A DNA stretch of 64,000 nucleotides from Octopus sinensis. Lineage: Eukaryota. The notes below the pieces were generated by a model. That model did not search any database and was not told the origin of the DNA. It saw only the letters and a list, made by a program, of their open reading frames with translations. Position numbers and translations under genes: made by a program. Where the stretch lies: positions 61,566,001 through 61,630,000 of the forward strand of contig NC_042998.1 in NCBI RefSeq assembly GCF_006345805.1, given 5' to 3'. Positions within the stretch are counted from its first letter, which is position 1. Each line of letters begins with the position of its first letter. Shown here in pieces: positions 1-64,000 of this stretch.

Positions 1-276
1 AAGCACCATTTGAGCATGATTATTGCCAGTGCCACCTGACTGGATCCTGTGCCCGTGGCATGTAAAAAGCACCATTGAGCGTCGCCGATGTCAGTACTAC
101 CTTACTGGCCCCTGTGCCAGTGGATCGTAAAAAGCAACTACTGCACTCTTGGAGTGGTTGTCATTAGGAAGGGCATCCAGTTGTAGAAACTTTACCAGAT
201 CAGATTGGAGCCTGTCCTCAGTCAAACCGTCCAACACATGCCAGCATGGAAAGTGGACGTTAAACGATGATGATGA
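1..276 (+). mobile_element. 3' UTR/tail of RTE-type LINE (or derived SINE) ending in (GAT)n
   Basis: Same motif series (gtggttg..ttaggaagggcatccag.tgtagaaac...catgccagcatggaaag.ggacgttaaacgatgatgat) follows the RTE ORF remnant at 36550-37137. Confidence 0.7.
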
Positions 277-765
277 ATATAATGACTAGCATCCCAAATA
301 TTTGTGGTGTTGTGTTAAAGCAAAAACTGAATTGTAATTGTTATCATTGTTGTTACTGAAAACATACTGTTTTGGCATCAGTCGTATCCCATCAGATGAT
401 ATAAGTTACAGGGTTTGGTTTTGGGCCCCCTGTGCTCTCAGATGAGATCAGTTTCGCAGTTCAATCACCCCCACTAAACATGAACCAGTAATACAATGAG
501 GTTAATTCAAAGAAATATTTCTCTCCACACCATGAATAGTTTTTTAAACATTTAAACATTATTTTGTATCTTGTAAACAACACTAATTTAAACATTTAAT
601 TACGTTCATTTGTTAGTTTATTGTTGAAAAATATTGCCGTATTTAAATTAAAACTCAAAGTTAATACCTTATCACTCCACATTCAATTTAACTTATATTT
701 ATTATGTCTGATTCCTAACTGTTGATATTTTTTTTAATTCTTTAGACTACAAACTTTTTCAATAG

Positions 766-889
766 AATTTGCAATGTCAAATGTGTTCAACAAACAAGTG
801 CACTGATTCTGATGTGACAAGTTGTCCAGGTAAATGTCAAATGTGTTCAACAAACAAGTGCACTGATTCTGATGTGACAAGTTGCTGAG
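766..889 (+). pseudogene. Disrupted exon encoding N-terminal half of a Ly6/uPAR three-finger domain
   Basis: After acceptor tttttcaatag (765) reads NLQCQMCSTNKCTDSDVTSCPG (LxCxxC...C...C Ly6 pattern); an internal duplication leads to in-frame TGA 886-888; donors CAG|GTAAAT (829) and GAG|GTAAAT (889); alternative acceptor at 745. Confidence 0.6.
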
Positions 890-895
890 GTAAAT
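773..895. repeat. 60-bp-period tandem duplication inside the exon
   Basis: aatgtcaaatgtgttcaacaaacaagtgcactgattctgatgtgacaagttg occurs twice, 60 bp apart. Confidence 0.95.
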
Positions 896-1082
896 TAAGA
901 TGTTATTTTTTACTTTTGTGTTATATGTCACTAAAATATAAATATCTGAAAATTGTGTAAATATTGTCTTATGAGTTGATGTTATGATATCTTCCTTCAA
1001 AATACTTTCATCACAATTATTTGAGTCGTAAATCATCTAAATTCATCTTATAGAAAGAAGATATCCCTCACAAGAGTCATAG

Positions 1083-1176
1083 AAAAACAAACGACCCATA
1101 ATCACTGATCTTGCAATAAGGAAATGAACTAGTTTGCTTGTTGCAAGATCAGTGACCATGTGTGACTTTGTTTTCA
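1083..1176. repeat. Imperfect hairpin/inverted repeat
   Basis: tcactgatcttgcaataag (1102-1120) pairs with cttgttgcaagatcagtga (1137-1155); looser pairing extends outward. Confidence 0.7.
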
Positions 1177-1855
1177 ATGTATTGCTAGCTGGAGTGAACT
1201 CCTGCTATTTCTAGTGCGCGAGTATCCACCAATGAGTATGACCACAAAGATGTTAAAACCATATAGTCAAGTGGTCTCGTGATTAGAAAAATGTGGGGGT
1301 TCTCTCCCCTGTTTGGAATATACATCATATATAATGGGTGTAGATTGTATTGAATAACCAGCTGGAAGAGGCGTCCTCCTGGGGTTAAAAATAGCAGTAA
1401 TGTTGATCTCTATGGAAGAGCCATGTTTAAGTGGCAATAAACATTACTTCTCAGTATTGCTAATGCTTTTATTTGTTATAGAGATTTTCTAACCAGCTAA
1501 TTTGTTTGTTATGTATATATAAATATGTTTGTTATGGACTCTTTTGTCGTTAGACGATGTATGAGAGTCCGGCAAATTCTTACCAAACAACAACACTGAT
1601 GATTGTTTATAGTGATCAAACGTCTGTGTTCACATAAGCTCATTCCCTCCATCATATCGATATTACCTGTACATGTACACCATGTGCTACATGTCAGGTG
1701 ACAAAATGATTGCAGAGCAGTGTAAAATGAAGTGCTTTGCTCAAGAACACAATGCAATGCCTGGCATGGGAATTGAAACCACAATCTTGCAATCATGAGT
1801 GCAACACCGTAACCACTAAAGCCATACATGTGTGTGTGAGTGTGTGTGTGTATAC

Positions 1856-2082
1856 GGCCGATGCCAGTATCCCCTGACTGGCCCCTGGGGTTAGTGGCAC
1901 GTAAAAAGCACCCACTACACTCACGGAGTGGTTGGCGTTAGGAAGGGCATCCAGCTGTAGAAACATTGCCAGTTAAGATTGGAGCCTGGTGCAGCCTCCT
2001 GGCTTGCCAGCCCTCAGTGAAACCATCCAGCCCATGCCAGCATGGAAAACAGACGTTAAACTATGATGATGATGATGATGAT
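1856..2082 (+). mobile_element. RTE-type 3' tail/SINE
   Basis: Same tail family as 1-276, ends in (GAT)n. Confidence 0.7.
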
Positions 2083-2341
2083 ATATTATATATATATGTC
2101 TGTGTGTGTGTATATGTATATATATATATATGTGTGTATCTATGTATATACTTGTATGTGTGTGTGCATGTGTGTACCTTTAAAATTCCTAATACTTCTT
2201 TCCCTGTATCATATAACATCCTTCTCTTTGTATATGCAAACGTTATACTTTCTTTCTTTGTAACTTCTGGAAGTTTCATGTTTTTATGCCCTTTAGTGCC
2301 TTTGTGACTGATAAAACAAACAATATTTTTATAATCATTGT

Positions 2342-2377
<36 letters not shown>

Positions 2378-2423
2378 CAGCAGCAACAGCAGCAATAACA
2401 ACAGAAGCAGCAGCAGTAGCAGT
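2342..2423. repeat. (TAG)n/(CAG)n microsatellite just upstream of a splice acceptor
   Basis: Direct reading. Confidence 0.9.
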
Positions 2424-2450
2424 ATATAACTTTTATATTTATTATTACAG

Positions 2451-2634
2451 CCTGTATGTCAGAATACAATTTCAATAACTGGTATGACATGGAAGTTAGA
2501 AAGATCCTACGGCACATACAGAAAATGTGTTGAATCTATGAGAAACAATGCCCTTACTTGTAAGACATGGAGTAGTGGAACTTCTTGCGTTAATTGTTGC
2601 ACTGGAAAGTTGTGTAACAAGAGAGGTTTCTATG
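2451..2634 (+). CDS. Exon encoding C-terminal half of Ly6/uPAR three-finger domain
   Basis: Acceptor ttttatatttattattacag|, donor G|GTAAGT; open frame PVCQNTISITGMTWKLERSYGTYRKCVESMRNNALTCKTWSSGTSCVNCCTGKLCNKRGFY with the diagnostic CCxxxxCN; phase 0 start, phase 1 end. Confidence 0.8.
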
Positions 2635-3004
2635 GTAAGTGTCATTTATTCTTTGATGTAATTACGCCTGATTTATTAATGTTTAAGATGTTATATAATT
2701 GACATATGAGAAAATATTTTATGATAATTATACATAAAACATGACATAACAATACTGTAGCAAGCACGATAGTAGTATGTGTGAAGCAAGGGTCAATAAT
2801 TCCATGGGAACCTATAAAAATATCACCTTTGCCAAGGAATCAGATTTAATCTCACAAACTATTGATATATGATTGCAAGACGTCTTGGCACCACATATAT
2901 ACATGCATACATGCAGTCGTGTGTGTGTATATATATATATGTGTGTGTGTGTGAATCGTTGATGATTTTCTTCTTCCATCTTCCCTTCTATTGGACTTTA
3001 CTCT

Positions 3005-3040
3005 GTTTCTGAAGAAGAGCGTCTGTTCGAAACGTTAAAC
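3005..3040 (+). ncRNA. Minimal type-I hammerhead ribozyme motif
   Basis: gttt-CTGAAGA-a-gagc(gtct)gttc-GAAA-cgtt-aaac: stem I gttt/aaac, stem II gagc/gttc, palindromic ACGT stem III, GUU triplet. Confidence 0.6.
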
Positions 3041-3106
3041 CATCTTTCTTTCCTTCCCTGAGCGTCTGCTAATACATCACTTGTAACCGTACTCGCGTTG
3101 TTGTGT

Positions 3107-3220
3107 TTTTTGTGTTTGTTCTTTTTTTTATTTTGGGATTAATATATATATATATTATATATATATATATATATATCTATATAATCCAAAAATAAAAAAA
3201 GAGAACAAACAAACACAAAA
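3107..3220. repeat. Inverted repeat around a (TA)n core
   Basis: ttttgtgtttgttc...ttttgggatta versus taatccaaaaataaaaaaagagaacaaacaaacacaaaa. Confidence 0.65.
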
Positions 3221-3883
3221 TATATATATATGTATACTAAACGGTTGGATCCGGTGTTGCTCATGTTTTCCGTGTTGAAGTTAAGCCCACCTCTGACCTT
3301 GTATTGAAATCGTCTATGTTCCCCTTGCCAACTAGTACTCATTAAGATGTATGCCGCATTCAACTTATGGACATCAACTGTAATCACGTGTAACATATCT
3401 TGAAAATCGATAGAATAGTCTCTGAAAAAAGCTGACTCACTCTTGTTGCCTTCTAATTCCTCTGGAATTAAGTTAAAACCTTTGCCATCTCCCTTACCTC
3501 AAAATTTACCAAAATTTCAAATTTCATTAAAATCAGATGAAGAATATAACATTTACAGTCAAAAATAAAATCCTCGTGGTTATTTGCATGCAAAAGGCCT
3601 ATTGATTTTATAAAGCCACTGCTCATGCGTAATTATCAACTTTTTGTAAATGCTATATACTGACATCAACTCACTGCCATGTGCCTCACTCACTCATTGA
3701 TCTTCATAAAAATTGGACAAAAAATACAAAAGTTGCAGGAAAAATAACATCGTTATAGGAATTTCCATTCAAACGCCCGATTGAGCTCGCAAAAATCGAT
3801 GCCACATGAGCATTATCGAGCTTTTGAAAAATTCTGGCTTATTTGAACTTCAGGGCTTAGATCTACCTTGCCACAAAATCATT

Positions 3884-3983
3884 NNNNNNNNNNNNNNNNN
3901 NNNNNNNNNNNNNNNNNNNNNNNNNNNNNNNNNNNNNNNNNNNNNNNNNNNNNNNNNNNNNNNNNNNNNNNNNNNNNNNNNNN
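3884..3983. other. Assembly gap (100 N)
   Basis: Run of N. Confidence 1.
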
Positions 3984-3984
3984 G

Positions 3985-4730
3985 GTGATGGACCTGGCCT
4001 ATGCAGATGCATTGCGCTCTGGGGCTCTAACCGGGCAGATGTCCAAGATACTCTCGAAAGAGTGCATGCTGCGGCGGCAGCTGTTGGTCTTCGGATCAAT
4101 GCTGGCAAAACTAAAGTGATGACGTCTCTGGTCGCAGCAGAGGAATGGCGGCCAATCGTTCTTGAGGGCATGGAGCTGGAGGATGTGGAGTCCTTCGTCT
4201 ACCTGGGTCCAACAGTGGTTCCAACGGACCAGGGCGCAGCCGAGGTCGAGCATCGCATAGATGTTGCCAGGTCTGCATTCGTGCGCCTCCAGCAGTGCCT
4301 GTGGGACAGAAGAGAGATCTTCTTGGTGACCAAAGGGCGAATCTAGCAGGTTGTCATTCGTACTATCCTCCTCTATGGTTGTGAAACATGGCCTATAAGG
4401 GTCGCCGATTAGCAATGGCTGGAGGTGTTCGACAATGACTGTCTCCGCTGCATTCTTCACTGCCGACGCATTGATCGGGTTCCTACAGCCGGTCTTCATC
4501 ACCTCCTGAATCTCCGGCCTCTCCCTTTGGTGCTTTTACAATGGTACTTAAGGTGGTTCAGTCATGCGGCCCGGCGTCCAGAGGATGAGCTGATTCGCGA
4601 TGTCCTCTTCCCACCTCCACTTCCCAGCTGGCGCAAATGCACAGGCGGACAGTTGAAAACCTGGGCAACGATGATAAAGGAGGACCTCTCCGAATTATCA
4701 GGTCGGCAGGTGGTCGGTCTGCGCAGATGG
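3985..4730 (+). mobile_element. RTE-clade LINE RT C-terminal fragment (decayed)
   Basis: DLAYAD, GLRINAGKTKVM, VESFVYLG, LLYGCETWP, LRWFSHAARR motifs with stops and frameshifts. Confidence 0.85.
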
Positions 4731-4965
4731 AACCTTGTAGCAGTTGACTATGGTGCTGCTTCGCCAGTCATTGAGTATGACTCCATTATGAACTACCCGG
4801 TTTACAATGTGGGTGGCGCGGCCATAGCCTACACTACCAGAGGCTTTAAGCATCTCAACAGTGATTCCGGATGGGCCAGGGGCTTTTCCTGGCTTCATAC
4901 CCTTAATTGCTTTATCTACTAGGGAGCTGTCTATTGGGATAGCTGGTCCCTCAACTGGGTCGACA
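4731..4965 (-). mobile_element. RTE LINE fragment
   Basis: VDPVEGPAIPIDSSLVDKAIKGMKPGKAPGPSGIT, homologous to 34880-35100. Confidence 0.85.
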
Positions 4966-4975
4966 TATATATACA

Positions 4976-5184
4976 TGTGAAGTATACTTGCCATCTCACT
5001 ATGGCTAACCACTAAGGGTGGGTGTTACTGTAGCCCCAGGAGAACATCGTCTCCAGCTGGCTTTAGGCACACTTTATGTGCCCTTATGGTATTTGCAAAG
5101 GGAGGTCACCCTTCCCTCATCAACCTAAGGGATATGCACGGACTGTAGTTTCTAGGTTTTCACCTGTCATCAGCGTACGACAAT
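4976..5184 (-). mobile_element. Hammerhead-bearing non-autonomous element (Penelope pLTR/retrozyme-like)
   Basis: Related to 22750-22930 and, more loosely, 1335-1452; starts with a hammerhead on the minus strand. Confidence 0.55.
5136..5178 (-). ncRNA. Type-I hammerhead ribozyme, GUC site
   Basis: Minus strand gtacg-CTGATGA-cagg(tgaaaa)ccta-GAAA-ctacaGTC-cgtgc: 5-bp stem I, stem II with one C-A mismatch, stem III ACT/AGT. Confidence 0.75.
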
Positions 5185-5447
5185 CACCGGTTTTCGATTA
5201 ATTCTTTATTACGATTATAAAATCAGTACATAGAAGAACAATACAGGACATACATACAAAAAAACAGTTAAGTGGTTCGTTTAAAATTTCCACAATATAT
5301 GGATTATTCATTATACAAAAACTGTATTTAAATTGTCCTTTGCATTGACTAATATAACATTACATTGATTGAAATCTTACCGATATATTTTAAACCCCGG
5401 CAACCTATAAGGCCCCGCAGCTTTCCTTTCCTCTTCTACATCCATAG

Positions 5448-8400
5448 TTAAACTGGGTTTCTGACACCCACCTTTTTCGCAACTTCCTTCCATCTTTTTT
5501 CATACACACCTCGTGGTAAGGTCTTCTTTTCCAGCCCCATTTTGCTCTTCAGATGATATCTGAAGTAAGTGAGCAAGTCGGGGCCTGAGACAAAGGATCC
5601 TATTGCAACTCCTTCCATTCTTGTACGCCACATGCATTCTTTTACTACTGCAACCGTGCAGTGAAAACATGCCTCACCTTCCTTCGAGAGTCCAGTTGGC
5701 GGTATCATCTTAATCATAGACTCAGCCGACAGCTGTACTCGTCCCAGATGCGATAACACGTGTTCTGCGTAACTTATCAAGTCTGACAACTGCCAACAGT
5801 GTACAAAAGCGTGCTGGACGGTTCATCGTCCAACCCGCATCTTGGACATGTCGGTGGCACTGAAATTCCGTGCCGCGATAACTTCTCCGAACAGGTAAAG
5901 CATTCCTATAACACTGCCAGGCCAGGGATCTTTGGAAATTATCCAATACCCCCGTCCTGAAAGTCTTTTTAAACAGGACGTCGTCGTTCTTTGCCTCTAC
6001 CAGCCTGCTATAAAATACCGAGGTGGTATTTCCGCAGCCGCCTGGCCCGCCTTGTCGATCAGCGTGAGTGCCTGTCGGCACTCCTTTTGCCATAAAGTCA
6101 GATTCCGTCTTTTGATGCAACCGGTTTTAAATTCACTAAGGAAGCCGGTCCTCGGGAAAAATTCCCCTGCCAGCGGACTCCACATCTTATCACCTTCCAG
6201 GTGGTGCCAGAGATGCTTCAGCCTCAACGCATGTCTGCGCATCATCAACCAAGGCATTCCTAACCCACCCTTTAAACGGTTCCTGGCAGCAAACGGAGCG
6301 CCTCACAATGGCTTTCCTTCCTCCCTTCCACAAAAGCGGAAAAGGATTCGCTCCAACTTGCTAAGCCATGAATCGGGGCAAGGGACAACGGTCAGCGGTG
6401 AGTGATTACAGATGCAATAAACATCTGTACCACCTCCGCCCTTCCTTTCAAGGACAGAAACCTTCCGGACCAGGTCCGTACTATGTCCTCCACCTTTCCC
6501 GTCACCTCACTCCAATTCCTCTCCGTTTGGGAGTCTGGCCCAAACCAAACTCCTAGCAACTTAAAGGACCATCTGTCCAGTGTCCCACGGCACTGGACGA
6601 TATCGACTTGCTCCTCCAGGTGCCGAGGCGTAAGCCAATCGACTTGTCCTTGTTAACTTTTGCTCCTGCCACCGCCTCGTATCCTCTGATAGCATCTTCT
6701 ACACAAGGTAGCTGAGCCTCATTGGACACGATGAGGGTGACGTCATCCGCATAAGCAGAAAGTCCTCCCGCCTCCGATCTCATCCGGGTTACTTCCCAGC
6801 CTCTCCAACTTTCGCAGCAATGGCTCGAGAGCCAACATGTACAAAAGTGGTGACAAGGGGCACCCTTGACGAACTGAACATTCGATCGAAAACGGTTCCG
6901 TTAGGTAACCATTTATCTGGACGGTGGACTTGATGCCGCTATACATAGCGGAGATCCACCCGCGAATTCAGGGCCCAGTCCAGCCGCTTCGAGACCGTCG
7001 CCAGGTACTTATATGGTCTACCCTATCGAACGCTTTACTTTGTCTAAATGGACCATTACCCCGCCCTTGCCGGTTAATTTACCCACCCTATCTAAGGTGT
7101 AGCGTATAAGGTGAAGTTGTCCTGGATCGACCTGCCTGGAATTGCACATGTCTGTGCTTTCCCTACAAGTTTCTCCACGACAGTCGTCAACCTTTTTGCC
7201 AACACCTTGGCCAAAATCTTTAACTCTACATTAAGTAGAGTTATGGGCCTGTAATTACTAATGTTATCCCCCTTGCTCGGGTCTTTCTGGATTAGCGTCA
7301 CCACTCCCCGGCTTACAGAACTGGGAATTCTCCCGTTCTGCTGCCAGTTCGCGTAGACGCCTGCCAGTATTCCCTCGAACAAGTCCGGCATACTTTGATA
7401 GACCATCCAACCCCGGCGACTTCTCCCCGGCGCATCCGCCAGTACCCCCCTCTATCTCCGCGGGAGTGATCGCTCCTTCACAGCACTCCACCTCACGCCC
7501 CGAGAGCCGCGGTCCGCCGGCTAGGAAGTCCTTAAAGGCCCTCCCCCTCCAGCGAACCACCACCCGAACGCGCGGGCGAAATGCTGATGAAGAACTTTTG
7601 CATCTCCTCCTGTCCATAGATCTTGTGTCCCTGTTCGTCAGTTAAAGACTTGATTGAAGCTTTATTGCCTCTCTGACTCTCCACTCGACAGGCCCATCTG
7701 GCAACGTTAATACCTTCTCGTTTCCCTGCGCGTAGCTTAGCTCTAACTCTGCAACCTTCGTGTTTAGAGTTAAGGTGACGGTACAATACCGTCCTTGCTG
7801 CCATCACTCCGGATGCAGAGCCAGATTCCATTGCCTCGTTTAGATTCTTAACTAAATCGTCCTCTATCCTAGACCTATCTAACCTTAGCTGATTGCTAAA
7901 TCTAATGGACTCTGAACGAATGGCTCTTTTGAGGGAGTGCCACCATCTATTGTTAATGATGGTGCCACATAATGCCCTCTGTACTAACACCTTAATCCGG
8001 GTACGGAAGTCTTCACAATTCAAAATAGACTTGTTCAGCTTCCAGTACCCGGGTCCCTGTCTATGACACTTATCTAATTGCACCCTACAAGTCACAAATT
8101 TGTGATCCGTGTAAGGCACAATGTGAAACTGTGCACAACTAAACGTATCCTTATCTCTTTTCCTAACGAATATCCTATCTATATACGATCTGCGTGAGCC
8201 GTCGTTGTTACTCCACATCCACTGTGGAACGCTCGGCTCATCCAGTCGATAACGGTCTACTAGATTAAAGCTCTCTAGTAGACCCTTGAGGCTAGGGTTC
8301 CCCTTCCTATTGGTTGAGCCAACACTGTCGACCCGCGCTTCGAGGACAGCGTTAAAGTCTCCTACTAAGACTACCGTTTCCGACGTCACTAAAAAGTGCT

Positions 8401-8770
8401 CCAGATTCCGAAAAAAACCCGACTGCCTACACTCATTCGGAGCGTAGACAGCTACCAACCTGAAGGACTGTTTACTTACGTGGGTCACATCCAGAACGAC
8501 CAGCCTGCCTTCTGGGTCCAGAAAGACAGTACTTACCTACAAGTCCAAGCTCTTCCTGATAAGGACTGCCACGCCTCTTCCTCTTCCTCGGCTAGGAGAA
8601 ATAAATTTCTCGAAAACATTTAGAAGAGGCGAGAACGCTTGGGCCCCGTTCATCTTGGACTCGGTTACAATAGCTACGTCCACTCCGTGTGTCGTGAGGT
8701 CGTTCAGGAGACAAATTTGTTTCCATTTCGACCCCATTCCACGCACATTCACACAACCCAGCTTTGCCAT
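5448..8770 (-). pseudogene. ORF2 (APE endonuclease + reverse transcriptase), frameshifted
   Basis: MAKLGCVNVRG, VYAPN, VGDFNA, YIDRIF, YTDHK, KSPGLDGL, NYRPITLLN, VRQGCPLSPLLY, AYADDVT across ORF-track fragments. Confidence 0.9.
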
Positions 8771-8819
8771 TGTCGGAGAGAAAGAGAAAAAAAATAAACT
8801 TACGGTTGGGACAGGAGCA

Positions 8820-10237
8820 TGACAGTTTAAATCTGCATGCTTCCCCTCTTCCTCCCTTGTGGTCGTAGCTGCAGGGCTCTTAACCGGCGTTGCCATCGGG
8901 CTCTGGGTAGGTGTGGTTGCCGGGGTTATAGTAAGTTTGCCCTCCAGTATTTCGTTAGTTACGTCTCTGATAAGGTTATTTTTTTAAATGTTCTTGGAGT
9001 GTTTTTTCCTTCCACTCGTCTTCCTTTATTTTTGCAAAACGAGTGGTCGACTTAGTGTCTTCAGACTTACTGTATAATTTCAATTTTGAAAATTTTAAAT
9101 ATTTAAACACTCTATCGTTCCTCTCGTCGAATGCTACAATCTTTTCATTTTTTTTAATCAATTTTTTCCAATCTTGTTTTATGGGGAGGGGCTTGGCGAA
9201 CTGTGTTCTAATGAATACAGTGCCGTGGGGGTAGGGCTGGGGAATTTGTTTTGTATGTATCTCTGCGGTGTTTGCTGATTTTTTCTTTTTGTTTGGGAGG
9301 GGAGTCCAGGGTATTTTCTTTTTTTCTTTTGTGTGTCACCTGTGTAAATTTCATTTGTTCATTTTTTCTTCCGTTTCGATTCCCTTCCTTGTCGCAGTCT
9401 TGGGGTCTTTTTCCGCCTTTTCTTTTTCTGTGTTTGAAGCACTTTGAGGAGGGGCTTCGCTGTTTTTCTTTTTTTTATGCAGTTCGAGCGGACGTGACCC
9501 TTTTCACCACATTTGAAACACCTAGGTCTGCGCCCCTCCACTGACACTCTCATTGTAATTCCCTCCTCATAAATACCCTATCGGGTAAGTTTTCTAGCAC
9601 ATTATTTTCTGCTTGAACGAGGAGTTCGAGCGCTTGTCCCTTCCAGTTTACCTCCTCTTTCCTTTTCATCATCAGAATTGAGACTTTCTGCTCTACGTAC
9701 GTGCAGAACCGCCGCTGCTGCTACCCACATTATATCATATCCTCTTGGAATGTCTTCCACATATAGTTTTGCAGTTCTTTTGCCCATATAGGTAGGTAGT
9801 AACATGATGTCCTCACTTTTTAAGGTCATCGATGAAATCTCTCTTGCCACATCAGCCGAGTCGAAATGTGCTTCAACGGTAGCGCTGCGGGGCACCTCGA
9901 CCGACGTAGCGAATTTTGTTCCACACCGGGGACAAGCACTTCTCTACTATTTCGTTCTTCCGTCCATTATTTTTTCTCTTTGTTACTGTAAACCTTGTAC
10001 ACGACTGTCTTGGCCTTTATTTCCTGTAATATCGCTCGCGGCGGTACCAGTTTTATTTCGTTGCCTTCCTTTTTGACCAAGTTCCGGTATTCGAACAACT
10101 GTTCTATTTTGAATTCCACTTCCGTTACGGTTCCCCGCCCACTGCGCCGAAAAAGACTGTTTTCTAACTTCGATATCCTTCTGTTCGCCTTTTCCCATCA
10201 CGGGAAAGTCGCTCCTCGACGCCAAGTCGAACTCCAT
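8820..10237 (-). pseudogene. ORF1 gag-like protein with CCHC zinc knuckle, frameshifted
   Basis: RPRCFKCGEKGHVRSNC in the 9359-9553 fragment; lies upstream of ORF2. Confidence 0.8.
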
Positions 10238-10490
10238 TTCTCAATTATGAGAACCAATTTTTTCAATAAAAAAAAAAAAAAAAATTACCCCGAAGGTAAT
10301 AACAATGTTTATACACAGAATTTTCAGCCCCGTTGGGCGAAAATTACTGTCACACAACAGACAACTGTTCAATTCACGAGCAAACACAAACAACGACGAA
10401 CAAAAAACGAACTCACTCAACAAAATAGGCAGCTAACTTCTCAATACGCAGATGAAAGAGGGGTCCCTAGACGAGTCAAAACACCGGTTT

Positions 10491-13400
10491 ACGATGAATT
10501 TATCTTTATTATGATCAAGTGATCTAACATAGAATTGGGACATTACAGGACAAAACAATTACAAAAATGCTATGCGAGTTCGAATGAAATTATAAAAATT
10601 ACAAAAATAAAATTTTATGTCACTTGAACGAAAACTTGCTTACTTGCCTTGAAACGAAACCTTGGCTTACTTTTGCCTTTATCACGAGAACTTTTAGTGC
10701 GTATGTTTCTTTTTTTATTATTAATTCTTTATTTTAAACAGTTATGTACAGTGAAGGGAATGGGAGGTACCAGTTTCAATTTTGAACCCGGCAGCCTATA
10801 AATCCCAGCAGCTGATTTCCCTTTTCCTCGTGATTAAGCCGGTTACTCCTCACCCACCTTTCTCATCACATCCTTCCAACGTTCCATATACTCTTTCTGT
10901 GGCAGGCTCCTCTTCTCCAACCCCTTCTCGCTCTCAGATGATATCCGAAGTATTTTAACAAACCGGGGCTAGAGATAAAGGACCCTTTCACTAGACGTTC
11001 CAATCTAGTCTCCATACACACTCTTTCAATACTGCCACCGTACAGTAAAAACAAGCCTTACCTTCCTTTGAGAGTCCAGTTGGCGGTATCATCTTAATCA
11101 TAGATCCAGCCGACAGCTGTACTCGTCCCAGATGCGACAACACGTGTTCCACGTAACTTATCAAGCCTGGCAGCTCCCGACATTGTACAAAAGCGTGTTG
11201 ACGGTTTCATCGTCCAACCCACATCTTGGACACGTCGGTGGCACTGACATTCCGTGCCTGGATAACTCCTCGCGAACAGGTATGCATTCCTATAGCACTG
11301 CCAGGTCAGGGATTTTTGGTAATTATCCAAATACCCCGACCTGAAAGTCTTCTTAAACAGGTTGGAGAGTTGATCCTCATCGAACCCCAGAGTCCTTCCT
11401 AGGACGTCGTCATTTTTTCCCTCTACCAGCCCTTTATAGAACACCGAGGTGGTATTCCCGCTGCCGGCCTTGCCCATCTTGTGGATCAGACAGAATGCCT
11501 GTCGGCACTCCTTCTGCCATGAAGTCAGGTTACGTCCTTTAATGAGACCGGGTGTAAATCCCTCCATAGAGGCCGGTCGCGGGAAGAATTCCTCTGCCAG
11601 CGAACTCCACACCTTATCATCCTCCAGGTAACACCAGAGGTGTCTCAGCATCAACGCATGCTTGCGCATCATTAGCCAAGGCATCCCCAGTCCACCCTTT
11701 AGCGGTTCCTGGCAACACACGGAGCGTCTCACAAGTGGCTTTCCTCCTTTCCACAAAAAGCGGAAAAGGAGTCGTTCCAACTTGTTTAACCACGAATCGG
11801 GGCAAGGCACGACGGTCAGGCGGTAGGTGACGACAGAGGCTATAAACATCTGTGCCACCTCCACCCTCCCTTTCAAGGAAAGATTCCTTCCGGACCACTT
11901 CCGTACTATGGCATCCACCTTGCTCGTTACCTCGCTCCAATTCTTCTCCGTCTGGGAGTCTGGACCAAACCAGACTCCGAGCAATTTAACGGGACCATCC
12001 GTCCAGTGTCCAACAACACTGGACGGTACCGGCTTGTTCCTCCAGGTGCCGAGGCGCAAACCGATGGACTTGTCCCTGTTAACTTTTGCCCCTGCCACCG
12101 CTTCGTATCTATAGAGAGCACCTGCTACCCGAGGTAGCTGTGTTCCGTTGGACACGATGAGGGTGACGTCATCCGCATAGGCAGAAACAGACTTACCGCA
12201 TCCGATTTCATTAGGGTTGCCTCCCAACTTCTCCAGCTTCCGCAGCAACGGCTCAAGAGCCAAAACATACAGGAGCGGGAACAAGGGCACCCTTGACGAA
12301 CTGAACGCTTGATCGAAAACGGCTCCGTTAGGTAACCGTTTATCTGGACTGGATTGATGCCGCTGTACATAGCTGAGATCCACCCGCAGAAGCCAGGGCC
12401 CAGCCCAGCCGCTTCGAGACCGCCGCCAAGTACCGATGGTCTACCCTATCAAACGCTTACTTTGGTCTAAATGGACCAATGCCCCTCCTTTGCCGTCTAA
12501 TTTCCAGACCCTATCTATAGTGTAGCGGAGAAGGTGAAGATTATCCTGGATTGACCTGCCTGGGATTGCACATGTCTGTGCCTTCCCGACAAGTTTCTCC
12601 ACGACAGCCGTCACCTTTTTGCTAACACCTTGGCCAAAATCTTAAACTCTACATTAAGTAGAGTTATGGGCCTATAATTACTAATACTGTCCCCCTTGCT
12701 CGGGTCTTTCTTCTGGACAAGCGTCACAACTCCTCCCGACTCACAGAGCTGGAATCCTCCCATTCTGTTGCCAGTTTGCATAGACGCTTGCCAGTATGTC
12801 CCCGAACAAGTCCGGCATACAACAATAAATTCATAGGGCAGACCATCCAACCCTGGCGACTTTTCCCCGGCGCACTCGGCCATAACCCCTCTTACCTCTG
12901 CGGGAGAGATCGATCCTTCACAGCACTCCGCCTCACCTGCCGAGAGCCGAGGCCCACCAGCTAGGAAGTCCTTTAAGGTCTCCCCACGCTCGAGCGGACC
13001 ACCGCCCCCAAACAGCCGTGCGAAATGCTGGTGAAGGACCTTCTGCATCTCCTCCTGTCCATAGATCTTGCGGTCCTGCTCGTCATTTAAGGACATAATA
13101 CAGGACTTTTTGCCCTTTTGACTCTCCGCACGACGGGCCCATCCGGCAACGTTAATACCTTCTCGTTTTCCTGCACGTAACTTAGCTCTGACTCTACACC
13201 CCTCGTGCTTGGCGTTGAGGTGACGGTACAATACCGCTCTCGCTGCCAACACTCCGGATGCACAGCCAGATTCCATAGCCTCGTCTAAGTTCTTAACTAA
13301 TTCGCCCTCTATTCTAGTCCTATCTAAACTTAGCTGCTTGCTAAATCAAATGGACTCCAAACGGATGGCTCTTTTGAGGGCGAGCCACCATCTATTATTA

Positions 13401-15163
13401 ATGATGGTGCCACATAATGCTTTCTGTACTAATTCCTTAATCCGGGTACGGAAAGCTTCATAAGTCAAAATAGACTTGTTCATCTTCCAGTACCCGGGAC
13501 TTTGTCTATGGCATTTATCTACCTGTACCTCACACGTCACAAGTTTGTGATCCGTATAAGGCACAACAGAGAATTGTGGACAGCTAACACTATTCCTATC
13601 TCGTTCCTTAACAAATACTCTATGTACGATCTGCGTGAGCCGTCGTTATTACTCCACGTCCACTGTGGAACGTTCGGCTCATCCAGTCGAAAACGGTCTA
13701 CTAGATAAAGCTCGCTAGTAGAGCCTTGAGGCCAGGATTCCCCTTCCTATCGCTCGAGTCTACACCATCCACCCGCGCATCGAGAATGGTGTTGAAATCC
13801 CTACCAAGACTACCGTTTTGGACGTCACTAGAAAGTGCTCCAGTTCCCGAAAAAAACCGGTCTGCCCACGTCCATTAGGGGCGTAGACAGCCACCACCTG
13901 AAGGACTGCTTACTCACGTGCGTCACATCTAGGACAACCAGCCTACCTTCTGGGTCCAGAAAGACAGTACTTACCTGTAAGTCCAAGTTCTTCCTGAAAA
14001 GAACTGCCACGCCTGCACCTCCCTCCCGGCTAGGAGAAATAAATTTCCCGTAACCATTGAGAAGTGGTGAGAACGCTTGGGGTCCTTTCATCTTGGACTC
14101 GGTAACAATAGCTACATCGATTCTATGTGAAATGAGGTCGTCCCGAAAACAAGCCTGTTTCCATTTCGACCCCATTCCACACACATTTATACAACCTAAC
14201 TTAATCATCGAAAAAGAGAAAATTATTTACTCACGGTTGCGAGAGGGAGCCTGACAGATTCCTTCTGCCTGTCTCCCCCCCCCCACTCGCCGTTGCTGCT
14301 GGGCGTTTCACCGGTGTTGCCACCGGGCTCTGGGTTGGTGTGGCTGCCGGGCTGATGTATAATTTCCCAGTTGTCACCTCCTGGGTGACACCCTTAATGA
14401 AGCCGGCTTTTACGTGGTTTTGTAAGTTTTTTTCTTTCCATCCTTCTTCGCCGACCCTTGCATATCGCCACTCCGCTTCCTTCTCGGTCGCTTTGTAGCA
14501 CCTGATCTGCGTACTTGCTTGCACAAATTTTGCTACTCTCTTGTTCCTTGTGGTGTATGCAATAATTTTTTCATTGGGTTTAAACCCTTTTACAGTTGGG
14601 GGGGGGGTTGTTAAAGTGCTGGCCTATAAATGTAGTACCGCCGGGGTGGGATTGGAGAATATTTTTAATTTGTTCGTCTGCGTTGATTTTTTTTTGTTAC
14701 GGGTGGGGAGTCAGGGGTGATGGATTTTTTCCTTTTGTTCGACACGTTCGTGAATTCCATCTCCTTGTATATTTGTTTTTGTTGTATTAATTTCCTCCTC
14801 CTTTCCTTTCTCATTTTGCATTTCGTTCTTGTCTTCCTCCTTTTTGGAGTTCGACCTGTTTTTTTTTTCCTCCTTGCTTTCGCCAGTCGTTACTTTGTTC
14901 TCCACTTTGCTGCTTTCTGCGTTCTTCACAGCGTTTTGTCGGGGGTGGGGGCGTTGCTCGTATTATTTTTCATTGTGCAAACGGAGCGAACGTGGCCCTT
15001 TTGCCCGCACTTAAAACATCTGGGCCTGCGTCCTTCCACCGAAACTCGTATGGAGTGCCCCTCCCCCACGAAGACTCTGTCTGGTAGGCTTTCCAACGTC
15101 GCATTTTCCGCCTGGATAATCATCTCAAGCTGCTGGCCTCTCCAGTGTTTTGCAATTTTCCTC
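10491..15163 (-). mobile_element. Tx1/L1-clade retrotransposon copy 2 (diverged subfamily, 5'-truncated in ORF1)
   Basis: MIKLGCINVCG (14208), SAYADDVT, NYRPITLLN, RPRCFKCGQKGHVRSVC; AATAAA at 10505-10510 (minus strand); head-to-tail with copy 1. Confidence 0.9.
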
Positions 15164-15374
15164 TAATATACACTTCAGATAATGTTAACATCCAGAGAAG
15201 CAAACATGGAATTACCCAATAGTGGAATTTACTGCATGAATGACTACTCATAGAAGTTAGAGACATTAAATACTAATTGAAGCAGATAGCCATAACCTGG
15301 AGCATAACTGAGAGCTATTACAGTATCTGCCCAGATAAATATATCCCTCTAAAGCACATTACTATATATATATA

Positions 15375-15665
15375 TATATTCTGTTGTGTCTGGGAAGAGT
15401 CATTTTCTTTTTGTGCCTTATAATGTAACACACTCACAGGTAAAATTTCCACTTTTTTTCTTATTTTTATTTTGCTCTTGAACAGGTTGCAAGATGCAAC
15501 GAAAATTTTAGGAAAATAAAAATAAGAAATAAGTGGAAATTTTACCGGTGAGTGTATTAAATTATAAGGCACAAAAAGAAAATGACTCTCCCCAGATACA
15601 ACAGAATATGCTTCAACACATGAACTCATATAAAGAATCTTGCAAACCAAATCCAAAACAGAAAT
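15375..15665. mobile_element. Fold-back (palindromic) MITE-like element
   Basis: About 95-bp arms 15375-15472 and 15514-15609; a single-arm relative lies at 20063-20220. Confidence 0.7.
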
Positions 15666-16255
15666 ATATATATATTGAGAGAGAGAGTAGTAATAATAAC
15701 AATAGTCCTTGGATGAAATTTATAAACGTTTAATGGATCGAATGCTTATAAATTCTATCCTAGGATTATTGTTATTGGTATTGTATTTATCCTACATTAT
15801 ATCGGTACAATTTCAGGCAACCCCCTAAAACTGGTTCACCAGTCAGTATCATTAGACTGAGGCAGGCATAATGGGATGAGAGCTTTATTTGCATATTCAA
15901 AATGTTTCCCATTAACAAATTTAAAAGATATATATAGAGATAGAGATTTATAATAGTATAAAATACAATTATAATTAAGGGCAGAGAAGAGACCATGCCT
16001 ATGCTGAATATAGATGCTAAATCGTGAAACCACTTAAAATTATCACTTTTATATTATACATGTGTTGAAATCATGAGAGTAAGTTCACAGAATTTCATAA
16101 AATGATTAGCCTTGGCTTGATCAATTTCTGGATTAGTCTAATAATTTTTCCTCATCAGCCAGGTATACTAAGGGAAATAAATGAGATACTTATACATACC
16201 CACAGGAAAGCAAACGCAAAGCTACGATTACATACAAATACTACAAATTTGTCCG

Positions 16256-16341
16256 CATCGAATTTCGTAGTCTATTTGGTCAGAGAAATACAGATACAGT
16301 AGCACAGAGAAGTACAGACACACTAGACTATGAAATTCGAT
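16256..16341. repeat. Short inverted repeat
   Basis: catcgaatttcgtagtcta versus tagactatgaaattcgatg. Confidence 0.7.
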
Positions 16342-16477
16342 GTCAAACCACTAAGCTACAGGGAAGTAAACATACCAACATCAGTTGCCAAGCAATGGTG
16401 GTGGGGTGGACAAACAAATACATACACACACACATACACACATATATACATACATAAATATATATATATCATTATTA

Positions 16478-17880
16478 TCATCATCATTTCGCGTCTGCTT
16501 TCCCTGCTAGCATGGGTTGGACAGCTTGACTGAGGACTGGTGAGCCAGATGGCTGCACCAGGCTCCAATCTGTTCTGGCAGATTTTCTACAGCTGGATGC
16601 CCTTCCTAATGCCAACCACTCTGAGAGTGTAGTGGGTGCTTTTATGTGCCACCAGCACAAAATCCAGTCAGGCAGTACTGGCAACACTCAAATGGTGTTT
16701 TTTATGTGCCACCTGCACACGAGTCAGTACAGCAGCACTGGCAACGACCTCGCTCGGATGTTTTGTTCATGCGCTACCAGCACAAGTGTCAGTAAGGCGA
16801 CGCTGGTAACAATCACGCGCAAATGGTGCATTTTACGTGCCACCAGCACAGAAGCCAGACAGCTACTCTGGCAGTGATCCCAATCAGATGGAGCAGTTAG
16901 AGCTCCACTGGCACAGGTGTCAGTCATCGAATTTGGTTCAATTTCGATTTCCCTTGCCCCAACAGGTCTTCGCAAGCAGAGTTTAGTTTCCAATGAAAGA
17001 AGTTTGGCATGGGTGCCAGTCGTCAAATTTGCTTCGATTTCAATTCCGATTTCACTTGCCTCAACAGGTCTTCGCAAATAGAGTTTTGTGTCCAAAGGAA
17101 AGGTATGCATAAGTGGGCTGGCTACATCCCTGGTAAAGGCCATGGGTTATGGTCTCACTTGTCTTGCCGGGTCTTCTCACGCACAGCATATTTCCAAAGG
17201 TCTCGGTCACTAGTCATTGCCTCGGTGAGACCTAATGTTCGATGGTCGTGCTTCACCACCTCATCCCAGGTTTTCCTGGGTCTACCTCTTCCACAGGTTC
17301 CCTCAACCACTAGGGTGTGGCACTTTTTCACACAGCTATTCACATCCATTCTCACCACATGACCATACCAGCGCAATCGTCTCTCTTGCACACTACAACT
17401 GATGCTTTTTAGGTCCAACTTTTCTCTCAAGGCACTTACACTCTGTTGAGTATGTACACTGACATTACACATCCATTGGAGCATACTTGCTTCATTCCTT
17501 GCGAGCTTACACATATTCTCAGCAGTCACGGCCCATGTTTCACTGCAATATAGCATTGCTTTTCGTACACATGTGTCATACAGTCTATATTTTACTCTGA
17601 GTGAGAGGCCCTATGTCACTAGCAGAGGTAAGAGCTCTCTGAACTTTGCCTAGGCTATTCTTATTCTAGCAGTTACACTTTCAGCGCACCCTACTGACTT
17701 GGTCGCCTAGGTAATGGAAGCTATCAACTATTTCTAGTTTTTCTCCCTGGAATGTGGCAGAAGTTGTTCTCTGCACATTTTCAGTGTTTATTGCTCCTGA
17801 GCATCTGCCACATACAAAGACTATCTTCCTAGTTAGCCTTCCTTTGATATTGCTGCACCTCTTATGTGTCCATAGCTTAT
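16478..17880 (-). mobile_element. RTE LINE 3' portion with long 3' UTR
   Basis: MLYCSETWAV...RRLRWYGHVVRM...GRGRPRKTW (17155-17556), followed by the repetitive 3' UTR and (GAT)n tail. Confidence 0.9.
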
Positions 17881-17929
17881 TCTGGATATATCTTATAGAG
17901 AAAATATATACACACACACACACACACAC

Positions 17930-18085
17930 AATGGGGTTCTTTCAGTTTCTGTCTACCAAATCCGCTCACAAGGCTTTGGCCAGCCCAAGGCTATAGTAGA
18001 AGACACTTTCCCAAGATGCTACACAGTGGGACTGAACCCGGAACCATGTGGTTAGGAAGCAAGCTTCTTACCATACAGCCACTCC
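17930..18085 (-). mobile_element. tRNA-derived SINE family A (head ggagtggctgtgtggtaag...ggttcagtcccactg)
   Basis: A/B box-like head; further copies near 25787, 38478, 45945, 47400, 48318, 51171, 57015, 57765, 58810. Confidence 0.8.
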
Positions 18086-18157
18086 TATATATATATGTAT
18101 GTATATATATACATGTGTGTGTGTATGTATACATATGTGTGTGTGTGTGTGTATATT

Positions 18158-18194
<37 letters not shown>

Positions 18195-19586
18195 GTGTAT
18201 TTTGTGTGCGTGTGTATATATATGAAAGAGAAAGAGAGAGAGACAGAAGAGGAAGGAGAGGAGAGAGTTTATTTGTAATATTTGAAACAATCAAATGCTG
18301 AAAAAATTAAAAGTAACGGCAGAAGCCATTACTTTTATCATCCAAATATTAGCTCTCCATTATGTCTTGGTTAATAAATCACACAGTGAAAGTTTATTAA
18401 ATCTCACCTAATTACTACCTTTGCAAAATGTTCAGGTTATTTCCTTAGTTTTACAATATGCATGTGCGTGAGAGAGAGAGGAAATGTGTGTATGTGAGTG
18501 AGTGAGTGACTGAGTGTGTGTGAGTGTGTGTGTGTGTGAGTGTATGTGTGTGTGAGTGTGTGCGTGTGTGAGTGAGTGTGTGTGTGAGAGTGTGTGTATG
18601 TGAATGACTGTGTGTGAGTGTATATGTGTGTGAGTGTGTGTTGTTGTTGTTGTTAAGCAACAAGACGGCTAAGGGTGACTATGTGATGGTCTAAGGTTTA
18701 GGGGTGGGAGACCCCAGACCTTGGCAGCAAAAAAAACTTTGGTTGTCTTGTTGTAGTCGAGGACTCTTCATTGATGCCTGACGCAACTGGGAGGTGGCCC
18801 TCGATGTCGCTGGGAATGGAGGTCCAAATTCTTGAATGGCTGAGTGTGTGTGTGTGTGAGTGTGTGAGTGAGTCTGTGCATAGGTAAGGAACAGGAGTCA
18901 AGTGAAAATGTTGCCAGTCCTCAGTATGCTTTCCATTGTGTAGTTTTGTCCCTTCCAGTATCCACCTAGTGATTTCCAAATAGACGAATTTATTCTGTTA
19001 GCTATGTCACACATCTAAAATATTCCTTTCAAATTTTGATACAAGGCTGGCAATAGTGGGTGGGGGAGGGTGCAAGTCAATTACATCAAACCCAGTGCTC
19101 AACTGGTACTTATTTTATCAACCCCCAAAGCATGAAAGACAAAGTCAGCCTTGGTGGAATTTGAACTCAGAACATAAAGTTGGACAAAATGTTACTAAGC
19201 ACAAACGATTCTGCCAGCTTGCAGTCATTTTGTCATCCAAAATATTGACTCCTTGCTCATTTAAATGAAGTGCATGGAAGGGCCAAATCATCATTTTTGT
19301 CTAGCCCCAGTCAGCCCAGATTAAGCAATCTTATGATTAAAGGCTCCTCAAAACAGCTTTCACTGCTGGAAAAAATCTTTGTCGTAAAGTAGAGATTATG
19401 GCAAACTTGGAAAATTCACAGCAGACTTCAAAAATGGGAATCATTCCTCATAAAAAATGTTTTCACACATTTGACAACTTAGAATAGAATACTTAATTTC
19501 AAATAGTGACTTCGACTCTGACACACCCTAGTGTATCAATAATATGTCAGGAATATTGATAAGTTTATTATAAGGAAAAAACATCA

Positions 19587-19811
19587 TATTTGGTTGGTGC
19601 ATAATTATTGCGGCTTTTTTTCAATGAATTTTATTCAACAAAGACAATTACAACATTTAACAAAATCATCTTTAAATCATTATTCTGAAGCATATTCACC
19701 ATCTACTTCAATTTCTGCTTGGTGTTTTGTTTAAATTGGCGTTTTGTTTAAATTTTTTGTTGAATAAAATTTATCGAGAAAAAGCCGTAATAATTATGTA
19801 CCAACCTAATA
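19587..19811. mobile_element. Mariner-derived MITE
   Basis: TIRs ggttggtgcataattattgcggcttttt / aaaaagccgtaataattatgtaccaacc with TA flanks; internal transposase C-terminus IEVDGEYASE on the minus strand. Confidence 0.85.
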
Positions 19812-19984
19812 TAATTAAGTATTGTGACTCTCTGCATGTGTGGTTGTGATTTCTTTTTCTAGTCAAAAACTGCAGAGTTGAGTATAAAAACATTAATAGA
19901 AATAATACTTTGAAATGGAAGAGACATTATCCCCATATATATTGGCGCTACAATTATCATGATGTAGGCTTGAACATTCTGAAA

Positions 19985-20394
19985 CAGTGGCTCTCGACTG
20001 GGGTCTATATCACTCTAGTGGGTCTATATAAGATTTTGTTGTTAAAGTTTATCAACCATAAATTTTGTTGTGTCAGGGGAGAGTCATTTTCTTTTTGTGC
20101 CTTATAATTTAATACACTCACCTGTAAAATGTCCACTTATTTCTTATTTTTATTTTTCTAAAATTTTCGTTGTGTCGAACTCACATAAAGAATCTTGCAA
20201 ACCAAATCCAAAAACGAAATACCACAAATTTGTTATACTTCTACAATTCACAAAATATTTTGACAATTTTTATACAATTCCTAATAATATTTAATGGCAA
20301 AAATACAATAAGTTTTTTTTTTTTAAAGATCGAATGGCTACGAGTAAAACAAGAATAAAATGGGTTCATAGATGAAAAATGGTTGAGAACTACT
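19985..20394. mobile_element. hAT(Charlie)-like MITE with nested insertion at about 20063-20220
   Basis: Ends cagtggctctcgac / gttgagaactact; uninterrupted relative at about 58250-58490. Confidence 0.6.
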
Positions 20395-21332
20395 TCTTTG
20401 TAACATCAACTGGAGAAGACTAAGTGGAGATAACTCCCAAGACATATGAGAAATTGGAAAACGTCGTTAAAGGGAGACAACAAGTAAAATGGAGTGACAA
20501 GACACGGAAAATTTATAGGGAACATGGAACGTTTGAAATCCTTGAAATGAAATTTATATTTTTACAAACTAAAGATTTTGAGCTCAATACACTATCAAGT
20601 TTCCACTATTACACCCCCGAGTATCTGTGGTACATTCAGAGGCCATATTAGTTTGAAGTGACCAGAGGTACTTTCACAAACGATGTGTTTGCGTGAGATG
20701 GTGGTAGGGAGAATGATGCACTGGAAGGGGTTAGTTTTGAAGAAGATTTCTTTAGTGTGTACAGTGTGGCGTTGGATATTGACCTTTAGATTGGCCAATC
20801 ATTGTCCATACATTTTCCCAGACATTTAGTCAGCCCTTGTTTCATATGTTCTTAGTAATTTAAAGCTTTCTTTTCATAAGTGTTGAGTTACCCTGGTGGT
20901 TGAAAAATATTAGGAATGTGTATGATACAGGATGCTTGGACACCAAGGAAATATGTCCTGTGAAAAGAAAGGATAGACAAAGGATTAAGGGGACAAGTGA
21001 AGATGCAGTCAATATGAGAATAATACAGGTTATGGAACCTTCATGTTTGAAAATGGAAGAGAGGAGGATTTTGCAAAGTTAATCAAGATCTTTTTGGTAA
21101 GGGACCAAAAGAATTAGCTGCCATTTGGGATAATGTTGCAGGGGTTATGGTGCTGGTACATTGTTACGTTCTGAGTTCAAATTCTGCTGAGGTTGACTCT
21201 CATCCTTTTCGGATCAATAAAATAAGTTCTTGTTGAACACTGGGGTCGATGTAATCAGATCATCCCCACCTTCCCCAAGCTGCCCTTGTGGAAAAAATTT
21301 GAAATAATTGTTATTATCATTATTATTATAAA

Positions 21333-21546
21333 AGTGGTGAACTGGCAGAATCATTAGCATGCCAGGAAAAATGCATAGCAGTTTTTAACCCGTCTTTATG
21401 TTCTGAGTTCAAATTCCACTGCGGTTGACTTAGCCTTTCATCTTTTTGAGGTTGATGAAATAAGTACCAGTTACACACTTGGGTCAATGTAATCGATTAG
21501 TCTGCTTCCCCAAAACTTCAGGCTCTGTACATATAGTAGAAAGGAT
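21333..21546 (+). mobile_element. tRNA-derived SINE family B (ggcggcgagctggcagaa...gcctttcatcctttcggggtcgataaa)
   Basis: Copies at 21165, 26704, 27244, 44110(-), 46563, 56153; the central segment resembles a MetaSINE/Nin-type domain (from memory). Confidence 0.75.
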
Positions 21547-21562
21547 TACTATTATCATTATG

Positions 21563-22075
21563 TGAGAGAGCAGCACTTGCCATTAAAGTGACACTAGATA
21601 CAAATATATGAAACCCAATATACCCATCCTGACTACCCATCTGATAAGGGTACACAAGGTACATGAGTCACAACCATATGTGCATGACATGGTGATCTTA
21701 TATCAAGAAAAACAGTGCATGAGTAGCCCATCCCACTCAAAAGGCCTCTGAATAAAGTTTGTTTAAGAATGATGAACAAAACATCCGTGTTTCCAGAGGT
21801 GAATTATCCAAACCCCAAAGAATCCCTCTCAACACATGGCTATGATGCTCCCCCACTACTTCTGCTCGGGAACAGAGATGCACATATCATCTGCCACTAA
21901 GGGACATGCTCAACTGATTAAGCTCAAACAACCGACAAATAAATCTGTGGTATTGAGCAGAATATTTACTGCAGCCCATCTTTTATACCAGGACAAAACA
22001 ACGTACATGATGACACTTCCAATCAGTTAAGATGAGAATCCATGAGAGCCACTGCATGGTACTGCATCAGGGCAT
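21563..22075. mobile_element. About 500-bp interspersed repeat, second copy at 24445-24980
   Basis: Collinear similarity (gagagagcag...ccactaagggacatg...ggtactgcatcagg), both copies adjacent to (TTA)n. Confidence 0.8.
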
Positions 22076-22129
22076 ATATTATTCTTTTTCACAGGTTTTG
22101 TTGGAGCTCCTGGAGTCTTGCAAGCATAG

Positions 22130-22700
22130 CGGCCTTATTACCTGAAGCCTACGGTACCATGCTATTTGTTCTTATCAGCTATCTAATACTTTCCTGATAT
22201 TTCTGGCTATGCCAGGGAGGCAAACCTCTTGTAACAGTTCTACTGGGCACTCTATTCCAATTTCTTTTATATTATCCTTGATGCCTTCAGATACAGTTCA
22301 CAAGGTTCCAACAATAATTGGCAGTATTTTTACCTTCTCCATTCTCCATAGCCGGGCTATTTTGAACTTAAGGGGGTTGTATTTATCTTTCTTGACTATT
22401 CGTGGGTCGAAGGGGCATGCAACATCATCTATATGGTATATGTGGTGCACTTTGTCCACCACAACTAGGTCCAGTCTCTTATGCGCTAGCACCTGATCTG
22501 TTTGGATTGGGAAGTCTCAGAGGATTTTGCTAGTCTCAGTGTTCATACCACATCTTGCCTCTCTCTAACCCCTACTTTTTGCACTGCTTTGCTACATAGT
22601 CACCACAACTTGTAGCAGTTTTAGATATGGGCAATGGTTTCATCCACTCTATTGCAGATGCACCACAGCAGAGACACTTGCTCATTCATTAGGTTGACCC
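22130..22700 (-). mobile_element. Dong/R4-type LINE 3' fragment (RLE domain)
   Basis: HKRLDLVVVDK...IDDVACPFD...KDKY..LK..IARLW...ILPIIVGTLG. Confidence 0.75.
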
Positions 22701-22749
22701 TCCAGTTCATGGCTAGAGCTTATGATTATTATTATTATAATTATTATTG

Positions 22750-23015
22750 TGAAGTATATTTTCCACTTAAATGTGGCTAATCCTTAAGGGTGGATGCTAC
22801 TGTTGCTTGTAGCCCCAGGAAGACACCTCCAGCTGGCTATTGACACACTTTCTGTGCCCTATCAGTATTTACAAAGGGAAGCCATCCTTCCCATCTCCAA
22901 CCTGACGTGATACATATGGACCCAAGTTTCTGGAGGAGGTGTCTTCTGGGGGCTACAAGCAACAGTAGCATCTACCCTTAAGGGTTAGCCACATTCAAGT
23001 GGCAAATATACTTCA
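22750..23015. mobile_element. Fold-back copy of the hammerhead-bearing element
   Basis: Arms 22750-22832 and 22931-23015; the inversion starts right after ggacccaagtttc (minus-strand GAAAC..GTC, the 3' half of a hammerhead). Confidence 0.7.
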
Positions 23016-23067
23016 TGATATTGTGCAGCTACTGTTTATATCTCGCTCAGAGATTTATTGTTGATTA

Positions 23068-23113
<46 letters not shown>

Positions 23114-23131
23114 CATTATTATTATTTGTGC

Positions 23132-23852
23132 ATACATGACAGTGTAAGCATCCTGAGAGAAAAGTTGGACATAAAAAGCATCAGATGTGGTGTGCCAGAG
23201 AGATGATTGTGCTGGTCACGTATTGCATATAGATGAGGACAGCTGGGTGAAAAAGTTTCACACCCAAGCAGTAGAGGGAACTGGTGGAACAGGTAAACCC
23301 AGGAAGTCCTGGGATAAGATGCTTCCCATTGCATCACACCTTTGAACGCTGGGCCTCACCAAGGTGATGGTAAGTGACTGAGACCTTTGGAGATATACTG
23401 TATATAAGAAAACCCAGCAAGTCAAGTGAGACCGTAACTGTGGCCTATGCCAGTGCAGCATAACCAGCCCATTTAAGAGTACCCTTCAATCATTGGGCAA
23501 TAAACTGCACTTGTGAAGACCTGTTGTGGCCAGTGAAGTCATTATTATGGCTGATGACAGTACCACCTGATTGGCACTTGGCACCTGTGCCAGTGGTATG
23601 TAAAAAGCACTATTCAAGCATGGTCGATGCTAGTACCACCTGACTGGCCCTCATGCTAGTGGCATGTAAAAATCACCCACTACAGTCTCGGAGTGGTTGG
23701 CATTAGGAAGGGCATCCAGCTGTAGAAACATTGCCAGATCAGATTGGTGCCTGGTGCAGCCTTCTGGCTCACCAGCCCTCTATCAAACAGTCCAACCCAT
23801 GCCAGTATGGAAAGAGGATGTTAAACAATGACGATGATGACGATGACCATGA
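23132..23852 (+). mobile_element. RTE LINE 3' end and UTR
   Basis: SVSILREKLDIKSIRCGV; tail ending in GAT repeats. Confidence 0.8.
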
Positions 23853-24009
23853 TTATTTACTTTTAATCTGCATGTTTGTTACGATCACTTGCCGAGGCAC
23901 ACCCAGCATCTTAAGGTGAGTGAAGGATAAGAGATGTTACAGTATGACTGAAATCTTCGGGAGGGGAAGTAGCAGGGGCAGTAGTGAAATATCTCCTTGT
24001 AATACAACA

Positions 24010-24262
24010 CAGACATTTAAACTGATAGTGCTTTACTAAGGCTGTGAGCAGTACTTAGCAGCATTATCTTTTGGATTTCTCTGAGACATGGTTCTCCTGG
24101 GATATTATCTAGATGTTTCAGACATCCATTGCTTATCATACCCAGGACACCCACAATAACAAGAAAAGTTCTCACTTTAAGATGCCACATCTTTTCTATT
24201 TCAATTTTCAGGTCCTTATATTTACTTAATTTGTCAAATTCCTTTACAGAAATAATTCTTAC
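24010..24262 (-). mobile_element. Dong/R4 LINE 3' terminal fragment
   Basis: KLSKYKDLKIEIEKMWHLKV..VIVGVLG..EIQKIMLLSTAHSL. Confidence 0.8.
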
Positions 24263-24382
24263 CTTCAATAACGGGCTCAGGATGATGTTCATAGAAGTTA
24301 GCAGGAGTGCTGATATTGTAATGTTTACATATTTTCCAATGTAAATACTGCCCTACCCTATCATGTCAACTTTTGTAGTATC

Positions 24383-24445
<63 letters not shown>

Positions 24446-26161
24446 GAGTGAGAGAGCAGTGCATGCCATCAAAGCGACACTGGGGTTAAATATACGAAGC
24501 CCAGCAAACCCATCATGACTACCTGGGTACACTAGGCACATGCATCACAACCATATGTGCGCAACATGGTGATCTCATATCAAGATAATCAGCAGATGGG
24601 GCCCAGTTACAATTTTCTACTGGCTGAGTAGCTCATCCCACTCAAAAGGTCCTTGAATAAGGGTTGTTTAAGGATGTTGAACGAAACACCCATGTTTCCA
24701 GAGATGAATTATTCAAACCCCAAAGAATCCTTCGCAACACATGGCTATGATGCTCCCCCACTACTTCTGCTCATGATCAGAGATGCACATATCGTCAGCC
24801 ACTAAGGGACATGTTCAACTGGTTAAGGTCAAACAACTGACAAGCAAATATGTGGTAATGAGCAGAATATTTGCTTTAGCCTATCTTTTATACCAAGACA
24901 AAACAATGTACATGATAACACTTCCAATCAGTTAAAATCAGAAGCCATGAAAGCCAATGTCTGGTACTGCATCAGGACATTAGCAAATCTGTGGTATTGA
25001 GCAGTATACACATATACAAACACAGATATACATATATATGTATCCATCTACCAAATCCACTCAGAATGCTTTGGTTATTATTATTATTGTTATTATCATC
25101 ATCATCATCATCATCATCATCATAATCATCATCATCATCATCATCAACATTATTACTATTTGTGAGAGGGAGTGTTGGGGGATTATGGTTTCCAAATATA
25201 CACTAATACCAATTTTCAAGGTAAAGTCTAACACAGAATGTGGCCTGGCCAGCAGTGACTGACTATTGAATAAAGGACATGATATATGTGACTTGTAGAG
25301 AAATGCAAATTTCAAACGGTTTTTTTTTTTTTTGCCAATTATGAAATGAATGCCAGATATTGGCAGGCAGACATAAATAACTTAAAATTCTAATTAAACA
25401 TGAGTAAATTAAAATAAATTGTAATTGCTTCTACAGCTGTTGTATAATTCCATGTTTGCATATTAATTCCATTTAATTATGGAGTTGTTTATCTCCCAAT
25501 TCTTTGAATCTTTTTATCCTTTTCATTTTACTTGTTTCAGTCATTAGACTGTGGCCAAGCTGGGGCATTGCTTTGAAGAGTTTTTAGTCAAATGAATCAA
25601 CCTCAGTAATTTTTTTTTTCTAAGCTCAATATCTATTAGTCTCTTTTGCTGAACCACTAAGCTACAGGGATATAAAAAGACCAACATTGGTTGTCAAGTG
25701 ATGGTGGGAGATGAACACAGACACAAAGACACACGCACACATAGATATATATATGTATAGTAAATAATATATAATATATAAATGTAGGCGCAGGAGTGGG
25801 TATGTGGTATGTAGCTTGCTTACCAACCACATGGTTCTGGGTTCAGTCCCACTGTGTAGCATGTTGGGCAAGGGTATTCTACTATAGCCTCAGGCCGACC
25901 AAAGCCTTATGAGTGGATTTGGTAGATGGAAACTGAAAGAAACCCATCATATATATATATATGTACATATCTGTGTTTGTATGTGTGTATGTATGTCTGT
26001 GTTTGCCCCCCCCCACCACCACCACCACCACCATCACTTGACAACTGATGCTGGTGTGTTTATGTGCCACCAGCTCAGAAACAGTCAGGTAGTACTAGCA
26101 TTGACTGCGCTCGAATGGTGCTTTTTACGTGCCACCAGCACAGGTGCCAATCAAGTTGTAC

Positions 26162-26193
<32 letters not shown>

Positions 26194-26439
26194 ATTATTA
26201 AAATTTGAGGGAATAAAATCTAAAAGGAAAAAAAATTCAATTTAGAAATACTAAATCAAATTTCACACTATATAATATATACATAAAAAATTAGAAAAAG
26301 AAAAACCTTTTATCAATTCAAAATGAACAATTAAATTACACTAAATAGAAATATTAACATTAAAATAACAATAAAATGTCAAATATTAAGTAAATTGCAA
26401 AAAAAATAATAATAATATTAACGTATATAAATTGTAGAA

Positions 26440-26526
26440 TAACGACACGTGTTTCGTGGCTATATTTAAGAAATGATTATAGTGGTAGAGAAATCACTTC
26501 GATATAAATAGTCACTCATCAGGTTA
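26440..26526 (-). ncRNA. Type-I hammerhead ribozyme with long stem II, GUC site
   Basis: Minus strand taac-CTGATGA-gtgactattta...atatagccac-GAAA-cacgtGTC-gtta; stem III is the palindrome ACACGTGT. Confidence 0.8.
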
Positions 26527-26538
26527 AAAATAATATAT

Positions 26539-27615
26539 ATATATATATATATATATATGTTATAAAGTACATGCCCACACTCACACTCACTCTCCCACAT
26601 GCAAAACAAAAGTAAAATGTATTTCTGCTTCGTTGTTGAATAACAGGAATATATTCATTCCTCAGGCACAGGAGTGACTGTTTGGAAAGAAGCTTACCTC
26701 CAAGTAAAAGGCGGCGAGCTGGCAGAAACGTTAGCATGCTGGGCAAAATGCTTAGCGGTATTTCGTCTGCCATTACATTCTGTGTTCAAATTCCTCCGAG
26801 GTCAACTTTGCCTTTCATCCTTTCGAGGTCAATAAATAAAGTACCACTTATGCACTAGGGTCGATGTAATCGACTTAATCTCTTTGTGTGTCCCTGTTTA
26901 TCCCCTCTAAGTTTAGCCCCTTGTGGGCAATAAAGAAATAAGAAGCTTACCTCCAAACGACATGGTTCCAGGTTAAGTCATATTGCATTGCACCTTGGGC
27001 AAATGTCTTCTATAGTCTCAGGCTGAGCAAAGCCTTGTGAGTGGATTTGGTACACAGAAACTGAAAGAAGCCTGTTGTATATATATATATATATATATGT
27101 TATAAAGTACATGCCCACACTCACACTCACTCTCCCACATGCAAAACAAAAGTAAAATGTATTTCTGTTTCGTTGTTGAATAACAGGAATATATTCATTC
27201 CTCAGGCACAGGAGTGACTGTTTGGTAAGAAGCTTACCTCCAAGTAAAAGGCGGCGAGCTGGCAGAAACGTTAGCATGCTGGGCAAAATGCTTAGCGGTA
27301 TTTCGTCTGCCATTACATTCTGTGTTCAAATTCCTCCGAGGTCAACTTTGCCTTTCATCCTTTCGAGGTCAATAAATAAAGTACCACTTATGCACTAGGG
27401 TCGATGTAATCGACTTAATCTCTTTGTGTGTCCCTGTTTATCCCCTCTAAGTTTAGCCCCTTGTGGGCAATAAAGAAATAAGAAGCTTACCTCCAAACGA
27501 CATGGTTCCAGGTTAAGTCATATTGCATTGCACCTTGGGCAAATGTCTTCTATAGTCTCAGGCTGAGCAAAGCCTTGTGAGTGGATTTGGTACACAGAAA
27601 CTGAAAGAAGCCTGT

Positions 27616-27618
<3 letters not shown>
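26539..27618. repeat. 540-bp tandem duplication (2 near-identical copies)
   Basis: Lines 26581-27060 recur at 27121-27600; only two substitutions noticed; bounded by (TA)n. Confidence 0.95.
26704..26939 (+). mobile_element. SINE B inserted into SINE A head with 17-bp TSD
   Basis: aagaagcttacctccaa at 26687-26703 and 26940-26956. Confidence 0.85.
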
Positions 27619-27656
<38 letters not shown>

Positions 27657-27781
27657 GACACATCCATTTCCAAGTAAGTTTTCTTCTCCTTTTTGATGCG
27701 ACAATCTACTCTGTGATGTTTTCTTCCTCCATCCTTCTCTAATTCTCTTTTTCTCCCTCTCCCTCCTTCAGTTTTTTTGTA

Positions 27782-27842
<61 letters not shown>

Positions 27843-29585
27843 GCTCACACATAACCATTGTCCATCTTTCTTTTCCCCATGTGACCATCTTTCTTTTCCT
27901 GCACAGACGTTCAAAAGAGCAGATGTGTTTTTTCTCCCTCTTCTATCTTTTCCCCCAGTGTTCACTATTTTCCTCTCATTCCAGTCTAACGACTCTCCAT
28001 GTTTGTTTTCGTTTGGTTTCCTTGTATGCCTCCTCTGGCATTGGGAAGAGCATCCAGCAGCGGAAACCATGCCAAATCAGACTGGAGCCTGGCGCAGCTC
28101 CCCAGCTTGCTAGCGCTGGTCAAACTGTCCTACCCATGCTAGCATAGACAAGTGATAGTGATGATGATATACATATACATTTTTGTATGGAATACAGCCA
28201 TTAAAGGACGATGACGACGGCGACGACAATGATGATAATGATGATGATGATGATGATGGTGATGGTGGTGGTGGTGGTGGTGGTGGTGGTGATGGTGATG
28301 ATGATGATGGTGTTGGTGGTAGTGGTGGCAGTGGTGGTGGCAGTTCGTTTTTGTCTTTGAGACTGTTGACTCAGACATTAAGTAAAACATAGAAAGGAAA
28401 GAAACAATGAAGAAAGCACAGAGAAATAAATAAATTTCTTTTGTTAATAGAGTTTGTCATGTGACATAAAGGTGTGACAACTTCCCTCACCTTCTCACTA
28501 ACAGCATACACACATACACACACACACACACAGAGGCACACAAAAGCTTGCATTCTTGTATGTATGTGTGTGTGTGCATGTGTGTGTGTGCGTGTGTGTG
28601 TGTGTGTATTCATAATATATATATTCATAATTAGTTTTTGATTTCCTATAATTTCCTCTTCAGATGTACCTTTTATATGTGTGTGCATCTGTATGCATGT
28701 GTGCGCACACGTGTGTGTGTATGTGTATACATATACACTCATACATATATATACATACATACATGCATATACACACACGCGCACACACACATATATATAT
28801 ATACACGCACACACACATAGATACATACATACATGCATCTAACCCTAACCCTAATACATACATATATATATAACTCTTTCTGATTTACTTGAAAGCCAAC
28901 CAAATATTCACAACAATGATGGTTTGCTTCAATGCCAACACATTCCTGTTTATAGTCATCATCTTTACCCTACAAAAGAAATGTTTTTGTTATTTTGAAG
29001 CATTAGGTAAGTCCAAGATCCTTTCAGCTTTTTTTCAACCAATTTTCTACAGATTTTCTTGAAAGAATAAATGGAAGAACACATCTAGTTCTAATATGGT
29101 TTCAAATTTTTGCATGAGGACAACAATTTTAATGGGGGGTAAACTGATTGCATTGGCCATAGCATTCATCTGGTGCTTATTTTATCAACCCTGAAAGAAT
29201 GAAAGGCAAAGCCAACTTAGGTGTATAAAAATTAAGAAGGAACGCAGCCAGGTATTTTGTCCTGCTAAAGATTTCTCCTGCTCATTGCATTCAGCTTCAA
29301 ATTTTGGTGTGAGGATAGCAATATTAGGTGATGAGCCAAGTGATTACATCAATTCCTTCAATAGCCACGGACCAACCAATGCCTTGTGAGTGAATTTGGC
29401 AGGTGGAAACTGTGAGGAGCTTGTTTTGTATGTAAATGTATGTATGTATGTATGTATGTATTTATGTATGTATGTATGTATGTATGTATGTATGTATGTA
29501 TTTATGTATGTATGTATGTGTATGTATGTATGTGTATGTATGTATGTATGTATGTATGTATGTATGTATGTATGTATGTATGTGG

Positions 29586-29967
29586 AGGTGCACTAGTCCA
29601 GTGGTTAGGGCAGCAGACTTGCAGTCATAGGATCATGGTTTCAATTCCCAGACCAGGAGGGTGTTGTGAGTGTTTATTGAGCGAAAACACCTAAAGCTCC
29701 ATGTGGCTCCAGCAGGGGATGGTGGTGAACCCTGCTGTATTCTTTCCCCAAAACTTTCTCTCACTCTTTCTTCCTGTTTTCTGTTGTACCTGTATTTCGA
29801 AGGGCCAGCTTTGTCACACTCTGTGTCACGCTGAATTTCCCCAAGAACTACATTAAGGGTACATGTGTCTGTGCAGTGCTCAGCCACTTGCATGTTAATT
29901 TCCTGAGCAGGCTGTTCCATTGATTGGATCAACTAGAACCCTCGTCTTTGTAACCAACAGAGTGCCA
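29586..29967 (+). mobile_element. tRNA-derived SINE (third family)
   Basis: tagtccagtggttagggcagcagact...ggtttcaattccc A/B box-like head within (TATG)n. Confidence 0.65.
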
Positions 29968-30437
29968 TGTATGTATAAATAACAACAGATGGAAATTGGG
30001 TCGTTCACTACAGCTATTTCAATGATCTTTTTGTTGATGAATAGAGTTATTACATCATGATAAAAAAAACCCTTTCTTCAATGTATATTTGAGAATATAC
30101 ATAGATTAAACATCTTAAAAAACGTTCCAAGAATCAACATTATGTATGAGACTTGTGGCATATTCAGCCAGGCTCTTGTGATTGTATATACAACTGGAAT
30201 ACTAATCCATCTGTACTTCAGTATGTACATATATGTTGCTCTAATTTTCTTTTGTACATGACTGTTATTTCTTTGACCTGAACATGGTGCTTTACTGTTT
30301 AGGTACCTGATTTACTTGAATCTTGAACTCATATATATATATATATATATATAATGCTCTAATATCTATACAGCCTTGATTTTTTTTTATCTCATTACGC
30401 CAAAAATTCATATATATATATATATATATATATATGA

Positions 30438-30766
30438 AGGCGCATGGCTCAGTGGCTAGAGCGTCGAGCTTACGATCGTGAGGTTGTGAGCTCGAATCCC
30501 GGACCAGGCTGCGTGTTGTGTTCTTGAGCAAGGCACTTTATTTCACGTTGCTCCAGTTCACTCAGCTGTAGAAATGAGTTGCGACGTCACAGGTGCCAAG
30601 CTGTATCGACCTTTGTCTTTCCCTTGGATAACACTGGTGATGTGGAGAGGGGAGGCTGGTATGCATGGGCGACTGCTGGTCTTCCATAAACAACCTTGCC
30701 CGGACTTGTGTCTAGGAGGGTAACTTTCTAGGTGCAATCCCATGGTCATTCATGACCGAAGGGGGT

Positions 30767-30770
<4 letters not shown>
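30438..30770 (+). mobile_element. tRNA-derived SINE with CORE-like segment
   Basis: ggcgcatggctcagtggctagagcg...gagctcgaatccc head; tgtgttcttgagcaaggcacttt; inserted in (TA)n. Confidence 0.7.
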
Positions 30771-30799
<29 letters not shown>

Positions 30800-30802
<3 letters not shown>

Positions 30803-30970
30803 GAAACTGGTATGCTTTTGAATCTCTTTAACAATTCACAATAATGACTTTTATTACTTTTATTCCTACTTCAGTTCATCTAATTGTATATATCTATTGT
30901 TACTTTTCATAAAAAGCCTTTACTTTTTTTGATTTCCAATGTGCATTTTTGCTTATTTTTCTTCTTACTT
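30800..30970 (+). mobile_element. AT-rich element starting at a hammerhead 3' half; inverted sister copy at 38734-38922
   Basis: acgaaactggtatgctttt...cttcttac is the reverse complement of 38734-38901. Confidence 0.75.
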
Positions 30971-31089
30971 ATATATATGCATATATATATATGTACATAC
31001 ATATATACAGGGTGCAATGGGTAAATTGTCGCCAGTTTTTTTATTTATTTTGCACATGCACATTGTTTGGTTTTGATTTTGTCAATAGG

Positions 31090-31925
31090 CTTGGAGTTGA
31101 CCTTCCTCTATTTTCTCAAATAGATGTCTTCTATTTGAGTGGAACAGTCTATTCTGTTCAAAACCTTTGCATCTTGCATCATATCTTTTTAATTTGGCCT
31201 TTAATGCTGTCACCTTTTATGTCAATTCTTCATCAACTGTTTCTTTTCTTCTTTCTTCTAACCTGTACTGTCCATTCAATTTTTTGATTGCTACCTTATT
31301 CTTCAGCTCTCCTCTCATTATCCTATTCAATCGCCGCAGTTCTTACCATGTTGTTTCTGGCTTCATTCATATTCCCTTCCTCCAGTTTGGTTCTTTCTTT
31401 TCATTCGCTCTTATATCTTCAGGTTTCGCTTTTAGCTTACTGTTAGCTACGACATTAGCAGCAGTTATGATTAACTGGTTGTTTCACTGGTTGTTTCACT
31501 GATGTTTCCTGCTTTAATGAAGCTTAAAACATCATTAACTTTGCCTGTGGTTCTCCTCACTTGTTTTCTGTTCATAAATCTTACATTTGGTGGTACTTCA
31601 TTGTTCCCATCAGACATTTTACCTCGCAACATTCCTAAAACTTCCTTTTCTTCATCATTCAAACCTTGTGCAATACTTACTGCCACTTGTCCATCTAGAT
31701 CGTCTTCATTAGTTACTTTATCAGTATTCTCTGGTACTCTGCGGTTTCCCTCTCTCTCATGTTCCTCATCTCTTACTCATTACCACTTTTTGCTTCTGCT
31801 GTTTCACTCTCCTTCTGCTCTGTTTTATGTTTCTCTGAATTTCTTCAATCTCTACTCTCATAATCCAACCATTCCTATGGATTGCTCTTGCTTGGTCTAT
31901 CAGTTTGGCAAAAGGTACCAGTTAT
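31090..31925 (-). mobile_element. Decayed LINE N-terminal coding region, probably Dong/R4-type
   Basis: Purine-rich degenerate ORF (NISETT.., PNWRKGI) typical of the pre-RT region of these elements; weak evidence. Confidence 0.4.
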
Positions 31926-31929
31926 ATAA

Positions 31930-34125
31930 CACCAGCATCAGCCACGACTATAATTTCACTTGACTTGACAGGCCTTCTCAAGCACAGCATATTACCAAAG
32001 GTCTTGTTCACCAATCATTGCCTCCATCAGGGTCCAAAGTTTGAACCACCTTGTTCCATGTTTTCTTGGATCTACCTCTACCATGGGTTCCCTCCACAGT
32101 TAGAAAGCAGTACTTCTTTACACATCTGTCCTCGGTCATGCACATCACATGACCATACCAGTGCAGTTGTCTCTCTTGCACACCACATCAGATACCTCTT
32201 ATGCCCAACTGTTCTTTCAAGATGCTTACACTCTGTCATACATGCACACTGACATTGCACATCCGGCAAAGCGTACTGGCCTCATTTCTTTCAAGCCTAC
32301 GCATGTTGTCGGCTGTCACTGTCCATGTTTCACTGCTGTGTAGCATGGCTGTTTGTACACAGGCATCATACAATCTGCCTTTCACTCTGGGGAGAGGCCC
32401 TTTGTTGCTAGCAGAGGTAGGAGCTCTCTGAACTTTGCCCACCCTATTCTTATTCTCACAGCTACACTCTCAGAGCATCCACCTCCATTACTAACTCAGT
32501 CACCTAAATAACGGAAGCTATCTATTACCTTTAGCTTGCTCCACTGGCGGTTGATGGGGTCTATTTTCTGTACATTTTCAGTGTTTATTGTACCTGTGCA
32601 CCTTCTTCACACAAAAGCCATTTTCCCAGTTAACCTTCCTCTGATATTGCTGCACCTCTTATGTGTCCATAGCTTGTACCAGGTACATCTTATGGAGTGT
32701 CTAACAACACCTTTCCTACAGATAGAGCAGGACTATCTGTCTGAAGTGATTTGTGATTTATTTGCATTCCTACTTACTAAGACTTTGGTCTTTGCTAGAT
32801 TAACACTAAGGCCCTTTAATTCTAAACCTTGCCTCCATGTCTCAAATTTATAGTTCTGTTAGTGATTCAGCTATAAGAACAAGGTCATCAACATAGAGGT
32901 GCTCCCAGGGGCATCCTGTCTTAAATTCCTCTTTTATTGCCTGGAGGATTATGATGAACAACGGGGGCCTGAGAACTGATCCTTGGTGAACCCCTACATC
33001 TACCCTGAATTCCTCGCTATACTCGTTGCCAACCTTCACTTTACTGACAGCATCCCTGTACATTACTTGAACAGCTCTCACCAGCCACTTGTCTACCCCT
33101 AGTTTTTGCATTGACCACCAGATAAGGGAGTGGGAGACTCTGTCAAAAGCTTTATCCATGTCGACAAAAGCCAGGTACTGGGGTTCATTTTTGGCTAGAA
33201 ATTTCACCTACATTTGCATAACTAGGAATATAGGATCAGTCATGCTCCTGCCTGACACAAATCTGAACTGCATCTCATCTCCCTAATTAACTGAGCTGTG
33301 AATCTTTCTGTAACTTTCATCACCTGGTCCAGCAGTTTGATGCCTCTGTAATTATTCCTGTCTAAGGAGTCACCTTTGACTTTATAGCGGTTGACTGTGA
33401 TGCTGCTACACCAATCTTTAGGTATGTCTCCCTCGTGGACAACCTGATTAACTATATGAGTGATTCAGTTATATCTACTCTGCCAGATATTTTAAGCATC
33501 TCAGCAGAGATTCCTAATGGGTCAGGGGCTTTCACTGTCTTCATGTCCTTAATTGCTTTATCTACTAAGCTACTGTCTATTTGGATATCTGGTCCCTCTG
33601 TTGGGTCTACATTTGGTAGACTCTCCTTCTCCCATTCATTCTCCACTTTCAGTAGTCTTTCATAATGGTATTTCCAAGCTGCTTTCTTTGCAGAATCATT
33701 AAATGCAAGTACCCCCATCATCCATTTGGACACATTTCTCTCCTATGACATCACAATTTTGTCTCACACATTATCTTACAATCCAAAACACTTCAAGTCT
33801 TTGGTCTTCACATCACTGAACATAGGCAAACTTCTTTTCTGCATCTCCCTTGGCTAGATATACCTATCTCATAGTTTTCCTTTAGGCTATCTGATACAGT
33901 TCCCTGCTACCCCCGCTTTTCCAATCCTTTCAGGCCTGTTTCTCCTTAGGTCTGGATGGTACTTTGCACTCAGCAAGCTGTCACACAGGAATTCCCAGTT
34001 GCCCTCTATGTTACAAGCCTGTAGTTGCTCAAAGGGTCCTTAAACTTCCAAATCCTTGTTTTCCAGATTGGTCTGCTTCTTGGCATCCTTGTAGCCTGAA
34101 GTCTAAAGTCAGTAATGACTAGTCA
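31930..34125 (-). mobile_element. RTE LINE (decayed)
   Basis: FVDMDKAFDRV, GVHQGSVL, LYVDDLVL, LHSSETW. Confidence 0.9.
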
Positions 34126-34137
34126 TAAATACATACA

Positions 34138-34190
<53 letters not shown>

Positions 34191-34367
34191 GTTTATATAT
34201 TTGTTTTGCAAGATTTTTGATGTGAAATCGTGTGTTGAAACAGATATTGTTGTATTTAGGAATGGTCATTTTGCCAGTTTAGTCAATAAAAACACATGCA
34301 CTTTATATTTGGTGCTACTTTGCTTCAGCATTATTCATTTTTTACATTAATCTTAATCTTATTTCAG

Positions 34368-34407
34368 CCAGAGTTCTTTCGTCACACTCCTGTGACCTCA
34401 TCATTGG
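34368..34407 (-). ncRNA. Degenerate hammerhead motif
   Basis: cca-aTGATGA-g-gtcac(aggagt)gtgac-GAAA-gaacTC-tgg; C3 mutated to A. Confidence 0.45.
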
Positions 34408-34494
34408 TCCTTTGCTTTCTTCTTTCTTATTTGTGTGTCTCTCCTTACTAACAGTCAATAATCTATATATTATGGTGCAAAATCCCCTCTCGAC

Positions 34495-37137
34495 CCAAAA
34501 TAACATGGTGGGGGAACAATGTTGTTGACAGGGCTATTAGAGAAAAGGAAAAGAAACAGGCTTGGAAGTACTGGAAGAATGATGGTAGCAGGGAATTGTA
34601 TCAGACTGCCAGAAGAGAAGCTAGAAGGCAGGTTTATTTAGCCAGAGGGGAAGCACATAAGAAAAAATTTGCCAATGTTCTGCAGTATGAGGACCAAAGA
34701 CTTGAGGTATTTCGTGTTGCAAGACAGTGTGTGAGAGAGAATTGTGATGTGGTAGGAGAAAAATGTGTTCGCATGGATGATGGTTCACTTGCACTAAACG
34801 AAGCTGCAAAGAGAGGGGTTTGGAGATGCCACTATGAAATGTTGCTCAATAAAGAAAATGAATGGGAGAAAGAGAGTCTACCAAATGTCGACCCAACAGA
34901 GGGACCAGCTATCTGAGTTGACAGTACCTTGGTAGATAAAGCAATAAAGAATATGAAGACAGGGAAAGCCCCTGGCCCATCAGGAATCACTGCAGAGATG
35001 CTCAAAATATCTATAGCCTAGTCATTCGTATAGTTAACTAGGTGATACACGAAGGAGTCATACCCAATGACTGGGGTAGTAACACCATAGTCAACTGCTA
35101 CAAAGGTAAATGTGACGCTTTAGATACAAATAATTACAGAGGTATCAAGTTGTTAGATCAAGTAATGAATGTTATGGAGAGGGTCATACCCCAACTAATT
35201 AGGGAGAAAGTCAGTTTAGATGAGATGCAGTTTGGGTTTATGCCAGGGAAAAGCACCACTGATGTTATATTTCTGGTAAGACAGCTGCAGGAGAAATACC
35301 TAGCCAAATATAAACCTCTGTACCTGGATTTTGTTGACATGGAGAAAGCCTTTAACAAGGTCCCCAGATCCATTATCTGATGGTCAATGAGGAAACTAGG
35401 GATAGAAGAATGGTTAGTGAGAGCTGTGCAAGCCATGTACAGGGACGCTGTCAGTAAGATGAGGGTTGGCAATGAGTACAGTGAAGAGTTCCGAGTGGAG
35501 GTAGGGGTCCACCAAGGTTCAGTCCTTACCCACCTCCTATTTATCATAGTCCTCCAGGCATTAACAGAGGAATTCAAGACAGGATGCCCCTGGGAGCTCC
35601 TCTATGCTGACGACCTTGCTCTAATTGCTGAGTCCCTATCAGAACTCGAGAAGTTTCAGGTGTGGAAACAAGGATTAGAATCGAAGGGCCTTAGAGTCAA
35701 CCTAGCTAAAACCAAAGTCCTAATAAGTAGAAAAGCAGGCAAACCACAAATCCCTTCAGGTAGATGGCCCTGCCCGATCTATAGAAAAGGCATAGGTAGA
35801 AACTCTATAAGATGTACCTAGTGTAAGCTATGGACACATAAGAGGTGCAGCAATATCAAAAGAAGGCTACCTGGGAGGATAGTTTTTGTATGTGGCAGAT
35901 GCTCGGGTGCAATAAATAACACTGAAAATGTGCAGAGAACAACTTCCGTCACATTCCAGGGAGAAAAACTAGAAGTAGTTGATAGCTTCCATTACCTATG
36001 TGACCAAGTCAGTAGCAGGGGAGGGTGCGCTGAAAGTGTAGCTGCTAGAATAAGAATAGCCTGGGCTCTGACCTCTACTGTTCAGAGTTCAGAGAGCTCT
36101 TACCTCTGCTAGTAACAAAGGGCCTCTCGCTCAGAGTAAAAGGTAGACTGTATGACGCATGTGTATGAACAGCCATGATACATAGGCCGTGACTGCTGAG
36201 GACATGTGTAAGCTCACAAGGAATGAAGCCAGTATGATCCGATGGATGTGTAATGTCAGTGTGCATACTCAACAGAGTATAAGTTGGACCTAAGAAGCAT
36301 CAGATGTGGTGTGCAAGAGAGACAACTATGCTGGTATCGTCATGTAGTGAGAATGGATGAGGATATCTGTGTGAAAAAGTGCCACACCCTTATGGTTGAG
36401 GGAACCTGTGGAAGAGGTAGACCCAGGAAGACCTGGGATGAAATGTTAAAGCACAACCTTCAAATATTAGGCCTCACCGAGGCAATGATTAGTGACCGAG
36501 ACTTTTGGAAATATGCTGTGCTTGAGAAGACCCAGCAAGCCAAGTGAGACCATTACCTCGTGGCCTATGCCAGTGGTGTAACCAGCCCACTTACGCGTAC
36601 CTTTCCTTCATTGGACACTAAGCTCTGCTTGCAAAAACCTGTTGAGGCAAGTGAAATAAAATCGAATTTAATGACTGGCATCCATGCTAGTGGTGCACTA
36701 AGAGCACCATCCGAACATGATCGTTGCCAGAGCAGCTAACTGGCTTCTGTGCCGGTGGCACATAAGAGGCACCATTTGAGTGTGATCATTACCAGCGTTG
36801 CCTTACTGGCACTTGTGCGAGTAGCATGTGAAAAAAATATTCGAGTGAGGTCGTTGCCAGTGCTGCTGGACTGGCTTCTATGCAGGTGGCATGTAACAAA
36901 CACCATTTGAGTGTGGCTGCTGCTGGTACCGCTTGACTGGTCCTTGTACTGGTGGCATGTTAAAGCACCCACTACATTCTCGGAGTGGTTGGTGTTAGGA
37001 AGGGCATCAAGCTGTAGAAACTCTGCCAGATCAAGATTGGAGCCTGGTGCAGCCATGTAGTTCGCCAGTTCTCACTCAAATCGTCCAACCCATGCTAGCA
37101 TGGAAAGCAGACATTAAACGACGATGATGATGATGAT
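34495..37137 (+). mobile_element. RTE LINE with RT domain, 3' UTR and (GAT)n tail
   Basis: NNYRGIKLL, QFGFMPGKST, FVDMEKAF, GVHQGSVL, LLYADDLALI, GRGRPRKTW. Confidence 0.92.
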
Positions 37138-37156
37138 ATATATATATATATATATA

Positions 37157-50366: not shown

Positions 50367-50777
50367 ATGTTAAAGAGATTAGTCAGTGCTGACTAATATC
50401 ATACTTCAATGTTGATGGGAAGGTTTATATAGTGTGTTTGAAAGGTTAAACAATAAAAGCACAATTCACAAATTATGTAAACTTCTTTCTAAAAGGTTTG
50501 CGGAATTCTGCAATGGGAAATTGACCCCTAGATATTAGCTAACTCTAACCAGATGACATCAACATATCCCTTGTTCTTTTTACACCATTGAATGGACTGC
50601 TAAACCCTCAGTACAAGCTCAATGCTTCCTAAAATTTCAAGAACCCCAGTTTTTTATATAGATGTATCAACAAACCTGTTCTTCACAATAATATCTTTCA
50701 TCCTTCATTCTAATTCAAAACCTTCCCACCAATGTTGAAGTGTTGCATTAGTTGGTACTGACTAATCTCTTTAACAT
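50367..50777. mobile_element. Fold-back element, possibly a Penelope RT relic
   Basis: About 60-bp inverted arms (atgttaaagagattagtcagt...gggaaggttt / aaaccttccc...ctaatctctttaacat); the arm encodes YFNVDGKVY, resembling a PLE RT motif. Confidence 0.5.
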
Positions 50778-52204
50778 CCTTCTCAGGAATCCTTGTCATC
50801 ATCGTCATCATCATCATCATCACCACCATCGTTTAAAATTCATGTTCCATGCTGGTTGAATGGTTTGATAGGCTCTGATGGTTCCAAGGACTACATCATG
50901 CTCCACTGTCTACTTTAGCCTAGTTTCAATGGCCAGATACCCTTCTTAACACAAACCACAAGACAACTTGTATTGGGTACTTTGTTTTTTCATGCCACCA
51001 GCACTAGTGAGGTTGCCAGGCAGTTTGCACCACTAAGAAACCTATGAGTGGTAGAGCTTTATGCATGGATCTGAGGGGTTAAAGTATGAGAGAAGAGCCC
51101 AGGGTAGAAAAGCTTCCTTGCTGCAGAAGAACTGCATGGTATGATCTGGGAAGAGATAAAAATAGTGGTGAGGTGCAGGAGTGGGTGTGTGGTAAGTAGC
51201 TTGCTTACCAACCACATGGTTCCGAGTTCAGTCCCACTGTGTGGCACCTTGGGAAAGTGTCTTCTACTATAGCCTCAGGGCAACCAATGCCTTGTGAGTG
51301 GATTTAGTAGAAGGAAACTGAAAGAAGCCCATTGTATATATGTATATATGTGTATATGTATGTGTGTGTATATGTTTGTGTGTCTTTGTTTGTCACCCCC
51401 CCACCCACCATTGCTTGACAACCGATGCTGGTATGTTTACGTCCACGTAACTTAGTGGTTCGGCAAATGAGACCGATAGAAGAAGTACTAGGCTTACAAA
51501 GAATAAGTTCTGGGTCGATTTGTTCGACTAAAGGCAGTGCTCCAGCATGGCTGCAGCCAAATGAATGAAACAAGTAAAAGAGGAGATGTCTGGGTAAACC
51601 ATTTAAAAAGAAATTTTTAAAAAACAATGAAGAAATATAAAAAAAAATTACTTTATCGAAATAATATTTTCTGTTACAAATATTTAATTTCAACTGTATT
51701 TTTTTTTACAGTAAGAGAGTTGGTTTTTCTTTTTTGTTTAAATTTTTCAAATTGATTTTGTAGATGTAATAAAATGAAAATGCTTTGCTCTCATTTGTGA
51801 TTCCTCCACCATTTTCTTACATTTCCTGCAAATGGATAAACAAAATTTCATAAATTTTAATATAACGAATATGTGTCTATGTATGTAACTATCAAAATAA
51901 ACAAACTTAAAAGGTAAGGTGCATTTAAAACAGCAAAAACAGGTATCAAAATCACACAGTCATTAGTGAAAGGCCAAGGAATTATTATTATTATTATCAA
52001 TATTCTTTTATTCTTTTACCAGTCCTCTGTATCTATCTTGGTATTCACATCCTTTGCAAACTGATCGTACATTTTCTTTTCTTTCCATGCTTTTTCTTCC
52101 TTTTTTTTGTTCACTTATTGTTTAAATTTTTCTTTTATTATTAATATCATTATTATTATTATTATTATTATTTTATTATTATTATTATTATTATTGTTGT
52201 TGTT

Positions 52205-52911
52205 GTTGTTATTTTCTTTCTTCTTTCTTCAAATTTTCTTCCATTTCTCGCCGAGTGTTTTCCGTACAAATAGGGCAGAGAAGCTCATTGTATGCATTCC
52301 CAGATTATACATGCAAATTCACAGGTAAAATATGTAATTAAAAAAATTCATAAATAAATAAATTCATGAATGCTCTTCTCAGTACATGAGTTGTTCCAGT
52401 TAACACAATTTTTTGCACTTCCTGTAGGGATAGTAAGCCTGGTATCATTTTCAAATAGGTTTCAGTACCTTTTTTTATCATTCCTAGAGATCCTACAATC
52501 ACTGCTTCTGTAGTTGCCTTGAGATGCCACATTTTTTCAATTTCTATTAGCAAGTCTTTATATTTACTGATCTTGTCAAATTTTTTTTGCTGCTATATTG
52601 TGATTGCAAGGAATACTCATGTCAATTAATAAACACACCTTTTTTGTCTGATCTTTTATAATATATGGTTTATTGGCTTTTATAGCTTTGTCGGTATGTA
52701 TAGGCAAACCCCAGAGAATTGACACATTTTCTCCCTCAGTTACAGCTTCAGGATGGTGTTTATACCATTTGTCAGCAATTTTGATTTTATAATGCCAACA
52801 TATTGTATAGTGTAAATACTGGCCAACTCTATCATGTATTGCTTTATATTCTACAGGTGCTAAGACTCTACAATCTGAGATTAGGTGATCCATAATTTCA
52901 ATCTTATTATT

Positions 52912-52943
<32 letters not shown>

Positions 52944-53222
52944 TATCATTATTCAGTAGTCTTATTTTTATAACGTGCTTTCACTTCATTACTGAACACA
53001 GCTCTGTGTGCCTTGGGTATGTGCTGTAGTTTGCTGTGATGCTCTTATTGTTACTGTATTGAAAGTGTTTTATGTAGGATGTGTGCAGTGCCTAGTAGTG
53101 CTATTTTCTGTATGTTATATTTGTTAGTCCTGGTGTTTTTATTATGTATTTGTCTGAATATTTTTAATGCACCTACTACAATAGAAATTGTTTGTTTTTA
53201 GACTCCACATATATTATTATTA

Positions 53223-53301
<79 letters not shown>

Positions 53302-54542
53302 CATCATCATCATTGCACACTTATCAAGTCTAAATTACATCCTGATGTCATCACTTAACTGTTTAACAATTGCTATTAAGCCCTGTAGTTGTTGGCCATT
53401 TTTTGTAAAGAGCTTTAATCATCCATGTAAAAGAGATGATTTATATTTTTATGAAACATTTTATAGCTATATTGTACATCATTGAGCAATTTCAAAAGTG
53501 TTAGTAAGGCTAGACAAAATAGGATTGGTGATAGAGAGCCACCCTGGAAAAGGCCACATGAAATTCTTACATCACCAGCATTAAGAGATTCATTGTCAGT
53601 GTTCAAAGTCAGTGTGGTTCTCCATGATCCCATACCTACGAATAACAGGTTTCACAGAGTAGGTGCTATTTTATAAATTCCCAAAAACATTTTATAATTG
53701 TCAATGTGATAGACAATCAAAAGCTTTTTTATAGTCTGATGAGGCTATCGACAAGTTCTTGTGTTCTTTGTAACAATCTTCCAAGATCATCTTATTGATG
53801 AGTAACTGATCATTACAATTATAGGACCCATGTTTACATCCTTTTTGCTCATTGGGAAAGATGCCACTTTCTATTAAAAAACTATAGGTGTATTCAATCA
53901 AGATGAATGTTAGTATTTTATACATTGTTGTTAAGCAGGTTATGGGTCTATAATTTCATGGTTCATTTGTTTCTTCATTTTTGGAAGTAGAAATGCAACA
54001 CCATTAACTAGCCAAGAGGGAATCATACTAGGTTGTTGCAAAACATTGTTGTAAAGTTTTGTTAGCAGTTCATGACTCTCTGGGAAGGCATTCAACCAGA
54101 AGTTAGGAATTTTATCCTTTCTTGGAGACCCTCATTTGCTTGGCTTCCTGAGAGCAGATCTTATATCTTCTACCTTGACACCCTCCCACTTTTGCTCTTC
54201 TAAGGAGTCGATAGATATTCTATCAATCCAAGGGGCCTTTTTGTTGTGCGTTTTTTCTTCTGCCCAAATTTTATTCCAAAATCCCTGCACTTCTTCTTTT
54301 GATGGGACAGACTTTACAGTAACTGGTGATTTCCCTATCTTCCTGTAAAACTTTTTGCGGTTATTTTTTAACATGTTGTTGTCCTTGAAGAACCGAGTAA
54401 GCTTTTCATACCGTACTATGCAGGCAGCTTTAGCAGATACCTTTTGCTTGATAATTTGTTATTATCGTCATCATTATTATTATTATTATCATTTTCATTT
54501 GCCTCTTCTTTCAATTGTTTCCATTTATTATTATTATTATTA

Positions 54543-54575
<33 letters not shown>

Positions 54576-54895
54576 GTTATGTTTGACTTTTGCTTTGCAT
54601 TTGTACAAGTTGGCTCCAAGTCTCACCCAGAGACCTCAAGAGACAACAAGTTAGAAGTTCATGCTGGTGTTATGCCTAGGGTGCCATATATTTGGTTTTG
54701 TACATAGTGTTGTTCTAGAGAATATTCAAGAAACCATAAGAAAATTATGTGTTTGTTTTAAAATTTGAGATTACATAGACAGTTTTTATGTAGGATTTGA
54801 GCAGTTCCCATGAGCACTATCTTTTGAATTTCTGCCATTTTGGGGTCTTTTGGTATCTGAGCTATGTAGCAATCCTCCACTTTTGCTATCATGGA
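52205..54895 (-). mobile_element. Cluster of Dong/R4 LINE fragments separated by (TTA)n/(TCA)n
   Basis: EIEKMWHLK, HLISDC..HDRV..NKPYI, CGLFQGGSLSP, HLFYMDD, EQKGCKHGS, NNRKKFYR; several independent 3' ends. Confidence 0.85.
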
Positions 54896-55644
54896 AATAA
54901 TAACAATCAAGGATTAATATTGTTTTACAATTATTTCTTCTTTAGATTTTTACAAATACTCTCTGCCTAAAAGTGTTTTGCTTTCTTGCTTGTTTGAGTT
55001 CTCAACTATTTGTAGAGTTGTGGGGTGCAGCTATAATATACGAGGGAGGTACTAAAAAGTTCCTCATTTTGGGCAAAAGAAAACACAGGAAGATCAGTTA
55101 ATTATGATTTTATTCAACATATCCCTCACTTGGGTTCACACACTTATTTTAGCTGTCCTTCAGTTTTTCTAAGCCCTGTGAAAGAAATCGGAAGGCTGGG
55201 CCTCAAATCAGGCTTTTAGCAATACCCTGAAAGCCAGGAACTTTTCAGCATCCCCTCGTAGTGTCCAGCAGTGTCCCCCACCTGCCATACCTGTATGCTT
55301 GAACTCAAAGTTCCACTATATATTTGGTTCTTTCTGTTTTCTTCACTACATTTCAATTCCTGGTCTGAATGTCTTCAAGACACATTTTCTTTTTTATCTT
55401 TTACTTGTTATAGTCATTGGACAACAGCTATGAGGGGTTTAGTCAAACAAATCGGTCCCAGTGCTTTTTAAGTCAGATATTCATTCTATCAGTCTCTTTT
55501 GCTAAACTGCTAAGTTACAGGATGTAAACATGCCAACACCAGTTATCAAGTAGTAGTGTGAAACAAAAACAAACATAAAACACACACACATATTTATATG
55601 CATGTGCATGTGTGTATGTATGAAAATATGTATGTTTATATGTG

Positions 55645-55691
<47 letters not shown>

Positions 55692-55747
55692 TATTTAATG
55701 TAGGATAAATTTTTTTTTTCTAAAAAAATACCTTTAAAGGTTAAAAT

Positions 55748-56140
55748 TATAAACAACTTATAAATAAGGGCAAATGAAAAAATTTCTAATGCCAAATATG
55801 CTGAAATTAGACACCCTGTCCATAACCATATAATTTTTCACAATATGCACGCTACTCAAAAAAGGGTTGACAGAAATCTCTAAAAAATTCCATTATTACC
55901 ATATCGGACCGATTTCAGGGTTAGTTTGTAAGGACCCTCCCTTCATCAGTGATAAAGGGAGGGTTCTTATGAACTAACCCTGAATATGGTAATAATGGGA
56001 TTTTTTAGAGATTTCCGTCGACCTTTTTTTGAGTAGCGTGCGTATTGTGAAAAATTATATGCTTATGGACAGGGTGTCTAATTTCAGCATATTTGGCAAT
56101 AGAAATTTTTTCATTTGCCCTTATTTATAAGTTGTTTATA
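55748..56140. mobile_element. About 390-bp near-perfect palindrome with a central hammerhead
   Basis: Arms ataaacaacttataaataagggc...ccctccct and agggaggg...gcccttatttataagttgtttata. Confidence 0.9.
55902..55954 (-). ncRNA. Type-I hammerhead ribozyme, GUC site
   Basis: Minus strand tatca-CTGATGA-aggg...ccct-GAAA-tcgGTC-cgata; core intact, first stem I pair mismatched. Confidence 0.7.
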
Positions 56141-56394
56141 TATATATGTATAAAGGCGGTGAACTGGTAGAAACGTTAGCACGCCGGGCGAAATTTGTAG
56201 CCGTATTTCGTCTGTCGTTGCGTTCCGAGTTCAAATTCCGCCGAGGTCGACTTTGCCTTTCATCCTTTCGGGGTCGATAAATTAAGTACCAGTTACGCAC
56301 TGGGGTCGATGTAATCGACTTAATCCCTTTGTCTGTCCTTGTTTGTCCCCTCTGTGTTTAGCCCCTTGTGGGTAGTAGAGAAATATATATATGT

Positions 56395-56723
56395 ATATAT
56401 GGAAAAAATGTCAAGGTAGAAAATGCTAAAAAAATTTTATAAAAAACATTTCAGTACTGGTTTCTCTTGTTTACTCTTGTGGGTTTGAGGTCGAACCCAC
56501 AAGAGTAAACAAGAGAGACAGAGACAGGCAGAAACAAGGAAAATGCCCCTTGTATTTGAATACTAGGCAAATATTCTTTTAAAAATATTTTCTTTTAACT
56601 TTTCCAAAATTTAATTGTTTTCCATGCTTACAGTTGAAAAAGTCTCAATGACTGAAACTGGTAATGAAATGTTTTTATAGAATTATTTTAGCATTTTCTA
56701 CCTTGACTTTTTTATCCATATAT
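56395..56723. mobile_element. Fold-back element with about 70-bp TIR-like arms, internal 23-bp perfect hairpin and degenerate hammerhead
   Basis: Arms 56395-56464 and 56654-56723; hairpin 56463-56516; cag-tTGAAaA-agtc(tcaat)gact-GAAA-ctgGTA at 56631-56663. Confidence 0.75.
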
Positions 56724-57239
56724 AGCAACTCATGTGTTCCTTTTCATCCTTCTACATATATATATACTCTTTACTCTTTTATTTGTTTCAGTCATTTGAC
56801 TACGACCATGCTGGAGCACTACCTTTAGTCAAGCAAATCAACCCCAGGATTTATTCTTTGTAAGCCTAGTACTTATACTATCAGTCTCTTTGCCGAACCA
56901 CTAAGTTACAGGGACACAAACACACCAGCACCAGTTGTCAAGCAATGTTGGGAGGACAAACACAGACACACAAACACACACACACACATATATATATACA
57001 TATATATATATACAACGGGCTTCTTTCAGTTTCTGTCTACCAAATCCACTCACAAGGCTTTGGTCAACCCGAGGCTATAGTAGAAGACACTTGCCCAAGG
57101 TGCCATGAAGTGGGACTGAACCTGGAATCATGTGGCTGGTAAGCAAGCTACTTACCACAAAGCCACTCCTTTAAATTATTTAAATTATTTCAGCTTTAAA
57201 GCTGTGGTCTTGCTGGGGTACCACCGTTGACTGTGCTAC

Positions 57240-57660
57240 AACATTATCTGAAACCTTCTCCGATATGTGGTATTTGATGAATGAGGGAGTTTGGTGCTGC
57301 TGCCCTCATCTGTATTTCCTGCCGTGAGGTAGGGCCATCTGAAACCCTTGACAGGAGGAGATCCAGTCTTGTTTTGAAGACACCTACATCCACACCATGC
57401 AGGTCTCTCCAGCATTTTGGAAGTATATTGAAGAGCTGTGGGCCCCTGGAATCCATGCTGTTGAAGTATCTGGTCCTGTATTTTGATGGCCATGCGGGGA
57501 TATTTGGTACTATGCAGTGGTGCCCTGTTCTGCTGTTTGTGTAACTTTCAATGCCAAAGTTTGGTGCAAGGCCTTCCAGGATTTTCCAGATGTATATCAC
57601 AGCATATCTTTCTTGCCCTCATTCTAGGGAAAAGAATCTAAACTCTTTCAGTCTTTCCTA
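57240..57660 (-). mobile_element. CR1/L2-group LINE 3' fragment
   Basis: IYIWKILEGLAPN...RGPQLFNILPK...FKTRLDLLL C-terminal ORF2 signature. Confidence 0.75.
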
Positions 57661-58705
57661 TAGATATAGATATATACATACACACACACACAAACATACA
57701 CACACACACACATATATATATATTTATACATACATACATACATACATACATACAAATGATGGGATTCCACACAGTTTCTGCCTATAGAATTTACTCACAA
57801 GTCTTTGGTCAGGCTGAGGCTATAGTAGTAGGCACTTGCCCAAGGTGGAGCACAGTGGGGACTGAACCTGAAAACACAGCTTATAAAGTGAACTTTTTAA
57901 CCCCAGAACCATACCTAACAAAGAGAGTATTACGAACCTTCCTGCATTCTGACAACCACAGAGTAACGATGAAGAATTTGTGCATCCGTGACAAGAACAT
58001 TCCTCTCTTAGCCTCTTCAACATAGCCAAGGTCAACTTTGCCTTCCTTTTGAGATGGATAAAGTATCAGCATTTGACAGATACTTTATCAGTTCCAAGGA
58101 GATTACAGCCAAAATTGGCCTGGGAGAGGGAATTTGAAGTAAGAAAGAATAGATTCAGTACAACTACAACAAGGCATTTTATGCTATGCTCTAATATTTT
58201 CACTTGTTTCTTTTTATGTCCAGTTTTCAACTCTAGTATGGATTAAATAAGTGGTTTTCAACCGGGGTCCACATGACCCTTGTTAGTTCATATAAAATTT
58301 TGTTCTTAAAATTTATGTGCAGAAAATTGACCATACTTCTATTATACACAAAATGATTTAACAATGTTTTTTATGCAGTTCCTCATAATATTTGATTATG
58401 GAAATACAAGAGGATCTTTTTTAAAACACCAAATGGTTATGGGGTCCAATAGAATAAAACAAAAAACAAAGGGTTTCATAAATAAAAAAATAATTTAGAT
58501 GAATATACTGCTGAAGCATTGTTTTACAGCCAGATGCTTTTCTTGTCACTGACCCTTACTACTTTCCAAATAAGGGGTCATCGATTCCACAAATCTTTGA
58601 ATGTGAAAAGCCAGTGAATGATTTGTTGACAGGGGAAATGAAAACAACCTATAGCTCAGGGACTTTCAAAGACACCCAAATGTTAACAAATGCACAGACA
58701 TGCAC

Positions 58706-58736
<31 letters not shown>

Positions 58737-59115
58737 AACACACACACACACAAGTGTGTACACATGTATACATGTGCATACAGATGCACATGCACGTGTC
58801 ACACACCAGGCTTCTTTCAATTCCCATCTACCAAAGCCACTCACAAGGCTTTGGTCAGCCTAAGACCATAACAGAAACCCTACCAGACAAGATACTTGAC
58901 CACTGTGGGACTGAACCCAAAGCTATGTGGTTAGCAAGTTAATTGCTTAACCACCAAGCCATACTTGTGCTCCTTGTGACTCAGCCTTAGTATTACAAAT
59001 GATAAGTGCACTTACTGTCAAATACTCCAGTGTTTCTGAAATTTGGTCTTCTTTCTGTAACATAAAACAAAGAATCATGTGTTTTATCTTTCATTAGATG
59101 CATATAAATCCCTGC

Positions 59116-59597
59116 ACAAATAAACAGCACTCCTACACTTGAATTTCACCCTTACACTTAAATAGCACTGCTACACTTAAATGGCACCCCTACACATAAA
59201 TAGCACCCCTACACTTAAATAGCACCCCAACACTTAAATAACACCCTACACGTAAATAGTATCCTTACACTTAAATAGCACCCCTACACTTAAATAGCAC
59301 CCCTACACTTAAATAACACCCTACACTTAAATAGTACCCTTACACTTAAATAGTACTGCTACATATAAATGGCACACCTACACTTAAATAGCACTGATAC
59401 ACTTAAATAGAACTACTACACTTAAATAGCATTGTTACACTTAAATGGCACTCCAACACTTAAATAGCACCCCTACACTTAAATAAAACTCCTACACTTA
59501 AGTGACATGCTTGCATTTAAATAGCACCCTTACACTTAAGTAGCACTACTACACTTAAACAACACTTCTAAGCTTAAACAACACTGATACATTTAAG
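59116..59597. repeat. 19-bp minisatellite, about 25 copies (TACACTTAAATAGCACCCC)
   Basis: Direct reading; ends degenerate. Confidence 0.95.
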
Positions 59598-60162
59598 CAA
59601 GAGTCCTAGAGGCAATTCTCCTAAACCCTAAAGACAACAGTGATATCAACAGACCAGGAAAACTTTCCATATCAAGCTGCATCTTCTCTGTATTGAGAGG
59701 TCACAACCCTGGTACTATGGACTCGAAAGTCACAAGAAAGAATTACAAGATGGATTCTTCAAATTGAGTCAACTGGCAGGAGACCTAGGGGTATATGGAT
59801 ATAGATATGTATATACATATATGTATACATGTATCAAGATATATATATGGATGTATGCATCTCCCCCCACACAGAGTTAGGGGTCTTGTCATTCAAGTAA
59901 CTTAGTGACCTCACTAGTGCTGGGACCATGAAAAGCACTCAGTATAGACTCTGAAAAGTGGTTGGCATGAGGAAAGGCATCTGGCCATGGGAACTATGCC
60001 CAAGCAAACATAGACCATGGTGTTGTCCTTCAGATTCTGTCAACCCATCTAGGCATTAAATGATGATGGTTATACAGTTCTCTATTTGAGAGATGAGGAA
60101 TTATGTACATTATTTATATTATTTACATTTGATGGATATTTGTCCTTATCTTGTTTGCTTTT

Positions 60163-60208
60163 AACAAACTGTTTCAGATGATGTACTCTCTAGCTTTCAT
60201 CAGGTATC
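60163..60208 (-). ncRNA. Degenerate hammerhead motif in an interspersed repeat
   Basis: gatac-CTGATGA-aagctag...catct-GAAAC-agtttgtt; core present, stems decayed. Confidence 0.45.
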
Positions 60209-60255
60209 CTGAGGGAATTTTGAACCTGGGTTCTCATTCCAAAGGTATTTTCCGA

Positions 60256-60301
<46 letters not shown>

Positions 60302-60327
60302 CAGGTCACTGCCTGGAATCAAACTCA

Positions 60328-61000
60328 GAAGGGTCCTCCAAAATGAACATTTCAGAGTGTTTGGTAGTCAATCTGAGGACACGTACTGAGGGCAATAAAA
60401 ATCAAACATCCAGTCAACATCATGGTGTTTGCAGTGGTCACCAGTGATGGTGACATTGTGCTTCCATTCATCTTCCCACATGGCTTCAGCCTCAACATGA
60501 AGGCCTACATCAAGTGCCTGTAGGAGGTAGTGCTGCCCTGAATCAAGAGGGTGGTTGCTGGAAGATCCTGTGTCTGGCAACAAGATTCTGCACCATGCCA
60601 CACAAGCAGGAGAATCCAGTCATGACTGTCAGACAATTTCTGCAACCACATCACTCCTAACATCTGGCCACCTAACTCCCCAGACTTCAACCACCTTGAT
60701 TAATTTGTGTGGGCAGGAGTTGAGTGAGAGACCAACAAAACTCCTTGTAACACCAAAGATGAATACAAAGCAAGGATTATGGCAGCATTCATCAACTTAA
60801 ACAAGGACACCGTTCAGAAGAGTTGCAGGAGATTCCAAAATCGTCTGGAGGCCATGGTTGAAGACAATGGCGATTTTATTGAATAAATTTACTTTCCAGA
60901 TATTTTTATGTAATTTTGGTAAATATATCTGTTAAAATGAGATGTCAGTGTTATTTTCATTTTAGTGTAATTTAAATGACAATTTATTCACCATACCCTG

Positions 61001-61001
<1 letters not shown>
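60328..61001 (+). mobile_element. Tc1/mariner-superfamily relic, sister of 37157-38036
   Basis: WQQDSAPCH, WPPNSPDFN; terminal ...cataccctgta. Confidence 0.8.
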
Positions 61002-61053
<52 letters not shown>

Positions 61054-61070
61054 ATATACATATATATATA

Positions 61071-61114
<44 letters not shown>

Positions 61115-61903
61115 ACATATATACACACACACACAGAGACACACGCATACATAAGTGTGTGTGTGTATGTGTGTGTTTAAGAGCAGAATAAAATAGAAAA
61201 TTGAGTTAGTCTTTTTATTATAGCTTCATAAATTACATAATCTTTACACATATTTCACTAACAAATAATAGTATGTTGTGTGGTAATCATTGAGTAAATG
61301 ATTGTAGAATCCCATGGAAACATCAGATCTTCAGAAGAAAATTGTAACTTAATCTGTTGTCTTTACCAATTTCAGTTGGGTGACAGTGTGACATATGAAC
61401 TGCATTTAAACTTAGGGGAACATTCTATGTATAGCAATGAAGACAAGAAGGTTATTATTTATATTTTTTTCACTGAAATAAAGATAGAAAGAAAGAAGAG
61501 GAATAACTGTAGACAGGATATCCATGAATAGATATGCCCATCTAGGATTACATACATTCCATATATGCTTCAGTTGGATGAAATGAATTGAGTCAGATTT
61601 TTTACAAATGAATAGTCTTTCTGTTGCTAACCCCCACCTGTTTTGAAGAAAGTTAAAATTTTCCCTACTCCCCTGAACACATCAAACTGTCTTGTTCTGC
61701 TTTGATGCAGCAGCCTGCCTGGGACCCCAAAGGGAAATTAAAATCCATACAAGATCCATATGTTCAAGACACTTAACCACTTTATTCTCCTGTATAATAG
61801 TAAAATGTTATTTCTATAGACTGAAGATCTGTTACTTAATAACTGGCAAACAGGGTTACAGGAATATTGCATATATATAGTGTGGGTGTGCGTGATCTCC
61901 AAG

Positions 61904-62992
61904 TATTGGGTCATCCCAAAAATAATATGGTTTTTCTCAATTGCATGAACTAAAAGTCAAAGGGGGATAGGATAAAGTACCTGCATCAACTTGCAATAAA
62001 AACAGGTAGTAATTTTATCTTGTACTTATTCTTAGTTTTCAAGTTTTGAAGAGTGCAGTTCGATTTTAAGTTATTTTTTCAAAGCTATAATGAAAGTGAC
62101 ATTCGGCATATTTTGCTTTATGAGCTCAATAAAAGCAACAACGCAACGGAAAGTGTGAGGAATATTAATGCAGTGTATAGGGATTGGGCATTAAACATAA
62201 GTGAGTGTCAACAGTGGCTCCAGAAATTCCTAGCTGGAAATTTCAGCCTAGAAGATGAACCTCGTCCTGGAAGACCTGTAGAGATTGATGAGGATATCCT
62301 GCAAACCCTGATGGAACAAAATCTCATCATAACTTCTGAGGAACTAGCAGAGAAGCTTGGATTTGGTCGTTCAACAATTCGTTGATACCTGTGTACCATC
62401 AGAAAAGTCAGTAAATTGGGTCAATGGGTTCCTCACAAACTTTTCGAGTCTAATCACATGCAGAGATTGAATGTGTGCTCTTCATTGCTGTTCCATCTCA
62501 TGAATAACCCTTTTTTGGATTGAATAGTGACTGTTGACAAGAAATGAGTTCTCTATAAAAATGTCAAGTGCCGAATACAGTGGGTAGGACAAGAAGAAAC
62601 ACTGCACTCCGGGCTAAAGGTCTTCACACACGAAAGGTGTTGTTATCTGTTTGGCGGGATATGAAAGGTTTACTCCACTTTGAACTTTTAAACCCAAACC
62701 AAGCAATAACAAAATAGATCTACTGCAAACAGTTTGAGTGGCTTAAGTCAGTGCTAGAAGAAAAACAACCATCTTTGGTTTCAAGAATTCTGTAGACAAG
62801 GAATATTTTTTGTCACAGAGAAGTGAATTTTGGAAGAAGGGCCTAGCAAGTCTACCAGATAGATGGAAGAGCATTGTAGAAAATGAAGGATAGTATATTT
62901 TAGATTTGAAAAAAAAAAGAACTTTGTTTATCGTAATTTTGAAAAATAAAAGAAGTATAAGAAAGCTGCATTATTTATGGGATGACTGTATA
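61904..62992 (+). mobile_element. Mariner element with decayed transposase
   Basis: TIRs gggtcatcccaaaaataat / attatttatgggatgact; IRHILLYE..SLEDEPRPGRP..WVPHKL..IVTVDKK; stops and an internal deletion. Confidence 0.9.
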
Positions 62993-63646
62993 TATTGTGG
63001 TGGCAGAACACTTCAGACTCTATTCACGTCCATTAATTTCATCAGTTTGGTTCTGCGTGTCACCTTTGTGTTATAATTCCATTCACATCTCGGATGCTTC
63101 ATATGAATATTACATCAATGTAAATGCTTAACTAGTACTTAAATTTTGTAGACTCTGGAATGAGGAAATGTGAAGCTGAGCTTGGCATGATTTGAACTCA
63201 GAATGAAAAGTAGAAGGTTGGCTTGCATGACTATATAGCAATTCCAAATAATGCCAATCTCCAATAAGTGATCTGTGCATGTGTGTGCATGCAAGTGTAC
63301 ATATGTGTGCGTATCTGCTGAAAATCCAACTGAATATATGTCTTGCATTCAAAGACCAGCTAAAGAGTGAAGAATTTGGGATGGGAGTGGGTTACTACAA
63401 ATAATGGGGACATCAAAGAAATGCTAACTGTTCAATTGTTTGAGAAATAAAATCAACTTCATTTTATGTCCATAACGCCAAGTTTGTATATGTTCGATGG
63501 GTCGTCTCCATGTTTTTGTTTTCATGGAATATTGCATATGAACATCAATGCATACATAGCTGTAACATTTTGTTTATGACCATCACACAGTGTCAAGACA
63601 AACAGACATTAACAAACATGCACACGCATGCACATACACACATGCA

Positions 63647-63677
<31 letters not shown>

Positions 63678-64000
63678 CCACACTCACACATATACATAAA
63701 AACATGGTACCAAAAATGCCATTTGAACACCTTCTTCTACAATTATGCTAACTTCTCCAGCTTAAATCAGAAACTGGTTTATTTCTTTCAGTTACAAATA
63801 AGAGAAACACCTTCTACTTACCAACTTAGCTTTATTCAGACTGGATTACAAAATATATCTTACGCCATGTAGAATTTCACTTTTATGACCACAGCTGATA
63901 TTAATATGAACACCAACACCGAAACCACTGCAATCAGTACTATAACACCTGTAAGTTATTTAAGACGACGTAAGTACTCTTCTCACCTCACTTGGTCTTT

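Follow-up and report, generated by a model that had tools for sequence, protein, structure and literature searches.

Hammerhead ribozymes in a 64-kb octopus window most likely sit in solitary, largely broken end-stubs of Penelope-like elements

The DNA analyzed here, a 64-kb stretch of the Octopus sinensis genome referred to as the window, harbors 12 hammerhead-bearing insertions from 8–9 repeat families, corresponding to one insertion per ≈5 kb when relics are counted. All 10 sites cited in a preliminary description of this DNA are present on the strands given there, and the insertions at 15478 and 20170 and a partner arm at 56460 are newly found. The insertions are listed below with the evidence that places them.

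2955..3140 (limits approximate), + strand: stub with a complete minimal hammerhead at 3005 (descriptor; anchored test, 0/2000; fit to the PLE consensus)
4976..5190, − strand: stub of the 22917 family with the 5136 motif (descriptor; 73% identity to 22917)
15379..15663, both strands: head-to-head fold-back between (TA)n tracts, 15478 family (fold-back; anchored test, 15/2000)
20066..20215, both strands: second insertion of the 15478 family (sequence comparison with 15478)
22748..23065, both strands: 3′ half hammerhead at 22917 with an inverted 86-nt copy on the + strand (self-comparison)
26194..26532, − strand: stub with a complete hammerhead at 26440 between two (TA)n tracts (descriptor; anchored test, 1/2000)
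30800..30970, + strand: 3′ half hammerhead of the 38883 family (94% identity to 38883)
34201..34450 (upstream limit approximate), − strand: stub with the 34368 motif (descriptor; anchored test, 2/2000)
38733..38945 (upstream limit approximate), − strand: stub with the 38883 motif (anchored test, 1/2000)
55696..56140, both strands: ≈400-nt fold-back centered on the first core base of 55902 (fold-back; predicted fold z −3.54)
56394..56754, both strands: head-to-head pair with the 56631 motif (self-comparison; related sequences)
60080..60257 (downstream limit approximate), − strand: decayed stub after (TAA)14 with the 60163 motif (related sequences)

Only four sites, or one per 16 kb, combine a complete type I hammerhead with an unaltered canonical core. 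At 3005, stem I (3005–3008), the core (3009–3015), a bulged A, a 4-bp stem II, and GAAA (3029–3032) are followed by an ACGT stem III and the cut site at 3036; this motif, which has microsatellites on either side, agrees with the PLE consensus of PMC4209133 (Fig. S3). The 5136 motif (core 5173–5167, GAAA 5152–5149, cut site 5141) has an imperfect stem II junction and an 8-nt stem III with one mispair, and that at 26440 (core 26522–26516, cut site 26444) has a 60-nt extended stem II (z −3.49) and a perfect 8-nt palindrome (duplex −10.3 kcal/mol). A 540-nt duplication at 26538–27377 excludes the 26440 motif. For the fourth, 55902 (−; core 55949–55943, GAAA 55916–55913), the motif stands as first described and its register can be improved: an 11-nt near-palindrome (duplex −13.9 kcal/mol) places U16.1 at 55903 and the cut site at 55902, with a 6-bp stem I. 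The earlier register may still apply, and the 11-nt register pairs better. The − arm of this insertion is ≈52 nt longer than the other, and in the predicted fold the inverted arm would pair with the core and mask the ribozyme.

Four further sites carry variant cores. The 15478 relic (+; core 15478–15484, U3...C8) has a 6-bp stem II, an AATT stem III, and a cut site at 15508; its long arm exceeds the other by ≈54 nt, an ORF start lies at 15582, and the z score obtained here is −2.83. The 34368 motif (core 34404–34398, A3...G8) has a 6-bp stem II and a cut site at 34371, and its tail, which carries an uninterrupted 27-codon ORF start at 34269, terminates in (TA)n. Site 38883 combines a 7-bp stem I, a core (38915–38909) with complementary A3–U8, and a short stem II (GAAA 38899–38896, cut site 38890). 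In the + arm of 56631, the core (56634–56640) reads U3–A8, followed by GAAA (56654–56657), the cut site at 56663, and a ≈30-nt tail; the − arm at 56460 is a 3′ half (GAAA 56464–56461), and a 60-nt hairpin lies at the arm junction. Other 3′ halves are found at 20170 (−; GAAA 20168–20165), joined head-to-head to 40 nt from the long end; at 22917 (−; GAAA 22930–22927, cut site 22919), where the + arm reaching ≈23065 is a possible tail; and at 30800 (GAAA 30803–30806, cut site 30812), immediately 3′ of (TA)16. Finally, 60163 retains an intact core (60203–60197), with breaks in the window copy at U16.1, in stems I and III, and in part of stem II.

The complete motifs clearly exceed the shuffled background in the comparison that the preliminary description had proposed. 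A strict descriptor, requiring a perfect core and a perfect palindrome, matches 3005 and 26440 and nothing in 40 of 40 local dinucleotide shuffles, and a medium descriptor matches 3005, 5136, 26440, and 55902 against a mean of 0.025 and a maximum of 1 in 40 shuffles. Arranged as in type I, with both stem I and stem II present, the core blocks CUGANGA, GAAA, and UH occur above chance (4 versus 0.025), and a descriptor scan in any block order recovers the type I order alone. With a rough descriptor, permuted or split-core hammerheads (SGC, CSG, GCS; PMC10085705) gave none with an intact core, and the two split-core matches are not above the ≈2.1 expected per shuffle. The degenerate motifs as a class did not hold up in blind scans, where ≤2 core mismatches gave 10 matches versus 6.8 ± 2.5 in 12 shuffles and ≤1 mismatch gave 6 versus 2.2 ± 1.4. 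In an anchored test, in which the 90 nt upstream of each site were shuffled 2000 times, 3005 (0/2000), 55902 (0), 26440 (1), 38883 (1), 34368 (2), and 15478 (15) are supported, and 60163 (79/2000), 5136 (158/2000), and 56631 (345/2000) are not; the score disallows the unpaired base before GAAA that 5136 carries.

These loose scans, the failure of 56631 and 60163 in the anchored test, and a control scan freeing core positions 6 and 8 (2 matches versus 0.10) are what would be expected if the degenerate sites were chance matches in AT-rich, repeat-dense DNA and the density were overstated. This explanation is largely refuted, and we regard it as the least probable of those weighed here: the anchored test supports 38883, 34368, and 15478, copies that keep a 5′ half are present in the window for the families of the 3′ halves, and related sequences rescue both 60163 and 56631. 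Family-level data cover three sites (55902, 56631, and 60163), and the consensus check succeeds at the latter two in four of four sequencing runs: relatives of 60163 restore the stems and cut site of the ribozyme, with U16.1 in 89–93%, the first stem I base in 86–97%, and no core change at ≥35%, and relatives of 56631 restore the palindrome (90–97%) and stem I (99%). Two stretches of the window compared with sequencing runs are many-copy, e.g. 2,726 contigs over 137 nt (run X1).

The architecture of these motifs is that of the minimal hammerhead. Of the 12 motif copies that include a G block (20170 left out, 55902 scored by the short register), 8 have a palindromic stem III that self-pairs completely (Watson–Crick or G–U); those at 5136, 34368, and 56460 have one mispair each, and stem III is broken at 60163. 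An unpaired base follows core position 9, ahead of stem II, at 3005, 5136, 34368, and 15478 and within the 60163 family; it is absent at 26440 and 38883 and, in the simplest register, at 55902 and 56631. The hammerheads of Penelope elements (PMC4209133) share this core (with the bulged base that some window copies have), the short stem I, and the palindromic stem III; they likewise fall into many families per genome, occur mostly as single copies tied to truncated elements, and include opposite-strand pairs and a U3–A8 variant, with Schistosoma family 4 identical to 56631 in all seven core letters. In contrast to that collection, the window has some palindromes of 8–11 nt, a 60-nt stem II, and an A3–U8 copy; its supplement holds no octopus example, and Lottia and Crassostrea are present.

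Positions 3 and 8 account for all seven mismatches in the cores at 56631, 38883, 15478, and 34368. A natural covariation from C3–G8 to U3–A8 is described by Perreault et al. 2011 (PMC3088659), and the core of 56631 is likely this known variant. Site 38883, a single copy, may carry the rare swapped A3–U8 pair, which our literature search did not find as a natural variant, PMC3088659 naming U3–A8 only in the portions available. That the "degenerate" cores are family-level swaps of the tertiary 3–8 pair and not decay is a tentative proposal, to which we give somewhat less than an even chance. The control matches with position 6 changed, at 41188(+) and 3558(−), are probably chance and weaken the test of positions 3 and 8. 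Were the 38883/30800 family fixed for A3–U8, it would represent an animal family of hammerheads that naturally carries the rarest Watson–Crick pair at these positions; a primer from this family gave two chance matches in metagenomes and none in viral contigs. If true, family-level 3–8 swaps would argue for selection on ribozyme catalysis among Penelope elements, a matter in doubt since cleavage is dispensable for insertion in vitro in the available account of PMC11167929.

Canonical Penelope-like elements across the animal kingdom have been reported to carry hammerheads in their terminal repeats. Judged from sequence, we consider it quite probable, and the most likely reading, that the 12 insertions are 5′-truncated stubs of terminal repeats, produced by the enzymes of Penelope-like retrotransposons. 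The stubs are 170–450 nt long, and (TA)5 or longer lies within 300 nt downstream of 8 of 12, versus 16.4% of random places (p = 1.4 × 10−4), the other four being without long (TA)n nearby. Five of the 12 insertions are head-to-head inverted pairs, and the inverted arm is absent in seven; 5 of the 10 rows of fold-backs spanning ≤1 kb fall at hammerhead sites (four loci), the head-to-head insertion at 20170 being additional. One arm exceeds the other, leaving a one-arm tail, by ≈30 nt at 56631, ≈52 nt at 55902, and ≈54 nt at 15478, and the two right ends of 20066..20215 are those of 15379–15663. It is because stub size, (TA)n, unequal head-to-head arms, and, in one lineage, an ORF start match published 5′-truncated insertions that we favor this reading. 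Inverted pLTRs, an optional tail, and an ORF start are described for Penelope-like insertions in the parts available of PMC3846280, PMC8557442, and PMC11167929, whose endonuclease-bearing elements share with the window the 5′ truncation, the head-to-head inverted copy with a one-arm tail, a terminal repeat holding the first ORF codons (seen in one window lineage), two fixed right ends, and AT-rich or (TA)n targets. The window differs from these accounts in tail length (≈30–55 nt versus a printed 30–40 nt) and in lacking an RT/GIY-YIG ORF, which is why no Penelope clade is assigned; the stubs are too short to contain such an ORF.

From published Penelope biology, a Penelope-type enzyme would nick AT-rich DNA, reverse transcription would start at one of two fixed sites 60–250 nt downstream of the ribozyme, and synthesis would usually end prematurely, so that a single arm or two arms placed back to back remain. 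Two ribozymes within the tandem transcript of the parent would pair via their palindromes and cleave as a dimer. Every stub continues across the cut site, which would imply templates of uncut or re-joined RNA. The window contains no same-strand family partner near any solitary stub that could form a dimer, and a stub on its own is predicted to lack activity in cis.

That every copy continues past the cut site, and that most tails lack an ORF, would also suit monomer fragments of noncoding retrozyme-like elements that borrow the Penelope enzyme, possibly via circular RNA, as the origin of some or most stubs; the insertion mechanism would be the same. The available part of a preprint (10.64898/2026.07.22.740005) derives animal retrozymes from Penelope terminal repeats, and in the portions available of this source and of PMC7229834, metazoan non-LTR retrozymes share with the window a type I hammerhead, a weak palindromic stem III, a mostly noncoding nature, and probable mobilization by Penelope enzymes. 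Unlike these retrozymes, as far as the available parts describe them, the window has neither tandem units nor the canonical 6-bp/4-bp architecture: it contains no tandem array and no hammerhead in a tandem unit of 170–400 nt, the 540-nt duplication leaving out the 26440 motif. The short stems and, at the sites that have it, the bulged base are minimal Penelope hammerhead traits, and one lineage has a coding tail, so that we consider such an origin unlikely. The preliminary description had named the palindromic stem III as a hallmark of the minimal hammerheads of Penelope-like elements and non-LTR retrozymes; the minimal Penelope-like type I assignment holds, and the retrozyme option fails within the window because no hammerhead sits in a tandem unit.

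The four complete canonical motifs, the two complementary 3–8 variants, and the long palindromes at 26440 and 55902, which might permit trans pairing, could instead belong to a network of self-cleaving RNAs that is active and in use by the host, either to process its transcripts or to form circles. We judge this highly improbable: four sites are 3′ halves only, 60163 lacks U16.1, the inverted arm of 55902 is predicted to mask that motif, and none of the eight cited full-length sites has a three-way hammerhead in its minimum-energy structure. Furthermore, a single Schistosoma minimal motif is uncleaved and dimers are slow (PMC4209133), and an anole element inserted without needing cleavage according to the available part of PMC11167929.

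The window hammerheads are real and, most likely being solitary, largely broken Penelope end-stubs, would represent a known and ordinary arrangement. They extend the known Penelope hammerheads to an octopus genome, where standard Rfam annotation misses them, no hammerhead being among 110 matches at E ≤ 5 in the 64-kb window. In Octopus vulgaris, 31 recently active Penelope-like families have been catalogued (PMC13282606), and the main text of that study contains neither "ribozyme" nor "hammerhead." The large, unannotated ribozyme mobilome that was first proposed is borne out in that Rfam misses the motifs and that several families are present, and not in its vigor: with copies mostly truncated, broken, or masked and no same-strand family partner nearby, the window amounts mainly to a record of fossils and does not attest an active system, and fossils make up most of the motifs counted in a census of this kind. 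Nor does each site represent a separate family, since 5136 and 22917 are 73% identical and 38883 and 30800 are 94% identical. A density near the suggested one per 7 kb is reached by the 12 insertions with relics, not by the four complete canonical motifs, and genome-wide density is not inferable from a single window. Xenopus tropicalis reportedly has roughly 9,000 hammerheads and Acropora millepora over 6,000; four complete motifs per 64 kb, if held genome-wide, would exceed the density in both, which one window cannot show.

Split by codon position, the differences between the tails of 34368 and 15478 number 4/3/13 across 26 codons (p = 0.004), which suggests that the terminal repeat of this lineage carries a codon-conserved 27-codon ORF start. 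Tails outside this lineage do not look coding, and since the ORF start is limited to one lineage, some parents may be noncoding. Pfam finds no GIY-YIG domain in 40 of the window's 95 long ORFs; the same 40 contain RT, AP endonuclease, and transposase pieces, none tied to the stubs. With a profile of the 27-codon peptide, 1,586 candidates yielded no RT protein of full length, and 11 of 12 matches to the peptide are short ORFs with likeness ending near residue 29 or earlier. No relative was found in viral contigs. The peptide corresponds to the first 26 residues of P0016, an Octopus bimaculoides model (24/26 identical), and the remainder of P0016 has a SWIM-like zinc-finger end, the family being a weak lead. 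A SWIM-protein parent was rejected and P0016 judged a chimera because, among the seven aligned relatives (of 18 other matches), six begin instead with a SAP-type segment, the seventh being a fragment.

All hammerhead motifs cited in the preliminary description are present in the window, and two further sites, at 15478 and 20170, bring the total to 12 short insertions of 170 to 450 nt that keep all or part of a minimal type I hammerhead (stubs), in a repeat-dense setting of 39% GC with 103 tandem-repeat rows and broken LINE and transposase pieces.

Hammerhead sites by window position, with groupings from self-comparison
3005 (+), canonical core
5136 (-), canonical core; groups with 22917 (73%) and with 1353-1437, a piece of tail only
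15478, imperfect core, new here
20170, new here
22917-22930, 3′ half
26440 (-), canonical core
30800, 3′ half
34368 (-), imperfect core; groups with 15478 (78% across the tail)
38883 (-), imperfect core; groups with 30800 (94%)
55902 (-), canonical core
56631 (+), imperfect core; groups with an inverted half at 56460
60163 (-), degenerate form

A strict descriptor recovers 3005 and 26440, with no match in 40 local dinucleotide shuffles, and a medium descriptor recovers these two plus 5136 and 55902, four in all against a shuffled mean of 0.025 (maximum 1). The excess over shuffled sequence stands for the four canonical cores; loose scans leave the degenerate forms within background (10 matches versus 6.8, and 6 versus 2.2; 12 shuffles each), so that each degenerate site required a separate test. 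Under 2000 shuffles confined to the 90 nt upstream of an unchanged 3′ half, 38883 (1/2000), 34368 (2/2000), and 15478 (15/2000) pass; 60163 (79/2000), 5136 (158/2000), and 56631 (345/2000) fail, and the 3′ halves (n = 3) give chance-level scores, as expected. Rfam returns no hammerhead in the window at E ≤ 5, and no permuted form was found there; we regard chance matching as a scarcely credible source of the degenerate sites.

In the four imperfect cores, all seven mismatches to CUGANGA fall at position 3 or 8, which form the tertiary base pair. With both left free, there are three matches versus 0.27, equalled in none of 30 shuffles (56631 falls under the threshold); the threshold was chosen once the sites were known, 15 position pairs were tried, and 0/30 was also returned by pairs 3/9 (34368 and, in a shifted register, 55902) and 6/8 (two unexplained matches). 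That C and G are the more mutable bases would be a further caveat. The U3-A8 variant seen at 56631 occurs naturally (PMC3088659), Schistosoma carrying about 1,300 copies (PMC4209133); the A3-U8 pair of 38883, seen in this one copy, was not found in the literature searched on natural hammerhead core variants. Hammerhead-like matches at 41188 (+) and 3558 (-) have U at position 6 and are also changed at position 8.

The stubs fall into eight or nine families, the 15478 family being represented a second time by 20170; the suggestion of several families therefore holds, although not every site has a family of its own, as 5136/22917, 38883/30800, and 34368/15478 are related. A (TA)5+ run lies within 300 nt downstream of 8 of the 12 insertions (the exceptions being 5136, 20170, 22917, and 60163) versus 16.4% of random places (p = 1.4e-4). 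Five of the 12 are arranged head to head: a 400-nt fold-back is centred on 55902, and inverted partners accompany 15478, 22917, 56631, and 20170. One arm exceeds the other by about 52 nt (55902), 30 nt (56631), and 54 nt (15478), and the short and long ends of 20170 are those of 15478. At 15468-15520, the inverted arm starts at, or fuses with, stem I, at most one base from the predicted cut site, and the self-complementary stem I may provide fold-back microhomology; at 55902 the inversion is centred on the first core base. Fold-backs in which no hammerhead is recognisable, at 19583-19815, 1084-1174, 50367-50777, and 15700-15771, are possibly MITEs or older stubs.

The features of the stubs match, one by one, published features of Penelope-like insertions, namely an inverted 5′-truncated copy with a tail (PMC8557442), a terminal repeat containing the first 12 to 22 codons (PMC3846280), and an enzyme that nicks AT-rich sites and has two internal start sites setting the tail (PMC11167929); the stubs are therefore quite probably truncated terminal-repeat ends written by Penelope-type enzymes, a class assignment based on insertion anatomy. 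The motifs also agree with Penelope-type minimal hammerheads in the sequence features tested and would be expected to work alike; they are further examples of these known hammerheads, which upholds that half of the preliminary description. Its other half, retrozymes, presupposes a tandem structure, and no window hammerhead lies inside a tandem unit, so that non-coding, retrozyme-like parents are improbable. By analogy, the ribozyme would likely serve to cut the tandem transcript of the parent as a dimer held by the palindrome (PMC4209133; PMC6765202). Every stub crosses the cut site, which would make the template uncut or re-joined RNA, in agreement with a result for an anole Penelope element (PMC11167929), although this spanning is partly ascertainment because only ribozyme-keeping stubs were counted. 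An active host network of self-cleaving RNAs is highly unlikely: four copies are halves, 60163 lacks its cut site, 55902 is predicted to be masked, and no stub in the window has a core-bearing family partner nearby on the same strand.

Family-level data come from copies inside the window and from contigs of sequencing runs aligned on two stretches. At 60163, contigs of four runs (four organisms, three studies) show 16 differences at ≥35%, none in the core or GAAA; by majority these contigs regain U16.1 (89-93%), the first pair of stem I (86-97%), another pair of that stem (92-97%), and stem II. Of contigs running through the palindrome base, only 23 to 36% have it in restored form, and the ACGT palindrome appears in the loose-end consensus at 60166 in all four runs. 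Since stems, cut-site base, and palindrome are present in related contigs, the window copy is, judged by sequence, a damaged representative of a many-copy family that is otherwise intact. Within 60158-60215, this copy departs from the contig majority at 15 of 58 ribozyme positions versus 1 of 79 flanking ones (Fisher p = 8e-6; aligner bias possible), and variation at family positions 10.1 and 11.1 is close to half frequency in each case, a pattern suggestive of G-C and A-U subfamilies. In the 56631 family, 56659 (palindrome) is C in 90 to 97% of contigs and 56664 (stem I) in 99%. Core positions 56634 and 56639 and the 55902 ribozyme interior show no difference among the 40 listed of 80; because every listed difference attains about 60% in one or more runs, we infer that the family majority probably matches the window there.

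Both the 34368 and the 15478 tail contain a stretch opening with ATG, in which the differences between them are distributed 4/3/13 over the three codon positions (p = 0.004), with eight synonymous and eight non-synonymous codons. Searched as a profile against 1.84 billion proteins, the tail peptide gave 12 matches: 11 are short ORFs with likeness ending no later than about residue 29, and the twelfth is an unrelated repeat protein. No reverse transcriptase-bearing protein was found among 1,586 candidates of the peptide profile. The peptide is identical at 24 of 26 residues to an Octopus bimaculoides model (P0016). A SWIM-like protein was rejected as parent, the apparent link having proved chimeric. 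Many O. bimaculoides "SAP domain" gene models (P0016, P0018-P0036) are instances of a SAP plus SWIM-like sequence that exists in multiple copies, and some of them are joined to unrelated segments. Among the literature matches listed, none reports octopus hammerheads, and ribozymes go unmentioned in the main text of an Octopus vulgaris repeat paper (PMC13282606); its repeat library may already contain the window families.

Among neighbouring repeats, a roughly 5-kb AP-endonuclease/RT LINE at 5182-10567 (-), which we take to be L1/Tx1-like, stops some 20 nt short of the 5136 hammerhead core and lies between direct repeats of ~90 to 110 nt, 73% alike and both ending in the same short motif; it may target the 5136 repeat. 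A second copy of this family (10779-14351 (-), 81% identical over 3.6 kb) lies head to tail just upstream. A restriction-endonuclease-type LINE, presumably Dong/R4-like, has left broken RT and zinc-finger pieces beside (TAA)n at 41264-43066 (-), 52576-54458 (-), and 24017-24352 (-). Tandem arrays include a minisatellite at 59121-59596 (19-nt unit, 25 copies), a near-perfect 540-nt duplication at 26538-27377, possibly an assembly artefact, and a tandem pair of 206 nt at 49981-50364.

Follow-up and report, generated by a model that had tools for sequence, protein, structure and literature searches.

Three sister families of Tx1-type LINEs in Octopus sinensis (A, B and D) insert at a fixed position of hammerhead repeats. 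This position lies 14-17 nt past a likely snRNA-type start, and the LINEs likely use the promoter captured there; based on sequence comparison, we assign this reading a probability of about 0.68. The fixed site, the 14-17-bp duplications, the stacks of elements, the U1/U2-like element upstream (at 55-59 nt) and rare insertions at the equivalent position of U1 and U2 genes were all observed.

Two stacked LINEs beside a hammerhead repeat

The window, a stretch of 64,000 nt from contig NC_042998.1, contains two LINEs arranged head to tail on the minus strand with 81% identity over 3.6 kb (Table 1), in agreement with a first-pass annotation made from the letters alone. AATAAA is located near both 3' ends (5210-5205 in copy 1, 10510-10505 in copy 2) and poly(A) is absent, as that annotation had described, while both ORFs of copy 1 are broken. 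The motif CACCGGTTT was found as reported at 5185 and 10482, which are its sole two matches in 4001-24000. A direct repeat at the shared site is also present, its length being 14 bp with one mismatch (5185-5198 and 10482-10495) instead of the 9 bp described. Copy 2 had been considered a diverged older copy; it instead belongs to family B, which differs from the family of copy 1.

Table 1. Features of the stacked LINEs and the adjoining repeat, in window coordinates.
Feature	Position	Strand	Evidence
Downstream part of the ~355-nt hammerhead repeat RZ (RZ1 subfamily)	4975..5198	-	92% identity to empty copy L042
Type I hammerhead motif, one-pair helix III	5136..5178	-	Sequence; covariation among the 87 motifs
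3' copy of the 14-bp target-site duplication (RZ +1 to +14)	5185..5198	-	
Copy 1, full-length family A Tx1-type LINE	5199..10481	-	91-97% to other family A copies lengthwise; domains
Copy 1 ORF2 remnant: AP endonuclease, reverse transcriptase, zf-RVT	5451..8800	-	tblastn with L080 and L071 ORFs; Pfam
Copy 1 ORF1 remnant	8997..10240	-	CCHC knuckle found in L092 homolog
Duplicated target between both LINEs: 14 bp and 3 upstream bases typical of family B	10482..10498	-	
Copy 2, family B LINE lacking the first ~818 nt	10499..15164	-	96% to full-length L133; family flanks

The part of RZ in the window runs from a presumed +1 at 5198 to a TA run. Its hammerhead possesses CUGAUGA, GAAA and GUC, with a predicted cut at 5141/5140 (+58). 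The intact core attributed to it was thus confirmed in its letters, whereas the loop-III palindrome is lost and the 10.1/11.1 pair is C-A; the single-strand fold of this copy is no better than that of shuffles (z -0.16). The hammerhead does not head the repeat, as had been thought, since empty copies extend upstream through the target. The upstream RZ half with its promoter-like element is absent at the 5' side of copy 2 in the window.

The repeat RZ and its hammerhead

RZ has a period of 355 nt, a short tandem tail and a 5' part that is often inverted, and its copies are mostly dispersed and near-monomeric (1-1.3 units). A total of 87 motifs were parsed with a parser that demanded the core letters, and among them the 3-8 pair covaries (C-G 49, U-A 19, U-G 18, C-A 1). 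The core, three helices and covariation of a type I hammerhead are therefore all found. The core begins 25 nt behind +1 in 80/87 motifs, and GUU is found in 14. A palindromic loop III, with six different palindromes in all, is present in 75/87, as is known from metazoan and Penelope hammerheads that act as dimers (PMC4209133). Position 10.1/11.1, where a conserved G10.1-C11.1 pair is the usual expectation, is C-A in 47 of the 87 (window included) and G-C in 31. An Rfam scan detected no hammerhead, window copy included, and the strict pattern found none in 80 metagenome loci of distant relatives.

A tandem unit of 150-450 nt with a type I hammerhead, as in non-LTR retrozymes, is present, and RZ would fit a non-LTR retrozyme or a Penelope-derived mini-element (PMC7229834; bioRxiv 10.64898/2026.07.22.740005; for the tail, PMC11167929). 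According to the available text of PMC7229834, PMC4209133 and bioRxiv 10.64898/2026.07.22.740005, non-LTR retrozymes and the Penelope pLTR share with RZ a unit of ~355 nt, a type I hammerhead, a palindromic loop III and a partial-tandem tail. RZ differs from them in its mostly dispersed copies of 1-1.3 units and inverted 5' parts, and no linked Penelope ORF or autonomous partner was identified at the loci examined. In Penelope, the pLTR flanks an ORF encoding RT and GIY-YIG. Penelope-like ORF fragments were seen by eye near four RZ loci, out of register with RZ, and the two that were scanned gave no Pfam match.

Targeting by family A

Family A was sampled at 48 places, comprising the best 40 matches to the 3' end and eight places from an exact pattern, which itself found 42 ends. 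The 3' end adjoins RZ at the same base in 42 of the 48, while four adjoin the motif followed by another LINE head (stacked) and two adjoin neither. The upstream RZ half was recovered at the 5' side in 34/38 long loci (29 by BLAST, five by eye); two of the remaining loci are stacked behind family B and two are uninformative. The 5' end is complete in 34/39 copies, and four 5'-truncated copies (L084, L096, L098 and L027) still sit at the target. The duplicated 14-mer varies with the local RZ subfamily and is usually the same on both sides (e.g., L063, L075, L083 and L084). Mean identity is 96% for the LINE ends versus 81% for the flanks, with a weak correlation between LINE and flank similarity (Mantel r 0.24, p 0.014). 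Exact empty sites number 270 and 114 for two RZ variants in 2.72 Gb, so that a random exact-base match is estimated at ~1e-7 per insertion. The family A copies are independent targeted insertions.

ACCGGTG belongs to the empty hammerhead repeat: among the top 30 RZ matches, 29 lack a 3' end of either family A or family B in the surrounding 1.5 kb. It was therefore rejected as the LINE's own terminus, given that the motif occurs in empty RZ and that the duplications vary with local RZ. The first-pass annotation had proposed that the LINE parasitises a Penelope/retrozyme-type repeat, and named random 3' flanks in other copies and an ACCGGTG that is simply a terminus as observations that would speak against it. 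Since both fail, with the flanks nonrandom and the motif part of the empty repeat, this parasitism is supported.

Two atypical loci were also recorded. L135 is a recombinant LINE inside RZ, of which the 5' part is family A and the 3' end is family B. In L094, the 3' junction lies at an internal ATCG of the 3' UTR and AATAAA is lost, through either homology-guided priming or later deletion.

Families B and D

The family B set consists of 30 of 40 matches, and the family D set of 34 of 40 places. Family B has a duplication of 17 bp, and its ends adjoin RZ in 21/30 cases, with seven stacked, one in U2 and one elsewhere. A triple stack is present, and stacks of families A and B were seen in both orders (B-A and A-B). 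The RZ-adjacent copies of its subfamilies B1 and B2 favour different RZ variants (8/8 and 13/13), and some B2 copies show no difference from their nearest neighbour across 1.2 kb. Flank identity in B2 is 0.966 versus 0.97 for the LINE; because the flanks are as alike as the LINEs, and in view of the weak Mantel correlation in family A, some co-mobilisation is possible.

Family B is a same-aged sister of family A, the median within-family distance being 2.4% versus 2.6% for the families of copies 1 and 2. With both about equally old, the first inserter cannot be told, and the proposed landing of copy 1 at the junction of copy 2 is not readable as an order of insertion. Stacking order from ages was rejected as a criterion, the differences being too small or inconsistent.

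Family D was first found beside a U2 gene. A third repeat precedes 32/34 of its heads, and the hammerhead of this repeat follows 3/3 informative family D 3' ends; in L263 the repeat forms a two-unit tandem. Further LINE ends or heads of the group, from at least one more family, are stacked at a similar site in L130 and L138. L111, initially read as a LINE head, is U2.

snRNA-type promoter element and insertions in U1 and U2

A TCAGT-type motif is located at -55 to -60 in 25/25 U1 and 27/29 U2 loci, and in 0/18 U6 loci, many of which come from one tandem array or are pseudogenes. A matrix trained only on 18 distinct U1/U2 sites of the host genome, with distances measured from where the duplicated 14-mer begins, ranked -55 to -58 first in 5/5 RZ units (shuffle p 0.0005-0.0025), tests that are not independent because the units share ancestry. 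The RZ scores of 7.6-16.2 are mostly lower than those of the training sites (12.6-18.9). A U1/U2-like proximal element thus lies at about -57 in RZ, and from its position it may be inferred to be a PSE. Among sites with intact proximal sequence, it is present in 40/42 filled versus 19/32 empty RZ sites (Fisher p 2e-4), the empty set being biased towards one subfamily and truncated inverted arms; the promoter-like element is missing at two filled RZ sites.

Insertions in snRNA genes are rare despite the shared promoter type, which counts against the proposed reading: 1/30 U2 loci (at +14), 0/25 U1 loci and one further U1 found by pattern. The family B copy L129 lies in U2 (Rfam 183.6 bits) with a U2-derived duplication, and its 5' end bears an additional RZ 14-mer. 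Two family D copies carry heads of U1 nt 1-17 away from U1 promoters, and a truncated family D copy sits between a U1 promoter and U1. All three foreign heads, of 14-17 nt, begin exactly at the presumed +1, as would be expected of RNA made from the donor's upstream promoter; for these three copies, template jumps are an alternative source. The first-pass annotation missed two things: that the site lies downstream of a U1/U2-type promoter element at a constant spacing, and that U1 and U2 occasionally carry insertions at the equivalent position.

The B and D insertions at U2/U1 5' ends and the D copies with U1 heads are found at L129 (G000:C3:19724800-19732300), L266 and L153-L258, and a family D copy on C6502 is flanked on both sides by U2 genes in convergent orientation. 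The RZ promoter was also considered as a Pol III promoter; this was rejected, since the regions upstream of U6 are without the motif and score low, and since LINE heads begin with T runs. Four assembled contig sets compared with L064 cover LINE and RZ; their type is uncertain, and they are uninformative on starts, ends and expression.

Proposed mechanism and alternative explanations

In the proposed mechanism, the AP endonuclease would make two nicks, one at -3 to 0 on the bottom strand and one at +14 (+17 in U1) on the top strand. The LINE RNA would start at the +1 of the repeat and hence carry the first 14 nt of the target, and annealing of this 14-nt head at the 5' junction would explain the many full-length copies. 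Read-through beyond AATAAA would add target sequence to the 3' end, which could prime reverse transcription without poly(A). The duplication regenerates the target site, which gives rise to head-to-tail stacks like that of the window. The hammerhead would serve the host repeat, whether retrozyme or Penelope-derived mini-element, and for the LINE it is probably an unneeded passenger.

Alternatively, the endonuclease may simply read a short motif resembling the 5' ends of U1 and U2, the promoter being incidental and the LINE having an internal one. Off-target sites (L273, L121, D1 and U2) indeed begin with the same bases as the usual target, the RZ-adjacent B1 and B2 copies keep to different RZ variants, and determination by the endonuclease is the rule stated for Tx1 elements (PMC4494074). 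However, the 14-mers of family A differ at up to half their positions while their distance from the element is constant, the element 58 nt away is more frequent at filled sites, and the foreign heads start exactly at +1 in 3/3 cases, which makes this explanation unlikely. It is far less probable still that the machinery moving RZ amplified a small number of RZ-LINE-RZ composites as whole units. Such hitchhiking would account for the equal flank and LINE identities of B2 and for the weak Mantel correlation of family A, but family A is found in four or more RZ subfamilies and its duplications match them, its flanks are much more diverged than its LINEs, truncated copies carry their own duplications, mixed stacks occur in both orders, and 114 empty sites of the B2 target exist. 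As a general explanation for family A hitchhiking is refuted, while for B2 it is a possibility.

The first-pass annotation also raised the idea that the hammerhead trims read-through RNA at +58, giving a defined, target-homologous 3' end needed for priming; this is compatible with promoter capture. The lack of poly(A) at every junction examined, the constant 25-nt spacing of the core behind +1 (80/87 motifs), the presence of hammerhead repeats as targets of all three families and the junction of L094 at an internal ATCG, as base-paired priming would produce, are in its favour. On the other hand, the cleavage range of AATAAA is usually 10-30 nt. Every family keeps AATAAA, so that this range falls within or just behind the 14-mer, and the U1/U2 insertions are without a hammerhead. 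C-A at 10.1/11.1 in RZ1 (47/87) and GUU in 14 motifs also speak against trimming, and monomers of hammerheads with a short helix III are inefficient at cleavage (PMC4209133). That the ribozyme defines the 3' end is possible, though the less likely option, because the cut lies 58 nt into the flank, past the AATAAA cleavage range, and because the short-helix-III type needs dimers.

Beyond promoter capture, a broader scenario may be put forward tentatively, although the odds are somewhat against it: a Tx1 lineage descended from snRNA-gene targeters might find its site mainly through the snRNA promoter complex and have shifted to ribozyme retroelements on account of their U1/U2-type promoters, creating a three-layer parasitism. 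If so, animal retrozymes would generally run on snRNA promoters and serve site-specific LINEs as mobile landing pads and promoters.

Comparison with known elements

Pfam domains PF03372, PF00078 and PF13966 in ORF2 and a CCHC knuckle in ORF1 give the LINEs the two-ORF organisation of Tx1. The best solved structural relative is L1 ORF2p, among named ORF2 relatives the nearest comes from Argonauta hians (54%), and the top Atlas cluster is auto-named TX1 149 kDa (0.97). In a quick RT tree of 89 rows, with two short rows dropped and no named Tx1 references among the rows, families A, B and D group in a single clade (100), and its sister group consists of Keno-type metagenome elements inserted in U2 (SH-aLRT 90). 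The Tx1 label given initially is supported as a probable assignment.

Tx1 elements are regarded as target-specific when more than 20% of flanks are one repeat (PMC4494074); the shares here are 42/48 (A), 21/30 (B) and 32/34 (D). Known Tx1 targets include U2, microsatellites, piggyBac, Mariner, Harbinger and LTR elements (PMC4494074, PMC4640811, PMC8869645). Tx1L of Xenopus (in Tx1D) and the crocodilian Tx1-Mar, Tx1-9_AMi and Tx1-8_Crp likewise prefer another transposon and stack in tandem, but their targets are piggyBac, Mariner, Harbinger and LTR elements, and the available text of PMC4494074 mentions neither a ribozyme repeat nor an snRNA-type promoter. No literature report of a Tx1 element targeting a retrozyme or Penelope repeat was found, although Repbase, subscription papers or supplements may hold one. 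An Octopus repeat annotation lists L1-Tx1 families and leaves hammerheads unmentioned in its available text (PMC13282606). The targeting is real; site-specific Tx1 elements are already known, and the hammerhead-repeat target and the promoter-capture model appear to be new.

Keno belongs to the Tx1 clade and is specific for U2 snRNA (PMC4494074, PMC4640811). Like the families described here, it has an AP endonuclease and an RT, with a target inside a transcription unit driven by an snRNA promoter, and the Keno-type L282 has a comparable duplication of ~15 bp. However, L282 inserts after about U2 nt 53, whereas the families here insert at +14 to +17, mainly in hammerhead repeats, and RT identity is ~36% or less. 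Insertion at the conserved internal U2 site, as in Keno, is not seen, the single occupied locus of 30 being hit at +14.

R2 and similar co-transcribed site-specific elements also depend on transcription of the target (PMC4494074). R2 differs in its restriction-like endonuclease and its 28S target. Ty3, an LTR element tethered by TFIIIB, inserts at Pol III start sites, likewise at a fixed distance from the start. According to PMC2220036, newt satellite 2 (Coats et al. 1994) combines a hammerhead repeat and a Pol II promoter of the snRNA type. It provides a precedent, from another phylum, for the combination proposed for RZ. To our knowledge, no site-specific LINE is known in newt satellite 2.

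Hammerhead repeats would represent a new target class for site-specific LINEs, and a single rule, insertion just behind an snRNA-type start, would link the snRNA- and transposon-targeting Tx1 elements. The transcription of animal retrozymes might be explained, in a testable way, by an snRNA-type promoter located at each unit's end, so far reported for newt satellite 2. With their different targets, the three sister families, one of which is very young, form a natural set for studying specificity change in AP-endonuclease LINEs.

Among the distant metagenome relatives scanned, 4/20 lie beside U2 and 2/20 beside 5S; these are L277, L279, L282, L285, L288 and L291, with L282 at a Keno-type site.

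Other features of the window

A small inverted-repeat element (15395-15610) lies near the missing 5' end of copy 2 and the missing upstream RZ half. A second, decayed RZ-like remnant (22748-23066; 77-78% identity) has an inverted part and no intact hammerhead. Positions 3884-4970 consist of a 100-N gap and, after it, pieces of other LINE-like RT elements lying on either strand; RZ has inserted into these pieces. Finally, a long inverted duplication (32056-36917; ~79% identity) contains RT-encoding fragments.
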